A stretch of 64,000 nt of DNA from Candidatus Omnitrophota bacterium (lineage in GTDB: Bacteria > Omnitrophota > Gorgyraeia > Zapsychrales > Zapsychraceae). Positions 1 through 64,000 of the stretch are shown here, piece by piece. The translations under genes were made by a program, and so were the position numbers. Where the stretch lies: contig JAJDCB010000006.1 of assembly GCA_029261065.1 (NCBI GenBank), positions 64,284-128,283 of the forward strand, given 5' to 3'. The notes under the pieces are model-generated. The model saw only the letters and a list, made by a program, of their open reading frames with translations, was not told the origin of the DNA and made no database searches. Numbering within the stretch: the first letter of the stretch is position 1; each line of letters starts with the position of its first letter.

Positions 1-128
1 ATTAAAGTATGCTCTATAAAAAAGGGAACGTCAAGCTAGGGTAAAGGGGGGCAAAATAGGAGGATTTAGAGAAGATTTAGTGTATAAATTATATTTTTCT
101 CGATCATAAGTATATACATATCAACAGT

Positions 129-1016
129 TTAAGAATTTTTCATTTGATTACTATTTGTGTTAGCCTGACTGATCACTTGGATCATCCCACCAGCAAATAT
201 AATAACACAACCCATGGATTGAAATAATGTCAGCCGTTCAGAATACAGACCAAATCCGATCAAAGAGGCCACTAACGGCTCAATATAGGAAATGGTACCA
301 TACTCTATCGTTTTTAGATGTTTTAAAGCGAGAATGATCAATGTAAAGCTCAAAAATCCATGAAAAAAGCCAATAGCCATTAACCAACAACCATCTTTTA
401 CGGTTATGTTAAAAATAGAAGCATCCAAAAATGGTAACATCATAATGGTGCCTGCTAAAAGCTGATAAAAAGAACGCGTTAATGTCGGGATGTCCTCTGG
501 TATTTTACGATTCAAAATGATATATAAGGCATAACACATCGCTGAAATGATGCCCCATAAATAACCACCTGAAGCGTTGATATCAAAAGAAAATTTAAAC
601 TCTAGAAGAAATAAAAAACCTATAAAGGCGAGTAAAAGTAGACCTGCATTAAGATAAGTAAATTTTTCCTTTAATAAAATTGAGGCTAAGCCAACAGCCA
701 AAAGAGGTCCAAGATATAAAAGGAAAACGGCATTGGCCAAAGGTCCACTATTAATGGCATTGATATAACACACACTTGTCGTAGCCAATAACATGCCTGT
801 TGCTGTAAGAGAAAAAGGAAATTTAATTATCTTAACACTTTTGATTTCACCTCTAAGAGACAAAAACACTATTAAGAATACTAATCCGAACCCTAATCTA
901 GCAAATGTAATGATGTAACCATTGGCCGAAATATTTCTTACAAAAATACCTACAGCACCTAAAAACAATGTCGATAAAATGGCGGCCGTATATCCTATTA
1001 ATTTTTTATTCCTCAC
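129..1016 (-). CDS. EamA/DMT-superfamily transporter (10-TM drug/metabolite exporter family)
   Basis: 295 aa, highly hydrophobic, two repeated 5-TM halves typical of EamA domains. Confidence 0.6.
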   Translation of the reverse strand: MRNKKLIGYTAAILSTLFLGAVGIFVRNISANGYIITFARLGFGLVFLIVFLSLRGEIKSVKIIKFPFSLTATGMLLATTSVCYINAINSGPLANAVFLLYLGPLLAVGLASILLKEKFTYLNAGLLLLAFIGFLFLLEFKFSFDINASGGYLWGIISAMCYALYIILNRKIPEDIPTLTRSFYQLLAGTIMMLPFLDASIFNITVKDGCWLMAIGFFHGFLSFTLIILALKHLKTIEYGTISYIEPLVASLIGFGLYSERLTLFQSMGCVIIFAGGMIQVISQANTNSNQMKNS

Positions 1017-1040
1017 AACTTTTCCTCAAATCTTATTTCT

Positions 1041-1595
1041 TTAATTGGTTGGATGATATACTTGATCCAGAAACTTTCCCCAACCCTTGTTATAGGGATG
1101 AACTTCCTGAACAATCATGTCATAACGAAAAACAGCTCGCCCTTCATTAGCCCATGCAAAGATTGATCCTTCAAGATTTGAAACGTTGGTGTATCCTTGG
1201 GATCGCAACTCTCGTGCTAAAACAGCAGAACGATACCCCACCGAACAATACATGACAATAGGTTTTGACGAATCAATGCCTTTAAGCACACGCTTTATTT
1301 CGCCTCTAGATTCTAGCAGTCGTGCACCTTCTAAATGACTTATATCATATTCTTCTTTCGATCTAGAATCTATAAGAAGCGGGGGTTCTTTGGTAGGATC
1401 TTTTAACCAGGAGGATAACTCTTTTGTAGAGATATGTGAAACATCCGCATACTCGAGCTTTATCTTTTCTATGACCTGATTTAAATTTTGTTGAGAAAAG
1501 CTTTCTGCCCGCCAGAATATAAAAACAATTGCGCACAATAAAAAAATAAGACTAATGCGCACCCTATTGCCTAAAAAACGAGTTTTTCTTTTCAT
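1041..1595 (-). CDS. Rhodanese-domain sulfurtransferase (secreted or membrane-anchored)
   Basis: N-terminal hydrophobic segment; catalytic loop MYCSVGYRS matches the rhodanese CxxGxR active-site cysteine motif. Confidence 0.7.
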   Translation of the reverse strand: MKRKTRFLGNRVRISLIFLLCAIVFIFWRAESFSQQNLNQVIEKIKLEYADVSHISTKELSSWLKDPTKEPPLLIDSRSKEEYDISHLEGARLLESRGEIKRVLKGIDSSKPIVMYCSVGYRSAVLARELRSQGYTNVSNLEGSIFAWANEGRAVFRYDMIVQEVHPYNKGWGKFLDQVYHPTN

Positions 1596-1614
1596 CGAAG
1601 ACGGTTATTTGGAA

Positions 1615-2223
1615 TTAGTTATTAGACGTTTTAATTTTTGAACACAGATAGGTATAATAATTTTTCATAGCCATAATCACAAATACCAAATACAATTGGG
1701 CTGCCACCAACTCTCCTATCTCGGTTGGGAAAAACCGATCTTTGGTATCAATGGATGAAAAAGCTTGCAGGCAGACACCTATAAAAAGAAACTTTTGGGA
1801 ATGTCCTTCTTTTTTTAAATAGGCGCTCATATATATGATGAAAATGCCTGTCAAAAGAGCAAGAACCATCGGAATGATGTCAGCCAATATTTGAAGGCTC
1901 TTCCAAGCAAAGAAGATATTGTGTAAATCAAATATTTCGCCCAACGATCCCATGAAAAAACCAAAAGATAACAATAACCATATGCCATTTTTGTTGTGCT
2001 GAGTTTGTTTTAATCGGTCAACTTGGTTTGATAATACAAACACAATCAAAGATAACGCCGATGCGATAAACAAGAAAGCCGAAGTAAAAAAATCTCCTAT
2101 AAATCCTTCCATAATGGCTCGACTCTGTCGGCGAAGAAAGGGTTCAAAAATACGAAATTCTTCCTGACCGAAATAGATCCAGACACTCAGAGCTATACTC
2201 ATATAAATTAATTTTCTCATCAT
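1615..2223 (-). CDS. Integral membrane protein, unknown function
   Basis: 202 aa with multiple predicted TM helices; no recognisable motif. Confidence 0.4.
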   Translation of the reverse strand: MMRKLIYMSIALSVWIYFGQEEFRIFEPFLRRQSRAIMEGFIGDFFTSAFLFIASALSLIVFVLSNQVDRLKQTQHNKNGIWLLLSFGFFMGSLGEIFDLHNIFFAWKSLQILADIIPMVLALLTGIFIIYMSAYLKKEGHSQKFLFIGVCLQAFSSIDTKDRFFPTEIGELVAAQLYLVFVIMAMKNYYTYLCSKIKTSNN

Positions 2224-2242
2224 ATTTTGAAAATGGCTGTTG

Positions 2243-3412
2243 TTATTTTTTTACTGCAGAGACAATGTTTTCCACATAATTTTTGTCTAAAATATTTGGC
2301 AAGACTTTATCTCTCGATAACTTGTCAACGCTCTGGGCTAAAGCATAGGCCGCAGCGACTTTCATCTCTCTCGTAATCTGTGGAGCTTTAGCTCCAAGCG
2401 CGCCTTTAAAAACACCAGGAAATACTAAGGCATTGTTCACTTGATTCGGATAATCGCTACGTCCTGTTCCGATAATAAAAGCTCCGGCTTTCTCAGCGTC
2501 CTTTGGGTCTATCTCAGGGGTTGGATTGGCCATGGCAAACACGATTGGTTTCTCACCCATGCTTTTAATCATCTCTTGTGTTACCACATTTCCAACACTT
2601 ACACCGATAAAAACATCAGCCTCTTTAATCGCGTCTGATAATAGACCTTTAACATTCTTACGATTCGTCAATCGAGCAAGTTTCTTTTTACTAAAGTCGG
2701 TGGCAATATCTTTTCTGGAATGAGAAATGATTCCCTTTGAATCACACACTAATAATTGTTTAACCGGTTGGCACACGTCCTTTTCTTGCCCCACACATAA
2801 AAGCAATTCAGCTATCGCTGTTCCGGCGGCCCCCGCACCGTTGATCACAACCTTTAATTCGCCAAGTTCCTTGCCTGCTAACTTAGCCGCATTAATTAAA
2901 GCCGCTAAAAGAACAATCGCCGTCCCATGCTGATCATCATGAAAAACGGGAATGCCTATATCTTGAAGAGATCCTTCAATCTCAAAGCATCGAGGTGCTG
3001 CGATATCTTCTAAATTAATCCCAGCAAATCCTGGAGCAATATTTTTAACGATGTTAATTATTTCAAACGCATTTTGCGTATTTAAACAAATGGGTACCGC
3101 ATTAATTCCGGCAAATTCTTTAAAGATCATGGCCTTGCCTTCCATAACAGGCAACGCCGCTTCAGGTCCAATATTACCCAAACCTAACACTGCAGAACCA
3201 TCCGTCACAATAGCGATCGTATCTTTCTTCATCGTCAATTCATAGGCACGTGCGGGATCTTTGTGGATAATCCTGCAAACTTCCGCCACACCTGGTGTAT
3301 AAACAAGAGAAAGCTCTTTCATCGTTTTAAGAGGCACTTTTGAATTAATACTTAACTTCCCACCTAACTTCTGATGATATTTAACAGACTCTTTATAAAT
3401 ATCCAATGGCAA
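2243..3412 (-). CDS. NAD(P)-dependent malic enzyme (short ~390-aa form)
   Basis: N-terminal LSLVYTPGVAEVC signature and Rossmann GAGAAG motif of malic enzymes. Confidence 0.85.
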   Translation of the reverse strand: MPLDIYKESVKYHQKLGGKLSINSKVPLKTMKELSLVYTPGVAEVCRIIHKDPARAYELTMKKDTIAIVTDGSAVLGLGNIGPEAALPVMEGKAMIFKEFAGINAVPICLNTQNAFEIINIVKNIAPGFAGINLEDIAAPRCFEIEGSLQDIGIPVFHDDQHGTAIVLLAALINAAKLAGKELGELKVVINGAGAAGTAIAELLLCVGQEKDVCQPVKQLLVCDSKGIISHSRKDIATDFSKKKLARLTNRKNVKGLLSDAIKEADVFIGVSVGNVVTQEMIKSMGEKPIVFAMANPTPEIDPKDAEKAGAFIIGTGRSDYPNQVNNALVFPGVFKGALGAKAPQITREMKVAAAYALAQSVDKLSRDKVLPNILDKNYVENIVSAVKK

Positions 3413-3449
3413 CTCCTTTTAGTTTCTACACGATAAGATATAAATTTCT

Positions 3450-4244
3450 CTATTGTGAAATTTGTTTATTCCTATTTTCAATAAAGGCATGTTGTAAGGC
3501 GATATACGGATCAATAGCACTCTCAGTGATTCGCCCATAAGCGTCGCGCACATTGTAAGAATAGTTGTTAACTCGTTTTGCAACACTAACTCCTCTAAAG
3601 ACATCTTCTGGATAGACCTCATAAATAAAAAGCCATGTAAAAGGATTTAATGCGTAATCACCTACTAATCCAATAACCTCCCGACGTGTTGAGGGGCCAA
3701 TAATAGGCCAAACAATATAAGGACCAGCATCAACGTCATAAACCCCTAGTGTTTGTCCAAAATCTTCAGATTGTTGCTCGAGATTAAAGAGGCTTTCTGC
3801 GGGATTAAACAAACCGCCTATTCCCAGAGTAGAATTAATTAATAAACGTTCTAATTCTATAAAGGCTGACTTAGGTTTTTTTTGAAAAAGATTGTTAAAA
3901 AATCTTTTAGGCGTACCAACGAATTGGGCAAAGTTATTGATGCTTCCCTGTACTTTTCTTGGCACTAAGAAATCATACCCCTTTGATAACGGAATAAATA
4001 CATTTTTATAGATCTTGTCGTTTATCTTAAACATAAATCTATTATATTTCTCAAATGGATCATTAATAATAAACGACTCTTCATTAACATCCCACTCTTC
4101 ATCTAACCTAAAATCAGAATCTTCACTATCAAAAGTAATTCCACTAATGGCCCCTCCTTGAGCAGAAGCCGACGTTTGAAAAGAGAAAATTGTCAGGAAC
4201 ACAAAAAAACCAAACACGAACATCTTAGCTCTTAAACATTCCAT
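3450..4244 (-). CDS. mlaA: MlaA/VacJ-family outer membrane lipid asymmetry protein
   Basis: Signal peptide; conserved DPFEKYNRFMFKFND...NLFQ region typical of VacJ/MlaA; last gene of the mla cluster. Confidence 0.75.
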   Translation of the reverse strand: MECLRAKMFVFGFFVFLTIFSFQTSASAQGGAISGITFDSEDSDFRLDEEWDVNEESFIINDPFEKYNRFMFKINDKIYKNVFIPLSKGYDFLVPRKVQGSINNFAQFVGTPKRFFNNLFQKKPKSAFIELERLLINSTLGIGGLFNPAESLFNLEQQSEDFGQTLGVYDVDAGPYIVWPIIGPSTRREVIGLVGDYALNPFTWLFIYEVYPEDVFRGVSVAKRVNNYSYNVRDAYGRITESAIDPYIALQHAFIENRNKQISQ

Positions 4245-4268
4245 AATATTCGCCCCTTATTTAAATAT

Positions 4269-4913
4269 TTATTTTACTTCAACAATTGCTTCTCTTTTTT
4301 CCATCAACTTCTCAAGAAGATCTTCAAAAGAGCCTTTAGATAAAAGGCTGTTAAATTGACTTCGATAGTTGCCGACCATGCTGACGCCCTCGATAATCAC
4401 ATCATAAATTTTCCACATACCAGCTACTTTATGCATGCTAAAATCGATGACGATTTTTTTCTGATCAACAGTAAAAAAATTTGTTTGAACTTTCCCTCGA
4501 TTTCCCCTCACAATCTCACGGATATAAACAATTTTTTCACCTTGGTAAGAATCAGACTTGCCTAAATAAATATCTCTTAATATGTCTCTAAATGTTTCGG
4601 CGAATTTTTGCTTTTGCTCTGAGTTCAAAGTAACCCAATGTCGACCAAGGGTTCTTTTCGATGTCTCCTCAAAATCAAACACAGGTTTAAGAGTGCCCCA
4701 CAATTTCTGCTTTCGTTCAACAGACTGATCCACTCCTTGCAATGATTCATCATGAAGAATTTTTAAAGCACGATCAATTGTTTCAACAACAACTTCTCCT
4801 GGTTCCTGAGCACAGGCGACATTAATCCCTACAAAAGTCATCATATAAATGAATAAGCAGGCCCCTATTATTTTTTTATTTTTTATATGTTTTTTGCCCA
4901 TAAATTTTTTCAT
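4269..4913 (-). CDS. mlaC: MlaC/Ttg2D-family periplasmic phospholipid-binding protein
   Basis: Signal peptide; central block RTLGRHWVTLNSEQKQKFAETFRDILRDIY resembles the MlaC toluene-tolerance family; operon context. Confidence 0.7.
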   Translation of the reverse strand: MKKFMGKKHIKNKKIIGACLFIYMMTFVGINVACAQEPGEVVVETIDRALKILHDESLQGVDQSVERKQKLWGTLKPVFDFEETSKRTLGRHWVTLNSEQKQKFAETFRDILRDIYLGKSDSYQGEKIVYIREIVRGNRGKVQTNFFTVDQKKIVIDFSMHKVAGMWKIYDVIIEGVSMVGNYRSQFNSLLSKGSFEDLLEKLMEKREAIVEVK

Positions 4914-5347
4914 TTTTCAATAACGATATTTTTTATGACAGATAATAAGTCAAAAGGCGGTTCCGTATCAAAAATGGCCTCACCTGCTTTCAGAGTATTT
5001 TCTGACCCTCCTGGAGTAATTTCAATATATTTTTCACCTAATATTCCATTTGTTTTAATAGAGGCAATCGCATCATCCTGAATTTTGACATCTTCTTTTA
5101 GCGATAAGGTCACAACCGCTTGAAAATCCTCAAGTTCAATCTTCTCGACTTTCCCAACACGAACACCCGCAATTTCGACGTTGGAATCTTCTTTTAATCC
5201 AGAGGCAGATGTAAAAAACGCTTGGACAGAATAATCATTCACGCCAAAAATTTCAACCTTACCGAGGTGAATTGACAAATAGACCATACAGATCAAACCA
5301 AGACACACGAAAAGGCCCACCATAATTTCAACATTGGATTTTTTCAT
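4910..5347 (-). CDS. mlaD: MlaD (MCE-domain) protein
   Basis: 145 aa, N-terminal TM anchor followed by an MCE-like beta-rich domain; 4-bp overlap with mlaC and position after mlaF. Confidence 0.75.
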   Translation of the reverse strand: MKKSNVEIMVGLFVCLGLICMVYLSIHLGKVEIFGVNDYSVQAFFTSASGLKEDSNVEIAGVRVGKVEKIELEDFQAVVTLSLKEDVKIQDDAIASIKTNGILGEKYIEITPGGSENTLKAGEAIFDTEPPFDLLSVIKNIVIEK

Positions 5348-5371
5348 TCATACCACCTTTATAAGAGTTTT

Positions 5372-6100
5372 TTATTCTAATTCTCCAGTAAGAAATTGCC
5401 GTACAATTGGATTCTTTGTTGCTTGTATCTCTTCTGGAGTTCCCGTTACTATTATTTTACCATCGTGAAGCATCGCAACACGATCTACAACTTTAAAAAT
5501 ACCAGGAATTTCATGGCTAACGATAAGGGCTGTTAATTTACGTCTTTTTTGAAGTGATCGAATAATTTTATAAATAGTAGCCGCAATAACTGGATCAAGC
5601 CCTGTTGTGGGCTCATCAAAAAAAATAATTTCAGGATTTAAAATCAAACACCGCGCTAAAGCCACACGCTTTCGCATACCGCCGCTAATTTGAGCAGGAT
5701 ACTTCTCTAGATCATTCTCAAGGCCAACATCTGTTAATTCTTTTAAAACTTTTTGTCTTATTTCCTTATCGCTAAGTTTTGTTTTTTCTTTTAAAGGAAA
5801 AGAAACATTTTCATAAACTGTCAAAGAATCGAATAAAGCTCCAAATTGAAAAACAATACCAATTCGGTCTTTTAAGTTTCCTAATTTTTTACCTTTTAAT
5901 TGACTCACATCCTGTTGATCAATAACAATTTTTCCGCTGTCTGGTTTAATAAGCCCAGAGATATTTTTTAGAAGAACAGATTTTCCCTTACCACTACCGC
6001 CAATCAAAGCGAGCGTTTCTCCTGCTTCAATCTTTAAATCAACACCTTTAAGAACGGTTTGATTTCCAAAACTTTTATATAAATTAGAAACTTCAATCAT
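5372..6100 (-). CDS. mlaF: ABC transporter ATP-binding protein MlaF
   Basis: Walker A GGSGKGKS, ABC signature LSGGMRKRVALAR, Walker B IIFFDEPT. Confidence 0.85.
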   Translation of the reverse strand: MIEVSNLYKSFGNQTVLKGVDLKIEAGETLALIGGSGKGKSVLLKNISGLIKPDSGKIVIDQQDVSQLKGKKLGNLKDRIGIVFQFGALFDSLTVYENVSFPLKEKTKLSDKEIRQKVLKELTDVGLENDLEKYPAQISGGMRKRVALARCLILNPEIIFFDEPTTGLDPVIAATIYKIIRSLQKRRKLTALIVSHEIPGIFKVVDRVAMLHDGKIIVTGTPEEIQATKNPIVRQFLTGELE

Positions 6101-6121
6101 AAATATATTCCACCCTAAAAT

Positions 6122-6961
6122 TTAAGTAAAAAGCGAAATTGAGGTAATAAAATAGTCACAAATAAGAACAGTAACCGAAGACATAACCACAGCTTCCGTC
6201 GTTGATTTACTGACACCCTGTGCCCCAAAACCAGAACCGTGGCCAGCATAAAAACCTTTGAAACAACATATCCAAGCAATCAGTAATCCAAAACTTAAGG
6301 ATTTTTGTAAACTAAGAATTAAATCACTAGCGGATATGGAATCGGCAATAGCGCCATAATAAACACCGCTCGATAAACCAGACAATTCGACACCAACTAA
6401 ATACCCTCCCCAAATTCCCATGACATTAAACAAAGCCGTTAGGATGGGCAATGATATAAGAGCCGCCCATAAATTAGGAATAACTAAATATTTATATGGG
6501 TTTAAATTCATGGCATCTAACGCATCAATCTGTTCCGACATGCGCATAATACCAATCTCCGCGGTTAACGCAGAACCTGCCCGTCCGATAACCATTAAAG
6601 CGGTGACAACAGGCCCTAATTCACGAATCAATGACATCGCCGTTATAGCACCCAATTTTGATTCAGCACCAAAAGAAACCAGAACATAAAACCCTTGAAG
6701 AGTCAAAACCATTCCGGTAAAGAGTCCTGTCAGGAGAATGACTAAGGTTGTTTTCACCCCAATAAAATGTATTTGTTTTACAACACGATGAAAGAGAAAA
6801 GGCGGGAAGAGCATATAATAGATAGAAATGCTCAAGAAATTTGCCATCTTGCCTAGTTCGTGAATAAAGGCAATGGTATTTTTTCCAATTAACTTAAAGG
6901 GATGGAACATATGAAATCTTAATTTGTATTTCCTTAATGGTATGACAAAAATATTATACAA
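6122..6961 (-). CDS. mlaE: ABC transporter permease MlaE
   Basis: Multi-TM permease with the conserved MlaE/Ttg2B core (GPVVTALMVIGRAGSALTAEIGIMRMSEQIDAL); the true start is probably an internal Met. Confidence 0.8.
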   Translation of the reverse strand: MYNIFVIPLRKYKLRFHMFHPFKLIGKNTIAFIHELGKMANFLSISIYYMLFPPFLFHRVVKQIHFIGVKTTLVILLTGLFTGMVLTLQGFYVLVSFGAESKLGAITAMSLIRELGPVVTALMVIGRAGSALTAEIGIMRMSEQIDALDAMNLNPYKYLVIPNLWAALISLPILTALFNVMGIWGGYLVGVELSGLSSGVYYGAIADSISASDLILSLQKSLSFGLLIAWICCFKGFYAGHGSGFGAQGVSKSTTEAVVMSSVTVLICDYFITSISLFT

Positions 6962-7013
6962 TAATATTTATACTCATTAATATATTTAAATTAAGATCAA
7001 AAAACTAGGATTA

Positions 7014-10000
7014 TTAGACTTCTTTTAAAGAAGGCGCAAACCACCCATAAAAGGCAGGCAAAGCCAATAACGTTAAAAATGTTGATGTGAAAAGCCCCCC
7101 AATAACAACCACCGCTAGGGGTCTTTGAATTTCTGATCCTGTTCCGCTTGAAAATACTAAGGGCAACAAACCTAATCCTGTCGTTAATGCTGTCATAAGC
7201 ACTGGTCTTAAACGCAATAAGGCCCCTTTGATAACTGTTTCATGGATTGAAAACCCCTCCGCTCTTAATTCATTAAAATATGTCACCAGAACTAGCCCAT
7301 TTTCTATAGCAATTCCAAAAAGAGCAATAAATCCAATGGAGGCAGGAACACTTAAGTTTAGATTAAATAATTTTAAGGAGATAATACCTCCTACCAAGGC
7401 TAAAGGAATATTGAGTAAGATCAAAAGGGCCATCTTCAAAGAATTAAATGACATAAACAGTAATAAAAATATTAACAATAACGTGACAGGAATAACAACT
7501 ATTAAACGTTTATTGGCTTGTTGTTGTAATTCGAACTGCCCTCCCCAATGAACAATATAACCAACAGGCAAATCAACTTGACTCTCTACTTTTTTCTGTG
7601 CTTCCTCAACAAATGTTCCAATATCACGACCACGCACATTACATTGAATGGTAATAAATCGTTGATTGTTCTCTCGACTAATTTGCCTTGGTCCAACAAC
7701 TGTTTTAATATCAGCCAACTGATCTAAAGGTATTTTTTGGCCACCTGGGGCATCCACCAACAAATTTTTTATCGCCTTAATATCTTTACGAAACTCTTTT
7801 TGAAACCTTGCATAGATAGCAAATTGTTTTTGCCCTTCATAAACAAGGCCAACTTCTTCTCCTCCGATTGCTACTTTAACAAGTTCTTGAACCTCCGACA
7901 CATTGATGCCGTAGCGTGCAATCTTTTCTCGATCAATAATAATCTGCACCTGAGGCTGTCCTGTGATTTGATCCACCTGTAAATCGGCAACCCCACGCAC
8001 ATCTTCAATGACCTCTTTTATTTCATCAGCCTTCTTCTTAAGAACCTCTAAATCAGAACCGAATAATTTAATGGCTAACTGTGCTTTAACACCAGAGACC
8101 AATTCATCAACAGCAACAGCAATGGGTTGGCTAAAATTAAGTTGAACTCCTGGAACTTGACCAACTTTCTCACTCATCTCCTCAACTAATTTCTCAGAAC
8201 TTATTTTTCGTTTCCATTTCTTTTGATCTTTTAACTCTATAAATATTTCCGAGTTATTGACCGGATCAGCATGAGCACCAATCTCTCCTCGTCCAATCCG
8301 TGATATGACATGCTTCACTTCATCAAACTTAAGAAACTCTTTCTCTAAAATGTTTACAACATTCACGGATTCTTTTAAAGATATACTTGGCGCCATAGTA
8401 GCCCTCACTAACATATCCCCTTCATTTAACTTAGGTATAAACTCTTTACCTAAAAACGGGAATATTACAAACCCTACGACTAATAGGACAACAGTAATCA
8501 GGACTGGAATTTTTTTGTGATGCACACACAACTTTAAGAAAGGTTCATACACTTTTTTTGCTTTCGCTATAATAAAATTTTCTTTTTCTTTTTTTCCATC
8601 TGACTTAATGATAAGAAAACACAAAGCAGGAGCCAATGTTAAAGAAAATATTAAAGATCCAACCATAGCAAAACTGATTGTATACGCTAAGGGTGTGAAC
8701 ATCTTTCCCTCAACGCCTTGAAGCGTAAAAAGCGGCAAGAAAACAATAATAATAATGGAGATGGCAAAGAAGATCGGTCGACTTACCTCATGACACGCCT
8801 CTCTAATAAGAGAACCTTTCTTTTCTAGTTTTGTTTTCTCTTCAAAAAAACGATAGACATTCTCAACGATAACAATAGAGGCATCCACCATCATTCCAAT
8901 ACCAATAGCTAATCCCCCCAAACTCATAAGGTTAGCTGAAATCCCCATATAACGCATACAAATGAATGCCCACAGAATAGAAAACGGTAAAGAAAGAACA
9001 ACAATCAAAGAGCTTCTCATATTACCCATAAAAAAGAACAATACTAAAGTAACCAAAACAATACCTTGAAACAATGCATTCTTAACTGTTGAGACACATT
9101 TTTCAACCAAATCGGCTTGATCATAATAAGGAACGAGCGTAACACCTTCTGGCAATATTTTATTGATCTCCCCTATCCGTTCCTTTACGGAATTAATAAC
9201 TTCTTGTGTATTTTCTCCAAATAATTTTAAAATAAAACCAATAACAATCTCACCCATACCATCTCTCGATGCTGTTCCTCTATTTATTTCTGCGCCAAAC
9301 TCAATATTAGCAACATCTCTTAAAAAGATAGGAGTATTCTCCTCTGTCTTTACAACAATCCCTTCTAAATCTTCTTTCGTCTCAACAAGACCAACACTAC
9401 GAACCAAAAACTCTTCTTCACCTTTTTCAAGAAATGACGCTCCAACATTTAAGTTATTTTCTTCTACAGCTGTAACAATATCGTGTAGACTTAAATCCCA
9501 TTTGATCATACGATTTGGATCGACCAACACTTGATACTGTTTTACTTCACCCCCAATACTTAATATTTCAGTAACGCCTGGTAATGTTTGTAAATTAAAC
9601 TTAATAATCCAATCTTGAATGGTTCGTAATTCCTTACCATCATATTCTGTCCCACCTTTGCTGAGCGCAGTCGAAGCATCTAGATAGTAAAATAACACCT
9701 GCCCCATTCCCGTCGTAATCGGGCCCATTGCAGGCTCTCCTAAACCTTCAGGTAAAGATTCTTTTGCTTGAGCTAAACGTTCTTGCACCAATTGCCTTGC
9801 AAAATAAATATTAACATCATCTTCAAAATAGATATTTACGATAGAAAGACCAAAATTTGAAACAGATCTAATTTTCTTAAGATCTGGCAAACCATTCATA
9901 GATACTTCGACTGGATAAGTAATGAGTTTTTCAACTTCTTGGGGAGCTAACCCTTCTGTTTCTGTAAAAACTTGAACAAGAGTTGGCGTAACATCAGGAA

Positions 10001-10118
10001 AGGCATCAATAGGTAAACTCTTAAAAGAAAATACTCCAAACACCATAATTAAAACGGCTGCAATGAAGACTAAGAGCCTTTGTTTTAAAGAAAAATCTAC
10101 AATTTTATTTATCATCAA
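7014..10118 (-). CDS. czcA: Heavy-metal efflux RND pump, CzcA/CusA (HME) family
   Basis: 1034 aa, 12-TM RND topology; N-terminal IDAFPDVTPTLVQVFTE...APQEVEKLITYPVE is the HME-RND signature; downstream of the czcC- and czcB-like genes. Confidence 0.8.
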   Translation of the reverse strand: MMINKIVDFSLKQRLLVFIAAVLIMVFGVFSFKSLPIDAFPDVTPTLVQVFTETEGLAPQEVEKLITYPVEVSMNGLPDLKKIRSVSNFGLSIVNIYFEDDVNIYFARQLVQERLAQAKESLPEGLGEPAMGPITTGMGQVLFYYLDASTALSKGGTEYDGKELRTIQDWIIKFNLQTLPGVTEILSIGGEVKQYQVLVDPNRMIKWDLSLHDIVTAVEENNLNVGASFLEKGEEEFLVRSVGLVETKEDLEGIVVKTEENTPIFLRDVANIEFGAEINRGTASRDGMGEIVIGFILKLFGENTQEVINSVKERIGEINKILPEGVTLVPYYDQADLVEKCVSTVKNALFQGIVLVTLVLFFFMGNMRSSLIVVLSLPFSILWAFICMRYMGISANLMSLGGLAIGIGMMVDASIVIVENVYRFFEEKTKLEKKGSLIREACHEVSRPIFFAISIIIIVFLPLFTLQGVEGKMFTPLAYTISFAMVGSLIFSLTLAPALCFLIIKSDGKKEKENFIIAKAKKVYEPFLKLCVHHKKIPVLITVVLLVVGFVIFPFLGKEFIPKLNEGDMLVRATMAPSISLKESVNVVNILEKEFLKFDEVKHVISRIGRGEIGAHADPVNNSEIFIELKDQKKWKRKISSEKLVEEMSEKVGQVPGVQLNFSQPIAVAVDELVSGVKAQLAIKLFGSDLEVLKKKADEIKEVIEDVRGVADLQVDQITGQPQVQIIIDREKIARYGINVSEVQELVKVAIGGEEVGLVYEGQKQFAIYARFQKEFRKDIKAIKNLLVDAPGGQKIPLDQLADIKTVVGPRQISRENNQRFITIQCNVRGRDIGTFVEEAQKKVESQVDLPVGYIVHWGGQFELQQQANKRLIVVIPVTLLLIFLLLFMSFNSLKMALLILLNIPLALVGGIISLKLFNLNLSVPASIGFIALFGIAIENGLVLVTYFNELRAEGFSIHETVIKGALLRLRPVLMTALTTGLGLLPLVFSSGTGSEIQRPLAVVVIGGLFTSTFLTLLALPAFYGWFAPSLKEV

Positions 10119-10132
10119 AAATCTCCCATTAT

Positions 10133-11134
10133 TTAGTGATTATGTCCATCCCCAAAGGCCCCTTTTTGCATTTCAGACTTTAGAGCAAAACTTCCCTTTG
10201 AAACGATATGCTCTCCTTCATGCAAACCTTCTAATACTTCAACAAAATCACCAAACTCACGTCCCACTTTTATCTCACGTGCGCTAAACTCCTCTCCTTC
10301 AGAAACAAAGACAATAGATTCATTGCCTATCTCTTGGAGGGCTAACTGGGAGACAGATAGCACCTTGCCCTTTGTCGTAAAGATTAAATCACCTGTTACA
10401 AACATCCCTAAACGCAGAAGATGATTTTGATTATCAACTTCAGCGCGAATCTTTATTGTTTGGGTATCTCTATCGATACGGGGGGAAAGAAAAACAACCT
10501 TTCCCTTAAAAACATTATCTGGATAAGCGGTAGAATAAACATTCACCGATTGCCCCACACTAACAAAGCGTAAATCTTTCTCATAAACATCAAAAGAGAC
10601 ACGCAATAAATCCAAGTCAGCCAAACTTGCTAACGACCGAAGATTGTCAACACGCTCACCTTTTTTCACATGAATAACAATCACTGTTCCATGATGAGGA
10701 GCTAACATCGTTTCAACAGTACCATCCTCTTTCTCAATAGATAACATCGGCTCACCAACATCTATAATTGCTCCTGTCTGAACATAAATATCCTTAATAA
10801 CCCCATCATACTCTGACGTGATGTGGGTATTTTTATCGGTATCTTGCGCAATCTCACCATAGACTTTAATATTTTCTTCATATGCTCTTAGCTTAACTTC
10901 CTCAAAGGAAAGACCAATGATGTGTTGCATATCCTTGTTCACATGAAGCCCTTCATCCTCATGATCATCATGTGATGCGTGACTCTCTTGATCATGACCA
11001 TCATGGCCTTGAGCCCAAAGAAGTCTTGGCCCTAAAACTAAAGTGCTTAACAATATGAAACCGTAGACATATTTATTATTCATTGATAGACTCCTGTTAA
11101 TTATTATTTTCCTCAGGTAAAACAAATTCCCCAA
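10133..11134 (-). CDS. czcB: RND periplasmic adaptor (CzcB/CusB-like) with a His-rich N-terminus
   Basis: Signal peptide, His/Asp-rich tract HDGHDQESHASHDDHEDEGLH, beta-barrel/lipoyl MFP folds and a C-terminal GDGHNH. Confidence 0.75.
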   Translation of the reverse strand: MGNLFYLRKIIINRSLSMNNKYVYGFILLSTLVLGPRLLWAQGHDGHDQESHASHDDHEDEGLHVNKDMQHIIGLSFEEVKLRAYEENIKVYGEIAQDTDKNTHITSEYDGVIKDIYVQTGAIIDVGEPMLSIEKEDGTVETMLAPHHGTVIVIHVKKGERVDNLRSLASLADLDLLRVSFDVYEKDLRFVSVGQSVNVYSTAYPDNVFKGKVVFLSPRIDRDTQTIKIRAEVDNQNHLLRLGMFVTGDLIFTTKGKVLSVSQLALQEIGNESIVFVSEGEEFSAREIKVGREFGDFVEVLEGLHEGEHIVSKGSFALKSEMQKGAFGDGHNH

Positions 11135-12356
11135 TAACTTGCTCTAACTCAGCAATCTTAATTGTGTACTCTGATAAAGACTCAAAATACCGCTGTTTTG
11201 TTTCTTGATAAGCCTTTACATTTTCTAAATAGGATAAAAAGGTTACTTCTCCTTCCTCATACCCTAAAGTTGTAAACCTTAAAATTTCATTAGCCTCTTT
11301 AATGGCTTCAATGGATATATCATGACTCTTTTTAGCTAAATCGGTCTCATGAAAAGCGATGTACACATCTAATGCAACTTCATTTTCCATACGTTTAAGC
11401 AATTCTTGAGCTTTTTCTCGCTCTAACTTAACCTGTGTAATTTCATTACTCTTAAAATTCCAAATAGGAAGATCAAACGCGACACCAACACCCCCCTTAT
11501 ATACATTTTCCTCCCTTTCAACAAAAATGCTTAATCCGTAACTCGGCAATCGATCTCTTTTAGCTAACCTTAACTCCTTATCCTTTTTATTAAGTTCACT
11601 CTTTTGCGTAAAAACATCTGGCCGTTCCTCCAATGCCATCTTCAACAATTCATCAAAAGATTTATCTAAACGCTCATCTTGAAAATTATCTATAAGATTA
11701 TAATCTTTTGACATAGGCTGGCCTAAAAGGAGATTAAACTTTCCCTTATTTATGAGATACTTCTTTTGTGAAGATAGGCTTAAATGTCTTGCATTGATAA
11801 CCTCTAACTTGGCTCGAGATAGTTCATGATTAACAGCATCTCCGGAATCAAACTTTATTTTAATCTTGTCTAAGAACTTTTGATTTAATTCCAAATTTTC
11901 TTGGCTTAACTCAACGGCCTTCTTTGAAAGAAGTGTTTGCGTATATTGTTCCTTAATATCTTTAACCGTATTAAGCCAAACACTTTTAAAAGCAGCTTCT
12001 TGCTGTTTGAGTTCATCCTCTGCAATTTTCTTTCTCAAGCCCCTTTTTCCCCAACCATCAATAGGCTGTGTCACTCTTATTTCACTATCTAAATCTTTGG
12101 TACTAAAACTTGAGTCGCCATCCAAATCTTTAGCTAAATTACCTACCTCAACTTCAAGCTCGGGATTGTCCCATTTCTTAGAAATCTTAAATTGAGATTC
12201 GGCAATTTTTATATCCTGACGCGCCTCCACAACACTTGGATTATGATCAAAAGCGATCTTAAGAGCCTCCTTAAGAGACAGCTTCTCCCCGGCTTGGGCG
12301 TGCCCAGCTGTACAAATTAACAATGATATTATTAAAAAATAGATTTTCCTCTTCAT
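11097..12356 (-). CDS. czcC: TolC-family outer membrane factor (CzcC-like)
   Basis: Signal peptide; two-repeat coiled-coil-rich architecture of outer membrane efflux proteins; first gene of the czc-like operon. Confidence 0.65.
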   Translation of the reverse strand: MKRKIYFLIISLLICTAGHAQAGEKLSLKEALKIAFDHNPSVVEARQDIKIAESQFKISKKWDNPELEVEVGNLAKDLDGDSSFSTKDLDSEIRVTQPIDGWGKRGLRKKIAEDELKQQEAAFKSVWLNTVKDIKEQYTQTLLSKKAVELSQENLELNQKFLDKIKIKFDSGDAVNHELSRAKLEVINARHLSLSSQKKYLINKGKFNLLLGQPMSKDYNLIDNFQDERLDKSFDELLKMALEERPDVFTQKSELNKKDKELRLAKRDRLPSYGLSIFVEREENVYKGGVGVAFDLPIWNFKSNEITQVKLEREKAQELLKRMENEVALDVYIAFHETDLAKKSHDISIEAIKEANEILRFTTLGYEEGEVTFLSYLENVKAYQETKQRYFESLSEYTIKIAELEQVIGEFVLPEENNN

Positions 12357-12448
12357 AACATGTCCTTTAGGTAAATGTGTTTTATGTTAAAAACAAAAAA
12401 TAGGACTAGACGTTTTCTCAAACACCACAAAGACGAGATAACTTCTAT

Positions 12449-12712
12449 TTATGAATTGGAAATGGGGGGGCGAAACGCGGTAGGAAGGATGGGTTCTTCG
12501 TAAGAAAAATCTTGAGCAGAAAAAAATGATGTGGTAACTTTTGGTAAATTTAAAGATTGATCACTTGTTAAGATAGCTCCATGACAAGACCCATGGCAAA
12601 TCACAATACCATGATGATGCTCCGTTTCCTCATTATGATCCGCACAGAATGCATCAAGTGGTATAAAGGAAACCACAAGGGCGATCAGAATTAGGATTCT
12701 TAAGAATTTCAT
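12449..12712 (-). CDS. Small secreted His/Cys-rich protein (family member A), putative periplasmic metal-binding or regulatory protein
   Basis: 87 aa; signal peptide, HHHGIVICHGSCHG motif, C-terminal DFSYEEPILPTAFRPPISNS; close paralogue at 48830..49111; sits at the head of the czcCBA operon. Confidence 0.55.
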   Translation of the reverse strand: MKFLRILILIALVVSFIPLDAFCADHNEETEHHHGIVICHGSCHGAILTSDQSLNLPKVTTSFFSAQDFSYEEPILPTAFRPPISNS

Positions 12713-12762
12713 ATTAAAAGCTTACCACCGAAATTTACAAATGTCAATTTGAGGAAAGCCCA

Positions 12763-13005
12763 TTAGTGATTACAGATCTTATCTTCTTCTGTAGAAAACC
12801 CACCTTCCTCATCTACAAATTTTCCACGACTCTCAAGAAAGTCCATTAATTCAACAGCCGTCATGTTTTCCTCTGAACAAGTATGAAAACGCGCTTCTTC
12901 ACCAAACTTCTTATCAATAGCCTCTTTAAGGCTTTCTTTGGTAAAGGTTTGCTTAAGTTCAATCATCATACTCATGACGTCATGACCGTGTATAGATTCT
13001 GCCAT
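12763..13005 (-). CDS. YecH-like (DUF2492-type) small metal-binding protein
   Basis: 80 aa; N-terminal SIHGH and central FHTCSEE...KICNH spacing matches my recollection of the YecH family; terminal gene of the RND operon. Confidence 0.5.
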   Translation of the reverse strand: MAESIHGHDVMSMMIELKQTFTKESLKEAIDKKFGEEARFHTCSEENMTAVELMDFLESRGKFVDEEGGFSTEEDKICNH

Positions 13006-13024
13006 TTTTCACCTCTTGTTGATG

Positions 13025-16000
13025 CTAAACATTTTGTTGATTACGCTTAGAACGATTTATTCTACCATATTGCCATTCCAAGACAATACTTAATACAACT
13101 GGAACAAGTACAAGTGTAAAAATTGTTGAAACAAGCAAGCCTCCTACAACAACACTTCCTAATCCTCTATATAACTCACTTCCCGAACCAGGCATTAAAA
13201 CAAGCGGTAACATGCCGCCAACACTCGTTAACGTACTCATTAAGATGGGACGTACACGACTAATAACACTTGCCCTTATCGCTTCGTTTGGATGCATCGC
13301 TCCGTCTTCATTTAAGAAATTCAACGTCTGATGCACAAGTAAAATCGCATTGTTTACAACAACTCCAGCCAAAATCATAAATCCTAACATCGTTAAAACA
13401 TCTAAATTTTGTACTGGCATATAACGATCTAGTTCTGAGAAGAAATGTACAACCGACAAACCTAAAAATCCGCCAAAAGTGGCTAAAGGAACTGAGACCA
13501 TAATAACAAATGGGTAAACCCAACTTTGAAATAATACAACCATGGTTAAGTACACAACAAACAAAGCCAAAAACATCGAACTCGATAAAGTCCCTACTAA
13601 AGATCCATCTCCAAGCATTGCCCTTTTAAGTTCGTTTAACTTTCCAGCTGTTCCCGCCTGATTCATGTGAACGGATGGATGAATAGCTCCGGTCTCACGT
13701 AAATTTAAAACAACTTCATCAATTTTTTCAACCGCTTCTTGTAGCGTCATCCCTGGTGGCGGAGTTAACTGTAAGGTGACAGCTCTTTGACGATTGACAC
13801 GTTTAATCTGATTCGGTTGAGAGACACGTTTTATGGTAGCGACAGAAGCTAAATCAACAACTTGTCCATCTGGGGCTGCAAATAATGCATTGTTTAAAGC
13901 TTCTACTGGCACATCGCTTAACGCGCCATGTGTAATAATTTTTAAATCTTTAAGTTCACCTGCTACTTCATACTCGCCCACAAATAAACCATCGCCGTAA
14001 GCCCGAATAATTAATCCCAAATCTTGTCGTGTCATTCCCATTTCACTGAGACGTTCATCGTTTGCAACAATTTGTATCTCTGGTGTTGGTAAAGAGAAGT
14101 TCGCGGGTTCTGGTTGAATCGCATAAGGACCGAATGATTCGATTAAAGAACCCATCAGCGCTCCGGCGGATGCTGAGACATGTTCTAAATTATCTCCAGT
14201 TAAATCAATATTGATAGCGGAACCTGTCTGACCACCTGTACGAAACAAAGGAAACTGGAAAGAAAAGCTAAAAGTATCAGGAGCTTGATCTCCGGCCGTT
14301 GCGTAATTAAATAAATTAAGGGTGTCAACAACACGCTTATCTTCCTTTACAATAGCAACATGAAAGACACGTCCATCCCATCCAACAACAAAATAATGAT
14401 CCAATAGCGGCGCTTTAATGGTAGGAGCCCCTTCTTCCATACTCAACGGAAGATCAACACGACGATCTTTAACATTTTTATCTTCTCCTAAAACGCGCTC
14501 AATCTCAAACTTCGCCTCTGTCAATTCCCAAGCAGGCCTTACCCTCTCTTCTAATCGCTCCCCTAACTTATCTAATTGTTTAACGTTATACCCAGGTGGA
14601 GGAATCATTAAACCAAAAACGATATTTCGATTTCCTTTTGGCAAATAATCCATAGGCGGTAGAAGCAAGGCAATACCGATAACAGTAACCAACCCAAACG
14701 AAACAATTGTCACAATACGAAGAGACCATGTTGACGCTAGTTTATGAACAAAATTTCCAACAAAAACAGGCAAATTTTTAAGACTTAACTTACCCAAAAA
14801 CCCTTTCTTCTTTTCTTCTGGCTTTTTATTACTTTTAATTAATATGCGTGAAGCAGCTGAAGGAATAACCATAACCGAGACAATCAAACTTAAGCCAACC
14901 GCTGCCGCAATTGCTAAAACGATATCGCGAAATAATTGTCCGGCTGATTCTTGAATCAACAATACGGGTAAAAATACAACCAACGTTGTTAACGTTGAGG
15001 CCACAACAGCTCCGGACACTTCCTGCGCCCCATCCAAAGAGGATTGTTTAACACTCTTGCCCATCTCCAAATGACGAAAAATATTTTCAATCACAACAAT
15101 CGCATTATCAACAACCATCCCAACAGCAAAAGCCATTCCCGCTAAAGAAACAATATTTATACTTCGCCCTAAGACAACTAAGACAATGATACTTCCAATA
15201 ACAGATATTGGAATCGCTACGGCGATAATACCAATGGTTCTTAAAGAACGTAAAAACAGCAACAACGTAATGATCGATAAAAAGCCGCCTATAAAGATAT
15301 TAGATTGAACAAGACCAATGGCTTGATGAACATACTGTGTTGAGTCATATGTCTGCACAAGCTCAAGTATTCCGTTAAGCCCCAATTCTTTCGCATGTTG
15401 TTCCAGCAAAGCCCCTGGTTCGTTTAATTGATCACAAACCGCTTGAACCTCATCCATGGTCTTAATTAAATTTGCTCCTGTCTCAAGCTGAAAATTAAAA
15501 AACGGCATCACATGTCCACGCGCCCGGACATAATTCTGCCGTTCTTTGTATGTTTCTACAACCTCAGCTACATCTTTTAAGTAAACCGGGCCGCTTTCAT
15601 CACGTCGAATAATTAGACTCTTAACCTTTTCTATATTAGAGAAGCGCCCCAACATGCGAACGCGAACATCATTTTTTCCTTCTGATAATTTTCCACCGGA
15701 GTAATTTTCGTTATTTAAAAGTAACGTGTCATAAAGTTGCTGTATCGTCATCTCCCGTTGTGCTAACGACACTGGATCAATACGAATTTGAACCTCACGC
15801 TCACGCGCCCCTAATATACCAACAAGAGAAACTCCTGGGATGCGTTCAAAAATAGGCTTTAACTTCTTATCCATAAAATCAAATAACGTTGTTGTATCAA
15901 ACTCAGGATCTGACGAAGCTAATCCGATCCAAGCAATATAATCAATTGATTCTGGATCGACATCTTGAATAACAGGCCGATCGACTCCTTGTGGGTAATT

Positions 16001-16351
16001 TGGAACTTGGCTTAGCTTTTGATCAACCTCGCTCATCGCATCATCAATATCCGTACCCGTTCGAAACTCCAAACGAATCTGCCCTTGACCAGACTGACTT
16101 AAAGATGTCATAGCAACTAATCCAGCAATACCCTGCAACACCTCTTCTTGTTCATCGACAACTTCTGTTTCAATCTCCTGCGGACTAGAGTTTTCCCACG
16201 TTGTCGTTACAGCAATGACAACAGATTCAACCTCCGGCGCCATTTGAACGGGAACACGTGTGAAAGAAAGAATACCTGCAAGAACAACAAGAATAACCCC
16301 AACGGCAACTGTAATAGGTTGTTTGATACTAAATTCTATCCAAGATTTCAT
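13025..16351 (-). CDS. RND efflux permease, unusually long at 1108 aa
   Basis: 12-TM RND architecture with two large periplasmic loops; about 60-80 aa longer than typical AcrB/CzcA. Confidence 0.8.
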   Translation of the reverse strand: MKSWIEFSIKQPITVAVGVILVVLAGILSFTRVPVQMAPEVESVVIAVTTTWENSSPQEIETEVVDEQEEVLQGIAGLVAMTSLSQSGQGQIRLEFRTGTDIDDAMSEVDQKLSQVPNYPQGVDRPVIQDVDPESIDYIAWIGLASSDPEFDTTTLFDFMDKKLKPIFERIPGVSLVGILGAREREVQIRIDPVSLAQREMTIQQLYDTLLLNNENYSGGKLSEGKNDVRVRMLGRFSNIEKVKSLIIRRDESGPVYLKDVAEVVETYKERQNYVRARGHVMPFFNFQLETGANLIKTMDEVQAVCDQLNEPGALLEQHAKELGLNGILELVQTYDSTQYVHQAIGLVQSNIFIGGFLSIITLLLFLRSLRTIGIIAVAIPISVIGSIIVLVVLGRSINIVSLAGMAFAVGMVVDNAIVVIENIFRHLEMGKSVKQSSLDGAQEVSGAVVASTLTTLVVFLPVLLIQESAGQLFRDIVLAIAAAVGLSLIVSVMVIPSAASRILIKSNKKPEEKKKGFLGKLSLKNLPVFVGNFVHKLASTWSLRIVTIVSFGLVTVIGIALLLPPMDYLPKGNRNIVFGLMIPPPGYNVKQLDKLGERLEERVRPAWELTEAKFEIERVLGEDKNVKDRRVDLPLSMEEGAPTIKAPLLDHYFVVGWDGRVFHVAIVKEDKRVVDTLNLFNYATAGDQAPDTFSFSFQFPLFRTGGQTGSAINIDLTGDNLEHVSASAGALMGSLIESFGPYAIQPEPANFSLPTPEIQIVANDERLSEMGMTRQDLGLIIRAYGDGLFVGEYEVAGELKDLKIITHGALSDVPVEALNNALFAAPDGQVVDLASVATIKRVSQPNQIKRVNRQRAVTLQLTPPPGMTLQEAVEKIDEVVLNLRETGAIHPSVHMNQAGTAGKLNELKRAMLGDGSLVGTLSSSMFLALFVVYLTMVVLFQSWVYPFVIMVSVPLATFGGFLGLSVVHFFSELDRYMPVQNLDVLTMLGFMILAGVVVNNAILLVHQTLNFLNEDGAMHPNEAIRASVISRVRPILMSTLTSVGGMLPLVLMPGSGSELYRGLGSVVVGGLLVSTIFTLVLVPVVLSIVLEWQYGRINRSKRNQQNV

Positions 16352-16353
16352 CG

Positions 16354-17526
16354 TTATTTCTTTGCCTTCATTTTTGTGATTTCAATAGGACTATTAGGGA
16401 AGATGCGTTCATTACCTTCAACAATTATGAAATCCCCTGCTTTTACTTGATCTGTCTCGATAACTGCCTCACCACCAAATGTAAACAGAATTTGCACTGG
16501 AACCTGCATCGCCATATGCCCTTTGTCTGCTGGCTGAGCTTTAAAAACAAACGAACCAAACTGATTACGGATAAGCGCATCATCAGGAACAACTAACCCT
16601 GTCATTTGTTTACCAACCGGAACCCAAGTTGTCACAGACATCCCAGGGGATAATAATGCTGCTCTATCTTTAATTTGTACGATTAGCTTCAATGTCCGTG
16701 AACGCGTATCGACCTGATGAATCATCTTTATGGATTCGCTTTTAAAACGCTTCTTTAAAGCATCGACTTCTATTTCCAAAAAATCGTTACTTTCAAAAGT
16801 TGCTTGAACCAAACGTTCCGAAAGGTTAATCCATGCTTCTATAGCACCAGATGAGATCATTGTGACAACAGCCGTTCCCGGTGTTAACCATTCACCAGGT
16901 TCAACATGACGCGCAATAACCGATCCATTAAAAGGGGCTTTAATTGTCATATCTTCTAATCGTACTCTCAATAATTCAATTCGACTTTTAATTTCTTCGA
17001 CACTTCCCTTTGCTGACTGCAAGCGCGCAACGGCAACCTTCTTCTCGCGTTCTGCATCCAAAAAATCTCTTAAAGAAACTGCCTTCTGCTTATATAACCC
17101 CTCTTTCATTTCATAATCAACCTCAACACGCTGTGATTCTACTTGACGTTGTTCAATCAAAGAGTTTGCGGTAGCCATTGCTGCTTTTGCCTCTTTTAAT
17201 TGAGCATCTAAACGCCGTCTATCTAATTCAACAAGAATATCACCCTGTTTTACCAATTGCCCTTCGTTAACTAAAACACTTAAAATCGCGCCTTCCTCAC
17301 GTGCGGCAACTTCAGATTCGGAGACAGCGCGTAATGTTCCAATAGCTTTTTGTCGTTGCTGAACGCTTCTTTCTTCAACCTCTAAAACACGAACAGCTGC
17401 AGCAGGCATCGCGGGAGGAGCTGCTTCTTCGGCAAATACTATTCCTTCCAAAAATACTAAATTTAACAACAACACAATTTTTACAACAATAATTTTCTTC
17501 ATAACAACACCTCTTTTTATTTCCAT
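16354..17526 (-). CDS. RND periplasmic adaptor (HlyD/AcrA family)
   Basis: Signal peptide, coiled-coil hairpin, lipoyl and beta-barrel segments; located between the OMF and RND genes. Confidence 0.8.
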   Translation of the reverse strand: MEIKRGVVMKKIIVVKIVLLLNLVFLEGIVFAEEAAPPAMPAAAVRVLEVEERSVQQRQKAIGTLRAVSESEVAAREEGAILSVLVNEGQLVKQGDILVELDRRRLDAQLKEAKAAMATANSLIEQRQVESQRVEVDYEMKEGLYKQKAVSLRDFLDAEREKKVAVARLQSAKGSVEEIKSRIELLRVRLEDMTIKAPFNGSVIARHVEPGEWLTPGTAVVTMISSGAIEAWINLSERLVQATFESNDFLEIEVDALKKRFKSESIKMIHQVDTRSRTLKLIVQIKDRAALLSPGMSVTTWVPVGKQMTGLVVPDDALIRNQFGSFVFKAQPADKGHMAMQVPVQILFTFGGEAVIETDQVKAGDFIIVEGNERIFPNSPIEITKMKAKK

Positions 17527-18947
17527 CCACCGCCTAATGCCTTAATAAGAAGAACAGTGGTAATTAATCTTTGTTTAATATTTTCAACCTCTTGTCTTTG
17601 GGCATCTAGTGAAACACGTTGCGCATCAACAACCTCTAAAAAGCTAACTAATCCAGCACGGTAACGTTTCATTGATGCCTCTGACGCACTTGTTGCTGCA
17701 TGAGCAGAACGTTTGACTGCACTTGATTGAAGCTCCAAAATTCTCAAACCTGATAAACTATCTTCAACCTCTTGAAAGGCTACTAAAATATTTTGTCGAT
17801 AATCAGCCATTGAAATTTCATATTGTGCTTTGGCCTGTTGAAGTTTTGCCTGATTCCGGCCTCCTTGAAAAATAGGAAAATTAACACTTGGACCTATGGA
17901 CCATGCCCGACTACTCCAGGCAACAATGTCATCGATATCACCACTTTCAAAACCGGCATCTCCTGTTAATGTTATCTTTGGAAAAAATGCAGCACGAGCT
18001 ACTCCAATGCGAGCATTCGTTGCAGCCATCTTTCGTTCAGCAGAGGCAACATCTGGGCGACGCTCAAGAAGCTCTGATGGTAATCCAGCCGGAATACGTG
18101 GAAACCCCATTAATTCTGTCTGCGGCTCTAAAGAAAAACGTGACGGTGCCTGACCAACTAAAACAGCAATCGCATGTTCCACCTCTGCTCGTTGTTTTTG
18201 TAAACCAATCACATCTACTTCTACATTAGCCATTTCTGTCTCAGCACGATAAAGATCGGTTTGACTGACCTCACCACTTTCATATAAATTTTCAACAATT
18301 CCGTAAGCACGCTCTCGGATTTTTAAATGTTCTTTAAGAAGGAGAATCTCTCTATCTAAAGAATTTAATGTAAAATAATTCCGAGCTAACTCTGCACGAA
18401 GAGATAACACAACATTATTAAAATCTGCAATACTCGCTTTATATTCTTCTTTAGCAGCTTCAACAGAACGACGAACACGTCCCCACAAATCTAATTCATA
18501 ACTTAATTCAAAGGGAAGTTTATAATCATTAAACACTTGGGTTTCAAGGGCAAAGGGCTCAAGTGTACCTGATTGTCCTGTGCGCGTCCATTCTGGATTA
18601 AAATCAACAGATGGATAAATCTCCCCTCTATTAAACTTAACAACACTGCGCGCTTCTTTAACACGCGCGGCCGCTCCAATTAAAGATTGATTCTTATCAA
18701 CCTCTTCTTGCAATTCATTTAACGTGTCATTTTTAAAAACGCGCCACCAATCTCCCTTAGGGAAAGCATCATTTGGTTCTGCCACTTTCCAATTTGCGTC
18801 TTCCTTATAATTGTCGGGAATATCAAGCGTTGGACGAGCATAATCTGGTGTGAGTGCCGTACAACCCGTTAAAGAAAAAAGAAATATCATTAATACAATT
18901 TTATTATTTGTCATAAGTTTTACCATTTTTTTTGACTGAACAGTCAA
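17517..18947 (-). CDS. NodT/OprM-family outer membrane efflux lipoprotein
   Basis: Lipobox LTGC after the signal peptide (the real start is probably the internal Met at ~18914); two TolC-type repeats. Confidence 0.8.
   Translation of the reverse strand: MTVQSKKMVKLMTNNKIVLMIFLFSLTGCTALTPDYARPTLDIPDNYKEDANWKVAEPNDAFPKGDWWRVFKNDTLNELQEEVDKNQSLIGAAARVKEARSVVKFNRGEIYPSVDFNPEWTRTGQSGTLEPFALETQVFNDYKLPFELSYELDLWGRVRRSVEAAKEEYKASIADFNNVVLSLRAELARNYFTLNSLDREILLLKEHLKIRERAYGIVENLYESGEVSQTDLYRAETEMANVEVDVIGLQKQRAEVEHAIAVLVGQAPSRFSLEPQTELMGFPRIPAGLPSELLERRPDVASAERKMAATNARIGVARAAFFPKITLTGDAGFESGDIDDIVAWSSRAWSIGPSVNFPIFQGGRNQAKLQQAKAQYEISMADYRQNILVAFQEVEDSLSGLRILELQSSAVKRSAHAATSASEASMKRYRAGLVSFLEVVDAQRVSLDAQRQEVENIKQRLITTVLLIKALGGGWK
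18932..18947. promoter_or_regulatory. 16-bp palindrome TTGACTGAACAGTCAA, candidate TetR operator in front of the OMF-MFP-RND operon
   Basis: Perfect inverted repeat TTGACTG/CAGTCAA with a 2-bp spacer, ~20 bp upstream of the probable OMF start; near-identical copy at 19592..19607. Confidence 0.6.
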
Positions 18948-18966
18948 ATATGATTACAAAAAAAAA

Positions 18967-19578
18967 TTAAGACACGTTTGCTTCTGTCTTAATTCCTAAT
19001 ATATCAAAAACACCATTCTTAATGTTTTTGATGGATTCCAAATTGTTTGTGATTCTTGCTTGAGATAAGACTCCATGGTAATAACAATAAATTTCATCAA
19101 TCTTTGCATCTATATTTGTGATCTCAATCTGGTCTTCTGCCTGCGCATCACGTAGGGCGGCTGCAAAATATTTTTTGATTGCCCCACATTTCGCCTCCAT
19201 GGCCTCACGAATCTTTTGTTCGATAATACCTTGTTCTGTCCCAAGAGATGAATACGGACACCCACAAACAAAGCCTAGCTTTTCAAATTGATCCGCTTGA
19301 ACTTCATAGATCAAATCAAAATAGTCTGTTAGTCGTTTTAATCCTGGTGATTGTGTTGAAAAAATACGATCAAATTTGGGTTGGTATTCTTCGAAATGGA
19401 AAGCAAATGCAGCAACAGCTAAATCGGCTTTCGAAGGGAAATAATGGTAAAAGCTTCCTTTATTAACAGCCGCTTTTTTACAGATGTCCTCCACACTCAC
19501 AGCGCCATAACTTTCGCTCCAAATCAAGTTAATGGCCGTCTTCATAATCCGCTCTTTTGTATTTTTGCTTTTAACCAT
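18967..19578 (-). CDS. TetR/AcrR-family transcriptional repressor
   Basis: N-terminal HTH (AVSVEDICKKAAVNKGSFYHYFPSKADL) and C-terminal ligand-binding domain; directly upstream of the efflux operon. Confidence 0.85.
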   Translation of the reverse strand: MVKSKNTKERIMKTAINLIWSESYGAVSVEDICKKAAVNKGSFYHYFPSKADLAVAAFAFHFEEYQPKFDRIFSTQSPGLKRLTDYFDLIYEVQADQFEKLGFVCGCPYSSLGTEQGIIEQKIREAMEAKCGAIKKYFAAALRDAQAEDQIEITNIDAKIDEIYCYYHGVLSQARITNNLESIKNIKNGVFDILGIKTEANVS

Positions 19579-19591
19579 GGCGCTATTGTAC

Positions 19592-19607
19592 TTGACTGAT
19601 CAGTCAA
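19592..19607. promoter_or_regulatory. 16-bp palindrome TTGACTGATCAGTCAA, candidate autoregulatory TetR operator
   Basis: Perfect palindrome 14 bp upstream of the TetR start codon, flanked by a further partial arm (CTTGAC...GTCAAG). Confidence 0.6.
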
Positions 19608-19769
19608 ATGTCAAGTTTTTATTTTGAAGGGTTGGTTGATATTTACACACCGCCAAAAATTGTTTTAATATGAGAAAAAGTCCTCTTAGAATTATGAGAT
19701 ACAATAAACAAAGAATGTTAGGCACGATTTAATAAATTTTACGTTTAATCGTAGCTGTCACTATTTTTT

Positions 19770-20483
19770 TTATTTTTTTATCTCAAGAAGTTCGACTTCA
19801 AAAACCAATACAGCACTTGGACCAATCACGGGAGGAGAACCTCTTTGTCCATAAGCAAGTTGCGATGGTATAAAGAGTTTATAATGACTTCCAACATTCA
19901 TTAGCATAAGCGCCTCTGTCCAACCTTTAATAACACCGTTAACCGGAAATTCCGCTGGCTGCCCTCGTTTATAAGAACTGTCAAACTCCGTACCATCAAT
20001 CAACGAGCCTCTATAGTTGACTTTTACTTTATCTGTTGCGGTCGGCTTAGGCCCCGTACCTTCTTTAATAATCGAATATTGCAAACCACTCTCTGTTGTT
20101 ATAACCCCATCAACTTCTTTATTCTCTTTGAGAAAACTATTTCCTTCCATCTCATTCTTTTCCAAAAGTTCTTTGCTCTTCTCCATCATCTTTTTCTGCA
20201 TTTCCATTGAAAATTCTCGCATAATGGTCTGTCCTTCCTCAGGAGGAATTATGAGAGGTCGCCCTTGATACTGATCGTTCATTCCCATTATTAATTTATC
20301 GATATCAATATCCTCTTTCATAGGAATAATGGATTGTGCAATATCCGCACCTATCAGATAACTTATCTTTTCCTTCTTACTTTGAAGTTCAACACCCTTC
20401 TCCTTTTCGGCATTAACATTACTGCATACCAATAAAACAACTAGAACACCAACTAAACTTGCACAAATTTTCGAGTTTTTCAT
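19770..20483 (-). CDS. FKBP-type peptidyl-prolyl isomerase, Mip/FkpA-like
   Basis: Signal peptide, N-terminal dimerisation helix and C-terminal FKBP domain (VKVNYRGSLIDGTEFDSS...VLVFEVELLEI). Confidence 0.85.
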   Translation of the reverse strand: MKNSKICASLVGVLVVLLVCSNVNAEKEKGVELQSKKEKISYLIGADIAQSIIPMKEDIDIDKLIMGMNDQYQGRPLIIPPEEGQTIMREFSMEMQKKMMEKSKELLEKNEMEGNSFLKENKEVDGVITTESGLQYSIIKEGTGPKPTATDKVKVNYRGSLIDGTEFDSSYKRGQPAEFPVNGVIKGWTEALMLMNVGSHYKLFIPSQLAYGQRGSPPVIGPSAVLVFEVELLEIKK

Positions 20484-20534
20484 AATAATTCCTTTTCTTA
20501 ATATTAATAAACGATGACAGAATCTCTTTAAAAC

Positions 20535-20846
20535 CTACATCTGCATCATCTTTGAGACCCGTATTGATCCACCATTTTCCAAAAACGGATCTGATTGCGC
20601 AATTTTCACAGCCTCCTCCATACTTTCTGCTTTAACAACAGCAAACCCTTTCATCGCATTCGCATCACTATCATCTTCAACACTTGTTTTTGTAACAATT
20701 TTTGAGGCCGGCAGAGGTGTTCCCGGATTAACGATCGTTTCACCAAGACTTTCTACCCACGCTTTCCATTTCCCCATTTGAGCCATACCCTCTTCTTTGG
20801 AACTGGGTTGATTTCCGCCGTGGTAAGCAATCATGAAATTATCCAT
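20535..20846 (-). CDS. YciI-like small protein
   Basis: ~100 aa; block GFAVVKAESMEEAVKIAQSDPF resembles the YciI family C-terminal region. Confidence 0.45.
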   Translation of the reverse strand: MDNFMIAYHGGNQPSSKEEGMAQMGKWKAWVESLGETIVNPGTPLPASKIVTKTSVEDDSDANAMKGFAVVKAESMEEAVKIAQSDPFLENGGSIRVSKMMQM

Positions 20847-20978
20847 AAGTAACTCCTTTGTTTAAATAAACGCCTTTTTTAAACCAATCTTTCTACGACA
20901 GGAGGATTATATCACAGAATACATTCTTTAAATATGTAGAAAAATCGAAAGATCCAGAAGGAGCGACAAGTAATTTTT

Positions 20979-21581
20979 TTACTTTAAAATACTTTTTACC
21001 TTCTTTTGTAAATAAGGAACAACTTCTTTGGTAAACCAACGATTTTTATTCATCCAAATAAAATTTCGTGGTGATGGATGAGGTAAAGGCAAATACTTAG
21101 GCGAATATTCTTTATACGCTTTAACTGTTTTTGTTAATGTTTCTTTCCGATTGTCTAAATAATACCTTTGAGAATATTGACCAATAAGTAATATCAGCTG
21201 AATCTTCGGAAGTTTTTTTAATATCTTTTCATGCCACAAAGGAGCACATTCTTCACGTGGAGGTAAATCACCTGACTTTCCTTTCCCCGGATAACAAAAC
21301 CCCATAGGAACAATAGCAATCTTTGACTCATCATAAAATATATCCGAATCAATATCCATCCATTCCCTTAATTTATTGCCACTTGGATCATTCCAGGGAA
21401 CTCCACTTTCATGCACCTTTCTACCTGGCGCCTGACCAATGATAATAATCCTAGCGCTTGGATGAACACTAAACACAGGCCTTATCCCATGTGGTAAATA
21501 TTCCTTACATGTTTGACATGATTTAATTTCTTTAATTAGATTTTTAAAATCTTTATTCATAAATTTATTTATAGCTAACAC
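20979..21581 (-). CDS. Uracil-DNA glycosylase superfamily protein
   Basis: IIIGQAPGRKVHESGVPWNDPSGNKLREWM matches the UDG-superfamily motif A/B arrangement. Confidence 0.55.
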   Translation of the reverse strand: MLAINKFMNKDFKNLIKEIKSCQTCKEYLPHGIRPVFSVHPSARIIIIGQAPGRKVHESGVPWNDPSGNKLREWMDIDSDIFYDESKIAIVPMGFCYPGKGKSGDLPPREECAPLWHEKILKKLPKIQLILLIGQYSQRYYLDNRKETLTKTVKAYKEYSPKYLPLPHPSPRNFIWMNKNRWFTKEVVPYLQKKVKSILK

Positions 21582-21591
21582 TCATTTTCCT

Positions 21592-22800
21592 TTACAAACT
21601 TAATTCAACACGTACACCAGCAACAATAGCATCTTCGAATCCCTTCACGGCCCCTGGGTTAAAAATGTATTGAATATCTGGTTGAATCCTAACCTTGTCA
21701 TTGATCTGTATGTTATACGTCGCTTCAATCGTTGTTTCAAAATCATCCCTTCCACCAGCATCAACAACATCCTTATTTATGACAGCGTGTGCTACAGCAA
21801 TACCCGCCTCATCTTCATCTCGTCCAGGAACTAAACCTCGATAGTTAAAACCACCACCAACGTAGATATTAACTTCGTTAACCCGTTTATCATTCATTCC
21901 AAACTGAACAAACCCACCAAGTCCTTGCTCTTCACTTTCTCTATATAGCTGTTTATCAATAATCAAATACCCTCCCATATTATTATTCCTTTCAATGGGA
22001 TCTCCACTTAGATTTAAATCAACAACGTCATTCACTTCTCCTGAATTGTTCCATAAACCCAACTTGATAAATCCGGGTAAGAATTGTTCATGAAAATAAA
22101 AAGCGAGTTCTGTTGCAATGAATGCCCCAGACGATCTGTCTAAATCCGAACGAGGAAAATGTTCGCTGATATCAGGATCACCGGGATCTCCATCATAAAC
22201 AGCAAATAATAACTCCCATTGCTCGTTTAATAGTGTTTTTAATCTAATTCCAGGAGCGGCTAATGGAAACACCGAAGGCCTTGCCCCTGCAGAAATATCA
22301 GGTTGAATACCGAAAGAACTATTAATATATAAACTTCCATATTCCGTAACATTAAATTCTGAATTGTAATCATGAAAACCTAACAAAATAGACAACTGAT
22401 CATCTAAGAAAAAATGTTGATACCACAACTCATAAATGCGAGATGTGCGTGGAGCTTCAATGTTGCTTATTGTTTGCAGATCTCCAACAATTTCGCCTGT
22501 CAGTTTCTCATCACCAGAATTATGAAGACCATAAATAAAAAATTGCCCGTTATCCCAAAGGCCAAGCTTTTCTGTATCTACGTCTAAAGTAATGTCTAAA
22601 TTTGTTAAATACGTATCACCTCGTTTTATGCCACCTTGTGTATTGGAAAAATAATCAACTGTGTAAACAGCTTCAAATGAAACGCCTTTATCTTGAAGTT
22701 CGTCCCTCAATGCTGCTGCATAAGCGTCACTTAAAACAAGAGCGCTTTGACAAATATATACAAAATAAAAATTAAATAAAAAGAATAGAAGTTTTTTCAT
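21592..22800 (-). CDS. Carbohydrate-selective porin, OprB family
   Basis: Signal peptide; N-terminal YTVDYFSNTQGG...GLWDNGQFFIYG and an overall beta-barrel profile typical of OprB porins. Confidence 0.6.
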   Translation of the reverse strand: MKKLLFFLFNFYFVYICQSALVLSDAYAAALRDELQDKGVSFEAVYTVDYFSNTQGGIKRGDTYLTNLDITLDVDTEKLGLWDNGQFFIYGLHNSGDEKLTGEIVGDLQTISNIEAPRTSRIYELWYQHFFLDDQLSILLGFHDYNSEFNVTEYGSLYINSSFGIQPDISAGARPSVFPLAAPGIRLKTLLNEQWELLFAVYDGDPGDPDISEHFPRSDLDRSSGAFIATELAFYFHEQFLPGFIKLGLWNNSGEVNDVVDLNLSGDPIERNNNMGGYLIIDKQLYRESEEQGLGGFVQFGMNDKRVNEVNIYVGGGFNYRGLVPGRDEDEAGIAVAHAVINKDVVDAGGRDDFETTIEATYNIQINDKVRIQPDIQYIFNPGAVKGFEDAIVAGVRVELSL

Positions 22801-23022
22801 GACACATGCCTTTTTTATTATTTAGTTATGAGACAGTGTATCATCCATAGACAAAAAATGTCAAGAAACTTTTTTTTCTTAAACAACATATTTTTAAAAA
22901 ACTTTTAATTTTCAAATAATTGTGATGTTGCGGGGGAGGGCGAGATGTATTTTGGATTATGGATGAAGAATCGTAACTTATTTTAACGAATACATTTACT
23001 TAATTCTGATAATAACAGCTTC

Positions 23023-25461
23023 TTAACCCGTTGCCTTCATTCCAAAAGCAATACCATTGACCGTTAATGCTAATAGGCGACGGGTCTCTTCACTTCTTTT
23101 CTCCGGTGGTTGTGAACGCCACTCTTTAAGGAGATTAACTTGCATATAATGTAAGGGATCAATATATGGATTTCTTAAACGGATCGAATTATCTAATCGA
23201 GGATACCTCACCAACAACTTATCATGTCCCGTTATCTTTTGAATATTCAAAACGGTTTTATCATGCTCTTCAGTAATGCGACCAAAAATATTGTTACGTA
23301 TATCCTTATCTTCAACCAAAGAGGCATAGCGGCTGGCAATGTATAAATCTGTTTTAGCCAAAGAGGCTTCAGCGTTGTCTAATAACATTGAAAAAAATGG
23401 CCAAGATTTATACATTTTCTTTAACTTGGTCAGATTACGATCTTCTTTAATAACCTTTTCTAATCCCGATCCGATACCATACCACGCTGAGAGTAAATGA
23501 CGTGATTGTGTCCAAGAAAAAACCCAAGAGATCGCTCTTAAGTTTTCCGTTTCACGCGAAGTATTACGACTTGCTGGACGCGAACCGATACGAAGTTCGG
23601 CAACCACATCTATAGGTGTTGCCGACCAAAGGTAAGTTTCAAAATCTTCAGTCTCATAAATTAAATTTCTGTAAGCGGCTTGTGACTTATCTGCCAAGGC
23701 ACCCATAACCTCTTCCCAACTCGCATCAACATTATCTTCCTCTTTAGCACGGCAAAAAGAATCAATCACACCTGTCGTTAATTGTTCAAGATTACGACGA
23801 GCAATATCCGCATGCGAATACTTTAAAGAAATAACCTCACCCTGCTCTGTGATACGAATGCGTGCACCATGGGCCGCATGCGGTTGGGCGATCAAACTAC
23901 GATAACTCATCCCTCCACCGCGATCTATTGTTCCCCCTTTACCATGAAAAAAACGTAACCCAATTTCATTTTTATCTGCAACATCTGATAACTTCTTTTG
24001 TGCCGAATAAAGATACCAATTAGCCGCCAAATAACCGCCGTCTTTACAAGAATCTGAATAACCTAACATGACTTCCTGAATATTCCCTCGCTGCTTAAGG
24101 TGCTTAACATAAACTTTGTCCTTAAGAAGGCTTTCTAATAAATCCGCACTACGATTAAGATCATCGATGGTTTCAAACAATGGAACAATGTCAACATCGG
24201 TTACTTTGGCCTGTTTTGCACAATCAAGCAGATCACAAACAACCTCTTTAGAATGCGTCATACTTAATATAAAACGATGAGCGGCTTGGTTACCGTACAT
24301 GGATTGGATCTTGCCAATCGTTTCAAATTCTTCAATGATTTCATGACGGCTATCTTCAAGCTTACCGGAATGATCACGAAAATCCAGATCAGCTAAGACC
24401 AACCCACATGTCTCTAACTGATAAATCAAATCTGTCAACCTGCCGTTTGCAGCACGAGTGGCCTTCTGATCCAAAAGCTCTTCTCGAATTTCTTTAAGTT
24501 CCTTTATAATATATTGTTGATCAATAAATCCGGGCTTTACTAACTGTAATAAATTGTAAATACGATCACGCACATGCTCCTCAGGATGATAATGTTTCTT
24601 ATCGGCAATTTTTTGTTGTTCCTTGTAAGATAAAGGTGTTGCATGAGTCAGTTCATTGACAAGCTCACTTAATTGTTTTTGAACTAAACGAATAGCCAAA
24701 CTATGCTGAAGCTTCATTGTTTCTAAACTCACCTGAGGCGTAACAAAAGGATTGCCGTCACGATCTCCGCCCACCCAACTACTCATTTTTAAGAAAGGTC
24801 TTTTCACGGATAAATTTGGATAAGATTTTTTTAATTCCCTCTCAAATAAACGCATGTAATCGACTAAGGCGTTATGAATTGTTTTATCAAAATAAAACAA
24901 ACAATTCTTAGCCTCTTCTAGGGGAGAAATACGATGGTATCTAATTTCGCGGGTTTGCCACAACGCTTCAAGAATTTCATCAGGATTTTCAATGGATTCC
25001 GACAAACGCATCAAATGACCTAAAGCTGTGCGTCTTTTACTTTCCGTAGGGTGGGCTGTAAGAACAGGTTCAATCTCCATTTGTTCTAAACATTGACGAA
25101 GCCGCTTCTCTGAAACATTATCTTCGCGCAATTTACGAAACAAAGAAGCTAATGATTGGCGCATATTGGGCTTCTCTCTAATAGCACGGCGTCGCGCCCT
25201 TTCTTCACACATATTGACTAGCTGAAAAAATAAACTAAAGGCATGAATAACACAATAGGCTGTTTTATGATCAAGCGATTCAATGAGCTGCTGCTTAACC
25301 TTAATGTCGCTAGGTTTATGTTTCGCACGCACCGCTTTAGCAACCTTACGAACAGCCTCAATCGCATCATAAACCGCATCCCCCTCCTGCTCGCGGATCA
25401 TTTTGCCTAAACGGGTTGTAATAAAACGAATTTCGGTATTTAAATCAGATTCGGTAGTCAT
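23023..25461 (-). CDS. ppc: Phosphoenolpyruvate carboxylase
   Basis: Conserved VLTAHPTE, FHGKGGTIDRGGG and C-terminal TVNGIAFGMKATG motifs; 812 aa, shorter than the ~880 aa enterobacterial enzyme. Confidence 0.9.
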   Translation of the reverse strand: MTTESDLNTEIRFITTRLGKMIREQEGDAVYDAIEAVRKVAKAVRAKHKPSDIKVKQQLIESLDHKTAYCVIHAFSLFFQLVNMCEERARRRAIREKPNMRQSLASLFRKLREDNVSEKRLRQCLEQMEIEPVLTAHPTESKRRTALGHLMRLSESIENPDEILEALWQTREIRYHRISPLEEAKNCLFYFDKTIHNALVDYMRLFERELKKSYPNLSVKRPFLKMSSWVGGDRDGNPFVTPQVSLETMKLQHSLAIRLVQKQLSELVNELTHATPLSYKEQQKIADKKHYHPEEHVRDRIYNLLQLVKPGFIDQQYIIKELKEIREELLDQKATRAANGRLTDLIYQLETCGLVLADLDFRDHSGKLEDSRHEIIEEFETIGKIQSMYGNQAAHRFILSMTHSKEVVCDLLDCAKQAKVTDVDIVPLFETIDDLNRSADLLESLLKDKVYVKHLKQRGNIQEVMLGYSDSCKDGGYLAANWYLYSAQKKLSDVADKNEIGLRFFHGKGGTIDRGGGMSYRSLIAQPHAAHGARIRITEQGEVISLKYSHADIARRNLEQLTTGVIDSFCRAKEEDNVDASWEEVMGALADKSQAAYRNLIYETEDFETYLWSATPIDVVAELRIGSRPASRNTSRETENLRAISWVFSWTQSRHLLSAWYGIGSGLEKVIKEDRNLTKLKKMYKSWPFFSMLLDNAEASLAKTDLYIASRYASLVEDKDIRNNIFGRITEEHDKTVLNIQKITGHDKLLVRYPRLDNSIRLRNPYIDPLHYMQVNLLKEWRSQPPEKRSEETRRLLALTVNGIAFGMKATG

Positions 25462-25548
25462 TGGATATACATTCTAATTGCATGATTCGATAGAGTCAAA
25501 TGATACCACTTTTTGAAGGAAATAGGGAAGAAAAGAACGGGGCCGTTG

Positions 25549-25773
25549 TTAATGCTCATCATAAGGATTTGCCATCTTCTTAAGAACAATAGCAATAGTA
25601 TCCTCATCAATATCAGCACTTTGCATAAACTTACCAGCTTTTTGCGAATCCCCCGAATCAACTGCAGCCATAAATTCATCCACGGCATCAATACGGGCTA
25701 ACATTTCTAAAACAACGGTGCCTTCAAAATCGTTTTCGTTCATTTTGAATCCTTTTATAAAAAGACAAGTCAT
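25549..25773 (-). CDS. Small acidic hypothetical protein
   Basis: ORF overlaps the stop of the upstream gene by 4 bp (ATGA), suggesting translational coupling; the real start is probably MNENDF. Confidence 0.35.
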   Translation of the reverse strand: MTCLFIKGFKMNENDFEGTVVLEMLARIDAVDEFMAAVDSGDSQKAGKFMQSADIDEDTIAIVLKKMANPYDEH

Positions 25774-27191
25774 TCATCCACCATGTCCCATTTTTTATCA
25801 ATTAGTCGATCTGTGATTCGTAGCCACTCAATTATAAATTTCTGATTTTGGACTTCATGGAGAACTTCATTAAAACGATTACTGTCTAAAACATTTACAG
25901 CTTGTATATAATCATTGATCGTAACTTTTCCGAAGGAATAATTTTCTGTTTCATCATCTAATACAAATCGTGCTAAACCTATTTTCTCTTCCGCTATTTT
26001 TCCCAACGCCTCTTCTCGATTGATTATTTGAAAAAGATTTTTTATATCCGTATACAATTTATAATGCGTATTAGACGTTGTTAACTTTTGCTTGTTTAAA
26101 GAAATTTTGGACGTTTCATACTCAGCGTGTTCTAACTGATCAGAAAATGGCCACTCCATAGAAATTCCGGCAAATATTAAATTATCTTCATCTCGTATTT
26201 CATGATCATCACCATCTACTTCATAACCAATAAGTAAATTAATAGATGGTAGTAAGTCATCGGCATTTTTATCGACCTCAAACGTGCTTTTATCTTCTAA
26301 TAATTTTAGAATATCATAAGTTCGACTTTTATTTTTAAAATTTTCAAAATCACTATCAAACGAAATCTCTAAGTCCTCATATATGATTGGCTTTTGTGGC
26401 ACTATTTCTTCATCCGCTGAATAACGTATAGTTTTCTTAATAAAGTTTAGCGCATTCTGATACTTTTCCTGCAGGCCAATTAAAGTTTCCTTTTTTGCCA
26501 GCACCTGTAAATTGATTTTGTTCACATCAATTGGTAAGGCTATGCTTGATTTTTGTCTTTCCTTTATATTGTCCATTAATTTTAAATTTTCCTCATAAGA
26601 AGATTCCCCAATTTTTAAATTTTCAAAAGCCTCATACCAATTAAAATACGCAACCATTACCGTCGCTAAATAATCCTCATAGGCTTCCACCACCTGGTGT
26701 TTAATCACGTCTATTTCAACACCAATGATCTTATCCCTTAAGCGTGTGGCTCTTCCAAAAGCATTTTCGGCAATAGGTTGTGATATATTAAATGTAAATT
26801 CTGAACTATTAACCGATGAAGTAAACGAAGGAACTGATTTATACCCTGTCGTTAATTCAGTTCCCGAATATGGAAACAACTTGGTTAAAGAAACTGTCGT
26901 TTCCGGCTCTTCTTTATCTTGACTTAAATATAAATCATATTGTGCTTTTACTTCCAAAACAATATCACGTGCCGGCAGATTTAAATCTTTTCGGTACTGC
27001 AAAGGCAATTTATCTATAAGAATACTTTCAAATTCAGTATCATTCTCGGTCGCCAGTTTAATAAACTCATCCATCGTAACAACTCGCCCATCTATTGATT
27101 TCTCGAGAGTATTATTTGACAACTGAGCTGCACTTACTGTAACAACCGATGCACATAGCGTTATAAATAAAATTATTCTTACTCTTTTCAC
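25770..27191 (-). CDS. Putative TolC-like outer membrane protein partnered with the adjacent RND pump
   Basis: 473 aa, signal peptide, helix-rich repeats of TolC-like length; 1-bp gap to the RND gene; the family assignment is tentative. Confidence 0.4.
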   Translation of the reverse strand: MKRVRIILFITLCASVVTVSAAQLSNNTLEKSIDGRVVTMDEFIKLATENDTEFESILIDKLPLQYRKDLNLPARDIVLEVKAQYDLYLSQDKEEPETTVSLTKLFPYSGTELTTGYKSVPSFTSSVNSSEFTFNISQPIAENAFGRATRLRDKIIGVEIDVIKHQVVEAYEDYLATVMVAYFNWYEAFENLKIGESSYEENLKLMDNIKERQKSSIALPIDVNKINLQVLAKKETLIGLQEKYQNALNFIKKTIRYSADEEIVPQKPIIYEDLEISFDSDFENFKNKSRTYDILKLLEDKSTFEVDKNADDLLPSINLLIGYEVDGDDHEIRDEDNLIFAGISMEWPFSDQLEHAEYETSKISLNKQKLTTSNTHYKLYTDIKNLFQIINREEALGKIAEEKIGLARFVLDDETENYSFGKVTINDYIQAVNVLDSNRFNEVLHEVQNQKFIIEWLRITDRLIDKKWDMVDE

Positions 27192-27192
27192 T

Positions 27193-30100
27193 TTAATTAC
27201 CCTTATTAAATTTAAAATTCACGTCTTTCACTAAACCATAAATACACGGAATGAGCAACAATGTAATGGCCGTTCCAAATATAAGTCCCCAAGCCAAGGA
27301 CAACATCATTTCAGCAAGCATAGCATCATACCCTGCTAACCCATATGCCGTCGGCAACACACCAACAGCCGTCGTTATTGTTGTTAATATAACTGCACGC
27401 AGACGTGTTTCAGCAATCCTTGCTATTTGTCGGTTCGATTCTTCCTTACTCTTGCTACTATCAAACTCCTTATCCAACTTAACTAACATTATGATCGAAT
27501 CATTTATAACGACACCTGCAAGCCCCAAAGCACCAATAGCCGCATAAAATCCAAATAATAACTTACCATGCATTAAAAATGCAAACACTATACCTACACA
27601 CCCAAATGGAATGGCTAACATAATAATGAATGGTTTAAGAAGTGAATTAAACAAAAGCGTTAAAACAATAAAGATTAATATGATGACTAATATGATGGCA
27701 TGAATCAAATCACTTTTTGATTCTCGAGTATCTTGAACTTCTCCTCCAAATGATAGCGTCGTTGTAGGGTATTGAGATAACATCTTTGGAAATACTTTCT
27801 CCTCAAAGTGCGTTGCCACCTCCAATGGTGTCATCTTCGATTTTTCTGTCATATCCGCATCAATAAGTGTTGTTCGCTTTAAATCTCGCCGTGATATAGC
27901 ATTGGGGGATGTTACTTCTTTTACATGTACAACATCTCTCAAAGGCACTAAATAATTTCCTTTATTCTCAACTGGCAAGTCTAACACCTTTTCAATATTA
28001 TCTTTTGCCTCATCTATGGTCGTAAAACGCACTTGAACATCTTCATCGCCGTTGGAAAATTCATATAGAACCGTACCTTCAAGGGCCGCTCTAAAGGTCG
28101 ATGCAATATCGTTCGGATTAATCGACAATCTTTTTACTTTCTCGCGATCAATTGATATTTTGTACTCTGGAACACGAAGCCCTTCATCAACTTCAACATT
28201 ATCTAAAGAAGCATGCGATTGCATCGTTTTCACTAATTCCTTAACTATGGTATCTCTCAAACCATCATCATTTTGCTGAACAATCAATTCAATAGGACTT
28301 CCGGAATCTTGACCCCAACGTGATTTTTTAAACATAACCTTTTTAAAATCTTTCAATTCCTTTATAGGCTTTTCAAATTCCTTAATAAGCTGATCCGCAC
28401 TTTTTTTCCTCTTTTCTTTTGGAACAATTTCAATTAGCATGCGAAATTTATTTTCTTCAACCGCGCCGCCTCTTCGACTTCGCGCAATTGTTGTTCGATA
28501 TCCAACAACTTCTTTCCCTAAATATGGTTTAATTACATTTTCAATTTGTTTAGTCAATTTTGCTGTTTCAATTCGATCTGTTCCTGGCATAGTACTTCCC
28601 GAAAGAACGACATCTCTTGTCTCTTCATGAGGAAACAAAACAAATTTCATAAGTGTTGTGGACAATATTCCAGCTAGAATCAAAAATCCTAGAAAGGAAC
28701 ATAAAATTATTTTCTTTCTTGGCATTAATTTCTCAAGAAGATTTCCATAACTAGTCTCAACACTATCAAACCAATGCCCCCTATTATTTTTTTCATCTTT
28801 AGATTTAGGGCTTAAGAATCTGTCTAAAAAAGGTAATTTTAAATCCATATGTCCAGGAAGAATCAAAAGCGATTCTAAAAGACTTGCCCCCAACATTAAA
28901 AAAACAATCAAAGGTATATATTTAACAAAATTACCAAAGTGCCCTTTAAAGAAATATAATGGGATAAATGCAATACACGTCGTGACTATACTCGCTATAA
29001 TAGGCATCAACACAAAACTCGTCCCCTTAACAACCGCCTCATCATGACTCATTCCTGTGCGCTGCAATCGATTAATATTTTCTGCAACAACTATTGCATC
29101 ATCGACAATAATACCCATAACAATAATAATAGCCGCAAGTGTCATGCCATTTATTGTCTGACCTAAAATAGATGCAAACAACATAGTAAAACAAAAAGTA
29201 AATGGGATACCCATCGCTACCCACACACCGGAACGTTTATTAAGAAAAAGAAATAATGCGATTAGAATGAGAATAAATCCGATGGCTCCATTTATGCTAA
29301 TAATACTAATACGGTTTCTGATATCGATTGATTCATCATCAAGAAGAACAGCTTTAATAGGCGTGCCTTTAATATTGTTTTCTCTGTATTGCTCAACAAC
29401 TTTTGTCACTGCATCCAACGATTCTAAAATACCTGCGGAACTATTTTTAACCACACTAAACATTACTGCTTCATGACCGTTAACTTTGTTAATCTGTTTA
29501 TTTTTTTCATACCCCTCGATCACATTTGCTACTTCATTTAATCTAATAACCCGTCCTTCAAAACCTCCTTGAATAATCAGATTATTTAATTTGTCAGCAG
29601 AATCTAATTCGGATAAAAGCGTCACCTTCGGTTCATTCTTTGTTTCGATTGTTCCCGCTGGTTTTCGCACATGATTATCTTTAATTTCTTTCATAACCGT
29701 ATTAAACGGCAGTTCGTAATTTAGTAATTTCTTTGGATAGGTTTTAATCTGAATTTCTTCTTGGAGATAACCACGTTTATTTACACTATTAACTTCGGAG
29801 AGATTTAGAAGTTGGTTCTCAAGAGCATAGGCATATTTCTGAAGATTACGTCTTTTTTTAACATCCAATAAATGGGTACTACTATCATAAATGGCAATAT
29901 CCAATATTGCTTTTTTGGAGGATTTAAAAACACGAACGTTGGGATCATCAATGACTTCGGTGGGAAGTTGCACATCTAAAACAGCATTGCGTATTTCCGC
30001 TATCGCCTCATCGACATTGGGATAATTTTGCTCTAATTCAACATTAACATTGGACTGGCCAACACTTGATGTGCTTGTAACTCGATAGACGCCGTCAAGC

Positions 30101-30321
30101 CCACGGACCTCTTCTTCAATCGGTTTGGTAACAAAATATTCAACATCCTCTGCAGGAGCGCCAGCATAGCGAACAGAAATTCGCACATTATCAAAAGTAA
30201 TATCCGGCCATTCTTCTTTTTTGGTCGTATTCCAAGAGAATATGCCGCCAATAAAAACAACCACCATAATCATATTGGTGAGCAAATGGCGTTTCGAAAA
30301 ATAAGCTATTAATTTTTCCAT
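27193..30321 (-). CDS. RND efflux permease (AcrB/HAE-like)
   Basis: 1042 aa, 12-TM RND topology with conserved TM4 region (IVDDAIVVAENI). Confidence 0.85.
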   Translation of the reverse strand: MEKLIAYFSKRHLLTNMIMVVVFIGGIFSWNTTKKEEWPDITFDNVRISVRYAGAPAEDVEYFVTKPIEEEVRGLDGVYRVTSTSSVGQSNVNVELEQNYPNVDEAIAEIRNAVLDVQLPTEVIDDPNVRVFKSSKKAILDIAIYDSSTHLLDVKKRRNLQKYAYALENQLLNLSEVNSVNKRGYLQEEIQIKTYPKKLLNYELPFNTVMKEIKDNHVRKPAGTIETKNEPKVTLLSELDSADKLNNLIIQGGFEGRVIRLNEVANVIEGYEKNKQINKVNGHEAVMFSVVKNSSAGILESLDAVTKVVEQYRENNIKGTPIKAVLLDDESIDIRNRISIISINGAIGFILILIALFLFLNKRSGVWVAMGIPFTFCFTMLFASILGQTINGMTLAAIIIVMGIIVDDAIVVAENINRLQRTGMSHDEAVVKGTSFVLMPIIASIVTTCIAFIPLYFFKGHFGNFVKYIPLIVFLMLGASLLESLLILPGHMDLKLPFLDRFLSPKSKDEKNNRGHWFDSVETSYGNLLEKLMPRKKIILCSFLGFLILAGILSTTLMKFVLFPHEETRDVVLSGSTMPGTDRIETAKLTKQIENVIKPYLGKEVVGYRTTIARSRRGGAVEENKFRMLIEIVPKEKRKKSADQLIKEFEKPIKELKDFKKVMFKKSRWGQDSGSPIELIVQQNDDGLRDTIVKELVKTMQSHASLDNVEVDEGLRVPEYKISIDREKVKRLSINPNDIASTFRAALEGTVLYEFSNGDEDVQVRFTTIDEAKDNIEKVLDLPVENKGNYLVPLRDVVHVKEVTSPNAISRRDLKRTTLIDADMTEKSKMTPLEVATHFEEKVFPKMLSQYPTTTLSFGGEVQDTRESKSDLIHAIILVIILIFIVLTLLFNSLLKPFIIMLAIPFGCVGIVFAFLMHGKLLFGFYAAIGALGLAGVVINDSIIMLVKLDKEFDSSKSKEESNRQIARIAETRLRAVILTTITTAVGVLPTAYGLAGYDAMLAEMMLSLAWGLIFGTAITLLLIPCIYGLVKDVNFKFNKGN

Positions 30322-30436
30322 AAAATGACATTAACGGTTAACAAAAGTTATATGAGTCATTATATATGACTACTCATATAAATAGAAATATTATCCAAAA
30401 TACAAAAGTTCCTTAGATTCTGAATAATTTTTCCAA

Positions 30437-30590
30437 CCTTCAGGTTATGAGGACGTTATATGACTATGCTTATATTTTCTTGTTTTTATTAATGTTATCT
30501 ACTGGTAGGCTTTACAAAAAATTGATTTGCTGATATTTACTGCTTTTTGACTGTTAGCAGGCTTGTTTTGTTACACATAAGTTATCACTT
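30437..30590. repeat. Upstream element R1: block CCTTCAGGTTATGAGGACGTT plus three phased heptamers (TTTGCTG, TTTACTG, TTTGACTG) and TTGTTACACATA
   Basis: The same blocks occur at 37296..37380 and 43345..43440, in the same orientation relative to the downstream minus-strand genes. Confidence 0.6.
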
Positions 30591-30607
30591 TAAAATAACC
30601 CTTATGA

Positions 30608-31663
30608 TTATAACCGAATCCAATCTTTAATCTGAGGATGTTGAAAAATCATAGACTTTTGAACGGTTAGTTCCTGCCCACAACCATTCTCTTTAGCGCG
30701 ACGATACATGGCAATAGCAATAGCAACATCAACATAGGCCAAGCCAACAGCATTAAAATACACTTTTTCATCATCATTTTCACGACCCTTTTTCTCACCC
30801 TTTACAATATCTGTTAAATCTGCATAAATATCGTTATCTGTTAACTCACCATCTTTATACATCCGGCTTAACGTTTGCGTACGATGTTTAACTGTTCCCC
30901 AATCATCACACACAATTTTATCCATACCCTTAGCAACAGCATATTCATCTTCCCAACCACCAACATGACTATAAAAAGCACCAGGCTTAATCCATTGTGC
31001 TTTTAGTAATGGCGCTTGCACACTTGTAGCCGTAACAATAATATCTGCGCCATCTATTGATCGCTCTAAATTTGTTTTTGCTTCAATGAATGTAATATCT
31101 TTAAAAATAGGTTTCATCTCACTAATAAATTGCGCCTCCTCCACGTCTTCTTTTGCTGCAACTCGACACTCTTTTAAACTTGGCATAATAGTTTTCATAG
31201 CAATTAAATGCATTTTTGCCTGTTCACCAGCGCCGATAAATCCAATCGATTCAGCATCTTTCTTTGCTAAATGTTTGGCAGCCAAAGCCCCCATAGCCCC
31301 CACGCGCATATTTGAACACAATGTTCCTTCCATAAAAGCAATCGGAAATCCTTTTTCAATTTCAGAAAGAATAAGAACAGCTGATAAATTCTGCACACCA
31401 AACTTTACTGGATTAGGCGGAAAGACTGAAACCCATTTCATGCCGCAAATTTTATCTTTTAAAAATGTTGCTGGTAAACAATTAATACGTTCTTGAGTAT
31501 CTTCATTAAAAATCTGAACAATTTTCTCAGGAAACAATACTTCATTCTGACTAAAACTTACCAAAGCATTTTCAGCAGCTTCAATAGCCATCTTTAAATC
31601 TAAACACCCAGATTCTAATAAATCTTCTTGTGAAAAATATTTAGCCGTTATTTCATGTTTCAT
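30608..31663 (-). CDS. Ornithine cyclodeaminase/mu-crystallin family protein
   Basis: Rossmann motif IGFIGAGEQA and the family length of ~350 aa. Confidence 0.65.
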   Translation of the reverse strand: MKHEITAKYFSQEDLLESGCLDLKMAIEAAENALVSFSQNEVLFPEKIVQIFNEDTQERINCLPATFLKDKICGMKWVSVFPPNPVKFGVQNLSAVLILSEIEKGFPIAFMEGTLCSNMRVGAMGALAAKHLAKKDAESIGFIGAGEQAKMHLIAMKTIMPSLKECRVAAKEDVEEAQFISEMKPIFKDITFIEAKTNLERSIDGADIIVTATSVQAPLLKAQWIKPGAFYSHVGGWEDEYAVAKGMDKIVCDDWGTVKHRTQTLSRMYKDGELTDNDIYADLTDIVKGEKKGRENDDEKVYFNAVGLAYVDVAIAIAMYRRAKENGCGQELTVQKSMIFQHPQIKDWIRL

Positions 31664-31710
31664 ATCATTTTCCTTTTAACATAATTTTAAAGTACATTTG
31701 AAAGTTAATG

Positions 31711-32139
31711 TCAAATATGCTGCCGCTGCTCTAAAATAACAGAAATAGCATGACAAGCATCGACAGCTGTAAAAATACCTACCAATTTTTTATTTTGAAT
31801 AATAATTGCGCACCCATAATGATGCGCGGCCATTTCTTTAGCCACGTCAGACAAATGTGCATCTGGTTCAACGATATAAGGATTCTGATGATAAATATCA
31901 CTAACATGCATTTGTGATACATCTACATCCTTTAATGAACACGCTGTTTTAATATCATGATCACTTAAAACACCAGTAATTTCTCCATCACGCGTAACGG
32001 GTAGATGTCTAATTTCCAATTCTGACATTTTTGATTGGGCTTGAGCAATTGTTGACGTTTCTTCAATCGATACAGGTAAAGTTGTCATAAATTTTTGTAC
32101 CATTGGATTTTCTTTCGACATAAAATCTCCATTTATCAA
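31711..32139 (-). CDS. CBS-pair domain protein
   Basis: 142 aa with two CBS-like repeats. Confidence 0.65.
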   Translation of the reverse strand: MINGDFMSKENPMVQKFMTTLPVSIEETSTIAQAQSKMSELEIRHLPVTRDGEITGVLSDHDIKTACSLKDVDVSQMHVSDIYHQNPYIVEPDAHLSDVAKEMAAHHYGCAIIIQNKKLVGIFTAVDACHAISVILEQRQHI

Positions 32140-32280
32140 AAATTATTATTAAGAGAATACTATAGTATATAAAATTAAACTATCAAAAGTATAGAAATCT
32201 GTCAACTCACTTATAATTTCATGAACATTATCATACTATTATTACGCCTCGAAGCCCTTTAGCTAAATCATACTTAATGA

Positions 32281-32320
32281 CCTTCGGGTTCTGAACCCAC
32301 AGGACTTTTTTTGACCTGTT
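32281..32320 (+). terminator. Plus-strand intrinsic-terminator-like hairpin GGGTTC-T-GAACCC (extended, imperfect) followed by a T7 run
   Basis: Palindrome GACCTTCGGGTTCTGAACCCACAGGAC then TTTTTTT; the T-tract is only on the plus strand, although all annotated genes are on the minus strand. Confidence 0.4.
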
Positions 32321-32536
32321 CATTTGTTAATAATTTACGATATGAGAGGTGTCATGATGTGCTAAATCAGTACCAATTTGATTGGTTATTTATTCATCAT
32401 ACTTTAGGATAGCATTTTGATTAGGTTGAACAAACTTCTACCTTGCTTCATCAAAAAAAAGCACTTCTGCGGAGTAGTGTGTCATCATAATTCTTTTGTC
32501 TAACATTTCTGGAAACTGATTGATAGACGTTCACTT

Positions 32537-34855
32537 TTATTTACCATACTGTAGAATTATTTCCTTCAATTTAGCAACGGCAATTGGTTTTCCGAGAAAA
32601 TCATTCATTCCCGCATTTTTTGCACTCTTTTTGTCTTCCTCTAACACAGCTGCTGTTAATGCAATAATAGGCAAATTCTTTGTAATTTCTTCACGAATAA
32701 TCTTTGTTGCATCAATACCTCCCATAATAGGCATCTGCAAATCCATAAGACATAAATCATATTCCTTATTCTCTTTTAATTTATCGATAGCCTCCTGCCC
32801 ATTATTAAAAAATTCTCCTTTACAACCCAGCTGCTTAAAATATTCGCCAATTAATAATTGATTGGTAAGGACATCTTCAACAACCATTACAGTAATCCCC
32901 TTACATGAGCCTGTTAATTCATCGACCCCTCTGGTTTCAACTTTCCCATTGGGACCCATCACACTACTAAAAGCATTCATCAAAGCTTGCTTTGAAACCG
33001 GCTTTGTTACATAAGCATTAAATATTTGATTTTTGGGATCATGCTCCGTCTCTGCATTAATATCTGCTGTTACAGCAATGAAAACAGTTTTATTAAATTT
33101 ATCATTAAACCTAATCCTCTCTACCATTTGAAATCCGCTCATTTCCTTCATGATGATATCACTCACAATTATATCTGGAACGACATTTTTGGAATGGATT
33201 AATTCATCCAACTTATGTAAAGTTTCATTGGGCGATCTGCTCATACCTAAAATTCTTAAATTCAATGTTTCACAACACCTCTCAATAATTTTTAAAGAAA
33301 TTTGATTATCGTCTACAATAAACACTGTCTTATCACTTACTATATCAACCATTTTTAAGGGTTCTTCTCGGGCCTGCGATTTTTCCAAAGGCAATGTAAA
33401 AATAAATTCGCTTCCCTCTCCTTCTTTGGACTCAATCCATATTTCTCCTTCCATGGCTTCAACCAATGCCTTGGTGATCGTTAACCCCAAACCAGTTCCG
33501 CCAAATTTTCTCGTCGTTGATTCATCAGCCTGTGAAAACGATTCAAAAATTTTATCTTTTTTCTCCGAAGAAATTCCAATTCCACTGTCTTTTACAATAC
33601 ACTTAAGGACAACCTTATTTTTAAATGATTGTTTTTCAGACTTTTTGATAATGACACCGATCTCACCTTCTGAAGTAAATTTAATCGCGTTACCTAATAA
33701 ATTAACAAAGATTTGTTTTATACGTGTCGGATCTCCTTTTAAAAAAACAGGAGCTTCCAAGTCGATATCAACATAAGTGTCAAACGGCTTATCCTTCATT
33801 TTAGCCGCAATCATTTGAAATACTTCATAAATTATCTTTTCTAAATTAAAATCAACAACTTCTAGTTTTATTTTTCCTGATTCTAACTTTGAAATATCCA
33901 ATATATCATCGATAATACCAAGCAATAATTCCCCGCTTCCTTGAACAGAATTGAGATAACTCTTTTGCTTATCACTTAAAGACGTCTTTTCTAATAAATC
34001 GCTAAAACCCAAAATAGAATTCATCGGCGTACGTATTTCATGACTCATATTAGCAAGAAAGTCGCTCTTGGCTTTTGCCGCCTTGGTTGCCGCCTTGGAT
34101 AACTCTTCAGCTTTATCTTTTGAGATTATTGTTTTTTGTAAATTCTCCGCCATAGAATTAAACGACTTGGCCAAAGCACCAATTTCATCTTTTGACTGTA
34201 TATCAACTTTAAAATCAAAGTTTCCCTCCGCAATTTTTTTTGTTCCCTCTACTAATTTAGAAATTGGCCGATTAATCATTCTTGAAAATAACAAAGCAAA
34301 AAGGATCCCCACCAAAATCACAATCAACCCCAACTTAATATTTTCTTTCTGAACCACAACTAACTCTTCCTTTATGTGTTCAAAAGTAAGACCGACACGG
34401 ATACCACCTAACTTTTCATCTCCAAGAAAAATTGGAACCGTAATATCTAAAACATCATTATTCTTCTGAATCAACTGAGAGTGCGCTTTAATGGCATTTT
34501 GACTAAACGTATCATCAAGAATATCATCACGAAATTTATTTTCAATTGTCCCATCTGTAAGTATTCGCCCATCTTCATCAAAAGCATAGACATAGATAAC
34601 AACATCTTGCGCTAACGCGTTAGATAAATTTGTTCTCAACAGTCCTAGATTATATTGTTTAAGAGGATTAACAACATTCGCTTTCAAAATCTTTGCCATT
34701 CCAACAGCATTATCTGTTAAATAATCTTGAGATTGCTTCTTTTGTTCTTTGATGTTAAAGAAAATGAAAGTACTGCTGGAGATAAAAACAATAATAAGGA
34801 TACCGTAGAGAAGCTTTGCTCTCAAACTTAAATTAAACTGACTAATAATTGCCAT
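32537..34855 (-). CDS. Hybrid sensor histidine kinase/response regulator (TM-HAMP-HisKA-HATPase-REC-REC)
   Basis: H-box SHEIRTPMN, N/G-box HATPase motifs, two receiver domains with conserved Asp (VSDIIM, CLMDLQMP). Confidence 0.85.
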   Translation of the reverse strand: MAIISQFNLSLRAKLLYGILIIVFISSSTFIFFNIKEQKKQSQDYLTDNAVGMAKILKANVVNPLKQYNLGLLRTNLSNALAQDVVIYVYAFDEDGRILTDGTIENKFRDDILDDTFSQNAIKAHSQLIQKNNDVLDITVPIFLGDEKLGGIRVGLTFEHIKEELVVVQKENIKLGLIVILVGILFALLFSRMINRPISKLVEGTKKIAEGNFDFKVDIQSKDEIGALAKSFNSMAENLQKTIISKDKAEELSKAATKAAKAKSDFLANMSHEIRTPMNSILGFSDLLEKTSLSDKQKSYLNSVQGSGELLLGIIDDILDISKLESGKIKLEVVDFNLEKIIYEVFQMIAAKMKDKPFDTYVDIDLEAPVFLKGDPTRIKQIFVNLLGNAIKFTSEGEIGVIIKKSEKQSFKNKVVLKCIVKDSGIGISSEKKDKIFESFSQADESTTRKFGGTGLGLTITKALVEAMEGEIWIESKEGEGSEFIFTLPLEKSQAREEPLKMVDIVSDKTVFIVDDNQISLKIIERCCETLNLRILGMSRSPNETLHKLDELIHSKNVVPDIIVSDIIMKEMSGFQMVERIRFNDKFNKTVFIAVTADINAETEHDPKNQIFNAYVTKPVSKQALMNAFSSVMGPNGKVETRGVDELTGSCKGITVMVVEDVLTNQLLIGEYFKQLGCKGEFFNNGQEAIDKLKENKEYDLCLMDLQMPIMGGIDATKIIREEITKNLPIIALTAAVLEEDKKSAKNAGMNDFLGKPIAVAKLKEIILQYGK

Positions 34856-34870
34856 TAATTTCCCTTAAAT

Positions 34871-35767
34871 TTATTTTAGGTATTCTGACAATTCTTGAAT
34901 AGGAAGAAAATAATCTTGATCGCCTTTTGGAAACTCATCAAATTTTGCCGTTTTCTCAAAACCTTTAAGAATCGATTGACCATCCTTAGACATATGTGCG
35001 TTTAACAACACTTCTTTAACAGCTAATACGATGTTTGGATCTAAATCTTTTCTATAGGCAACAACCTGTCTAGGAACGCTAATTGTCTCAAATATTATCT
35101 TTAATTCGTCTGCTCTTTTTTTTGCCAGCTCCTTAAAATTCTTCATGCTTAGAGCACCTGCATCTACCTTATTTCGAAGAACCCACATCATTGTCGTTTC
35201 ATCATCGTAAGAATTCACATACCCTAACTTTTCCTCAGGCACAAGATCCATAAATGATTCTTTTTCCTCAAGAAGAATGCCTGCTTGAAGCAAACTTGAC
35301 CTTGGTAGAAGACTTGATGATGTCGAAAATGGTTCTTCAAAAGAAATCATTTTTCCATTTAATTCTTGAATCGAATTTATTCCACTATCTTTGCGCACAA
35401 AAATTACAGAATTGTATTCTACGACACCTTTCTTCCAACGTCTAACCAATGGCTCAACACCCACCTTTGCTCCAATTTGTAATACTGGAAAAGGACTATC
35501 TATATAGAGGTCTATCTCACGCTTCTTTAATAACGAGACCATTTCATCCACAGACGTAGCAACGACAACTTTTTCAGATTCAATCCCCTGCTCCTTTAAC
35601 TGCGAGGCCAAATATTGAACAAAAGGTCTATATGTTTCAACTTCTTCTTTAGGTTCACTCGTTATAGTCCCTACCTTAATGAACTTGTCGTTAGCACTAA
35701 CATTTGAAGTAGCGCTAGCCATAAAGGTCATTACTATAAAAAATAACACTCCATATCGATTTTTCAT
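34871..35767 (-). CDS. Periplasmic substrate-binding protein, PhnD/SsuA-like fold
   Basis: Signal peptide; type-2 periplasmic binding protein profile; 15-bp gap to the sensor kinase suggests a co-sensing partner. Confidence 0.5.
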   Translation of the reverse strand: MKNRYGVLFFIVMTFMASATSNVSANDKFIKVGTITSEPKEEVETYRPFVQYLASQLKEQGIESEKVVVATSVDEMVSLLKKREIDLYIDSPFPVLQIGAKVGVEPLVRRWKKGVVEYNSVIFVRKDSGINSIQELNGKMISFEEPFSTSSSLLPRSSLLQAGILLEEKESFMDLVPEEKLGYVNSYDDETTMMWVLRNKVDAGALSMKNFKELAKKRADELKIIFETISVPRQVVAYRKDLDPNIVLAVKEVLLNAHMSKDGQSILKGFEKTAKFDEFPKGDQDYFLPIQELSEYLK

Positions 35768-35790
35768 ACACGTTCCCTTCCTATTATTTT

Positions 35791-37137
35791 TTAAAATTCG
35801 TATTCAAGCTGCATCACAAATTCATTATTATCAATATCACCAGCACCTGTTGTTTCTTTTTCAATGGTGTATTCCGTTTTAAGTTTGAAGTTCTCAACAA
35901 TGTCAGTAATAACGGCAAAGGTAAATTCTTCTCGATCCCATGACACTGGCTTATCAAATGTCTTAGGACTATCCACCACTAAGGCGCCATACCTAAACAA
36001 AAGCCTATGATCATTGATATACTTCCAACCAAAGGGTAGCTCAAATTTATACGATGGTTGAACAAACCAAGCATATCGCTCTAATTGACCATCCTTGGCA
36101 TCAATAAACTGACCAAAGAAGTGAAAGTTTTCGCGCTCATATTCAAGATTAACACCTGCCCTGTATTGATCATGGGTTTCAACGCCATAACTATTAAGAT
36201 TAGCCTTTAAAACAGCAATGTCTGCTGCACTTAAGTGATCATAAAGTCCAAAAACTAAAACATCAATTTCACCAAGATCGTCTAATTCTTTCTTGATCCC
36301 AATACCAGCAGAAACTTGTTTAATTCCATTCCATGCCGACTTTCTATGATCATCATGAAGAACTGAATAAGCATCAGAAACAGAATCATCTTCTCCGGTA
36401 GGTCTTAAATCTAATTCCGTACCTTGACCCCAGGCTAACGCTGTGTAAAATGTTTCGAATTCTGATTCCAACAAAAACCCAACCTCTTCATCCCTCCAGA
36501 AAGCATTAGCAATTAAAGGATATCTTTCGGTCAGATGGTTTGCTTTAAAGAAACGGTCATCTTTTCCTATTTGTAAGGTTGTGTTAAAAGGCAGAAGGTT
36601 TTTAAAAATAAAATAAAACTCATCCGGATCAACTTCAGACTCTGCAAAGTCTAAATCTGCCTCGAAGCGTATATTTTCCGTTATTTGAATTTCAGGTTCT
36701 AAACGAATCTTATCCAATTGAAAATGGGGTTCGGCCTCTCCTGTTGAAACATCCTTTCCTGTATCGACAAACTCCCATTCAATCTCTCCATGCCACTCAA
36801 TTTTATGAAACAAATCCTCTGGACGTACCGCGCTATGACCTTCTCCGGAACTAGCCACTTGAACCTCTAAAGAATCAATTTCTTTTTCCATCTGAACAAT
36901 CTTCTCTGCAGAGACTGTTTTGTGACCGGCTTCTTTTTCAGATTCCAATTTATTAATTTTCTTCTGCATTTTTTGCATTTCTTCTGCTTGCGATTTTATC
37001 TGTATTTGCATAACCTTCATTTGTTCTTTTAATTCAGAAAAATCATCCGCATAAAGTGGCGTTAAAAACGATGATAAAAAAATAGCCGTTAAAAAAACAG
37101 AAATCATCGAAATTCTATTCATTTTATACTCTCCCAA
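35791..37137 (-). CDS. Outer membrane porin-like protein with an N-terminal coiled-coil
   Basis: Signal peptide, ~70-aa heptad-rich Q/K/E/M segment, then an alternating beta-strand region ending in a C-terminal Phe (LEYEF); paralogue at 45166..46389. Confidence 0.5.
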   Translation of the reverse strand: MGEYKMNRISMISVFLTAIFLSSFLTPLYADDFSELKEQMKVMQIQIKSQAEEMQKMQKKINKLESEKEAGHKTVSAEKIVQMEKEIDSLEVQVASSGEGHSAVRPEDLFHKIEWHGEIEWEFVDTGKDVSTGEAEPHFQLDKIRLEPEIQITENIRFEADLDFAESEVDPDEFYFIFKNLLPFNTTLQIGKDDRFFKANHLTERYPLIANAFWRDEEVGFLLESEFETFYTALAWGQGTELDLRPTGEDDSVSDAYSVLHDDHRKSAWNGIKQVSAGIGIKKELDDLGEIDVLVFGLYDHLSAADIAVLKANLNSYGVETHDQYRAGVNLEYERENFHFFGQFIDAKDGQLERYAWFVQPSYKFELPFGWKYINDHRLLFRYGALVVDSPKTFDKPVSWDREEFTFAVITDIVENFKLKTEYTIEKETTGAGDIDNNEFVMQLEYEF

Positions 37138-37295
37138 TTTATATAAGCTTAATAATAGTATTAAAAGACTTTTTAATCATAGTTGAATACACATGCTACA
37201 ACAACTACAAACTGCTATTTATCGATACCGCGCTCTATCATTAATAGGCATAAAAAAAACCTTTCGAGTTTTTGGAAAAACCGATTGGGGAAATA

Positions 37296-37380
37296 TTAAT
37301 TTACTGGTGTTTACTGCTGTTTGCTTATTATCAGGCTTATTGTGTTACATATATGTTATCGCGTTTTTTCAAATTTTGCT
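37296..37380. repeat. Upstream element R2: three TTTACTG/TTTACTG/TTTGCTT heptamers at exact 10-bp spacing plus TTGTGTTACATATATGTTATCGC
   Basis: Same family as 30437..30590 and 43345..43440. Confidence 0.6.
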
Positions 37381-37502
37381 TCCAAACTTTATAATGAGGG
37401 CTGACACCATATCATTGTTCTTAATTAAGAAGTTGATCCTTATCATTCCTATTTTTATCCATATCTTGATACAACCAAACCATTCGATCTAAAAACCAAG
37501 TC

Positions 37503-38057
37503 TTACCAAGCATTGTGATCACTGTTCCAAATACCGCATTTTTTAATACGTTCACCCACATAGGTGACGCCAAGTCCTAGAAGTGCACTTAAACAGTTTA
37601 ACCCAACATCTTTCAATTCATAATACCGATCGGGCAATAGATACTGTATTCCTTCATCACCCCACCCAGCCAATGACGTTAATAAAAATGCCAACAGATA
37701 GACCAAAGGCGGATTAACACTTAAGCGCAATGCCTGAAAAACGAGAAAAACGAGCACCCCATATTGGATAAAATGAAATCTCTCCTCGGGTAATGGGATA
37801 CTCACAATTGAAATACCGTACGCTAACAAAATCATAATAATACAAAGAACACTCAAAACATCAATGGAACGATAGCGTTGATATAACCATCGAAACGCGA
37901 TAAAAACAATAATCAAAAAAATAAAACCGAGAGTCAGCCGCAGAAGATTGCGTTCTCGTAAAAATGTGGCAATAGGCCGCACAAACGGTAAACTAGCGTA
38001 AATAGATAAAAGCCAACCAAGTGCCCACGCCCACCTTAACTTCAAACTATTTCTCAC
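37503..38057 (-). CDS. VanZ-like family membrane protein
   Basis: 4-5 TM helices and a C-terminal GWGDEGIQYLLPDRYYELKDVGLNCLSALLG block matching the VanZ motif (DE..Q...P.R....D...N..G). Confidence 0.55.
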   Translation of the reverse strand: MRNSLKLRWAWALGWLLSIYASLPFVRPIATFLRERNLLRLTLGFIFLIIVFIAFRWLYQRYRSIDVLSVLCIIMILLAYGISIVSIPLPEERFHFIQYGVLVFLVFQALRLSVNPPLVYLLAFLLTSLAGWGDEGIQYLLPDRYYELKDVGLNCLSALLGLGVTYVGERIKKCGIWNSDHNAW

Positions 38058-38899
38058 ATCTTCTCCTTATTAACCAGCCAGCCATCGATGTCTGCAATCA
38101 ACTTAATATTTCCGTTGTAATCCGTACGATACAATGGTGCCCGCCATTTATTAAGGAGATTTAAATCAGGCAGATTCCATTGATTAGGCCCGGTCGAAAC
38201 AATAGCCGGCCTGGCTAAAAATAATTCTTTCATGGTCTCTGAAATATTATCGCCATGATGTGGCACCTGTAATGCATCAGCCATTTTTAATTGAGGGTAG
38301 CGTGATAAATAATAATCCTGGCGGGCTTGTCCGATATCGGAAGTTAGCCAAAGAGAACTTTCTTCATCTTTAATAAAACTCTGAATGGAATTATCATTGC
38401 GGCTGGATTGCGGATCAATGTGACAAAAAATTTGCAATACGGCCTTCTCTGCGAGAGGAAGAATTTGTTGTCCATCATCAAACACACTAACTGGGATACC
38501 AAGTTGAGACAAACTCTCAAGCAGCTGCGTGTATTCTTCTGGACCTTCGAGGCTATTGATAATCACTTCTTTAATGACAATGTTACCCAACAAATCATCA
38601 AGCCCCAGAAAATGATTATGATCAGCATGAGTAATAACAACCGCTTCGAGCGTATCAACCCCTCGATCTTTTAAAGAATCCAAAACCGACTCACCGGCAT
38701 CAATCAAATACTGCTTGCCGCCGGTAACACCCACCAAGATAGCGTCAGCATAACCGACGTCAAAAAAAGTAACTTCCGTACGCTGCTCATCTTGCGCGTC
38801 TGGTGCAACGATAGCAAACACACATAAACAAAGTACTAAAACAATTCTAAGAAAAATTCGCCTAATATGAGGAAATAACATGCATTGATTATAACACAA
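38054..38899 (-). CDS. MBL-fold metallo-hydrolase (ComEC-type lactamase-like domain)
   Basis: Signal peptide; metal-binding motif ITHADHNH; overlaps the VanZ-like gene by 4 bp. Confidence 0.65.
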   Translation of the reverse strand: MCYNQCMLFPHIRRIFLRIVLVLCLCVFAIVAPDAQDEQRTEVTFFDVGYADAILVGVTGGKQYLIDAGESVLDSLKDRGVDTLEAVVITHADHNHFLGLDDLLGNIVIKEVIINSLEGPEEYTQLLESLSQLGIPVSVFDDGQQILPLAEKAVLQIFCHIDPQSSRNDNSIQSFIKDEESSLWLTSDIGQARQDYYLSRYPQLKMADALQVPHHGDNISETMKELFLARPAIVSTGPNQWNLPDLNLLNKWRAPLYRTDYNGNIKLIADIDGWLVNKEKM

Positions 38900-38948
38900 A
38901 ATTGTATAATGAAAACGAAGGGACTACTCTAGACTTGCCGACACCTCT

Positions 38949-39791
38949 CTATTCTTTATACAAATACGAAGCGTGAAAATTAATGTGATCTTCTATGAAT
39001 GTAGAAATGAAATAATAACTATGGTCATACCCTTCTTGAAAACGAATCTCTGCCTTAAACCCAAATTTTTGACAAGCATCTTGTAATATATTCGTCTTAA
39101 GCTGTGTTTCCAAAAACTCATCGCTTGTACCCTGATCAACCAACAGCGGTAAAGACTCTTTATCTTCTTGAATTAAAACGCTAGCATCATAAGCCGCCCA
39201 TGTTTTTTTATCATCACCTAAATAATGTGTGAATACTTTCTTTCCCCAAGGGCACTGCATGGGCGCACATATTGGGGCAAATGCAGATACAGACTTAAAC
39301 ATGGATCTATTTTTTAAAGCTATCACTAACGCTCCATGCCCGCCCATAGAATGACCCGATATACTTAGCCGCCTCATCTCTGCATTAAAATTATCATTGA
39401 TAAGTAAGGGCAGTTCCTTAACAACATAGTCATACATATTATAATTTGTCTTCCAAAGTGTTGTGGTTGCATTAACATAAAACCCTGCACCTGATCCAAA
39501 GTCCCAATGATCATGTTCCCCTTCAATATTTGTCCCCCGAGGACTTGTATCCGGACAAACAATCATAATTCCTTGCCCGTTAGCATATTGCTGAGCTCCT
39601 GCTTTTGCCATAAAGTTTTCTTCACTACATGTTAGCCCAGACAACCAAAACAAAACGGGCACTTTTTTCTCTTTTGCTTTTTCTGGAATAAATACCGAGA
39701 ACTTCATCTCTGTATTTGTAGAAGTGGATTCATGCGAATAATATTTAACCGCACCATCAAAACATTTATTTTCTTTAATAAGTTTAATCAT
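38949..39791 (-). CDS. frmB: S-formylglutathione hydrolase (esterase D family)
   Basis: Catalytic GHSMGGHGA serine motif, ~280 aa, adjacent to class III ADH. Confidence 0.85.
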   Translation of the reverse strand: MIKLIKENKCFDGAVKYYSHESTSTNTEMKFSVFIPEKAKEKKVPVLFWLSGLTCSEENFMAKAGAQQYANGQGIMIVCPDTSPRGTNIEGEHDHWDFGSGAGFYVNATTTLWKTNYNMYDYVVKELPLLINDNFNAEMRRLSISGHSMGGHGALVIALKNRSMFKSVSAFAPICAPMQCPWGKKVFTHYLGDDKKTWAAYDASVLIQEDKESLPLLVDQGTSDEFLETQLKTNILQDACQKFGFKAEIRFQEGYDHSYYFISTFIEDHINFHASYLYKE

Positions 39792-39798
39792 GATTATC

Positions 39799-40923
<1,125 letters not shown>

Positions 40924-40948
40924 TCAAATTTTTGTTTATTGATACTGG

Positions 40949-42358
40949 TTACTTTTTATTTCGGCCATACGGACGTTTCCATTTTGATGCTTTTGGTTTT
41001 CTAGGCGAACCGGATGAAGCTTCTTTCTTTTGTGTCATTGATTTCTTTGGCTTATGTTGCGGCTTTGATTTTTTTACTGTGGATCGAGCTTTAGATGTCT
41101 TAGGCCTACTCTGTGTGTTTGCAGCTTCATACGTTTTTGTTTTCTTTGGTTTCTTTGGTTTCTTTGGTTTCTTTGATTTCTTTGATTTTTTTGGACGCAA
41201 ATCTAGACGAGATGCCGGTAATTTTCGATCAGGGTTAAAACCTTCTATCATCTGACGAGGTATTACCTGTTTAATCAAACGTTCAATATCCGCAAGTTCC
41301 TTAAATTCCTCAGCGGACACCAACGAAAAAGCATGTCCATTGGATCCAGCTCGACCTGTTCGCCCAATACGATGCACATAATCTTCAGCCACATTCGGCA
41401 AATCAAAATTAACAACTTGAGGAAGTTGATTAATATCAATGCCACGAGCAGCAATATCTGTTGCAACTAAAACCCGAACAACTCCCTTCTTAAAATCCGC
41501 GAGTGCTTTTGTGCGAGCTCCTTGACTTTTATTTCCATGGATCGCCGTCGCTGTAATTTTTGATTGTTCCAGATGTTTCGTTAGTCGGTTGGCGCCATGT
41601 TTTGTTCTACAAAAAACAAGAACTTGTTGCCATTTATGTTTATTAATTAATTTCGTAAGTAGCGCTGACTTACTTTTTTTATCCACCGGATGAAGCCACT
41701 GCTCGACCGTATCAACTGTCGTATTGCGTGGCGTTACTGAAATCTCAACTGGATTATTTATAATTGTTTTTGCAAGTGTACGAACTTCATCAGAAAATGT
41801 TGCTGAAAACAATAAACTCTGACGTTTCTTTGGAAGGTGAGATATTATCTTTCGGATATCCTTAATAAATCCCATATCAAGCATACGATCCCCTTCATCT
41901 AAAACTAAAACTTCAAGAGTCGTAAACTTAACGGCTTTCTGATTATAAAGATCCAGTAAACGACCTGGCGTTGCCACGAGCACATCAACACCCCGACGAA
42001 GTTTCTTCATTTGTGGATTAATCCCTACGCCACCGAATACAACGGCAGAACGCAAAGATAAATATTTACCATAAACCTCCACACTCTCGTGAACCTGTGC
42101 GGCCAACTCTCGGGTTGGTGTTAAGATAAGAACACGCGCTTGATTATGTTGAACCGGCTTTCCTTTTGCAAGACCATGCAAAATAGGTAAAACAAACGCC
42201 GCCGTCTTACCCGTGCCTGTTTGCGCCGCTGCCATAACATCTTTTCCTTTAAGCACCGCTTCAATACCCTGGGCTTGAATTGGCGTTGGTGTATCATATC
42301 CTTTATCAGCTATCGCCTTAAGAAGCGCGTCTGACAAACCCATTTCTGAAAATTTCAT
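40949..42358 (-). CDS. rhlE: DEAD-box ATP-dependent RNA helicase (RhlE-like) with a lysine-rich C-terminal tail
   Basis: Q-motif, Walker [24 protein letters not shown]; tail [17 protein letters not shown]. Confidence 0.9.
41140..41200. repeat. Tandem 9-bp repeat (TTTCTTTGG x4, TTTCTTTGA x2) inside the helicase tail coding region
   Basis: Directly visible tandem repetition; encodes KKPKKPKK on the minus strand. Confidence 0.8.
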
Positions 42359-42429
42359 AAGTTATCTTTTTTTAATTCTGTTTAATATAATTTTTACGGA
42401 AAAGTAACCCTAATTTTTGGGCGTTACCA

Positions 42430-42481
42430 CGCAACATGTTTTCATGTTGCGAAAAGGTAATGCCAGCTTTTGGGCATTACC
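42430..42481 (-). terminator. Two tandem perfect stem-loops; hairpin 2 (GGTAATGCC-8 nt-GGCATTACC) is followed on the minus strand by UUUU
   Basis: CGCAACATG-TTTT-CATGTTGCG (42430..42451) and GGTAATGCC-AGCTTTTG-GGCATTACC (42456..42481), nested in a larger imperfect palindrome TTTTTGGGCG...CGCCCAAAAA (42414..42491). Confidence 0.6.
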
Positions 42482-43172
42482 GCCCAAAAAACAAATAATC
42501 CGTATGTTCTTCATTGTTAAGAAATTTATGTATAAATGTTATCGGCTCAACACGCACCTCACGAAACACACCCCGCAAAGCATCTGCAAAAGGAGAATCT
42601 TGGGCATAAGACCAAACAGCAAGCACGCCATTCTCGTTTAAATGTTTACATGCCGCCTCAAGCCCTTCTCTAGTATAAAATTGTCCAATCTTCGTATCTA
42701 ATCGCTCATCAGGAGAATGATCGACATCAATGAGAATCACATCAAATTTCTTTTCTGGTTCACCAGCCAACTGCTCATAAATATCTCCTTGGACAATTTT
42801 CAGACGATCATCGCCCAAAAGCTCTTTAGATAACGGCACCAATCCTTCATTCATCCACGAAATAACCTGCGGTAGAAATTCAACAACCTCAAGAGATTCA
42901 ACTTGTTTGCTACCTAATGCTTCATACGCCGTATATCCTAACCCCAAACCTCCCACTAAAACAGTTAAATCATTCCCCCCATGCATCTTTAGGGCAATCT
43001 TTGATAATGCACGCTCAGAATCCGTATGATAACTACTCATTAAAAATTCATGATTAAGTGTAATTTCTGTCACTATTATTGTTGGATCTTGTAATGACCG
43101 ACGACGTCTTAAACACAACATCCCCAAAGAGGTTTGCTCATAGGCGAGTATTTCTAAATTTGATTCTGCCAT
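42477..43172 (-). CDS. Spermidine/spermine synthase-family protein (short form lacking the N-terminal domain)
   Basis: Methyltransferase-like glycine-rich LVGGLGLGYTAYEA and the acidic D..D region FDVILIDVDHSPD typical of polyamine aminopropyltransferases. Confidence 0.5.
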   Translation of the reverse strand: MAESNLEILAYEQTSLGMLCLRRRRSLQDPTIIVTEITLNHEFLMSSYHTDSERALSKIALKMHGGNDLTVLVGGLGLGYTAYEALGSKQVESLEVVEFLPQVISWMNEGLVPLSKELLGDDRLKIVQGDIYEQLAGEPEKKFDVILIDVDHSPDERLDTKIGQFYTREGLEAACKHLNENGVLAVWSYAQDSPFADALRGVFREVRVEPITFIHKFLNNEEHTDYLFFGR

Positions 43173-43344
43173 TTTCCTTCTTTACTCAAAGTCATTAGCC
43201 CCTCTTGGAATTTCGTTAAAGCATCGAAATTCCTAAACAAAATTAATATGACCTATCATACTCTTTATTTGAGATATTGCAAAATTGGAAGACAAGAACA
43301 GGCGAGATCTCAGCATCCACAAGCTACACGGAAACCACTGCGAC

Positions 43345-43440
43345 CTTCAGGTTATAAGAACGTTCAAAGTCTTTGCTGGTGTTTGCTGGTATTTACTTGT
43401 TCTCACGCCTGTTTTGTTACACATACTTTATCGCATTTTC
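43345..43440. repeat. Upstream element R3: CCTTCAGGTTATAAGAACGTT block, three heptamers (TTTGCTG, TTTGCTG, TTTACTT) at 10-bp spacing, TTGTTACACATACTTTATCGC
   Basis: Same family as R1 and R2; its 3' end overlaps the stop codon of the znuB-like gene. Confidence 0.6.
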
Positions 43441-44243
43441 CAACTAATAACAGATATTAGCAGTAACATCACCCCAAACACACAAACCACACTTGCTCCC
43501 GTTGGTAAATCGAAAGAATAGGAAACAATCATTCCTATAATACTTCCGACAGTACCAATACTCCAACCAAGAATCAATCTTACACGAAGATTATCTGCTA
43601 AAATCATCGCACATACAGCTGGGATGACTAAAAAGGAAAAAACAAGCAAGACTCCTGCAATTTTAACAGAACTTGTCACAACAAAAGCAAAAGTAACATA
43701 AAAAAGAAAATCCCAGCCTCTCACGTTCAAACCTTGCTCAAAAGCTTTCTCTGGATTTTGAGAAATTAGATAGAATTGTTTTCTAAAAACAAAATGAATC
43801 ACACCCATTAGAGAGTAGATAATTAATATTCTCCCTACTTCTTTTGGACTTACCAACAAAATGTTTCCAAGAAGCGATTGACGAATATGCTCTGTTCCCT
43901 CGCCCGAATAACTCAACACAATAAGCATCAGAGCCGAAGAAACAACATACACAATTCCAATAATAGCCTCATGAGGAATCTTTTGTTTTTTGAATCGTGT
44001 TAAAGCAAATAATCCAGCACCAATGACTGTAAAGGTTAAAGAAATCATATAACCTTGTATGCTTTCCATTTCAAAACCGAACAATATTGCACAACTAGCC
44101 CCTAACACAGCGATCTGGGCAAGTGCTAAGTCAACGAAAATAACCTGACGCTCGATAACATGAAATCCCAAATAGGCATGAATACCAGTTAACACTAAAC
44201 ATGCCATGAAAGGAATTATCATTATTTGCAAGAACTCAATCAT
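43428..44243 (-). CDS. znuB: Metal (Zn/Mn) ABC transporter permease, ZnuB/TroC family
   Basis: ~270 aa, 8-9 TM helices, the conserved family profile. Confidence 0.75.
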   Translation of the reverse strand: MIEFLQIMIIPFMACLVLTGIHAYLGFHVIERQVIFVDLALAQIAVLGASCAILFGFEMESIQGYMISLTFTVIGAGLFALTRFKKQKIPHEAIIGIVYVVSSALMLIVLSYSGEGTEHIRQSLLGNILLVSPKEVGRILIIYSLMGVIHFVFRKQFYLISQNPEKAFEQGLNVRGWDFLFYVTFAFVVTSSVKIAGVLLVFSFLVIPAVCAMILADNLRVRLILGWSIGTVGSIIGMIVSYSFDLPTGASVVCVFGVMLLLISVISWKMR

Positions 44244-45156
44244 GATTAAACCCTTCCTTTAGATTTTTAACAATAAAATCCATCAAACTAAAATAATCAC
44301 TTACTTCTTTGGTTCCGCCAACAGAAATAGGCGTAACAACAACATTAACCTTTACTCTTTCGGCTACATACTGAGCTGCATCGTCTTTGTACACATTCTC
44401 CACAAGAATGACTTTTACTTTCTCTCGATTAACAACATCGATAATACTTTTTAGATGTGTTGGAGAAGGTGGCACCCCTGGTTTGGGTTCTAACTCTCCA
44501 ACAATTTCAAACCCAAATCGATTTGCAAAGTATACCAAGCTTTTATGATACGTAATAACTTTTTCACCAACATAGGGAGATAATATTTCTTCCCATTCAA
44601 TCAACTTTTCATCAATTAAAGTACTGAACCTTGACAAATTTCTATCAAATATTAATTTGTCTTCTGGTGAAATTCTACTTAATCGATTAGCAATACTTGT
44701 TGCGACAAACTTCATATTCAACGGGTCTAACCAATAATGCGGATTACCACTAGCATGAATATCTCCCATAGAACGGTCGACTTGTCTAAGGACATTTAAC
44801 GGTTTGATTCCTATTGAAGCATCCAAGTGTCCATCACGACCAATCTGAATATTAGGATTACGAGAACCCTCCAATATCAATGGTTCATAGCCAACTTCTA
44901 GTTCTAATCCTATACGAATAAACAAGTCCGCTCTTTTAGCTTTAATCATGTAGGATGGTTTAGCTTGTAGAAAATGATAATTCTGATTACCTTTTCCTAA
45001 ACTATAGACCTTAACCTTATCTCCACCAATATACTCGACAACAGATTTCAAATCCGTTGTTGTTGTTACAACATTGATAACTTCTGCCTGGGTAGGCGTT
45101 GCTGAAAACAGCAACGCGTACCCAAGCAATATAAGAGTACTTATTATTTTGCTCAT
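44236..45156 (-). CDS. znuA: Metal ABC transporter substrate-binding protein, ZnuA/TroA cluster-9 family
   Basis: Signal peptide, conserved HYWLDP motif, length ~300 aa. Confidence 0.8.
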   Translation of the reverse strand: MSKIISTLILLGYALLFSATPTQAEVINVVTTTTDLKSVVEYIGGDKVKVYSLGKGNQNYHFLQAKPSYMIKAKRADLFIRIGLELEVGYEPLILEGSRNPNIQIGRDGHLDASIGIKPLNVLRQVDRSMGDIHASGNPHYWLDPLNMKFVATSIANRLSRISPEDKLIFDRNLSRFSTLIDEKLIEWEEILSPYVGEKVITYHKSLVYFANRFGFEIVGELEPKPGVPPSPTHLKSIIDVVNREKVKVILVENVYKDDAAQYVAERVKVNVVVTPISVGGTKEVSDYFSLMDFIVKNLKEGFNHD

Positions 45157-45165
45157 AACTCCCCC

Positions 45166-46389
45166 TTACCGATACGCATGTGGTTTATGTGGCCCGATAG
45201 AAAAGTCGAGCTGTAACCACACTGTATTATCATCTGAGGTTTCGTTATCAGTATGCGTAAACATTGCCCTCCAAAACACATACTCACTTTGTGCAAATGT
45301 AAGACCCGTAGAATAAGCATGCGTGTCTACTTCTGAGCTGCTCGGTGTTTGACTAAAATCATAACGGCCAAAAGCCCACCAACGATCAGTAAGTTGTTGT
45401 TCAAGAGATGTAAACATACCCCAAGAATTAATGTCATCGCCTGCTGCTTGTTCACGAACATTAAACAACGCTTCTGTATGTGATGTCGTACGTTTATTAA
45501 CAAACAACTCTGTGCTATTAATGGTTAAATCAACACCCGTGATTCGTGATTCTGCACCATTGCCATCACCATTTTCTCCAAAGGAAAAAGTGTTTCCAAT
45601 TTCAAATGAAGTTTCATCTGTGATGTCGAAGAAATTCTTAAGATGAGCTAAATAAACGGTCTCCCCATCTTCTCCTCCACCAAAGACTGTTGAACCATTA
45701 TTAAACGCTTCGAGTGTAATCTCAGAATAGATATCGGCAGGGTTAAGAATCAAATAACTTAAACTTGCTCCGGCCTCACTGTTTCCTTCTTCTCCAAGAA
45801 AATTCTGAACAACAAGCGGATAATCACTCCAAGGTAATTGATGTAAATGCATCTTATTTGTTTTTCCCATGTATGGCCTAAACTTTCCAAACTTACCTTG
45901 TAAATTCTCAATGGGTGTTTCAAGCAAAGTCAGATAACCTTCTTCTAAAGCAACCTCTGTACTGCCATCTTCATTTTCAATGGCAACAATCACATCACCA
46001 CGCGCATAGGTGTCAACATTAGCAGAAAATGCCACCTCTACTTCACGCATGTTAAATTGATTATCACCCTCCCCACCGTTTTTATCAGACTTATAAATAA
46101 AGTCGCCGATAACACTAACTTGCGGGTTAAGAGTAGATAAGGCGCTTACCGGTTGATTTATGTCAGCTTTCTCCAACCCTTCAACACGCATTTGCAACCG
46201 TTCTATTTCTTGCTTATCTTTAGACGATTGAATTTGTTTTTCTTGTTCAAGCTGTTCAATTCGTCCTTGCATCTCACCCATCTGAACTTGCATGGTTTGA
46301 AACATACTTTTTAATTCAGATAACTCATCTGCATGTGCACAAGAGCACATAGCAAAAAGCACAAAAGCACTTAATATAAACTTTTTCAT
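45166..46389 (-). CDS. Outer membrane porin-like protein with an N-terminal coiled-coil (paralogue of 35791..37137)
   Basis: Signal peptide, ~50-aa coiled-coil (ELSELKSMFQTMQVQMGEMQGRIEQLEQEKQ), beta-rich remainder; stop 10 bp before the znuA-like start. Confidence 0.5.
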   Translation of the reverse strand: MKKFILSAFVLFAMCSCAHADELSELKSMFQTMQVQMGEMQGRIEQLEQEKQIQSSKDKQEIERLQMRVEGLEKADINQPVSALSTLNPQVSVIGDFIYKSDKNGGEGDNQFNMREVEVAFSANVDTYARGDVIVAIENEDGSTEVALEEGYLTLLETPIENLQGKFGKFRPYMGKTNKMHLHQLPWSDYPLVVQNFLGEEGNSEAGASLSYLILNPADIYSEITLEAFNNGSTVFGGGEDGETVYLAHLKNFFDITDETSFEIGNTFSFGENGDGNGAESRITGVDLTINSTELFVNKRTTSHTEALFNVREQAAGDDINSWGMFTSLEQQLTDRWWAFGRYDFSQTPSSSEVDTHAYSTGLTFAQSEYVFWRAMFTHTDNETSDDNTVWLQLDFSIGPHKPHAYR

Positions 46390-46517
46390 AAAAACCCCTC
46401 CAATTGGAAGACTGCAATAAACAGTCTCTTAGATAGACCTATCCGTAAGATAGACTAATAACTTAGTTTGAATTTGTAACTTCTGAATGGAATTTCTTTA
46501 ACGATAGAAATTTCGAA

Positions 46518-46814
46518 TTAAACTAAACTTGGAGGGCCCCGAGGGGATGGAAGGTAAAAATCAACCCTTGATTTGATTGATTGAAAAACATTTGTTACAT
46601 GACGCTGAACCTTAATTTTTAATGCTGCAATTGCAACAACAATAGAAATTAAAGCTTGCACTAAAAATTGATAAAGTGGACATTCCTGCTCTGTCCCATG
46701 TTCATGATCGTGAACTTGGCTGTGAAAATACTCACCCCCAATAGACAAAAAAGCAAAGCCCAAAAGCGCAAAGCAAAGAAATATAATTGGAATTTTTTTA
46801 TTTATTTTAATCAT
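46518..46814 (-). CDS. Small His-rich membrane protein (family member C)
   Basis: 98 aa; TM, HSQVHDHEHGTEQEC, second TM, C-terminal DFYLPSPRGPPSL resembling the C-terminal motif of 12449..12712 and 48830..49111. Confidence 0.45.
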   Translation of the reverse strand: MIKINKKIPIIFLCFALLGFAFLSIGGEYFHSQVHDHEHGTEQECPLYQFLVQALISIVVAIAALKIKVQRHVTNVFQSIKSRVDFYLPSPRGPPSLV

Positions 46815-46965
46815 TTTTTACTCAATATTGAAGTATGAGGCTATCAAAATTAATCAAATCTGTCAATCAACCTATTTCATAAGCAAAAAAAATTTTAAAT
46901 CTCTTCTTTCAACCTACATTTCATAAAACAGCAATCGTAATCGGGGAACACCTAACGACCTAACA

Positions 46966-47373
46966 CTATTGATTCATATTCTCAATCCAAATACGTATAG
47001 GCAGCAATGCATAAGCTGCAAAGACAGATATAGCCAAAAGAATTGTGGAGACAATAAGAATTCTTTTTTGCCATTTGAGAATTCTCTGATCTTTGATATT
47101 GCAAGCCGCCCCCTCTTGCGCCATCTTGTTCCCTAACTGTGATAAAGCATACCAGCAATAACCAAGCATCAATGCCGTTATACCGAAGGTATAAACCTTG
47201 TATTTCGCGATCGTTCCTAACCAAGGAACATTAGAAAATAACGAAGCCACAGCGCCTCCTAATCCTATTGAAACAAGGGCTATAGGTAACGCACAACAGG
47301 TCGTTGAGAGAATCGCTAAACCTGTTCCGGTAAAGAGCGTTGTATTTGTCTTGATATTATTTTTTTTATCCAT
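46966..47373 (-). CDS. MerT-like metal transport membrane protein
   Basis: 135 aa, 3-4 TM helices, vicinal cysteines in TM1 (STTCCALP) as in mercuric transporter MerT. Confidence 0.6.
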   Translation of the reverse strand: MDKKNNIKTNTTLFTGTGLAILSTTCCALPIALVSIGLGGAVASLFSNVPWLGTIAKYKVYTFGITALMLGYCWYALSQLGNKMAQEGAACNIKDQRILKWQKRILIVSTILLAISVFAAYALLPIRIWIENMNQ

Positions 47374-48243
47374 TTAAAAACTCCATCCCATTCCGACATC
47401 TAATTGATGGCCGAATGAAACTGATTCATCTAATGCATTTTCATAAATAGGAATGGTATAAACAATTTTGGCAATCATAGAGCCTTGGAAATAAACGAAG
47501 CCCGGCCCCAACATCACCCGAGTCCCAGCATTATTCCCAGAAATCTTTGAACCACCTTCCTTATACCTAAGCCCATAATCAAGTTGAATAGATGCCCCAG
47601 CACTCTTTTTTCCATTATGATAAATTGCTTTTCCTAAAGTCATATCGAGACCAAATAAATTCCCCTCATGTTGATCTCTCGTTCCCTCATTATTGATCCA
47701 ATAGAAAAAATCAACCCCAGCTAAATAATAAGGACTTTCAGCGCCATAACTCAAGGACACCCCCACATCTGTACTCCCATCCCCAATCGGATAATCACCA
47801 CTTGTTTTACCTGACGGAATACGAAGGCTTGGTGTAAAGCTAAAGTTATTCGTCCAATTTCTGTGGTTGATATATTTTCTTAAAGGCGTTCCGATAATAA
47901 TGTCACCCAAACCGCGGTCATGCTGCCTGACAGCTTTTCCACCAATTTCAGTCACACGCATTTTATCGACGTATGGAATCTTAATAGTGATCCGTTTGGA
48001 TCGATCCCACGTATAAACACCTTCCAACCATGTTGTATCAACTCGCCGTTCCTTGCCTAAAGGATTTGCGATTTCGTCATCGCCAGACAACAATGTATCG
48101 GAGGCACGGTATTCATGGCGAATCTGAAATCCTTTTCCCCCAGCCCAGCGAGGCGCTTCGTTCATCACAGGTTGATCGGCGCGAGCTGGAGTTATCAAAG
48201 CCAGACACACTCCTATACTGAGTAATATTTTAAACCATTTCAT
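47374..48243 (-). CDS. Putative outer membrane beta-barrel protein
   Basis: Signal peptide, alternating amphipathic beta-strand pattern, C-terminal aromatic residue (GMGWSF). Confidence 0.4.
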   Translation of the reverse strand: MKWFKILLSIGVCLALITPARADQPVMNEAPRWAGGKGFQIRHEYRASDTLLSGDDEIANPLGKERRVDTTWLEGVYTWDRSKRITIKIPYVDKMRVTEIGGKAVRQHDRGLGDIIIGTPLRKYINHRNWTNNFSFTPSLRIPSGKTSGDYPIGDGSTDVGVSLSYGAESPYYLAGVDFFYWINNEGTRDQHEGNLFGLDMTLGKAIYHNGKKSAGASIQLDYGLRYKEGGSKISGNNAGTRVMLGPGFVYFQGSMIAKIVYTIPIYENALDESVSFGHQLDVGMGWSF

Positions 48244-48246
48244 ACA

Positions 48247-48777
48247 CTACTCGCCTTCTATGATTGTATTAACTTCAGCCAATGGAATTGTATTTTTTTT
48301 GAGAGCCTTTATAGACTGTTCATTAACGAAAAGCTGCAACTCATAAGTTTGATTCTGCACCAACTGTTGCGCTTTATCACCTGTTAATTCGTACAACTTT
48401 TCTTGATCGTCATTAACAATGAACTTACGGTCGCCTTCATCAACAGATTGTCCCTTAACACGCATATGAAAAACTCTTGGTTCATATCCGCTCTTGCGAA
48501 TTGTTTTGGACATTTCTTGCAGATTTACGTCCTCGCCTTCTTTTAAATGAATGGTGATGATTTGATTTTCGATGTCTGATTCAACCCCCTTATGCCCTTG
48601 AGATTGATCAATGCAGCCCATCTTTGACAATCCCTTTTGCATGCCAAAGGAACAATACGCACAAACAGCTCCGTTAATTTCCAGCTTTGCCTGATTCGGC
48701 GCCACTTGCACTGCGGAGGCCCATACTTGGGTACAACTCAGAAGTAATATAGTAAATATAGAAAATATATGTTTCAT
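48247..48777 (-). CDS. Periplasmic heavy-metal-associated (HMA/MerP-like) domain protein with an extra C-terminal domain
   Basis: Signal peptide; GAVCAYCSFG fits the HMA GxxCxxC metal-binding loop with the expected downstream beta-alpha-beta pattern. Confidence 0.5.
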   Translation of the reverse strand: MKHIFSIFTILLLSCTQVWASAVQVAPNQAKLEINGAVCAYCSFGMQKGLSKMGCIDQSQGHKGVESDIENQIITIHLKEGEDVNLQEMSKTIRKSGYEPRVFHMRVKGQSVDEGDRKFIVNDDQEKLYELTGDKAQQLVQNQTYELQLFVNEQSIKALKKNTIPLAEVNTIIEGE

Positions 48778-48829
48778 AGGAATTCTCCTTTGAGACTAAT
48801 AATTAGTTGAATAAAGATTGGAAATAAAA

Positions 48830-49111
48830 CTATGAAATAGAGATTGGGGGGCGATGCTCTGTAGGTAAGACCGGCTCATCGTAGAAAAAATCTTGAGCCG
48901 AGAAGAAATGTGTGGATACTTCCGGTAAATTAATAGATTGCCTACTACTCAAAACCGCCCCAGAACATGCAAAATGACATAATACAATTCCATGCTGATG
49001 CTCCGTCTCCTCATGATGATCTTCGCAAAACGCGTCGAGCTGCAGGGAGGATACGACGAGGGCAATTAGAATTATGCTTTTTAAGAACTTCATAACACGA
49101 TCAGGATACAT
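48830..49111 (-). CDS. Small secreted His/Cys-rich protein (family member B)
   Basis: 93 aa; roughly 60 percent identical to 12449..12712 over signal peptide, EHQHGIVLCHFACSG and C-terminal DFFYDEPVLPTEHRPPISIS. Confidence 0.55.
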   Translation of the reverse strand: MYPDRVMKFLKSIILIALVVSSLQLDAFCEDHHEETEHQHGIVLCHFACSGAVLSSRQSINLPEVSTHFFSAQDFFYDEPVLPTEHRPPISIS

Positions 49112-49311
49112 CAGAATATATTTTGAGTCAAGGGGTGGGAAGGATCAATGATATTTATAAAAACACCTAACTTCCTTTGCTAAAATTTATAAATGAAATG
49201 CGATTGAATCTGAAAACTTTAGGTTATGAGCCTATTATTCATTTGTTTTAAATGTTGGAGTTAAAAAGGTTAATGTGTAACAGGTAAGGTATTACGCCAA
49301 ATTTGTGTCAA

Positions 49312-50052
49312 TTATTTGAAAGACTTTCCATGCCGCTTTGGTTTCTTAAACATTAACATACACCAAGTATATCGTAGCAAGTTCATGAAAAAGTTTGAGC
49401 TGTAGTATTCTGACAACATATATTTGCTATATCTCTCAGCATGATTTCCCCACTCTTCTTTTTTATACCCCTTTCCAACTCTTTGGTAATGGTGACCTAC
49501 TTCATGATACACCACCTCCGCTAAATACATTGTATAAACAAAAGGACATAAAATCATAAACCATTTAGGATGAAATTCATAAATACTCTTTGCATAGACA
49601 TTCACAAAAGGAACCTTAGCACCCTCTCGCTTCCCATGGTATGTGCCCCATGCTTCTTTTGTAGCCTTTCTTCCAACAGGCGATGAACCAATAACTATCT
49701 TTGATAATCCTACGAAATGGTCACCTGGAACTATTTTTAAAATATTTCCGATTAAATATTCGTAATTAAAACGCCCTATTGATTTATCCTTTAATACTTC
49801 ATCTACAACATCTATGCGTATATTTGATTTTTCTGAAGTATCTTCCTTATTTGAAGTTAGAAACCCCCAGCAAAGGTTTAACAGATAACTTATTCCCAAT
49901 GCAAATAAAAGATTCTTGGTAAGAACGACGTAGTTGTCATTGAAAAATGATATTATAAAAATTATTATCCATGAGAACAAAATAATTTTGAAAATAATAG
50001 CACCTACAAAAAAAACATTTATTCTTATATCTTGTTTATCCAAAACAATCAT
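49312..50052 (-). CDS. Membrane-anchored putative zinc metallopeptidase (HExxH)
   Basis: Two N-terminal TM helices; C-terminal AEVVYHEVGHHY contains HEVGH; no family recognised. Confidence 0.4.
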   Translation of the reverse strand: MIVLDKQDIRINVFFVGAIIFKIILFSWIIIFIISFFNDNYVVLTKNLLFALGISYLLNLCWGFLTSNKEDTSEKSNIRIDVVDEVLKDKSIGRFNYEYLIGNILKIVPGDHFVGLSKIVIGSSPVGRKATKEAWGTYHGKREGAKVPFVNVYAKSIYEFHPKWFMILCPFVYTMYLAEVVYHEVGHHYQRVGKGYKKEEWGNHAERYSKYMLSEYYSSNFFMNLLRYTWCMLMFKKPKRHGKSFK

Positions 50053-50076
50053 TTCCTTTTGAGTAACATTATAACA

Positions 50077-50277
50077 TTAATTAATCATAAATTTTAAACA
50101 TGACAAAGCGTCGTAAGTATTTGAGATTAAAAGGGGTTCTATAGAGTAGGTAGAATTTGTATCACCCTCTACTCGATTTTGAAGATTAAGACGTTGGGCA
50201 GCACTCATTTTATGGTTAGAATTAAGATTCAAGTGTCCCTTGAATTTTATTCCCAATAATTTAGCAGCTTCTGACAC
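50077..50277 (-). CDS. Hypothetical small protein (66 aa), doubtful
   Basis: ORF only; lies in a 240-bp gap that also contains a plus-strand terminator-like hairpin (50227..50250). Confidence 0.2.
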   Translation of the reverse strand: MSEAAKLLGIKFKGHLNLNSNHKMSAAQRLNLQNRVEGDTNSTYSIEPLLISNTYDALSCLKFMIN

Positions 50278-50291
50278 ATTTTGCTTTCTAG

Positions 50292-51542
50292 TTATTCTTC
50301 CGCTGCGGATAGTCCTGCTAAATAACCTGTCGAGAAGGCTGCTTGAAGATTAAATCCACCTGTGTCCGCATCAATATCCATCATCTCTCCTGTAAAATAT
50401 AAATCACGAACCACCTTCGATTGCATTGTTCTTGGATCGACATCTTTAAGGGAAACGCCGCCTTGTGTCACCATTCCGCTATTCAAAGGTCTTGAACCTG
50501 TCACTTCAAGCGTTAAGGCCTTCAGAGATTCTTGAACGCGTCGGATTTCTTTAAGCTTCATCGTCTCAGATCGGCGAGATCCATCAATCGTAACAAGCTT
50601 AAAGAATGTCTCAATAAAAATACTTGGAAAGAAACTTGCTAGGGCGTCTTCCACCTTCCGTTTTGGATCCGCTTTAAGCTCCCGCACGACGCGCGCCTCA
50701 ACTTCCTCAGGCGTCATTCCAGGCTTTAGATCAATCTTAACAAGAACCTTTTCTCCCTTGGCTAACCAATCAACCACTTCTCCACTCATCTCTAAAGATA
50801 ACGCACCAGAAATCCCCTGAAGCATAAACATCACCTCACCAATCGGTGTTACTTTTTTCTTCTTCCCGTGCTTAAATGTCAGACGAACATTCTTTAAAAA
50901 GAAGCCTCTTAACTTTTGAGGAAACTTTTCTTTTGTAATCAACGGAACAAGCGAGGGTCTTAAGTCTACTTTTCGATGACTCAACTTCTCAGCCATTTCA
51001 ATCCCATCTCCCGAGGAACCTGTTCCTGCAAAAGAAGCACCACCCGTTGCTAAAATAATTTTATCGCACAACTCCTTTGTCCCATCTTCAAATAGAATCC
51101 CTGAAGCTTTATTGTCCGTAACAATAATATCTTTAATGCGCGCATTATAATGAATATGCACACCACGTTCCCTTAATACCTTACGTAATGCTTCCACCAC
51201 ATCGGGAGCTTCATGCTTTAAAGGAAACACTCTTTGTTGACGCCCCACCTGACACTCTATTCCCTGCTCTTTAAAAAAGGCAATGATATCTTCACTCGAG
51301 AACGCCTTAAGGGCATCTCTTAAAAAATGACCATTGCGCGCAAAACGTACAAAAAAATCTTCTTTTGCACAAGCATTTGTAATGTTACATTTACCTTTAC
51401 CTGTTAAGAGAACCTTCCTTCCTAAAACATCATTTCGTTCAAATAAAGATGTATGACATCCATGCTTAGATGCAGAAATAGCCGCCATCATACCCGCAGC
51501 ACCTCCCCCAATAACAAAAACTTTTTTTAAATTATCCGACAT
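50292..51542 (-). CDS. HI0933/BaiN-family NAD(P)/FAD-dependent oxidoreductase
   Basis: N-terminal FAD-binding VIGGGAAGMMAA...GKGKCNITN, family length ~410 aa. Confidence 0.8.
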   Translation of the reverse strand: MSDNLKKVFVIGGGAAGMMAAISASKHGCHTSLFERNDVLGRKVLLTGKGKCNITNACAKEDFFVRFARNGHFLRDALKAFSSEDIIAFFKEQGIECQVGRQQRVFPLKHEAPDVVEALRKVLRERGVHIHYNARIKDIIVTDNKASGILFEDGTKELCDKIILATGGASFAGTGSSGDGIEMAEKLSHRKVDLRPSLVPLITKEKFPQKLRGFFLKNVRLTFKHGKKKKVTPIGEVMFMLQGISGALSLEMSGEVVDWLAKGEKVLVKIDLKPGMTPEEVEARVVRELKADPKRKVEDALASFFPSIFIETFFKLVTIDGSRRSETMKLKEIRRVQESLKALTLEVTGSRPLNSGMVTQGGVSLKDVDPRTMQSKVVRDLYFTGEMMDIDADTGGFNLQAAFSTGYLAGLSAAEE

Positions 51543-52761
51543 AAGAATCTACACCTTTAGCTGCAACAACACCACTTGCCCATGCCCATTGAAAATTAAA
51601 TCCACCAATGCGTCCATCGACATCAAGAATTTCTCCGCAGAAGAATAATCCGGGTGAATGTTTGGATTCAAGCGTTTTAGAATGAACCTCCTTAAAAGAG
51701 ATTCCTCCAGCCGTAACCTCGGCTTTTCCATAACCTACTGCACCTGTAATCGGCAATTCATACGCTTCTAAAAACGCAATCAACTTCTTACGATTTATCT
51801 TTGCTAATTGTAAAACTGAAATAGAAGACTCTAGATCTAAGTAAGTTAACACCGCCGTACTAAACCTTTGCGGGAAATATTCATTTAAGAAACTTTTTAT
51901 ATTTTTCTTAGGATACTTCACAACAAAAACATCAAGAGCTTCTTGAACACCTTTAAGAAAACACGCATTTAACACAACAGCATGATCTCCTCGCTTCCTA
52001 AGCCAATGACGACTTAAGTCAAGAACGCCTAGACCACTCACTCCAAAATGGGTAAATAGCAGATCCGTTTCTTTCTCTAAATGTTTCTTCCCATCAACGC
52101 GTAACGTTAAAGTCGTCTTGACACTTACACCCATCAAAGACGTCCAAATATTTTTATTCATCCTAAGGGGTGTCAGCGCGGGACTCGTAGCCACCGTTGT
52201 GTGCGCATACTTCTTAGCTATTTTATATCCACTCCCATCACTTCCTGTATTTGGATAAGACAATCCACCCGTTGCAATAATAACACTTTTTGAATCATAC
52301 ATCGTGTTCCCAACATAAACGGCATAACCTAAAGAGCCCTTTGAAATTTTGGTAACTTTATTCTCTGTTTTAAGGATAACCCCGACATCCTTAACCTTCT
52401 TAAGAAGACCTTCAAGAACAGTTTTAGCCCTTTGCGTTTTGGGATAGCACTGACCCTTCTTCTCTTCTATTAACGGCACATCTATTTTCTTAAAAAAAGT
52501 AATCGTTTCTTCAGGGGGAAAAAACCGAAGAATATTACGAACAACCTTGGGGTGTTCGCTGCAATAATCCTTTTCCGTAACAGCACGATTGGTCACATTA
52601 CACCGCGTACCACCAGACATGAGAATCTTAGCGCCTACTTGTTTTTGGCTATCTAAAAGAAGAGTGCTTCGGCCGTATTCTGCCAGCTCAATAGACGCCA
52701 TTAAACCTGCAGCTCCAGCTCCTATAACAATACAATCCCATTGTTTTATGTCTTTATTCAT
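51532..52761 (-). CDS. HI0933/BaiN-family flavoprotein (tandem paralogue)
   Basis: VIGAGAAGLMAS...GGTRCNVTN; 11-bp overlap with the downstream paralogue. Confidence 0.8.
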   Translation of the reverse strand: MNKDIKQWDCIVIGAGAAGLMASIELAEYGRSTLLLDSQKQVGAKILMSGGTRCNVTNRAVTEKDYCSEHPKVVRNILRFFPPEETITFFKKIDVPLIEEKKGQCYPKTQRAKTVLEGLLKKVKDVGVILKTENKVTKISKGSLGYAVYVGNTMYDSKSVIIATGGLSYPNTGSDGSGYKIAKKYAHTTVATSPALTPLRMNKNIWTSLMGVSVKTTLTLRVDGKKHLEKETDLLFTHFGVSGLGVLDLSRHWLRKRGDHAVVLNACFLKGVQEALDVFVVKYPKKNIKSFLNEYFPQRFSTAVLTYLDLESSISVLQLAKINRKKLIAFLEAYELPITGAVGYGKAEVTAGGISFKEVHSKTLESKHSPGLFFCGEILDVDGRIGGFNFQWAWASGVVAAKGVDSYVG

Positions 52762-52908
52762 AGTTTTATCCCATACTAAATGTCAGAATTATAGCACACA
52801 TCTTGAAAGAAGAGGATCTGGGGAAGGAAGACGTTTAAAACTTTTAAAAGCTAACCTTTTTAATTAGTTGCGGGGACCTAGGTAACCTATGCCAAATACG
52901 TGTCAACA

Positions 52909-54102
52909 TTAATCTTTCCTTAATTGAGTTGAAACACCTATCGGTGTTGGTAATTTTAATACAACTATATAACTAGATGCAATAAACGTAAAGATCGTAG
53001 TCAATTGAATCAATTGAGCCGCAGAAGTACTAATATGGCTTAGCTCTACTGCTAATAGAGCAACCAACAATGAAAACTCGCTCAATTGTCCAAGCCTTAT
53101 ACTAGCCTCTCTAGAGAATTCATCATTTTCACCTGACAATATAAATGCCTTTTTCAATACCAACGGTTTAAATACTACAAATACCGTAGCCAGAATTAAA
53201 GCAGGCACAAATATGTCTTTCATTATAAATAAATCCAATTTTGCTCCTAAAGTAAAGAAGAACAACACCAAGAAAAAATCTCTGAGAGGCTTTAAGGATT
53301 CTGAAATAAAAAGCGAAACTTTATGTTCAGCTAGAACTACGCCAGCAAAAAATGCTCCCGTCTCATAAAATAATCCCATACTATGCGAAATACTAGCAAT
53401 TCCAAAACACCACGCTAACCCAAAAACAAATAAAACTTCCTGCAAGCGATCGACTCGAGCCATGACTTTTTTCAAAACAACTAATTGAAACAAAAACAAT
53501 CCAGCAATAAAGAATATGAGTTTAACCGATAATATTGAGAAACTTAGCACACTGCCCTCTTCAGCGCCTAAAGATCTAATAAAAGCCAACACAGCTATAG
53601 CTATTAAATCCTGCAAAATGAGAACACCAATACAAGACGATCCCATCTTTCCCTGATGTAAAGTAGTCGTCGGTAAAAGCTTCACAACCAGGATCGTACT
53701 TGAAAACATCAATGCAAGACCAATACACAAACTATCAATAAGAGAAAATCTAAATAAATAGGCAAATGCAAATGCGATTACAAAAGAAAACAAACAATTA
53801 ATAAAAGTAACAATTGCTGTTTTTTGAAATAATCGAACCAATTCTTTCGGGTTTAAACTTAATCCGGCCAGAAATAGTAAGAGTGTGATACCAAGATGAG
53901 AAATACCATCGATAAAATCAACATTCTTAATCCAACCAAAGCCCCACGGTCCGGCTATAATCCCACAAAGAATATACGCAATAATGATAGGCTGTTTAAG
54001 AAGTACGGCAAAATAGGATAAAATAGCCGCACCTACAAGTAGAACGCTTAAATCTAATATAAAAGAATCCATATGCATAATAATATTCTTCGTTAGTTCC
54101 AA
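52909..54102 (-). CDS. Cation:proton antiporter (CPA family)
   Basis: 397 aa, 11-12 TM helices, Na+/H+ exchanger-like profile. Confidence 0.65.
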   Translation of the reverse strand: MELTKNIIMHMDSFILDLSVLLVGAAILSYFAVLLKQPIIIAYILCGIIAGPWGFGWIKNVDFIDGISHLGITLLLFLAGLSLNPKELVRLFQKTAIVTFINCLFSFVIAFAFAYLFRFSLIDSLCIGLALMFSSTILVVKLLPTTTLHQGKMGSSCIGVLILQDLIAIAVLAFIRSLGAEEGSVLSFSILSVKLIFFIAGLFLFQLVVLKKVMARVDRLQEVLFVFGLAWCFGIASISHSMGLFYETGAFFAGVVLAEHKVSLFISESLKPLRDFFLVLFFFTLGAKLDLFIMKDIFVPALILATVFVVFKPLVLKKAFILSGENDEFSREASIRLGQLSEFSLLVALLAVELSHISTSAAQLIQLTTIFTFIASSYIVVLKLPTPIGVSTQLRKD

Positions 54103-54131
54103 TCCCTTTGTTTAGCTTGTTTACTCATAGA

Positions 54132-54842
54132 TTATACACTCTGCATAAGTTCATTGAAATACCTTGGAAGCCTCACCTTAAACTTCATTTCCTTCTTAGT
54201 GTGTGGATGCGTTATAACAAGAGAAGCCGAATGAAGAGCAAGTCTTCTAATACCCTTTTCTTTAAATCCATATTTTTTATCACCAACAACCGGGCAACCT
54301 TCCTCTGAGCAGTGCACCCGAATTTGGTTCTTTCGACCTGTCAATAATTCAACCTCTAACAAACTATATTTTTCCGTTTTTTTCAATACCGTATAAGCTG
54401 TTTTTGAAAGTTTACCCTCTTCTGGACTCTTTACAGAATACATTTTATGAATACCATTCTCAGCCAAATATGAAGTTATAATGTCTTTCTTTTTAGGCAT
54501 TTGGCCAGAAACAATCACATAATAGGTTTTCTTTGAATTCCCCCACTGATCCTGCAAATAAAGTTTAGCTTTTTCACTCTTTGCAAAAACAACAACACCT
54601 GAGGTATCCCTATCTAATCGATGAACAATAAAAACACGTTTCCGTGATTTTGAATTACCTTTGCGAACATAATTATTCAGTAAATCATATGCCGTATTTC
54701 CCTTCACCCCATCCGTACTAATCGTTAAAAGACTACAACTTTTATTAACAACAATAATATCATGATCTTCATGTAGAATATCAAGCCCTTTAGGCTGAAA
54801 GCGTGGGGGGGGCTTTTTAAAACTTTTAGGTTCACTAGACAT
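54132..54842 (-). CDS. RluA-family pseudouridine synthase
   Basis: Catalytic HRLDRDTSGV motif, ~235 aa. Confidence 0.8.
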   Translation of the reverse strand: MSSEPKSFKKPPPRFQPKGLDILHEDHDIIVVNKSCSLLTISTDGVKGNTAYDLLNNYVRKGNSKSRKRVFIVHRLDRDTSGVVVFAKSEKAKLYLQDQWGNSKKTYYVIVSGQMPKKKDIITSYLAENGIHKMYSVKSPEEGKLSKTAYTVLKKTEKYSLLEVELLTGRKNQIRVHCSEEGCPVVGDKKYGFKEKGIRRLALHSASLVITHPHTKKEMKFKVRLPRYFNELMQSV

Positions 54843-54891
54843 AACGATCTTTGCTCCTTAAACATTACTATTCAATGTTATTGTTTGCGCC

Positions 54892-56367
54892 TTATTTCAA
54901 AAGATTTTTTCCCAAAGAACAAACTTTGTCGATTAATCCATCAACCTCTTTAATCGTCGTACGGGAGTTAATAAAACATGGTCGAATAACTAATTTACCA
55001 TTAACACGCGTTGTCGATGGGACATAAAGGCTTTCTTCTCTTAGTTTTTCCGCTATAGCTTCATTTAATTCATCAAGAGCTGTTTCATCTAAACCAGGGC
55101 TGACATAACGAAAACAACAAATAGACAGCTCTACACAACCTACCTGTTCTAGTCGATCCTTCTGTTGTATCCGCATAGATATATGTCTTGCATAACTATT
55201 GTGTCGAGAAACTCGGTCTCGCATACCCTGCGCCCCAATTTCTTTAAGAATAGCCCAAACCATTACACCTCGTGAAGGTGCTGATTGGGCGACACCGAAC
55301 TCATGATACTGATCACCAAAAGTATCAAACGGAGACCTATGTTCTCCTTGCCCTATAGAACCCTCCAAATATTCAGCGGGTTCAAGCGTTAAGGCTCGTC
55401 CTAAAAGATTTCGATCACAAACAAAAGCGGCCCCACATCCAACAGGTGCCGCCAACCATTTATGTGGATCAACAGCTGCAGAATTTGCCCGCTCAAACCC
55501 TTTATACAAATGCGAAACCTGTGGATCGAGCTTACCAAACAAACCATAAGCTCCATCAACATGCAGCCACGTATTGTATTCTTCTGCAATATCTGCCATG
55601 TCATTAATCGGATCAACAACACCCGTATTAACTGTTCCGGCACTGGCAACAATTGCTATAGGTATAATCCCCTGTTTCTTATCTTCCTTTAAAGTCTTTC
55701 GTAATTCATCCAAATTTATTTTTTGATTTTCACAGACAGAAATAGAGACTACATTTTTACGACCTAATCCAAGTACGCCGACTGCACGAAGAATAACATG
55801 ATGCGCCTCACGACTTGCATAGATCTTCCATTGTTTATCTCCAGGTAATCCATCTTTTGCTGGATCAATTCCAATTTTTTCAAATGCTGATTGTCTTGCC
55901 GCTGCCAAACCAATGATATTAGCAACCGATCCTCCACTCACAAAAATACCTTGCCACTGAGACGGAATACCTAAAAGTTCTTTTAACCACGATAATCCAA
56001 GAGTTTCTAAAAAATTAAAACTCGTATCCCAAACCCGTTGTGAACCAGCGACCATAGATGCAAGTCCAGCTGTTGCTCCCGCTACTGTTGGTGCTGTTGT
56101 AATCCATCCACTAAAACCCGGTGCACCATTGCGCAATCCATTTGGAATAATAACATTATTTAATTCTTCAATAACACAATCAACGCCCTCTCCTTTTTGA
56201 GGCAAGGGCTTATCGAGTATGGCCTTCCATTTATCCTTATTTAAAACCGCTTCATCCTGCCCTTCAAACAAATTAAACTTCTCTAACGCCGGAAGTATTT
56301 TCTTAACACACCCAGATAAATCTTTAATCTGAGCCTTTTCATCAACATCATTTGATTGTGATTCCAT
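54892..56367 (-). CDS. PLP-dependent group II amino-acid decarboxylase
   Basis: 491 aa; fold-type I decarboxylase profile (SGGSVANIIGLAAAR, HVDGAYG with the PLP-lysine region DPHKW). Confidence 0.75.
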   Translation of the reverse strand: MESQSNDVDEKAQIKDLSGCVKKILPALEKFNLFEGQDEAVLNKDKWKAILDKPLPQKGEGVDCVIEELNNVIIPNGLRNGAPGFSGWITTAPTVAGATAGLASMVAGSQRVWDTSFNFLETLGLSWLKELLGIPSQWQGIFVSGGSVANIIGLAAARQSAFEKIGIDPAKDGLPGDKQWKIYASREAHHVILRAVGVLGLGRKNVVSISVCENQKINLDELRKTLKEDKKQGIIPIAIVASAGTVNTGVVDPINDMADIAEEYNTWLHVDGAYGLFGKLDPQVSHLYKGFERANSAAVDPHKWLAAPVGCGAAFVCDRNLLGRALTLEPAEYLEGSIGQGEHRSPFDTFGDQYHEFGVAQSAPSRGVMVWAILKEIGAQGMRDRVSRHNSYARHISMRIQQKDRLEQVGCVELSICCFRYVSPGLDETALDELNEAIAEKLREESLYVPSTTRVNGKLVIRPCFINSRTTIKEVDGLIDKVCSLGKNLLK

Positions 56368-56380
56368 AAACTTCTCCTAA

Positions 56381-57874
56381 TTACCTTGGTTGCATCCATC
56401 CCGGTAAAAACGAATAAGGATCAACCGTACTTAATTCATCAAAGCTAACATTACTATCTCTTAGTTGCCCTTGTAACACCTTACTATTGTAGGAATCAAA
56501 AAGATCGGTACATCCACCAATAAATTTTCCGCCAATAAATATTTGGGGAATAGTTTTGCATCCTGTCTTAGCTGTAAGAGCGGCACGAATGCGACCGCCC
56601 CAATCATCATCTTGATAAGCAACAGAATCTAAATCAATAGAATTATACTCAATACCTAGTTTCTTAAACATTTTTCGAGCTGACCAACAAAACTCACACC
56701 ATTCTAAAGCAAAAAATGCGATAGGCTTACTATTATCACTAATAGCATCTTCAACAAACTTAACCGCCTTTTCGTCTAACTCAACAGGCACCTCTTTCTC
56801 TTTCTTTTCTGGTGGAGCCGGTGGTGGCGCATCAAATCGTGCCGTCGGTGTTGATCGAGAAATTTCAAGCTCTTGTTCTGTCATTTCTTCTGATATCTCA
56901 TAAAATAATGGTGTCGACAAATACCTTTCGCCGGTGTCTGGAAGCATAACCAGAATGTTTGAACCATCAGGTGCATCTTTTGCCACTTCAAGGGCACCGG
57001 CTAATGTTGCTCCAGCAGATACTCCAACAAAAATACCTTCTTTTTGTGCCAAGTCCATCGAACACTGCAAGGCTTTTTTACCCGCAATAGACACAAGTCG
57101 ATCAATCAATTTGCTATTAACTACATCTTCTGTTAATTGCGGAATAAAATCTGGAGACCATCCTTGCATTAAATGTGGCCGAAAACTAGGATGACTTTCT
57201 TCTATGCTTCCATCTGCATTTCTATTTTGTGAAATGCCACTTGCGAGCAACTGTGAATTATCCGGCTCGCAAACAATCACTTTTGTCTTTGGGCTTTTAT
57301 CCTTTAACACACGAGAAACACCTTTAAGCGTTCCGCCCGTTCCAAACCCTGTCACCCAATAATCTAATTGTGTATCTTTAAAATCTTCCAAAAGTTCTTC
57401 TGCTGTTGTACGTGAATGTATATCAGCATTTGCTTCGTTTTCAAACTGTCGTGTCAAATACCAGCCATTCTTTTGAGCCAGTTCAACAGCTTTATCAAGC
57501 ATGCCTTTTCCTTTTAAAAAAGCAGGCGTTAAAACAACTTGAGCGCCAAGAAAACGCATAAGTTTTCGTCTTTCTACGCTAAAACTTTCGGCCATAACAA
57601 TAACAAGAGGATAACCTTTTTGAGCACAAACCATTGCTAAACCAATTCCTGTATTTCCACTTGTTGCCTCAATCACAGTTTGTCCTGGCTTTAGATCCCC
57701 CGATTTCTCAGCGGCTTCAATCACACCTAAAGCTAAACGATCTTTGATCGAGCTCATCGGATTAAATGATTCTAGCTTCACAAAAATATTAACGTTTTGA
57801 GGTGTTAACTTGCTAATTTTAACAACGGGTGTATTCCCAATTGTTTCAAGAATGTTAGAATACCTATGCCCCAT
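56381..57874 (-). CDS. Cysteine synthase (CysK/CysM-type PLP enzyme) fused to a C-terminal glutaredoxin-like domain
   Basis: N-terminal SIKDRLALGVIEAAE...TSGNTGIGLAM; Pro-rich linker; C-terminal CEFC active site and TIPQIFIGGKFIGGCTDL typical of glutaredoxins. Confidence 0.75.
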   Translation of the reverse strand: MGHRYSNILETIGNTPVVKISKLTPQNVNIFVKLESFNPMSSIKDRLALGVIEAAEKSGDLKPGQTVIEATSGNTGIGLAMVCAQKGYPLVIVMAESFSVERRKLMRFLGAQVVLTPAFLKGKGMLDKAVELAQKNGWYLTRQFENEANADIHSRTTAEELLEDFKDTQLDYWVTGFGTGGTLKGVSRVLKDKSPKTKVIVCEPDNSQLLASGISQNRNADGSIEESHPSFRPHLMQGWSPDFIPQLTEDVVNSKLIDRLVSIAGKKALQCSMDLAQKEGIFVGVSAGATLAGALEVAKDAPDGSNILVMLPDTGERYLSTPLFYEISEEMTEQELEISRSTPTARFDAPPPAPPEKKEKEVPVELDEKAVKFVEDAISDNSKPIAFFALEWCEFCWSARKMFKKLGIEYNSIDLDSVAYQDDDWGGRIRAALTAKTGCKTIPQIFIGGKFIGGCTDLFDSYNSKVLQGQLRDSNVSFDELSTVDPYSFLPGWMQPR

Positions 57875-58033
57875 ACCGCCTCCTTATTTTTATGCCAAAA
57901 ATTGTGCAACAATTGTACGTTGCTCTGTGATATTTAAATATAATATAGAAACGGACCCTAGTTTCTTATCAAAATTAGGGTCCGTCGTTAGATATTAGGG
58001 ATTGCATACTTTGTTACTGGGATATTTGCTCCA

Positions 58034-58432
58034 TTAAAAACTCAATGTCGCTGCTCCATTTTTAATCAGTTCATGCATAGGACTAGCACCTGTAATAATA
58101 GCACCTTCAATAAAATCTTCTTGTGTATAGCCTCTAGCACTAACACACGGTTTACATACCCACAAGGCACCCTCACGCTTTAAAAAATCAGCAACCAAAT
58201 CTTTAATCAATTCCAGTGGATGATGTTGCACTTGATTGCATGAATTTTTCCGAACAAGGTCAACTCCATCACCCGTTAAAAATATAGACACCTTAAGACC
58301 AGCCGTAATCCCACCATTGGCAATAGTACATCCAATAGAAGCTTTCTCTTCATGCGGCCCGCTTGAGATAACTACAACTAAATTTCTTTCATCAGCCATT
58401 ATCACTTTCTCCTTTTTCTTGGTACCATTCAC
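58034..58432 (-). CDS. DsrE/DsrF-like family protein (tentative)
   Basis: ~120-aa core with the conserved Cys region WVCKPC; assignment is weak. Confidence 0.35.
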   Translation of the reverse strand: MNGTKKKEKVIMADERNLVVVISSGPHEEKASIGCTIANGGITAGLKVSIFLTGDGVDLVRKNSCNQVQHHPLELIKDLVADFLKREGALWVCKPCVSARGYTQEDFIEGAIITGASPMHELIKNGAATLSF

Positions 58433-58527
58433 TATAAAACTAGTATCTGAAGTTTTATTTGAAAATTATTCTAGCATATAAATTAAAAAAATAGCTGAAA
58501 TAACTGAGGGCACCGGACGGCTAACCC

Positions 58528-58625
58528 TCGAAAGACTAGAAGTGTCAGATCTCATATCTAACTATGAAATAAGGACTTATCTATTATTTCTTACTGTTTT
58601 CTCTTTTTATGCACACACTGGGTAC
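58528..58625 (+). mobile_element. Partial copy of the left half of the MITE-like element at 62789..62999
   Basis: AAGACTAGAAGTGTCAGATCTCATATCTAACTATGAAATAAGGACTTATCTAT aligns with 62785..62840. Confidence 0.65.
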
Positions 58626-58643
58626 CAAAATCAAATTTTAAAA

Positions 58644-59615
58644 TTACAATTTATCCAAATATTTTAAGACCTTATCCATAATTTCATTTAACGAAATTTG
58701 TCCCTGATAATACAAAGCCGACGTTTTTTTATATTCTTTTTCAAAGATTTCTCTTGTTGCTGTGTCTTTCAGCAAAAATGCCTCTTGTTCAAATATTGGA
58801 ACTTCCAAGTCTTTTGCATAAAACCTTTTTTTCTTATGTTTTTTGTATTCTTCTGTACCAATGAATTTCTGAACAATGTCATTATCAAAAAGACACGCAA
58901 CATCATAATAATGCCTTAAAAAATTGGTGGGCATTTCCCCTTCATCTTGAAATTTTCGAAACTTCGCTGCAATCGTTTGTAATTTCTCAACAAATGTATA
59001 TCCTGGATGATAACATTTCACGTTATGCGCTTTATTATCTATGACCTCAACACCCTTTTGTTGAGCAAATTCAAGAGCCCAAGAACTAATCGTTAAAGGA
59101 CTGTTAGGCGTGACATCATCAAAACCAACTTCAAGCAAAACTCCTTCTTTTAATCCGCCTGCTCGAGGAAAGGCATCCTTGTAATAAAGGCCAATCCCTC
59201 CACTTGTATATTTTTCATTATCAAACTCTGTGTTACGAACTATTTTCTCTATTCCGTCAATCTTAATATTTTTCGCAAGCCAATCGTAGTAATTCTTGCG
59301 GCCTTCACAATGCTGTGGTTTAGTATGATTTTTTCCTGTCATAACATTCATATTAGAAGGTGGTTCAATACGAAGATCAATATCTTCGGAAAAACGATGA
59401 ATAATATTACACCCTTTGGAAAGCGATGTCCCACCTTTTAACTCAAACGTAAAACCCCCTTGTTGCAATCCATATAAAACATGCATTATCCAGTAGTCTT
59501 TTTCTATCAGACTACTATCAATGCCTTTTTCATGCTCTACTGTTCGCAAAAGTTGTTTAAATTCAGAATGATTATGCAAATAATCAGGCATGCCTAAAAC
59601 TCCTCTGACATCCAA
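58644..59615 (-). CDS. AbiEii/AbiGii-family nucleotidyltransferase toxin (type IV toxin-antitoxin)
   Basis: N-terminal KDYWIMHVLYGL...FELKGGTSLSKGCNIIHRFSEDIDL matches the AbiEii (DUF1814) nucleotidyltransferase motif. Confidence 0.7.
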   Translation of the reverse strand: MDVRGVLGMPDYLHNHSEFKQLLRTVEHEKGIDSSLIEKDYWIMHVLYGLQQGGFTFELKGGTSLSKGCNIIHRFSEDIDLRIEPPSNMNVMTGKNHTKPQHCEGRKNYYDWLAKNIKIDGIEKIVRNTEFDNEKYTSGGIGLYYKDAFPRAGGLKEGVLLEVGFDDVTPNSPLTISSWALEFAQQKGVEVIDNKAHNVKCYHPGYTFVEKLQTIAAKFRKFQDEGEMPTNFLRHYYDVACLFDNDIVQKFIGTEEYKKHKKKRFYAKDLEVPIFEQEAFLLKDTATREIFEKEYKKTSALYYQGQISLNEIMDKVLKYLDKL

Positions 59616-60175
59616 TGATTAAACTTATTTTTTGTTCTTTCCCCTGCATATGCATTAAAAGCTCTTTTCATTTGTGATTCAGACTCTTGCAAAACTTTTT
59701 CCTTAACATTTTGTAATATATACTCTCTATCTTCAGCCAATTCATTTAAATTATTCAACAAATCAACTAACAAAAACGCTCTTGAAAGTTTTCTAGGAAA
59801 TTTATGCTTTAAATGAAAATCAAACACTTTTCCTCCAAGCATAAATTGACCATGTCGTTTATGATTATAAACAACTCTTTTATTATATAATTGTGTTGTT
59901 CCGACTCCTAAAGAATTATACAAATTAGGTGTCGTCAAAAGAAAGTCATCACTCTTTAAAAAAACACTCACAAGTTTTTCATCTTCAGGTGGTACATTCC
60001 CAAACGATGCCTTCACAGGATAATAGTACAATCCTTGTGCCAACCTTTGCAAAGTTTCCTCTTCTACAAGTTGTTTTAAATGTCTATCTACGGCATTTGA
60101 CCATTTCTCAAGATCACTTCTGCGATAAACTTGTCCTGGTTTCAGATGTTTTTTTAGCCTTTCAAGTGTATTCAT
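59594..60175 (-). CDS. AbiEi-like antitoxin/transcriptional regulator (tentative)
   Basis: ~190 aa; overlaps the AbiEii gene by 22 bp in the canonical antitoxin-toxin order. Confidence 0.5.
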   Translation of the reverse strand: MNTLERLKKHLKPGQVYRRSDLEKWSNAVDRHLKQLVEEETLQRLAQGLYYYPVKASFGNVPPEDEKLVSVFLKSDDFLLTTPNLYNSLGVGTTQLYNKRVVYNHKRHGQFMLGGKVFDFHLKHKFPRKLSRAFLLVDLLNNLNELAEDREYILQNVKEKVLQESESQMKRAFNAYAGERTKNKFNHWMSEEF

Positions 60176-60389
60176 TTTTGCCTCCTCCTACACTACAAGT
60201 ATAAAACCTTTTCCAGTAAATTGCAAGCTTTTTAATTTAAGTTTCATGCAATTATATCAACAACTTATTAGTTCAAACATTGAATTTACCGAACCTATCA
60301 AACCATGAATAATATATAAGTATATGCAATGTAATAAGTTGCGCATATCTATTGTTATGAAGACTAAAAGACCAAAAATTTTTGCGGAA

Positions 60390-60402
60390 GACTAGAAGTG
60401 TC
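60390..60402 (+). repeat. Solo copy of the MITE terminal repeat core GACTAGAAGTGTC (plus a degenerate GAAGACTAAAAGACC just upstream)
   Basis: Exact 13-mer shared with 58534, 61716 (inverted), 62973 and 62987 (inverted). Confidence 0.6.
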
Positions 60403-60424
60403 GTGCCGTTTTCAATTAAATTAT

Positions 60425-61660
60425 TTATGACTTCAAAGCTTGAAAATCAGCTCCTGTTGGATTTTGAAAAACACGTAAATCGAACTCAGGAATAACCGCT
60501 AAGATATGATCAAAAATATCAGCTTGAATGGCTTCATAATTCGCCCAGACTTGGTCATTACTGAAAACGTATATCTCAATTGGTAAACCATGTTCACTCG
60601 GGGCTAAATGTCGAACAAGAAATGTCATCTCCTTATGGATCTTGGGATGGTTGCGCAAATAATTGATAATATAAGCGCGGAGAGTTCCGATATTTGTTAA
60701 ACGCCGACCATTAATCAACTCATCGGCATCTATATCTTTGACTTTATTAAAGTCCGTTATCTCCTTTGTTTTTTCTTTGAGATAATCTTTTAAAAATTCA
60801 AACTTTTCAAACTTCTTTGAAAGATCTTCATCAACAAATTTGATGGAATTCATATCAATATTAAAAGACCGTTTGATCCTGCGTCCACCAGATTCTTGCA
60901 TGCCCCGCCAATTTTTAAATGAATCTGAAATCAAAGCATATGTTGGAATCGTCGTGATTGTTTTATCCCAATTTTTCACCATGACTGTTGTTAAGGTCAT
61001 ATCAATAACATCTCCATCAGCACCATAGTTAGGCATTTCTATCCAATCCCCACGCGCTACCATATTATTGGAAGTCAATTGAATACCCGCGACCAATCCC
61101 AAAATCATATCCTTAAAAATTAACAGTAGGACTGCGGTTAAACCACCAAAAACACTTAAGAATCCCCAAGGCGATTTATTCATTAAAGTGGAAATGACAA
61201 ACAATACTGTTAAGAAGTACACGATTATTTTGACGGCCTGAAGATAGCCTTTAATCGGTCTTTTACGTGAGGAATCAAAGCGTTGATAGATAATTAAGAC
61301 AGCATCCAATATGGCACCAAATACCCAACATGCCACTATAATCATATAGGCATTAGCCAGACGTTTGATCACATCCATAATCGTTGGGGATGCTTCTAAC
61401 CACACTGGAGCTAAAAAATAAATCAAAAACGCGGGGGCAAAATGCGATACATTCTTAAAAACATCCTTCTCAACAAAAACATCATCCCAATCATTTTTCG
61501 TTTTACGAATAAGGGCTCTGACTAAACGTAAAATAGAATTTTTTGCAATAACGTTAACAACCCAACATAAAATCAATAAAACGATGATCTTAATCGCAAC
61601 GATGATCGACCCTACATATTGTTCAGGAATACCGCTCTGAGTTATCCAATTCTGTAACAT
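60425..61660 (-). CDS. MscS-family mechanosensitive channel
   Basis: N-terminal TM helices and the conserved MscS beta-domain (GDWIEM...GDVIDMTLTTVMVKNWDKTITTIPT). Confidence 0.8.
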   Translation of the reverse strand: MLQNWITQSGIPEQYVGSIIVAIKIIVLLILCWVVNVIAKNSILRLVRALIRKTKNDWDDVFVEKDVFKNVSHFAPAFLIYFLAPVWLEASPTIMDVIKRLANAYMIIVACWVFGAILDAVLIIYQRFDSSRKRPIKGYLQAVKIIVYFLTVLFVISTLMNKSPWGFLSVFGGLTAVLLLIFKDMILGLVAGIQLTSNNMVARGDWIEMPNYGADGDVIDMTLTTVMVKNWDKTITTIPTYALISDSFKNWRGMQESGGRRIKRSFNIDMNSIKFVDEDLSKKFEKFEFLKDYLKEKTKEITDFNKVKDIDADELINGRRLTNIGTLRAYIINYLRNHPKIHKEMTFLVRHLAPSEHGLPIEIYVFSNDQVWANYEAIQADIFDHILAVIPEFDLRVFQNPTGADFQALKS

Positions 61661-61715
61661 ATTAAAAGCTCCTTTTAAATGGTTCTGTAAAAGTTTTAAG
61701 AATTCTTATTTTGCT

Positions 61716-61728
61716 GACACTTCTAGTC
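61716..61728 (-). repeat. Solo inverted copy of the MITE terminal repeat core (GACACTTCTAGTC)
   Basis: Reverse complement of GACTAGAAGTGTC; flanks the MscS gene in inverted orientation relative to the copy at 60390. Confidence 0.6.
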
Positions 61729-61738
61729 TTCCTATTAT

Positions 61739-62743
61739 TTATTTACTTATGAAATAGGGCAAATCGACACGACTACGACCCTTATCGTCAAATGAAAAAC
61801 CAAAATCATACTCTGAGGACGAACTAAATTCGACCTTATCGTAAAAGCCCGGATCCGATGAATAGCCTTGCAATTTATTGTAAAGCTTCTTAGATCCATA
61901 AGGCCAATTTTGCCCTACAATCACTCCAGGAATTTGACCACACCCTACCTCAGCCTCAACAAACGTTTCACGTTTGGCTGCATTAAGTAATGCGTAGCGC
62001 TTAATATGCTCATCAGCCCTTTTTGTCTTTTTAAATTTATTGAGCTTCAATACTTCGACAAGATATGTAATATCATTACTCTTAATCTGGCCAGCCTGAT
62101 TATAATCAACTTTTGTCACTTTGACTTTTTGAATAACATATTCTTTTTTGCATCGAGGTGCTTCAACATAATTATAAAACAGAAAAAAGAATTGATTATT
62201 CTTATAGCTTTTCGCATATCTTTTATTAAGCACACTATTATAATTTAAACCCGCCTTCTTGGCTAAAGGCACATTTTTCTTGTAGGCTACAGTCTCTTTG
62301 TACGGTTTTGGCATCGTAACTTTTCCCGAATTAGAGTTTAGCTTTTCCATACCATCTTTGATGGTTGGCGCGGTGATCTTCACCCCTCGCTTAGGATTCT
62401 TTTTCCTAACTCTCTTCTTTGGTTGATTTTGTGATTGAGGAACCGTATCGACACGACTCTCTTTGGGCTCTTGAGAAAAATATCTTTGCTGACCTTGAGC
62501 GACCTTTTTCTTAAAAAGGGTACCTGCGCTTACCTTTGGAACAATTGATTTCTTTATGCTTTCAATGTCATCTAAATAATACGTTATACCAACGCCTACG
62601 CCCAAATCAACCTTAATGAACTCATTCGTTTGCTCTACAATTTTACCTTCAACTGTATCTCCAGACTTAAACTGAATAGTTTCTGCATGACTAGCTATTG
62701 TGATGAGTAAAAATGAAGAAATTACGAGGAATTTATTACGCAT
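61739..62743 (-). CDS. Secreted lysine-rich hypothetical protein
   Basis: Signal peptide, highly basic central region, no recognisable domain; bounded by terminal-repeat copies. Confidence 0.35.
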   Translation of the reverse strand: MRNKFLVISSFLLITIASHAETIQFKSGDTVEGKIVEQTNEFIKVDLGVGVGITYYLDDIESIKKSIVPKVSAGTLFKKKVAQGQQRYFSQEPKESRVDTVPQSQNQPKKRVRKKNPKRGVKITAPTIKDGMEKLNSNSGKVTMPKPYKETVAYKKNVPLAKKAGLNYNSVLNKRYAKSYKNNQFFFLFYNYVEAPRCKKEYVIQKVKVTKVDYNQAGQIKSNDITYLVEVLKLNKFKKTKRADEHIKRYALLNAAKRETFVEAEVGCGQIPGVIVGQNWPYGSKKLYNKLQGYSSDPGFYDKVEFSSSSEYDFGFSFDDKGRSRVDLPYFISK

Positions 62744-62788
62744 TTGGGTATTCTAAAGGTCTAGGTGAGATGTGTCAATTCGTAAAGA

Positions 62789-62999
62789 GACTCGAAGTGT
62801 CAGATCTCCTATCTAATTATGAAATAAGAATTTATCTATCATCTCCTTCTTACTTTTACTTAGGTTACTCACACAGACGCGTGTGGATAAATCATTATTT
62901 TAATCCTGGCCCTTAATTCTTCTATTCAATAATCTCAGCTATCTTTACTTTTTTCAATGAGTTGAGAGATCTGACACTTCTAGTCCGACACTTCTAGTC
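62789..62999. mobile_element. MITE-like element of ~211 bp bounded by 20-bp terminal inverted repeats GACT(A/C)GAAGTGTCAGATCTC, right end duplicated
   Basis: Left end GACTCGAAGTGTCAGATCTC (62789..62808); right end GAGATCTGACACTTCTAGTC (62966..62985) plus an extra GACACTTCTAGTC (62987..62999); non-palindromic interior with no ORF. Confidence 0.65.
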
Positions 63000-63020
63000 T
63001 TTTCTTTCTACTGCTCTCAA

Positions 63021-63425
63021 TTATGTCGCGACCGGATTTTGATCCTTAACAAATAATGGGAGCGATGTCTCATTTCTGCTGTCAATAGCTAAATCAATGG
63101 AATATACACCAAATTTTGGGATTTTCATTTGCTGTATATTAAAAATCATATTTGCAACACCTGATCTTTGGTCATCAGGAAATTTGATTTCAATTGCTCC
63201 ATTGGCTGCTGGTATTAAAGGTTTACCATCCAAATCAACAAAATTTACAGCAACGGCATGTCTACCACGTTCAATAGCAGTAAACCGAACTCTTAATGCG
63301 ATAGCGCATTGCGGGTATTGGATTGGCGTCTGCTTAGACCAAACAGTATCAAAGGCTCCCAAAATATTCAACTTTCCTCTTTGATCTGTCGCTGCATCAC
63401 ACAATGTAAAAATTTCAATATTCAT
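63021..63425 (-). CDS. Hypothetical protein (134 aa), no recognisable domain
   Basis: ORF only; cassette-like position between repeat copies. Confidence 0.3.
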   Translation of the reverse strand: MNIEIFTLCDAATDQRGKLNILGAFDTVWSKQTPIQYPQCAIALRVRFTAIERGRHAVAVNFVDLDGKPLIPAANGAIEIKFPDDQRSGVANMIFNIQQMKIPKFGVYSIDLAIDSRNETSLPLFVKDQNPVAT

Positions 63426-63563
63426 AATTCATTCTCCTTGTAATAATAGGGGTCAGCGCCCTAGCAGAAACTAGGAGCCTTGACCCTTTTCTCTGATACT
63501 GTTTTTCTTTCTGCTATAAATAACGTTTAATTATTCTTCTACTATCTTCCCTTTTGAATATAT

Positions 63564-63956
63564 CTAGTATGGACCAGTATATTCAAGAACAATTAATTGA
63601 TTTGCTTCAAGATTAAATTTTCTACTCGACGTAATCCCAAATGGGCCTACAGGATGCAATTTTACAATATGACTTCCTTCATCTAAAGTAATTGTTGTAT
63701 TACTATGTTTTGATACAACCAAAGGATCGAAGTCATCAATCTCAATAATATAACTCTTAAGCATATACTGTATGCTAGGGGGGCGACATAAAACTTTTAA
63801 TTCACCAGAGCTTAAACTATTCGATAAATCAAAATCATAGGCACTCCTTGTAACTTCTGACATGCCTAATCTTTTTTCATACTCTCTTGTTGCACACCCG
63901 CTGACAAAAATAATAATCACTAAAAAATATATCAATCGTTTCATCACCCCCCCCAC
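63564..63956 (-). CDS. Putative lipoprotein (130 aa)
   Basis: Signal peptide with lipobox VSGC. Confidence 0.4.
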   Translation of the reverse strand: MGGVMKRLIYFLVIIIFVSGCATREYEKRLGMSEVTRSAYDFDLSNSLSSGELKVLCRPPSIQYMLKSYIIEIDDFDPLVVSKHSNTTITLDEGSHIVKLHPVGPFGITSSRKFNLEANQLIVLEYTGPY

Positions 63957-64000
63957 ATTTGTTACAAAAACAAAAAAAGAAAAGTGCCAGATTTTTACTT

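Follow-up and report, generated by a model that had tools for sequence, protein, structure and literature searches.

Small genes heading metal-transport operons of an Omnitrophota bacterium are candidate metal-sensing leader peptides of two families

The window considered here, a 64,000-nucleotide stretch of contig JAJDCB010000006.1, comes from an uncultured Omnitrophota MAG. Three small open reading frames, A, B and C, lie on its minus strand, where a sequence-only reading had already placed them:

12449..12712, minus strand: gene A, a predicted A-type leader peptide of 87 aa with a signal peptide, a Cys/His cluster and C-terminal RPPISNS
48830..49093, minus strand: gene C, an 87-aa A-type paralogue of A, whose ORF reaches an upstream ATG at 49111
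46518..46814, minus strand: gene B, a 98-aa two-segment membrane peptide (TM1, a His-rich loop ending E-C-P, TM2 and the tail PRGPPSLV)

All encode products of fewer than 150 aa. A and C are indeed paralogues, as had been proposed, with 61 of 87 residues identical (70%, E = 1e-45), and they are taken to be real coding genes because third-codon-position changes dominate their differences (45 of 75). Purifying selection on the coding sequence spans its whole length, and comparison of the sequences indicates that all three small ORFs are real and under such selection. C probably starts at ATG 49093 rather than at 49111, which would give 93 aa; the latter adjoins the predicted -10 box of C and lies upstream of any start site from that box. 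The C-terminal tails were also described correctly in the earlier reading (A FRPPISNS, C HRPPISIS, B PRGPPSLV), so that the paired prolines stand four residues from the end in A and C and three in B. The putative ligands and the proline codons are located as follows:

12581..12646, minus strand: putative metal-binding cluster of A (C23, H26, H32-H34, C39-H-G-S-C43-H44)
46677..46724, minus strand: His-rich loop of B (H31, H35, H37, H39 ... E44-C45-P46)
12464..12472, minus strand: R81-P82-P83 codons of A (CGC CCC CCC), the proposed pause or arrest site, four codons 5' of the stop
48845..48853, minus strand: R-P-P codons of C (CGC CCC CCA)
46530..46541, minus strand: R92-G93-P94-P95 codons of B (CGG GGC CCU CCA), an RGPP arrest motif with the properties described in PMC12992588

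The three genes had been grouped as one family, a grouping that comparison does not support. B aligns with A and C only over 10 residues (BLASTP E = 0.2), the profile-profile probability is 1% with an alignment confined to the last 13 residues (60 A-type against 5 B-type sequences), and the topologies differ, with one hydrophobic segment in A and two in B, the first of which is more likely an uncleaved membrane anchor. On present sequence comparisons these appear to be two families, B having no detectable homology to A and C, and their common architecture would be either convergent or very diverged. An exhaustive HMMER search yielded 62 A-type cluster representatives, the two named ones both being "hypothetical" proteins of Omnitrophota MAGs; A-type statistics below rest on 60 sequences (59 for Cys spacing) and B-type statistics on five, that is, B and four relatives.

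P82 and P83 are the only invariant columns across the 60 A-type sequences, R81, P74 and C39 being nearly invariant, and the paired prolines are likewise present in 5/5 B-type sequences. Arg directly precedes them in 54 of the 60 A-type sequences, exactly four residues follow them in 53, and the distance from Cys to Arg is 40–43 in 57/59 despite a variable linker sequence (counted from the last Cys, the commonest spacing is 37). R-P-P, and not the metal ligands, is the top conserved A-type feature. All five B-type sequences end in RGPP or RAPP placed 2–3 residues from the C-terminus, with a Cys-to-Arg distance of exactly 46. RGPP, the most robust arrest motif known and the most depleted 4-mer in bacterial proteomes (PMC12992588), occurs once in the ~19,800 residues of the window, within B. 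R-P-P-[I/V] is not among the established strong arrest motifs RAPP, RGPP, RAGP and PPP.

Each small gene carries its own TTGACA-N17-TAnnCT site and is followed by a proposed regulated group of genes:

12719..12747, minus strand: promoter-like site of A; TTGACA (12747-12742), 17 nt, TAAGCT (12724-12719), 6 nt to ATG
49103..49131, minus strand: promoter-like site of C; TTGACT, 17 nt, TATCCT, 9 nt to ATG 49093
46838..46866, minus strand: promoter-like site of B; TTGACA, 17 nt, TAGCCT, leader of ~23 nt
7014..12356, minus strand: proposed regulated operon of A; OEP (11097-12356), MFP (10133-11134) and a CusA/CzcA-family RND pump (7014-10118)
46966..48777, minus strand: proposed regulated cluster of C; MerP-like p176 (48247-48777), a 289-aa barrel-like protein (47374-48243) and a MerT-like protein (46966-47373)
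43428..46389, minus strand: proposed regulated operon of B; p407 (45166-46389), a ZnuA-family binding protein (44236-45156) and an ABC-3/ZnuB permease (43428-44243)

Since the -10 box of A is only 6 nt from the ATG, its transcript is predicted to be leaderless, and this promoter layout is repeated in all 12 A-type loci examined. That A heads an OEP-MFP-RND operon was recognised from the outset and is confirmed by the pump, which scores 1168 bits with the CusA/CzcA model TIGR00914 (cutoff 701). The order given for the other two, with B heading and C closing a MerT-like cluster, has to be reversed: because all genes are on the minus strand it is C that heads the MerP-like/barrel/MerT-like cluster, while B lies 3' of that cluster and, with a promoter-like site of its own, heads p407-ZnuA-ZnuB. 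B-type genes precede p407 with no upstream MerT cluster in loci L001, L005 and L007. A neighbourhood census upheld the suggested association with transporters, the small gene being first in 14/14 distinct A-type loci with downstream sequence and in 5/5 B-type loci. The genes behind them encode CusA/CzcA-type efflux, MerP-like proteins, p407-ZnuAB or an outer-membrane barrel (L003), and p176 also stands behind A-type genes in L002 and L004. The spacer to the next gene is 92 nt for A, 52 nt for C and 128 nt for B (52–128 nt over all loci, 68–128 nt for the B-type).

A conserved Cys/His cluster behind a signal peptide, constant co-location with transporters and purifying selection along the whole coding length are what would be expected of stable exported metal-binding proteins, that is, periplasmic metallochaperones or buffers like CusF, CopC or MerP, from which the adjacent transporter would receive its metal and in which the RPP tail would be a docking or processing motif. 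We nevertheless regard such a role as unlikely. R-P-P is better conserved than the ligands, and a mature protein has no need of a fixed distance to the stop codon; the gene is always first in its operon with a structured spacer behind it; and there is no similarity to the chaperone families (CusF, the CopZ/MerP HMA fold) or to solved structures in Pfam, NCBIfam and the PDB. The RGPP motif of B would lie on a predicted cytoplasmic tail, after TM2, where periplasmic docking is impossible, and exported CutF is degraded at once (PMC9973294). AlphaFold2 (60 sequences) finds no structure in the mature part of the A-type protein (pTM 0.26), its one confident helix being the signal peptide, formed in A by a hydrophobic segment that follows basic residues (residues 2–15), although this outcome carries little weight for a small metal-dependent protein. 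Of the sensor, chaperone or regulatory module originally envisaged, then, it is the sensor or regulator that is favoured, and as a nascent peptide acting in cis rather than as a stable periplasmic protein, because of the invariant R-P-P at a fixed distance from both the stop codon and the Cys motif, the lack of a predicted fold in the mature part, and the pairing of stall-site codons with the downstream ribosome-binding site:

12357..12448, minus strand: A-to-OEP intergenic region of 92 nt; UUCAUAA (12449-12455), in the stop region, pairs with UUAUGAA (12352-12358), where OEP starts
48772..48837, minus strand: C-to-p176 junction; UUUCAUAG (48830-48837) pairs with CUAUGAAA (48772-48779) around a hairpin in which the AAGGAG ribosome-binding site lies
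46390..46517, minus strand: B-to-p407 intergenic region of 128 nt, highly structured (z = -3.4)

In B, CCCUCCAA (46529-46536) is a predicted anti-Shine-Dalgarno: the Pro-Pro codons themselves are the pairing partner of UUGGAGGG (46396-46403), the p407 ribosome-binding site. In 5/5 B-type loci the CCUCC of these codons pairs with GGAGG, the Shine-Dalgarno of the gene that follows, with 84% of cells paired against 33–55% in slid registers and compensatory changes at four pairs of the helix. The computed energy for opening the ribosome-binding site behind B falls from 13.5 to 5.4 kcal/mol under a ribosome footprint on the motif, while 14 control gene pairs open at 0.7–7.1 kcal/mol when free and change by ≤0.9. 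For A the effect is modest (6.5 to 4.5 kcal/mol, drop 1.4–2.0); for C the free opening energy of 8.4 kcal/mol is above all 14 controls and the drop under the footprint, 0.8–1.3 kcal/mol, is within the control range. The helix between stop region and start region recurs in the A/C subgroup (A and C of the window, L002, L004), in which the opening energy falls exactly as the P-site reaches Pro1/Pro2 (in L004 from 15.5 to 7.5). In six more distant A-type OEP-operon loci (L008, L009, L015, L016, L018, L020) the stall region was not found to mask the ribosome-binding site, and these, if regulators, must use another route, for example the Rho-dependent termination employed by CruR.

The footprint scan shows the ribosome-binding site open wherever the ribosome stands from the motif up to the stop, and transit and arrest are indistinguishable from RNA structure alone. 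This is just what plain translational coupling would give, any ribosome that reaches the stop opening the structure with the His/Cys residues and RPP playing no part in sensing or arrest. It is, however, very improbable that coupling by itself would keep 60 diverged peptides with an invariant R-P-P, a Cys/His cluster, a set spacing and an export signal, or would retain RGPP, which proteomes otherwise avoid (PMC12992588).

Taken together, the observed anatomy, conservation pattern and gene context and the computed RNA pairing make it probable that A, B and C are regulatory leader peptides (upstream ORFs) that act in cis, sense metal and belong to the CutF, CruR or RAPP/RGPP kind. From them we infer arrest, metal binding, metal specificity and the direction of the response, in a scheme in which each small gene, the first in its metal-transport operon, would be driven by its own promoter and the ribosome translating it would be led to the Sec translocon, by the signal peptide in A and C and by the first membrane segment in B. 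The Cys/His cluster would leave the ribosome ~40–46 residues ahead of the C-terminal R-P-P (A, C) or R-G-P-P (B), where peptide-bond formation would pause or arrest for a time set by whether metal is bound to the nascent chain. Stalling would switch on the downstream genes, the mRNA covered being in B the CCUCC of the Pro-Pro codons, partner of the GGAGG Shine-Dalgarno, and in A and C the stop-codon region, partner of the start-codon region. Judged from physiology alone, metal should lengthen the pause at A, ahead of an efflux operon, as in CutF, and should release the arrest at B, ahead of ZnuAB-type uptake, as in CruR.

The family that had been left unplaced most likely corresponds to the class that these peptides make up (PMC9973294, PMC9426467, PMC12992588). 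CutF of Rhodobacter capsulatus has lent its name to the "CutF-like" proteins (Ozturk et al., 2023, PMC9973294; bioRxiv 10.1101/2025.02.05.636593), whose commonest downstream neighbour is the OEP of a Cus/Czc RND pump (PMC9973294). A, B and C show every sequence and gene-context feature by which these proteins are defined (PMC9973294), the signal peptide being predicted from the hydrophobic segment and the AlphaFold2 helix. A resembles them as a small gene at the head of its operon, with a Sec signal peptide and such an OEP neighbour; with CutF it also shares an upstream Cys plus a CxxxC motif (C39-H-G-S-C43), a proline motif with a basic residue near the C-terminus, a short structured spacer that masks the next gene's ribosome-binding site, and the expectation that metal prolongs stalling for an efflux or detoxification target. 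In contrast, A-type proteins have no detectable sequence similarity to CutF, end in R-P-P-[I/V] plus three residues where CutF has PPP, are made from transcripts predicted to be leaderless and, in the case of C, are proposed to control a MerP/MerT-like cluster and not a multicopper oxidase. In CutF, PPP without its sensing domain caused no stalling in a heterologous reporter (PMC9973294). CutF-like proteins, collected by iterative jackhmmer from CutF into 29 similarity clusters (PMC9973294), are mainly from Pseudomonadota and Bacteroidota, whereas the named A-type members are from Omnitrophota MAGs. Proteins of such MAGs may be absent from the UniProt reference proteomes used for those clusters.

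B can be compared with CruR (Bp2923, DUF2946) of Bordetella pertussis (Roy et al., 2022, PMC9426467; in vitro arrest in PMC12992588), in which a CXXC motif is followed by 45 residues, RAPP and three residues, a spacing that is functionally required (PMC9426467). Both are first cistrons before a metal-uptake operon with R-[A/G]-P-P 2–3 residues from the end, and in both metal would be expected to release the arrest and turn uptake off. B has the fixed spacing of 46, RGPP plus three residues and a single Cys (E-C-P) in its His-rich loop, whereas A and C have C-x3-C and RPP at a spacing of 37/41. B further differs in its two membrane segments and its target, p407-ZnuA-ZnuB (probably for Zn or Mn) in place of a TonB-dependent copper receptor. 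CruR acts by Rho-dependent termination over a 162-nt spacer; the B-type spacers are shorter, and their direct pairing of Pro-Pro codons and Shine-Dalgarno points to translational control.

The RAPP/RGPP arrest peptides (ApdA, ApdP, ApcA, SecM-type; Sakiyama, 2021, PMC7897499; Morici, 2024, PMC10951233; Fujiwara, 2025, PMC12992588) resemble B in being small and membrane-targeted with a C-terminal motif, of which RGPP is the most robust variant, and a co-directional downstream gene; B and its four relatives carry the sequence features of this group, whereas A and C, with no residue between Arg and PP, do not. Fujiwara et al. report an enrichment of ORFs of this kind ahead of genes for metal homeostasis (PMC12992588). 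The classic members lack metal ligands and serve as monitors of Sec or YidC activity. Monitoring substrates of that sort (SecM, MifM, VemP, ApdA) were considered and rejected for A, B and C, as the downstream genes are OEP, MerP-like and p407/ZnuA, not protein-localisation factors.

Nascent-peptide metal sensing is a field only a few years old and, to our knowledge, only copper systems of Proteobacteria (CutF, CruR) have been tested experimentally. If the leader-peptide reading is right, a single genome would use the same trick for efflux and uptake. Zn-type sensing and leaderless transcripts are the two possible novelties. More tentatively, the A-type may represent an arrest module of its own (K/x-R-P-P-[I/V] plus exactly three residues, a Cys ruler of 40–43, a leaderless transcript) and the B-type the first RGPP peptide to sense Zn (or Mn) via a His-rich loop between membrane segments, with its own Pro-Pro codons as anti-Shine-Dalgarno. 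In that case three differently tuned nascent-chain metal sensors (efflux, MerTP-type import, ZnuAB uptake) would do the work usually left to two-component or MerR/Zur regulators in the one genome, and such sensing would extend beyond copper and beyond Proteobacteria. B offers an unusually clean test case, its RGPP codons being themselves the anti-Shine-Dalgarno of a Zn-type uptake operon. With these loci come two unannotated families of uncultured bacteria that escape every Pfam and NCBIfam model. The best annotation for the ORFs is regulatory leader peptide instead of hypothetical protein or metallochaperone, and the fixed motif and spacing signature could be used to find further members.

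CzcI of Cupriavidus/Ralstonia provides a different precedent, since it has been proposed as a trans-acting small membrane or periplasmic regulator, and A, B and C could similarly touch a sensor kinase, pump or ABC permease. CzcI occupies the same position before the OEP gene of czcCBA and has a signal peptide, a His-rich stretch and a CxxC motif with RAPD, which lacks PP, 37 residues later, the commonest A-type spacing from the last Cys; B, with its two membrane segments, could be an accessory subunit. A trans-acting role is nonetheless quite unlikely: no two-component or ECF sigma genes adjoin A, B or C, profile comparison with CzcI is negative (hhalign probability 3% for the A-type, over the signal peptide only, and 0.7% for the B-type), and the fixed distance from PP to the stop and the compensated pairing of PP codons with the Shine-Dalgarno are left unexplained. 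Profile comparison with a Sphingomonas CutF-like ORF likewise gave no resemblance for either family. As to established families, the homology check proposed with the original reading found no unrelated one that claims A, B or C (Pfam, NCBIfam and PDB gave no matches), and Pfam DUF2946 (PF11162) matches none of the 60 A-type members at E up to 1, and neither A, B, C nor any of the five B-type members at E up to 10. When this model was calibrated, CzcI scored 15.9 bits (E = 0.023), below the cutoff of 23.7, and the Sphingomonas ORF gave nothing, so that the DUF2946 model misses part of the functional class.

Three small open reading frames are present on the minus strand of the window, two encoding A-type proteins of 87 aa (for C, the probable length) and one a B-type protein of 98 aa:

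12449-12712, minus strand: gene A (A-type, tail RPP)
46518-46814, minus strand: gene B (B-type, tail RGPP)
48830-49111, minus strand: gene C (A-type, tail RPP; coordinates of the longest open reading frame)

The sequence-only reading took A and C to be paralogues within a single three-member family that also held B. The kinship of A and C is clear, with 70% identity over 87 residues (E = 1e-45). Of the 75 differences between them 45 fall at third codon positions, an excess also seen against a metagenomic relative, and this concentration indicates translated genes under purifying selection. The place given to B does not survive: a BLASTP comparison of B with C aligns ten residues at E = 0.2, and a single homologous family of all three was rejected at a profile-profile probability of 0.6% (four plus four sequences) or 1% (60 plus five sequences), the A-type to B-type profile alignment covering the last 9-13 residues only. 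B also has two hydrophobic segments (approximately residues 7-27 and 46-66), and A and C have one. To judge from these alignments there are two families, not one, built on a common plan: a segment for export or anchoring at the N-terminus, a cluster of His and Cys, and an Arg-(Gly)-Pro-Pro tail at the C-terminus. The longest reading frame of C starts at ATG 49111 (49109-49111), next to a predicted -10 box (49103-49108) whose transcripts would all begin downstream of this ATG. This promoter-like site argues against the ATG at 49111, and C probably begins at the conserved MKFLK at 49093, giving 87 aa, a length equal to that of A. A lipoprotein reading of the conserved AFC was rejected, since phenylalanine is out of place at position -1 of a lipobox.

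Searches of Pfam and NCBIfam with A, B, C, 60 A-type and five B-type sequences gave nothing meaningful, and the A-type profile, p407 (a 407-aa protein encoded behind B) and a 289-aa barrel-like protein encoded behind C found no match among PDB sequences. Word-indexed protein searches returned 2-4 relatives per family only, and a profile search of genome contigs with a four-sequence alignment had no match. It took an exhaustive HMMER search of 1.84 billion representatives to establish the A-type family as real; it recovered 62 A-type representatives at E <= 1e-3, nearly all of 80-95 aa. Only two members carry names, both 'hypothetical protein' from Candidatus Omnitrophota MAGs.

The invariant columns of the 60-member A-type alignment are P82 and P83 alone, with R81, P74 and C39 nearly invariant. 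Arginine directly precedes the paired prolines in 54/60 sequences, exactly four residues separate the prolines from the end in 53/60, and the conserved cysteine lies 40-43 residues ahead of the arginine in 57/59, across a linker of highly variable sequence. All five B-type proteins end in RGPP or RAPP followed by 2-3 residues, and the cysteine of an invariant E-C-P is exactly 46 residues ahead of the arginine in each of the five. A fixed distance to the stop codon coupled with a fixed ligand-to-proline 'ruler' is, on these alignments, an unexpected pattern for a mature periplasmic protein. AlphaFold2, supplied with the 60-sequence alignment, predicts the signal-peptide helix only and leaves the mature part unstructured (pLDDT 51-77, pTM 0.26). 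Among the roughly 19,800 residues encoded by minus-strand ORFs of the window, R[A/G]PP occurs once, in B, and RPP three times, with A and C accounting for two.

This anatomy has a direct counterpart in a described class of nascent regulatory peptides. CruR of Bordetella pertussis (Bp2923, DUF2946) is encoded first in a copper-uptake operon and has a CXXC 45 residues before an RAPP that stands three residues from the C-terminus; function requires this conserved spacing, and relief of the RAPP arrest by copper leads to Rho-dependent termination (PMC9426467). In CutF of Rhodobacter capsulatus a Sec signal peptide is combined with a CxxxC and a C-terminal proline motif; copper bound to the nascent chain after export makes stalling last longer, and the stem-loop that hides the cutO ribosome-binding site melts as a result (PMC9973294; bioRxiv 10.1101/2025.02.05.636593). 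The 'CutF-like' rule asks for a product of <150 aa with a signal peptide and with PP among its last 15 residues, and for a downstream gene in the same orientation; the most frequent neighbour is the outer-membrane component (OEP) of a Cus/Czc pump, and some clusters of these proteins have His as their only ligand (PMC9973294). As arrest cores RGPP and RAPP are the most robust and are refractory to EF-P, and no four-residue strings are more depleted in bacterial proteomes; they are over-represented at the ends of small secreted or membrane proteins (C-terminal) encoded ahead of metal-homeostasis genes, and arrest by CruR has been demonstrated in vitro (Fujiwara et al., PMC12992588).

A, C and B fall within the CutF-like definition in all its rules on sequence and gene context, and B carries its RGPP tail at a CruR-like distance from the cysteine. 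By rule, A and C can be classed as CutF-like; B is a candidate for a CruR-type arrest peptide with RGPP. The DUF2946 Pfam model is reached by neither family, a test of limited power given that CzcI, which the CutF authors count in the class (PMC9973294), scores 15.9 bits against a cutoff of 23.7 and a CutF-like ORF from a Sphingomonas plasmid does not score at all. Both types appear to resemble the known class in their working, and neither has demonstrable sequence membership in DUF2946. Homology to CzcI was also looked for and not detected, profile comparisons of the A- and B-type alignments being negative, as was the A-type comparison with the Sphingomonas ORF. CzcI (L024, a Ralstonia pickettii plasmid locus, 970-1317) ends in NARAPDRPQWQRLA, its RAPD lying 37 residues after the CxxC, equal to the last-Cys-to-Arg distance in the A-type family, and RAPD here has the look of a decayed or variant RAPP; the product name in the record, 'CDF family transporter CzcI', clearly does not suit a protein of 115 aa. 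The Sphingomonas ORF is an unannotated 122-aa frame of the S. aerolata plasmid NZ_CP098763.1 (record 4698-5066; locus L022, 1068-1436), directly upstream of TolC-MFP-CusA, where the annotated feature is instead a 'hypothetical protein' on the other strand. The 122-aa product carries a signal peptide and HHHGGCHGHH and ends in ALRPPQA, with 41 residues from Cys to the Arg of RPP, a spacing also within the A-type family, and looks like a missed CutF-like leader peptide.

All gene-like ORFs of >=130 aa in the window (1-64000) lie on the minus strand, upstream thus meaning higher coordinates, and each small gene stands ahead of a different set of genes:

11097-12356, minus strand: OEP, behind A
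10133-11134, minus strand: adaptor (MFP), behind A
7014-10118, minus strand: RND pump, behind A
behind C, minus strand: 176-aa protein with a weak MerP-like N-terminus (p176), 289-aa barrel-like protein, MerT-like protein
behind B, minus strand: uncharacterised p407, ZnuA-family binding protein, ABC-3/ZnuB permease

A had been proposed to head an HME-RND operon, and it does, with OEP, MFP and pump directly behind it and a pump that passes the CusA/CzcA model TIGR00914 (1168 bits, cutoff 701). The label 'czcCBA-like' may be a misnomer: at residues about 400-420, in transmembrane helix 4, the pump has AIGIGMMVDASIVIVEN (AIGxxxxVDASxxxVEN), which by the Nies classification we take to be nearer CusA (Cu/Ag) than CzcA (DFG..DGA..VEN). 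B was thought to head, and C to close, the MerT cluster, roles that the gene order in related loci reverses: C heads the MerT cluster, and B, positioned after the MerP-like, barrel and MerT-like genes, heads the ZnuAB-type operon. Among related loci from other DNA records, a B-type gene precedes p407 in L001 (followed by ZnuA and ZnuB), L005/L006 and L007, with unrelated genes upstream, and an outer-membrane barrel in L003. A-type genes precede a p176 homologue in L002 and L004, and an OEP(-MFP-RND) in eleven distinct loci (window A, L008, L009 and L013-L020); in L014 an extra ORF for a small membrane protein of ~160 aa stands between the A-type gene and OEP, which leaves a gap of 596 nt (5277-5872). 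The association with metal transporters is therefore borne out, A-type genes standing ahead of OEP/RND or p176 and B-type genes mostly ahead of p407(-ZnuA-ZnuB). p407 has a signal peptide and a coiled-coil-like N-terminus (operon 43428-46389; L001 6467-9425; L007 572-1792), is without match in Pfam, NCBIfam and PDB searches, and is kept directly upstream of ZnuA-ZnuB. A ZnuC ATPase gene is absent next to ZnuA-ZnuB, the next gene being spermidine-synthase-like (42477-43172), likewise in L001.

Each small gene has its own promoter-like site, which would place it first on its transcript and fits a leader-peptide role. All 12 A-type loci examined (window 12713-12747 and 49094-49131; L002, L004, L008, L009, L014-L016, L018-L020) have (c)TTGAC(A/T), 16-17 nt, TAnnCT and then 6-9 nt to the ATG; within the -10 box, the C at the fifth position varies unusually little, and a promoter scan also picks up the site of gene C. 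Shine-Dalgarno sequences are absent from these starts, and because of the short distance from TAnnCT to ATG the transcripts are predicted to have almost no leader or none at all. In B-type genes the site reads TTGAC(A/G)-N17-TA... and the leader measures about 22-25 nt.

At the other end of gene B, the segment comprising the last 72 nt of the coding sequence, the spacer and the start of p407 folds much better than shuffles (z = -3.4). In its closing helix CCCUCCAA, which runs from the end of the Gly codon through the two Pro codons to the first base after them, pairs with UUGGAGGG, the ribosome-binding site of p407. Pairing of the Pro-Pro codons (CCU CCN) with GGAGG closes the spacer in 5/5 B-type loci, across spacers of 68-128 nt whose internal hairpins differ between loci. 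In the anchored alignment 84% of cells pair, compared with 33-55% in slid registers, 4/11 pairs are changed on both sides, and covariation scores 0.255, where shuffles give 0.105 and 3/500 of them reach 0.255, statistics which, coming from five related sequences, are supportive but not proof. The energy needed to open the ribosome-binding site was computed codon by codon with the ribosome footprint forced single-stranded. For B it falls from 13.5 kcal/mol free to 5.4-9 once the footprint is at the Pro codons, for L001 from 12.5 to about 7, and for L003, L005 and L007 by 2-4; in 14 control gene pairs of the window with 40-160 nt spacers it is 0.7-7.1 kcal/mol free and changes by -1.6 to +0.9. 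A local hairpin at 46396-46411 (UCUUCC-AAUU-GGAGGG) offers an alternative sequestration of the same ribosome-binding site and competes with a hairpin just upstream, so that the spacer may be a three-state switch instead of a simple on/off stem.

A different pairing is found in the A/C subgroup (window A, window C, L002, L004), where UUUCAUA(A/G) in the stop region forms a helix with (U/C)UAUGAAA at the start codon of the following gene, with one compensatory change (UAG/C vs UAA/U), and the helix encloses a hairpin bearing the ribosome-binding site. Opening energy falls exactly as the P-site reaches Pro1/Pro2, strongly in L004 (15.5 to 7.5 kcal/mol) and modestly in L002 (6.7 to 4.3) and A (6.5 to 4.5), the drop in C (8.4 to 7.1) lying inside the control range. 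The same footprint scan gave no masking effect in six distant A-type loci, and masking as a universal A-type feature was therefore rejected; such loci may use a CruR-like transcriptional route. Rfam returned no riboswitch, leader, tRNA or other family across the whole window at gathering scores, and no known riboswitch or leader in 46300-49300 at E up to 1.

From anatomy, conservation pattern, gene context and pairing, all of them shown by the analysis, we infer a stalling mechanism. The ribosome would pause or arrest at R-P-P (A, C) or R-G-P-P (B). By then the Cys/His cluster would lie 40-60 residues away from the peptidyl-transferase centre, just out of the exit tunnel and emerging into the translocon or periplasm (A, C) or into the loop before the second transmembrane segment (B). 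Metal binding would alter the pulling force or chain conformation, and hence the dwell time, while the parked ribosome would hold the downstream ribosome-binding site open. Physiology alone suggests the direction of the response: ahead of an efflux pump metal would prolong the pause, like CutF, and ahead of ZnuAB-type uptake it would release the arrest, like CruR. The His-rich loop of B together with its ZnuA-like target suggests Zn or Mn as the metal.

The small-gene finding is real and its metal association correct, and the proteins would belong to a class described between 2022 and 2025, as new unannotated members: an Omnitrophota-type family and a two-segment RGPP family linked to a putative Zn-type operon. 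Possibly new are the R-P-P-[I/V]+3 variant, the predicted leaderless transcripts, the use of Pro-Pro codons directly as anti-Shine-Dalgarno ahead of a ZnuAB-type operon, and the occurrence of three such putative sensors within one 40-kb stretch.

Between gene A and a second RND operon (TetR-OEP-MFP-RND, 13025-19578) sits an 80-aa DUF2492 protein with His- and Cys-containing termini (12763-13005, E = 3.8e-33). GC skew is negative across the whole window (cumulative -6.4).

Follow-up and report, generated by a model that had tools for sequence, protein, structure and literature searches.

Does the stretch between positions 46,518 and 49,111 encode a single mer-like route for metal, and would such a route serve uptake or protection? 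A sequence-only reading had taken the five genes found here for one contiguous cluster without MerA or MerR (a MerT-type membrane protein, a secreted HMA-domain protein, an outer-membrane barrel and two small His-rich proteins of one His/Cys family) and had concluded that it looked like metal uptake or trafficking rather than mercury detoxification. We analyzed these genes within the window, i.e., the whole stretch of 64,000 nucleotides, and in related loci of other genomes. The explanation that we prefer, with a probability of roughly 0.5, is that two leader-headed operons meet here and that the first encodes a module which would relay a thiophilic metal inward under metal stress. The features concerned are as follows:

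49103..49131, minus strand: promoter-like site TTGACT-17 nt-TATCCT (consensus scan)
48830..49093, minus strand: leader 1, 87 aa, exported, predicted CutF/CruR-like upstream ORF
48247..48777, minus strand: periplasmic metallochaperone-like HMA-fold protein, 176 aa
47374..48243, minus strand: outer-membrane beta-barrel, 289 aa
46966..47373, minus strand: MerT-like inner-membrane protein, 135 aa
46518..46814, minus strand: leader 2, 98-aa peptide, head of the OMP-ZnuA-permease operon
45166..46389, minus strand: 407-aa secreted protein, presumed outer-membrane protein (OMP), first structural gene of operon 2
44236..45156, minus strand: ZnuA-family periplasmic metal-binding protein of an ABC importer (Pfam, NCBIfam)
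43428..44243, minus strand: ABC-3 family metal ABC transporter permease (Pfam ABC-3)
12449..12712, minus strand: paralog of leader 1, 87 aa, CHGSC ... FRPPISNS (ORF scan)

Translations confirmed the presence of all five ORFs on the minus strand. Within the unit of leader 1, HMA-fold protein, barrel and MerT-like protein the gaps amount to 52, 3 and 0 nt, the start of the MerT-like gene directly abutting the stop codon of the barrel gene, and 151 nt separate the MerT-like gene from the 98-aa ORF. The synteny in relatives assigned this last ORF to the downstream operon, so the five genes do not form one cluster as had been supposed. Three close relatives (L087, L088 and L090) keep HMA-barrel-MerT and have other genes downstream, a leader 2 counterpart being absent from that position in all three, which places the end of the module at the MerT-like gene. 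Counterparts of leader 2 were found directly upstream of the OMP-ZnuA-permease genes in two metagenome loci (L091 and L092), with unrelated genes further upstream, and relatives with a 77-80% identical 407-aa protein keep the order leader, OMP, binding protein and permease. Since the 98-aa leader heads the latter operon, the layout is 4 + (1 + 3) genes instead of five. Two metal-transport operons thus lie side by side on the minus strand, operon 1 at 49093-46966 and operon 2 at 46814-43428, each with its own small exported leader peptide.

Leader 1 most likely starts at 49093, since its resemblance to the paralog at 12449-12712 sets in precisely with that ATG, which shortens the 93-aa ORF to 87 aa. 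The TTGACT and TATCCT hexamers are both kept in a Candidatus Omnitrophota relative (L088) in which their flanks are not, and they may act as the promoter of operon 1. The -10 element of this putative promoter lies 9 nt 5' of the leader 1 ATG, hence transcripts may lack a 5' UTR or carry only a very short one.

In operon 2, the 407-aa protein combines an N-terminal coiled coil with a beta-rich C-terminal part and matched no Pfam or NCBIfam family. Its neighbors were readily assigned: the ZnuA-like protein by Pfam ZnuA (E 3.7e-51; the nearest NCBIfam model, AztC, scored below its cut-off) and the permease by Pfam ABC-3 (E 3.9e-38). No ATPase gene follows the permease, the next ORF (42477-43172) being SpeE-like. 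In the explanation that we prefer, operon 2 is a leader-controlled OMP/ZnuA-like/ABC-3 importer for zinc-type uptake.

The 135-aa protein carries STTCC in its first hydrophobic segment. It just missed the Pfam MerT (PF02411) cut-off (E 1.2e-7, 32.3 bits versus 32.9), and it matched the NCBIfam MerT and MerTP models with E values of 5e-7 to 7e-9, far under their equivalog cut-offs (MerT, NF010314, 29.8 bits versus 150; MerTP, 35.5 bits versus 180). The precomputed Pfam annotation of this protein does carry PF02411. In an alignment with 20 relatives and two canonical MerT, to which it is 18-22% identical, the vicinal pair C26-C27 within the hydrophobic segment 18-36 is invariant in all 23 sequences. 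The loop between TM2 and TM3 has a single conserved cysteine, C91, which matches the second member of the canonical cytoplasmic pair; where the first would stand, this MerT-like clade has no Cys. Judged by profile and alignment, the protein is a distant relative of MerT, and its earlier assignment on the STTCC motif held, though under the cut-offs.

The 176-aa protein has GAVCAYC downstream of a signal peptide. It gave no match to Pfam HMA (PF00403) at E<=1 and a low-scoring one to the MerP model TIGR02052 (E 8e-4, 19.8 bits, cut-off 92.6); its family profile matched the HMA domains of B. subtilis CopA (1p6t, 2rml) with E 2e-8. In the AF2 model (pLDDT 84.8) the elements E29-35, H40-51, E65-68, E73-78, H86-95 and a strand from residue 99 follow the beta-alpha-beta-beta-alpha-beta order of HMA, and Foldseek paired the N-domain with CopZ (2qif), MerP (1osd), 1fvq and others at a target-normalised TM of 0.7-0.8 and rmsd of about 2 A. 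Among homologues G36-x-V38-C39-x-x-C42 is invariant in G36, V38, C39 and C42, with Val replacing the usual Met/Thr ahead of the first Cys (compare GMxCxxC). According to the model, an OB-like domain follows the CxxC-bearing HMA fold at the C-terminal end of this secreted protein. The fold model and family profile thus bore out the secreted HMA protein; the extra domain, once put at ~90 aa, has about 75 aa, resembles an OB fold (weak Foldseek matches to IF1/S1 OB domains) and is confined to about a quarter of homologous loci.

The C-terminus of the 289-aa protein reads ...GWSF; besides this final Phe, the protein shows a signal peptide, (A/H)QPVM..APRW as a conserved segment near the N-terminus and a GDGSTD motif. 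Its AF2 model (pLDDT 90.9, of low confidence at residues 18-26) found FapF (5o65) and the COG4313 channel 4rl8 as the best PDB matches with TM 0.64-0.74; both are 12-stranded, and DSSP counted 14 strand segments in our model, the length of which falls within the 270-320 residues of COG4313 channels. The family profile matched 4rl8 only marginally (E 0.069). PF13557 is listed for the barrel and many relatives in the precomputed annotation; our own hmmscan against Pfam gave no PF13557 match at E<=1. The model and fold matches confirmed the outer-membrane barrel expected from the C-terminal Phe and define it, as far as a predicted structure can, as COG4313/FapF-like. There are 39 invariant columns in 58 barrel sequences, among them Q24-P25-V26-M27..A30-P31-R32-W33 ahead of the first strand, where COG4313 channels have a segment that occupies the lumen. 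Arg/Lys/Asp/Gly/Pro make up most of the invariant residues; Cys is absent and Met occurs once, so obvious soft-metal ligands are lacking, which counts against a route for metal through this protein.

A scan of genomes with the barrel yielded 108 relatives, and 80 loci were retained. In 79 of these the HMA and barrel genes lie directly next to each other, and 57 include the MerT-like gene, usually in the order HMA-barrel-MerT with abutting or overlapping ORFs. About 15 names of phylum rank appear in the record titles of the carriers, most of which are marine MAGs. In comparison with an alphaproteobacterial MAG and another MAG, the barrel of the window is 40-43% and the HMA protein 20-27% identical. 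Such tight synteny across many phyla fits the previously proposed route over both membranes. About 30% of the loci, some on long contigs, have HMA and barrel without the MerT-like gene, and the invariant core would therefore be the outer-membrane/periplasm step, the passage into the cytoplasm perhaps being optional.

This invariant pair is also what one would expect if the HMA protein collected periplasmic Cu(I)/Hg(II) for release outside through the barrel, with the MerT-like protein feeding in metal out of the membrane or cytoplasm or serving as an accessory. The company of the module, which like that of efflux genes includes CusBA and CsoR/CueR-like sensors, and the frequent neighborhood of thioredoxin and DsbD (periplasmic thiol maintenance) agree with such outward or periplasmic detoxification. 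Nevertheless, the module has no energy-coupling component and a passive barrel is unable to drive metal out up a gradient, while COG4313 channels are described as uptake channels. To our knowledge, all characterised proteins of the MerT superfamily import (in mer systems), which also speaks against export. We consider it unlikely.

The small proteins at the head of the two operons had been viewed as parts of the trafficking route. Leader 1 consists of a signal sequence, a His-rich stretch, CHFAC (CxxxC), 38 residues and R-P-P four residues before the stop. Its paralog is 70% identical at the amino-acid level, carries CHGSC after the His-rich stretch, and shows DNA similarity confined to the ORF. 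In leader 2, an N-terminal TM segment is followed by the His-rich HSQVHDHEH..EC and another hydrophobic segment, and R-G-P-P stands three residues from the stop (…RGPPSLV); its Cys-to-PP spacing of 48 (counted from the sequence) is near the DUF2946 geometry. Hydropathy placed N-terminal hydrophobic segments in all three peptides of the window (87, 87 and 98 aa), and the C-termini read HRPP+4 (leader 1), FRPP+4 (paralog) and RGPP+3 (leader 2), the homologues of the last ending in RGPP+3 (L091, ...PRGPPLFA) and RAPP+2 (L092, ...LRAPPIA). The leader 1 family and leader 2 have no detectable homology to each other (hhalign probability 0.2%), so the single His/Cys family proposed for them was given up. 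None of the three window peptides matched Pfam DUF2946 (PF11162); the only match was weak and came from the module leader of another locus (L085; E 0.028, 15.6 bits versus 23.7).

The published criteria for CutF-like ORFs (CutF and CruR papers) are fewer than 150 aa, a PP among the 15 residues at the C-terminus, an export signal and a gene that follows on the same strand; leader 1 shows all four. It shares C23, C39, C43, R81, P82, P83 and S87 invariantly with same-module leaders of distant taxa. Under strict criteria, a leader-type ORF occurs in 33/74 module loci, mostly with 37-40 residues from Cys to PP and a tail of 4-5 residues. A leader adjoins the module in three of 20 loci with a MerR/CsoR regulator and in 34 of 53 without (Fisher p = 2e-4, for loci that are phylogenetically non-independent); near-mutual exclusion is expected if the small ORF is itself the regulator. 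With export signal, Cys/His motif and R-x-P-P at fixed spacing, both small proteins have the features that define the metal-sensing leaders of the CutF/CruR (DUF2946) type. They would presumably act by stalling, and the view of them as trafficking parts did not stand.

That they instead persist in the periplasm or membrane as stable metal-binding parts of the route appears very improbable to us. Their export signals and metal-ligand motifs would suit such a role, CzcI-type small proteins upstream of RND operons are discussed as metal-binding regulators, and the RNA between leader 1 and the HMA gene forms no significant stem-loop (z = -0.5, versus -1.75 for the paralog and -2.0 for leader 2, with few close relatives for comparison). 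However, only the Cys and the C-terminal RPP at fixed spacing are conserved and the rest is free to vary; besides being nearly exclusive with transcription factors, the small ORFs always come first, in three different kinds of operon. By analogy, CutF is broken down when exported and works in cis alone.

The genes behind the leaders are HMA-barrel-MerT (leader 1, after 52 nt), OEP-CusB-CusA (paralog, after 92 nt) and OMP-ZnuA-permease (leader 2, after 128 nt). Those of the second set, a CusCBA-like heavy-metal RND efflux operon, are:

11097-12356: OEP (Pfam OEP)
10133-11134: adaptor (Pfam HlyD_D23)
7014-10118: RND pump (Pfam ACR_tran)

The RND pump scored 1168 bits with TIGR00914 CusA/CzcA (cut-off 701). 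Its TM4 motif is AIGIGMMVDASIVIVEN, and the pattern AIG...DA...EN is one that we take to be CusA-like by the Nies classification. As the paralog of leader 1 heads a CusA/CzcA-family pump, Cu/Ag is favored in this genome, and the close paralogy of the two leaders suggests that the module and the pump may be induced together.

The window was also searched for mer functions. Tblastn with real sequences as queries gave no match to MerA, MerR, MerP, MerC or CsoR in the 64 kb, in line with the reported absence of MerA and MerR from the cluster. In other genomes, the same-strand neighbors of the module include the MerR family (10 members), CsoR (4), ArsP_1 (4), DUF4396 (3), Thioredoxin_3 (3) and multicopper oxidase (2). 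One locus (L021) has CusB-CusA directly upstream and Trx-DsbD-CueR-like genes downstream. The CsoR neighbors are of the x-C-H-C type, no single metal could be assigned to the MerR-family regulators near the module, and some neighborhoods are integrase-bearing islands.

The best family matches of the module proteins, MerT/MerTP and MerP, raise the possibility of a mercury-specific variant, a MerT/MerP pair with its own outer-membrane channel feeding a MerA encoded at another site of the genome. The module does adjoin mer operons, complete or partial, in three loci (L003, L020 and L051), and MerA-like genes are near in four. Most loci, however, have no mer genes within 6 kb; the complete mer operon in L003 brings its own MerT and MerP; and x-C-H-C CsoR, multicopper oxidase and CusBA neighbors indicate copper, as does the CusA-type pump behind the leader 1 paralog in the window. 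We regard this variant as quite unlikely.

Altogether, the regulators, Cus pumps, multicopper oxidases and occasional mer operons nearby suggest that the module belongs to a response to soft-metal stress and is not simply a means of taking up nutrients. Mercury may be among its substrates. With such neighbors, thioredoxin/DsbD among them, and with a leader paralogous to that of an efflux operon, the conclusion that the genes serve uptake rather than detoxification is not established. Nutritional scavenging, in which scarce copper would be imported for cuproenzymes under a CruR-like leader that permits expression at low metal and stops it at high, seems doubtful. It would account for the lack of a cytoplasmic sink such as MerA within the window, for the carriers being mostly marine MAGs, often oligotrophic or deep-sea, and for the CcoG-like Fer4_18/Fer4_5 protein beside the module in Halobacteriovorax and the cytochrome-c-domain genes near it in four loci; CruR, moreover, is a precedent for a DUF2946-type leader controlling an uptake system. 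The MerR-family activators and CsoR repressors in the same operons at about 20 loci, which turn genes on at metal excess, do not suit it, nor do the CusBA, multicopper oxidase and island neighbors or the close relation of leader 1 to an efflux-pump leader.

In the preferred explanation, the Cys/His motif of leader 1 would sense metal during export of the nascent chain, and its C-terminal R-P-P would pause the ribosome and so set the expression of the following genes. The module would be on under metal stress together with the CusCBA-like pump of the paralogous leader. Metal would cross the outer membrane through the COG4313/FapF-like barrel, the periplasmic HMA-fold protein would bind it via the CxxC pair, and the MerT-like protein would carry it over the cytoplasmic membrane on the vicinal Cys pair, transfer proceeding by thiol ligand exchange as from MerP to MerT. 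The substrate would be a thiophilic metal, here most probably Cu(I)/Ag(I) and possibly Hg(II) in other genomes, and the direction most likely inward, by analogy with mer systems. Induction through CsoR, a cytoplasmic copper sensor, is hard to square with copper import and counts against inward movement of copper.

No description of the four-gene unit (leader, HMA, barrel, MerT-like) was found in the literature searched, and no mention of HMA/barrel/MerT-like or OMP/ZnuA-like genes downstream of a leader was found in the CutF and CruR papers. The window leaders resemble CutF (R. capsulatus cutFOG), CruR (B. pertussis bp2923) and CopL in their size below 150 aa, export signal, position as first operon gene and R-x-P-P/Pro-rich C-terminal motif, which stands near the stop and keeps a constant spacing to the Cys motif; leader 1 has the CxxxC of CutF as well. 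Its spacing of 38 (last Cys to PP) is shorter than the about 45 between the motifs in CruR/CutF. In the CutF mode a stem-loop shields the ribosome-binding site of the next gene, and in the CruR mode there is a long Rho-dependent spacer; behind the window leaders, that site lies under no significant stem-loop. The barrel comes closest to COG4313/Phenol_MetA_deg channels (Pput2725, SphA, TcpY) and FapF, whose known roles concern hydrophobic organics and amyloid secretion, not metals, which also speaks against a metal route, whereas its own clade always lies beside a CxxC HMA protein.

The likeness to MerT-MerP of Tn21/Tn501-type mer operons comprises the vicinal Cys pair in TM1, three hydrophobic segments alignable with MerT, a CxxC-bearing secreted partner of HMA fold and, presumably, thiol ligand exchange. 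The MerT-like protein differs in having a single cytoplasmic-loop Cys where MerT has two and an insertion of 6 residues behind TM1, the HMA protein in its GxVCxxC site, in an insertion behind helix 1 and, often, in an added OB-like C-domain; the module has its own barrel gene, a leader peptide instead of a transcription factor, and neither MerA nor MerR near it in the window. In Pco/Cop copper resistance, an outer-membrane protein (PcoB/CopB), a periplasmic copper protein (CopC) and an inner-membrane importer (CopD) work side by side. The protein families are unrelated and the window operon is without a multicopper oxidase, but the plan is alike: a metal-inducible barrel, a periplasmic carrier and an inner-membrane uptake protein in a resistance context.

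The five ORFs at 46518-49111 on the - strand (93, 176, 289, 135, and 98 aa) had been taken as one contiguous Mer-like cluster in the sequence-only reading. Its structural part was largely right: the quoted STTCC, GAVCAYC, and terminal ...GWSF motifs were all found in the translations, and profiles together with AF2 models pointed to a MerT-superfamily protein, an HMA fold, and a beta-barrel. Its view of the small proteins and the limits it drew for the cluster were wrong; the genes form two groups of four, with the 98-aa ORF heading the next operon. The reported absence of MerA and MerR was confirmed for the whole 64-kb window, where MerP, MerC, and CsoR were not found either. The functional readings of this region were inferred from sequence, predicted structure, and gene neighborhood. 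The features discussed are as follows.

48830-49093, - strand: predicted leader 1, heading the module of the HMA protein, barrel, and MerT-like protein (to 46966)
46518-46814, - strand: predicted leader 2 (98-aa ORF)
43428-46389, - strand: putative leader-controlled operon for a 407-aa coiled-coil and beta-rich secreted protein, a ZnuA-like binding protein, and an ABC-3 permease
12449-12712, - strand: leader 1 paralog, 87 aa, CHGSC...FRPPISNS, 70% identical to 48830-49093
7014-12356, - strand: OEP/CusB-like/CusA-family RND efflux operon headed by the paralog
49103-49131 in the window, ~2110-2140 in locus L088, and ~1287-1322 in locus L092 (both from other genomes or metagenomes): -10-like hexamers, 6-9 nt upstream of leader ATGs

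The exact proteins of the five-ORF region were singletons in a collection of 15 billion proteins, with one NCBI contig of 129,782 bp as the source. The GC content of the window is ~37%. Across positions 1-64000, 53 of the 56 ORFs of >=120 aa lie on the - strand, an unusually strong bias for 64 kb, and the GC skew is negative in each 2-kb bin (-0.07 to -0.31).

Relatives of the module were collected by a scan with the barrel alignment, using one genome per species, and the gene content was read from the locus ORFs searched with the proteins of the window. The scan gave 108 relatives, and 80 loci were kept; a 60%-identical relative (L002) was left out as a frameshifted low-coverage contig. An HMA-like gene abutted the barrel gene in 79/80 loci and a MerT-like gene was present within the unit in 57/80. 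The genes mostly follow one another as HMA-barrel-MerT, their ORFs abutting or overlapping; in Neomarinimicrobiota the order is HMA-MerT-barrel. The nearest named relative came from a Ca. Omnitrophota MAG (barrel 83% identical). Three close relatives retained HMA-barrel-MerT followed by differing downstream genes; therefore, the module ends at the MerT-like gene. Just upstream of it in the window, a 246-aa membrane-associated protein with an HEVGH (HExxH) motif is encoded (49312-50052, - strand); it matched no family, and its proximity to the module is not kept in the relatives.

The titles of the module records covered ~15 phylum-level names, including Alpha- and Gammaproteobacteria, Planctomycetota, Myxococcota, Bdellovibrionota, Verrucomicrobiota, Lentisphaerota, Kiritimatiellota, Neomarinimicrobiota, Margulisbacteria, and others. 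Nearly all carriers were marine MAGs, the few cultured ones being Shewanella benthica KT99, Halobacteriovorax marinus, and Porticoccus sp. W117. No relative of the barrel was detected by tblastn among 72,556 plasmids, which rules it out as a common plasmid-borne resistance gene of cultured bacteria.

Several loci carried extra HMA-like genes (L021 7405-9278, L041 4211-4783, and Neomarinimicrobiota, e.g., L061 9784-10158), and L021 also had a second barrel-like gene (307 aa) downstream of the module, showing duplication or extension of the module in some lineages. Genes for ArsP_1-family permeases, some with a starting CC motif, and for small Thioredoxin_3 proteins recurred directly behind the MerT-like gene (for example, L005 6376-7503, L007 7518-8558, and L020 6388-6663), often preceded by a CsoR gene within the operon; in the lineages concerned, both may act as additional components.

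Directly upstream of the module, most loci have an ORF of 90-145 aa whose product begins with a hydrophobic stretch, contains several Cys/His residues, and is Pro-rich at the C-terminus (e.g., ...YRPPIxHLS or ...PPxPPPK..). By strict criteria, a leader ORF was scored in 33/74 loci, with mostly 37-40 residues between the last Cys and the final PP and the PP standing 4-5 residues from the end. The start of leader 1 was set at ATG 49093 because the similarity to its paralog begins exactly there; it stops at the stop codon. Read from this ATG, leader 1 (CHFAC, 38 residues, R-P-P, 4 residues) fits the pattern exactly, and alignment with module leaders of distant taxa left no invariant positions but the initiator Met, three Cys, R-P-P, and a terminal Ser.

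Although Pfam and NCBIfam assigned no family to the small proteins of the window, and only one module leader (in L085) gave a weak Pfam match to DUF2946, the sequence features identify them as putative leader peptides of the CutF/CruR/CopL architecture. CruR controls the downstream transporter via copper-dependent release of translation arrest and Rho termination. Rhodobacter CutF combines a Sec signal, CxxxC, and a Pro-rich C-terminus, and its Cu-induced stalling during export exposes the cutO ribosome-binding site. All three window peptides are shorter than 150 aa, have PP in the last 15 residues and an export signal, and precede a same-strand gene, which are the published features of CutF-like proteins. 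A leader stood beside the module in 3/20 loci with a MerR/CsoR regulator vs 34/53 without one (Fisher p = 2e-4, the loci not being phylogenetically independent), and this near mutual exclusion provides independent support for a regulatory role of the leaders. The presence of at least three leader-type ORFs within 64 kb of one genome, two of them paralogs, points to a regulon that works through leaders instead of transcription factors.

A promoter-like TTGACT-17-TATCCT is positioned immediately upstream of the leader 1 ATG and kept in the Omnitrophota relative. No Shine-Dalgarno sequence was visible ahead of the leader ORFs in the window, L088, and L092, and the mRNAs from which the peptides are translated may be leaderless or nearly so. 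No convincing switch emerged when the three leader-to-gene spacers were folded as RNA, the spacer between leader 1 and the HMA gene having no significant stem-loop.

The two leader types had been described as one small His/Cys family, but profile-profile comparison detected no homology between the 98-aa ORF and the leader 1 family. The 98-aa ORF encodes an N-terminal TM segment, HSQVHDHEH..EC, a second hydrophobic segment, and ...PRGPPSLV. Two metagenome contigs with copies of the 407-aa protein (77% identical to that of the window) showed the same order of small ORF, OMP, ZnuA-like binding protein, and ABC-3 permease, with unrelated genes further upstream; the 98-aa gene therefore belongs to this set and is the predicted leader of the second operon (46814-43428). 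The small ORFs of these contigs end with ...PRGPPLFA and ...LRAPPIA, the latter containing the exact RAPP motif of DUF2946. The 407-aa protein matched no Pfam or NCBIfam family, and no ABC ATPase gene is present in the operon, the next ORF (42477-43172) being spermidine-synthase-like.

The MerT-like and HMA assignments stood up to profile and structure comparison. Pfam MerT aligned with almost the whole of the 135-aa protein (E 1.2e-7), with a score just below the cut-off (32.3 vs 32.9 bits), and the NCBIfam MerT/MerTP models matched it weakly. The search returned 96 relatives. When the window protein was aligned with 20 of these and with two canonical MerT sequences drawn from real mer operons, the TM1 vicinal CC was invariant. 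Identity to canonical MerT was 18-22%, and the TM2-TM3 loop has one conserved Cys (C91) in the MerT-like clade, whereas MerT has two; the protein therefore falls in a clade of its own within the MerT superfamily and is not an orthologous MerT. Its family profile found nothing meaningful among PDB sequences.

The 176-aa protein had no Pfam HMA match, but its family profile matched the HMA domains of B. subtilis CopA (E 2e-8), and the AF2 model, built from a 9-sequence alignment (pLDDT 84.8), showed an HMA fold superposing on CopZ, MerP, Atx1, and similar proteins with TM 0.7-0.8. This HMA-like family comprises 324 representatives at 50% identity clustering of 1.84 billion proteins. The C-terminal second domain is all-beta in the model, with weak OB-fold matches to IF1 and S1, and occurs in only ~1/4 of the homologous loci. 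Eight stretches of a 4991-aa protein of the representative library (P0282) match residues 97-156 of the HMA protein; therefore, the OB-like domain is also a repeat in a giant protein. The 289-aa protein was modeled confidently as a beta-barrel (pLDDT 90.9), the best PDB neighbors being FapF and the COG4313 channel Pput2725, and its sequence tie to the COG4313 family was marginal (precomputed PF13557 annotation; profile vs 4rl8, E 0.069).

The proposal that the cluster serves uptake rather than detoxification gained no support from the neighborhoods of the module. Among 150 sampled genes, same-strand neighbors included MerR family proteins (10), CsoR (4), ArsP_1 permeases (4), DUF4396 (3), small thioredoxins (3), multicopper oxidase (2), and DsbD-like proteins (2). 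A complete mer operon stands beside the module in L003 and a partial one in L051; in L058, the neighbors include a CcoG-like protein, DsbD, and thioredoxin; and the order in L021 is CusB-CusA-HMA-barrel-MerT-HMA-HMA-OMP-Trx-DsbD-CueR-like, with an integrase alongside. Together with the efflux context of the leader paralog, these surroundings give the module the look of a unit for soft-metal stress. The neighboring CsoR copies contain the x-C-H-C pattern typical of Cu(I) sensors. Some neighboring MerR-family proteins have, and others lack, the Cys at ~79 typical of divalent-metal sensors; sorting them into Hg, Cu, Zn, or Cd types failed, the ZntR, MerR, CueR, and CadR models scoring alike and all below equivalog cut-offs.

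The RND pump behind the leader paralog belongs to the CusA/CzcA family (1168 bits), with a TM4 motif, AIG...DA...EN, which we take to be CusA-like. As the paralogous leader heads such a pump, Cu(I)/Ag(I) is most likely the effector in this genome, and co-induction of the module with efflux is suggested. The 1108-aa RND permease at 13025-16351 (- strand) aligned with the ACR_tran model as two separate segments, the best of which spans residues 5-605 only, an indication that the middle or the C-terminal half holds a large insertion or has diverged.

By analogy with mer systems, inward transport would be most consistent with the knowledge of MerT-superfamily proteins and COG4313 channels. However, ~30% of the loci have the HMA and barrel genes with no MerT-like gene, control by CsoR is hard to reconcile with import, and the invariant residues of the barrel include no Cys and one Met only.

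We tentatively propose, with a probability of roughly 0.3, that HMA plus barrel (plus MerT-like protein), usually with a nascent-peptide metal sensor, is an unrecognized, widespread envelope-spanning soft-metal pathway of marine bacteria. To our knowledge, the crossing of the Gram-negative outer membrane by Cu(I), Ag(I), and Hg(II) is poorly known, and we know of no dedicated outer-membrane component for mercury; if the proposal is true, the module would include the first outer-membrane channel dedicated to Mer-type transport of Cu(I)/Hg(II). Should the module import Hg(II), it would be a candidate route by which inorganic mercury enters abundant ocean lineages, among them Neomarinimicrobiota, reported as carriers of mercury-methylation genes. 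The operon of barrel, CxxC chaperone, and MerT-like protein is a concrete, testable candidate for soft-metal passage through the outer membrane, and a few cultured carriers exist.

Each part can be placed in a known superfamily, whether MerT, HMA, COG4313-like barrels, or CutF/CruR-like leaders. A conserved operon of barrel, CxxC chaperone, and MerT-like protein, commonly leader-controlled, was not found in literature searches, where a single seeming match traced back to a reference list, or in the CutF/CruR papers, and the text of the supplementary files of the CutF paper mentions neither MerT, HMA, nor PF13557. Leader 1 shares its architecture with CutF, CruR, and CopL (DUF2946 and related clusters), and with the leaders of this locus the CutF/CruR mode would extend to new downstream operons, the MerT-like module and a ZnuA-type importer, and to lineages outside Proteobacteria and Bacteroidota.

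Follow-up and report, generated by a model that had tools for sequence, protein, structure and literature searches.

The 64-kb stretch of DNA analysed here, hereafter the window, carries near its end an AbiE toxin-antitoxin pair, a mechanosensitive channel gene of the MscS family and a gene for a Lys-rich secreted protein, with a DsrE gene on one side and the last two ORFs of the window on the other (Table 1). The AbiE pair belongs to a type of module typically carried by plasmids. The last two ORFs had been listed as orphans in a first-pass annotation of the same sequence; they turned out to code for a member of the DUF6941 family and for a lipoprotein. A signal peptidase fragment is the next gene beyond the window. 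Copies of a short repeat and two longer elements, A and B, occur between these genes.

Table 1. Features of the repeat-bearing region, 58508-63002 (positions are those of the window; copies of the repeat are numbered from left to right).
Feature	Position	Strand	Remarks
Terminator-like hairpin	58508..58531	-	GC-rich stem-loop, then U-rich run; 4 nt outside copy 1; -13.1 kcal/mol, z = -2.3
Copy 1 and element B	58531..58602	+	Truncated left-end copy; 20-nt end GACTAGAAGTGTCAGATCTC at 58534-58553, then ~50 nt of subterminal sequence
AbiEii toxin	58644..59615	-	Nucleotidyltransferase
AbiEi antitoxin	59594..60175	-	DUF6088
Copy 2, solo 17-mer	60386..60402	+	GGAAGACTAGAAGTGTC; 22 nt past the MscS stop; left arm of the MscS inverted repeat
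MscS-family (miniconductance) mechanosensitive channel	60425..61660	-	Cargo of the 1347-bp inverted-repeat unit 60386-61732
Copy 3, solo 17-mer	61716..61732	-	Right arm of the MscS inverted repeat; 6 nt past the Lys-rich gene stop
Lys-rich secreted protein	61739..62743	-	No Pfam family; sole homologues 51-54% identical
Promoter	62750..62778	-	TTGACA-17-TAGAAT, near-consensus; ends 6 nt before the Lys-rich gene ATG
Element A, MITE-like, 197 bp	62789..62985	+	Left end 62789-62808 (copy 4), right end 62966-62985 (copy 5)
Copy 6, tandem extra core	62986..63002	-	CGACACTTCTAGTCTTT; core 62987-62999; 18 nt past the DUF6941 stop

A scan of the window for the 13-nt core GACTAGAAGTGTC with at most one mismatch recovered six copies where 0.68 were expected by chance, and none of 100 shuffled sequences yielded six or more. 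The copies start at 58534 (+), 60390 (+), 61716 (-), 62789 (+), 62973 (-) and 62987 (-), confirming the positions and orientations previously given for the core. The 17-mer AAGACTAGAAGTGTCAG, searched with up to three mismatches in the window, recovered the same six sites against 0.21 expected. All copies lie within 58534-62999 (about 4.5 kb) and all six are intergenic, in a stretch of which intergenic DNA makes up about 18%. Neither scan found the motif in the remaining 58 kb of the window, and some 45 further gaps between genes, 11 of which exceed 150 nt, have no copy. The copies had been described as sitting exactly in the gaps between the genes of this region; this holds for four gaps (DsrE/AbiEii, AbiEi/MscS, MscS/Lys-rich and Lys-rich/DUF6941) but not for the gap between the DUF6941 and lipoprotein genes, which contains none. 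The copies at 62973 and 62987 form a 14-nt tandem duplication.

The core is identical in five of the six copies, the exception being that at 62789 (A to C), and the sequence adjoining it in A and B is 86% identical. From sequence comparison, this conservation of the core beside a diverged flank suggests either constraint on the core or its recent origin. The motif (13-17 nt) is asymmetric, with no dyad symmetry, and its solo copies fold no better than shuffled sequences, which would be expected of a transposon end but not of a REP unit or a terminator.

The sequence next to the core is pair-specific. Copies 2 and 3 both have GGAA outside the core, making a perfect 17-mer, copies 1 and 6 both have AAA outside the core (19 nt, 95%) and in copies 4 and 5 the common bases, CAGATCTC, are inside it. 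Along the gene strand the order of the six is > > < > < <, a balanced nesting (()()) in which the outer pair, copies 1 and 6, would bound a putative 4.47-kb unit, 58531-63002. Balanced orders account for 5 of the 64 possible orientation patterns of six ends, and the nesting is suggestive only.

Element A had been described as 211 bp long; the true inverted-repeat unit measures 197 bp (62789-62985), the larger figure taking in the tandem core at 62987-62999. Its terminal inverted repeats match at 19 of 20 positions in 20-nt arms, or at 83% over 30 nt, and the arms pair in both RNA and DNA folds (z about -3). The 157-bp interior is AT-rich and contains no ORF of 40 aa or more, the sole overlapping ORF beginning outside. 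Element A thus has the terminal repeats, the size (roughly below 500 bp) and the non-coding character of a MITE (miniature inverted-repeat transposable element). Its left half had been reported to recur at 58528..58625. It does recur there, as element B, but the likeness covers only about 70 nt (58533-58602 versus 62788-62860 with two indels; 63 nt ungapped at 86%) and does not reach 58625, and B has no matching right end. This likeness of about 70 nt is longer than a protein-sized site, which favours duplication of an element over an operator. In its main lines the first-pass description was borne out: there is one MITE-like unit that ends in inverted repeats and does not code, a second copy that is truncated, and a set of solo ends, all of them intergenic. 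Target-site duplications, which it had proposed to look for, were absent from the flanks of element A (AAAGA / CGACA, or TTTTC when the tandem core is included) and from those of all three putative units, and no Rfam family matched in the window.

Two further candidates within these elements were set aside. A small ORF inside element A (MIDKFLFHN) was dropped because its start codon is not kept in B. An inverted 20-nt match between the far side of B and the interior of A (58638-58657 / 62884-62903) was borderline (6 of 500 shuffles), overlaps the AbiEii stop and was taken as chance.

The Logan contig of the same run (SRR15505515; L001/L002), an independent k=31 de Bruijn assembly, has the same gene order and is unbroken across element A, from which we infer that no recent identical copy of the element exists elsewhere in that genome. 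The run accession had no match in the literature.

The perfect 17-nt inverted repeat formed by copies 2 and 3 holds no gene but MscS, with about 50 nt on its 5' side and about 25 nt on its 3' side. Five related contigs have nucleotide homology to MscS (82-87% identity) spanning at most 60396 to 61703; one end of the homology thus falls within a repeat, and the other end comes 13 nt before the second repeat is reached. The motif is missing from all five contigs, in which MscS occurs in three different neighbourhoods. Inverted repeats around a passenger gene with no transposase characterise a mobile insertion cassette (MIC). A second genomic context for such a unit, or a duplication at its flanks, was not recovered, the five related MscS loci being without repeats. 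Copy 2 overlaps, with its first 7 nt, a 3' flank kept in the relatives, so part of this copy may be native sequence. The idea that each gene or gene pair here is a cassette bounded by repeats fared unevenly: for MscS it is truly strengthened by the homology ending at the repeats in five contigs and by the three neighbourhoods devoid of the motif, and the plasmid-type AbiE pair and the different gene content of a relative (L084, below) also speak for it, but a boundary around every gene fits the layout poorly, as the repeats point in mixed directions and, if they are taken as transposon ends, neither the Lys-rich gene nor AbiE falls within a small unit.

The genes of the region have native-like GC and GC3, differing from the rest of the window by less than 2 sd except, marginally, in AbiEi (GC z = -2.06). 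Between the same anchors, the DUF6941 gene and a PALP-glutaredoxin gene, the relative L084 has wholly different genes. The contexts of the closer relatives recovered by protein search, L084 (83% aa), L086, L088 and L210 (in which the DUF6941 gene is cut by the contig end), are too diverged for calls of presence or absence. Scanning genome contigs with the PALP-glutaredoxin protein recovered only relatives no more than 68% identical, spread over many phyla, and was informative for neither taxonomy nor synteny. The motif was likewise not found over 33 kb of sequence from a same-sample relative.

We then looked for the repeat family outside the window, in collections that do not include the source genome. 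The 20-nt end had no exact match in the genome or metagenome contig collections, nor had the 18-nt end in the viral contig collection. A 15-mer gave at least 120 single matches in metagenomes, a chance level, with no second copy or extended match among those listed. Comparison of element A and of the end with the plasmid collection by blastn gave nothing meaningful. A translated A/B profile searched against 1.84 billion proteins had one match, the translation of an unrelated simple repeat, which was rejected. The cognate transposase suggested by the first-pass annotation was likewise not found: no ORF of at least 100 aa in the window carries a transposase or recombinase domain. Since no duplications, no transposase and no further copies were recovered and the GC is native-like, the terms "independently acquired" and "mobile" can at most be inferred for these genes and elements, and nothing shows that the elements still move.

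Several known systems resemble this locus in part. Like integron arrays and the dif modules of Acinetobacter plasmids, it has accessory genes, including a toxin-antitoxin pair, parted by recurring short sequences. Unlike either, it offers no attC core pair, no integrase and no dif-like 28-mer, and the orientation of the repeats fits neither arrangement. More precisely, an integron cassette array was rejected on the mixed orientations and because no pair of attC cores (RYYYAAC ... GTTRRRY) was found on either strand of 58401-64000; no integrase domain (intI) occurs among the window ORFs of at least 100 aa. Xer/dif modules were rejected as no site lies within 8 mismatches of the dif consensus, no XerD arm was found and the orientations (+ + - + - -) do not alternate. 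REP, BIME and REPIN sequences were also rejected, the solo copies being neither palindromic nor folding and the other 58 kb having none. The sfx sites of the R64 shufflon are asymmetric and 19 bp long. As in R64-type shufflons, several short asymmetric repeats (13-17 nt) in both orientations here separate DNA segments within a few kb; unlike in these, there is no adjacent recombinase, no alternative arrangement was observed in the two assemblies of the run and the segments are whole genes with their own promoters instead of alternative 3' gene ends.

The closest likeness in anatomy is to MITEs, of which the Correia elements of Neisseria are bacterial examples, and to MICs. Element A resembles MITEs in being short, non-coding, AT-rich and intergenic with imperfect inverted repeats of 20-30 nt able to pair, and in adjoining a promoter to which it may contribute; it differs from them in having, in the sequence searched, no target-site duplication, no second full copy, no dispersed family and no parent insertion sequence. 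The MscS unit resembles MICs in that a gene with minimal flanks lies in a perfect 17-nt inverted repeat whose core recurs, likewise facing outward, in the ends of the adjacent MITE. It differs in lacking a target-site duplication or a disrupted target gene and a second observed location, and in that its cargo is a housekeeping-type channel of native composition. MITEs and MICs are both regarded as internal-deletion derivatives of insertion sequences, MICs consisting of IS- or Tn3-type inverted repeats around passenger genes without a transposase, and both occur in one locus in a published case, a MITE with a 17-bp TIR on the Aeromonas plasmid pAC3 and a MIC with qnrS2 and 22-bp repeats (PMC5444012). 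MICs of Xanthomonas carry TALE genes (PMC4337579).

We thus propose, with an even chance of being right, that the repeats represent the termini of non-autonomous inverted-repeat elements belonging to a small, decayed family with one MITE, one truncated copy and one MIC-type unit, possibly nested in an outer 4.5-kb unit. Element A would be the MITE, and element B a second, truncated occurrence of its end. The MscS unit, in which ends of insertion-sequence type flank a passenger gene but no transposase, would have the anatomy of a MIC, and the outer pair would delimit a larger unit of 4.47 kb that holds the Lys-rich gene and AbiE, into which the MITE and the MscS unit would have been inserted later. 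The terminator-like hairpin directly outside copy 1 would fit the insertion of a block that parted the DUF6941 gene from its terminator, in which case it may be the original terminator of that upstream gene, displaced by the block. Any movement, past or present, would need a transposase acting in trans and recognising the asymmetric 13-17-nt motif as its binding end. The excess of clustered, intergenic copies over chance, the pair-specific flanks and the MscS homology ending at the repeats argue for this reading, as do the A/B likeness, the asymmetry of the motif, the constancy of its core and the published locus in which a MITE and a MIC occur together. Counted against it are the missing target-site duplications and transposase, the lack of copies in the other 58 kb and in public scans, the native-like composition, the unbroken Logan contig at element A, the 5/64 chance of the nesting and the possibility that copy 2 is part native.

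Some of these observations would suit another origin. The repeats could be local debris of one ancestral intergenic element, multiplied and fragmented at a hot spot of rearrangement through segmental duplication, gene conversion and gene insertion, with no dedicated enzyme, the bracketing of MscS being coincidental. This would agree with the confinement of the copies, with the lack of target-site duplications, with the simple 14-nt tandem duplication at 62973/62987, as from replication slippage, and with half of copy 2 being possibly native MscS flank. We consider it unlikely, because neutral decay would not leave 13 nt identical in five copies beside sequence that is 86% identical, a perfect 17-nt inverted repeat at both MscS breakpoints is hard to obtain by duplication alone and the pair-specific flanks fit paired ends. 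The core, identical in five of six copies beside diverged sequence, could also point to the target of a site-specific recombinase encoded elsewhere, acting as in shufflons by inversion between inverted copies and excision between direct ones; the region would then be a set of recombination modules, resembling the R64 shufflon or the dif modules of Acinetobacter plasmids. The copies lie exactly at module junctions, in both orientations and in one locus instead of being dispersed, the motif is asymmetric like sfx sites, and conservative recombination is expected to leave no target-site duplication. However, the window encodes no recombinase domain and has neither a dif-like site nor an attC-type core pair; the orientation is neither alternating, as in dif modules, nor uniform, as in integrons or tandem integration, and an all-direct array cannot be turned into a mixed one by the same recombinase. 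Neither the 70-nt A/B likeness nor the 197-bp inverted-repeat unit is explained by a short site alone, and, all genes being on the minus strand, the inverted state is not seen. Such a recombination site is in our opinion distinctly unlikely. Quite improbable is its wider form, in which an unlinked recombinase would assemble, invert and excise whole-gene modules (toxin-antitoxin, channel, secreted protein) at one chromosomal locus, as an integron-independent, shufflon-like system of an uncultured Gram-negative lineage.

The strong conservation of the core would also be expected if the motif were the operator of a regulator co-ordinating stress and defence genes, the A/B likeness then reflecting a duplicated promoter region. 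Copy 4 sits 11-23 nt upstream of the -35 box of the strongest promoter of the region, and copy 3 56-72 nt upstream of the MscS ATG. This explanation appears very improbable to us, since placement and orientation relative to promoters are inconsistent: copy 2 comes immediately behind the MscS stop and some 165 nt upstream of the abiE promoter, and copies 5 and 6 come after the DUF6941 stop. It would also have to accommodate the many gaps of the window and the same-sample relative that lack the motif, and it leaves unexplained the inverted 20-30-nt ends of element A and the MscS homology stopping at the repeats.

If the transposon-end reading is correct, the locus would be a clean, small example of non-autonomous ends capturing an ordinary chromosomal gene, MscS, with minimal flanks, and would show how, in an uncultured lineage that is poorly sampled, such ends stack accessory genes at a single locus. 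Its practical value is limited to one more repeat family for the annotation of these genomes and a defined place at which reads could tell whether such units still move; it bears on a long-standing open question only if the motif is instead a recombination site.

Two degenerate sequences resembling the repeat were also observed. A possible 12-nt half-copy, GAAGACTAAAAG, was read by eye at 60359-60370, and a possible degenerate seventh copy, GAATTGACACATCTC, lies at 62767-62781, where it overlaps the promoter of the Lys-rich gene.

Stretch 58300-64000 was both inspected as sequence and scanned for repeats. The recurring core reported by the first-pass annotation was confirmed together with its positions, the 13-mer GACTAGAAGTGTC having six matches at no more than one mismatch in the 64-kb window (see table), against 0.68 expected from shuffles, 0 of 100 of which reached six. 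A 17-mer version allowing up to three mismatches returned the same six sites (0.21 expected). All six copies lie inside 4.5 kb and are intergenic, in a stretch whose intergenic share is about 18%, and no copy was found elsewhere in the window. A degenerate seventh copy is possible at 62767-62781, overlapping the -35 of a near-consensus promoter. The core is identical in five copies, as against 86% identity for the adjoining sequence shared by elements A and B, which suggests that it is under constraint or of recent origin. Integron attC and dif-like sites were tested as candidates and rejected, as were REP-type units, since solo copies fold no better than shuffles and the motif has no dyad symmetry save an internal AGATCT.

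Repeat and gene features of the window and related contigs (tail features numbered in minus-strand order, from high to low coordinates)
Feature	Coordinates	Strand	Remark
Motif copy 1	58534	+	13-mer scan
Motif copy 2	60390	+	13-mer scan
Motif copy 3	61716	-	13-mer scan
Motif copy 4	62789	+	13-mer scan, 1 mismatch (A to C)
Motif copy 5	62973	-	13-mer scan
Motif copy 6	62987	-	13-mer scan
Inverted repeat around MscS	60386-60402, 61716-61732		17 nt, perfect
Tail 1, lipoprotein		-
Tail 2, DUF6941 protein		-
Tail 3, element A	62789-62985		197 bp
Tail 4, Lys-rich secreted protein		-	no family
Tail 5, MscS	60425-61660	-
Tail 6, AbiEi then AbiEii		-
Tail 7, element B	58533-58602		truncated left-end copy
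Tail 8, DsrE		-
Tail 9, PALP-glutaredoxin fusion	56381-57874	-
Conserved post-MscS stretch	60403-60424		window
Conserved post-MscS stretch	7237-7262		relative L212
Conserved post-MscS stretch	2999-3020		relative L213
Conserved post-MscS stretch	1555-1580		relative L211
Second repeat family	30526-30591, 37300-37365, 43372-43437
Second repeat family, additional	30436-30488 / 43343-43395
His/Cys-rich paralogue	12449-12712	-	between RND efflux genes
His/Cys-rich paralogue	48830-49111	-

Element A, a MITE-like unit whose 20-nt ends match at 19 of 20 positions (30 nt at 83%), had been described as 211 bp long; the unit stood but not its length, the larger figure counting a tandem second core beside it at 62987-62999. 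Its two ends pair with each other and its interior is without strong structure. What had been taken for a recurrence of its left half at 58528-58625 is a real recurrence of the left end, reduced to about 70 nt in element B (63 nt at 86% ungapped, a gapped alignment extending the match).

A perfect inverted repeat of 17 nt, GGAAGACTAGAAGTGTC, which the first-pass annotation does not mention, encloses the MscS gene. Homologues on five related contigs, L211-L215 (85-89% aa and 82-87% nt identity), occur in three kinds of context (LemA-TPM; DUF2157; DUF2617 with a Phd/PIN pair), and all five lack the motif. Their nucleotide homology to the window covers 60396-61703 at most, stopping inside copy 2 and 13 nt short of copy 3, and the inverted repeats therefore lie at both breakpoints. 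Three relatives keep a 3' flank (CACGCTT, CACATTT) to which the inner 7 nt of this copy 2 (GACACTT) can be aligned, given which part of copy 2 may be native sequence. Four contigs share a conserved stretch of about 25 nt (TTTAATTGAAAACGGCAC.AC) directly 3' of the MscS stop, despite different downstream neighbours. The MscS protein shares 82% identity with a protein labelled Candidatus Omnitrophota and 77-78% with Nitrospiria-labelled ones, a high cross-phylum identity that exceeds the best match of the PALP-glutaredoxin protein outside its own lineage (68%). In L215, a Phd/PIN toxin-antitoxin pair follows MscS (2429-3077), echoing the MscS-AbiE adjacency of the window with a different toxin-antitoxin family.

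Read on the gene strand, with the GACT side as outer end as in element A, the six copies run > > < > < <, a balanced nesting in which copies 5/4 delimit element A, copies 3/2 surround MscS and copies 6/1 surround 58531-63002. Each pair shares extra bases, GGAA outside the core in copies 2/3, AAA outside it in copies 1/6 (19 nt at 95%) and CAGATCTC inside it in copies 4/5. A hairpin, GC-rich and with a U-run, stands 4 nt outside copy 1, consistent with a putative insertion that separated DUF6941 from its terminator. Taken together, the nesting, pair-specific bases, fold, hairpin and core identity favour ends of a non-autonomous element family, in which element A would be a MITE, element B a truncated copy and the unit carrying MscS one that resembles a mobile insertion cassette (MIC; inverted repeats and a passenger gene, without transposase), possibly nested in a larger cassette. 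Against this, direct reading of the sequence revealed no target-site duplication at any of the three units, no second location of any unit is known, and chance alone would give a balanced nesting in 5 of the 64 orientation patterns. The search for a cognate transposase proposed by the first-pass annotation found no transposase, integrase or invertase domain in any ORF of at least 100 aa in the 64-kb window. An independent assembly of the same run (Logan contigs) passes unbroken through element A, which for a k=31 de Bruijn assembly implies that the rest of that genome carries no recent identical copy. In view of all these points, we regard transposon-like ends as about an even bet; any present mobility of the units is conjectural. 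The idea of a mosaic of cassettes is partly supported: it gains from MscS, bracketed by repeats at its homology breakpoints, and is weakened by the lack of duplications, of a transposase in the window and of copies outside the 4.5 kb.

That the repeats are inert local debris agrees with no other copy having been found; this is unlikely, and would hardly explain why both breakpoints of MscS carry a perfect inverted repeat. The position of copies at junctions, their mixed orientation and conserved core, the missing target-site duplications and the clustering at a single locus would also suit a shufflon-like recombinase target, a rather unlikely reading which leaves the 70-nt A/B similarity unexplained, no recombinase having been found in the 64-kb window and no alternative arrangement seen. 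An integron-independent recombination-module locus appears quite improbable, and an operator function very improbable, being weakened by inconsistent placement relative to promoters and by the lack of the motif in all other gaps. With the ends of non-autonomous elements preferred, the feature is most suitably classed with MITEs and MICs, as a new member that is low-copy or a relic, from an uncultured Gram-negative bacterium. Both kinds of element are defined in PMC5444012, where a locus with a MITE inside a MIC is described.

No exact match to the 20-nt end was found in public genome or metagenome contigs (the source genome not being among them), nor to the 18-nt end in viral contigs; a 15-mer gave single, chance-level matches only, among the matches listed, and plasmid searches for the element or its end were empty. 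The closest relative via the PALP-glutaredoxin gene (83% aa), L084 (GCA_029261055.1, same sequencing run), has no motif across 21 kb; DUF6941 lies upstream of PALP-glutaredoxin there too, the two being separated by genes for TetR, a methyltransferase and OsmC, a comparison that shows variability only, because synteny between the two genomes is generally poor.

From one end of the 64 kb to the other, every plausible gene among the ORFs of at least 100 aa (about 55) lies on the minus strand, a bias of unusual completeness. The GC content is about 0.36, and the GC skew is strongly negative, at -0.07 to -0.31 throughout. The gene content (Mla system, three RND efflux sets, OprB porin, Mip-like FKBP, PEP carboxylase) is that of a Gram-negative chromosome, and a signal peptidase fragment lies past the window end. 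GC and GC3 of the tail genes differ from those of the other 47 genes by no more than about 2 sd, so that nothing in their composition points to a foreign origin. Homologues of the AbiE pair at 55-65% identity are carried on plasmids in many taxa. Hundreds of genomes of many phyla encode the fusion of a PALP (cysteine-synthase-like) domain to glutaredoxin, at 62-68% identity. The near-consensus promoter of the Lys-rich gene (TTGACA-17-TAGAAT, within 62743-62778, minus strand) stops only 6 nt before the ATG, and this gene has no Shine-Dalgarno, unlike MscS, AbiEi and DsrE with their clear AGGAG sites, which suggests a leaderless transcript.

In a second intergenic repeat family, a block of about 70 nt (gene strand GATAAC.TATGTGTAACAAAACAAGCCTG...CAGCAAAT) is present three times at 76-79% identity, just downstream of unrelated genes and without inverted ends. 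Long gaps encode a pair of paralogues, small secreted proteins rich in His and Cys (87 and 93 aa, 72% nt identity), which may act as metal-binding partners in the periplasm. In L213, four copies of the motif TAATAGGGG(TC) make up paired palindromes (3038-3095 and 5526-5635); the window has a single copy (63444-63454), upstream of DUF6941 in a stretch partly conserved in the relative L210, and the motif could represent a REP-like family of this lineage. In the metagenome contig L003, a perfect 144-nt inverted repeat (5035-5178 / 7775-7918) reaches the contig end and is probably an assembly artefact; the same contig carries three genes with near-identical signal-peptide starts.
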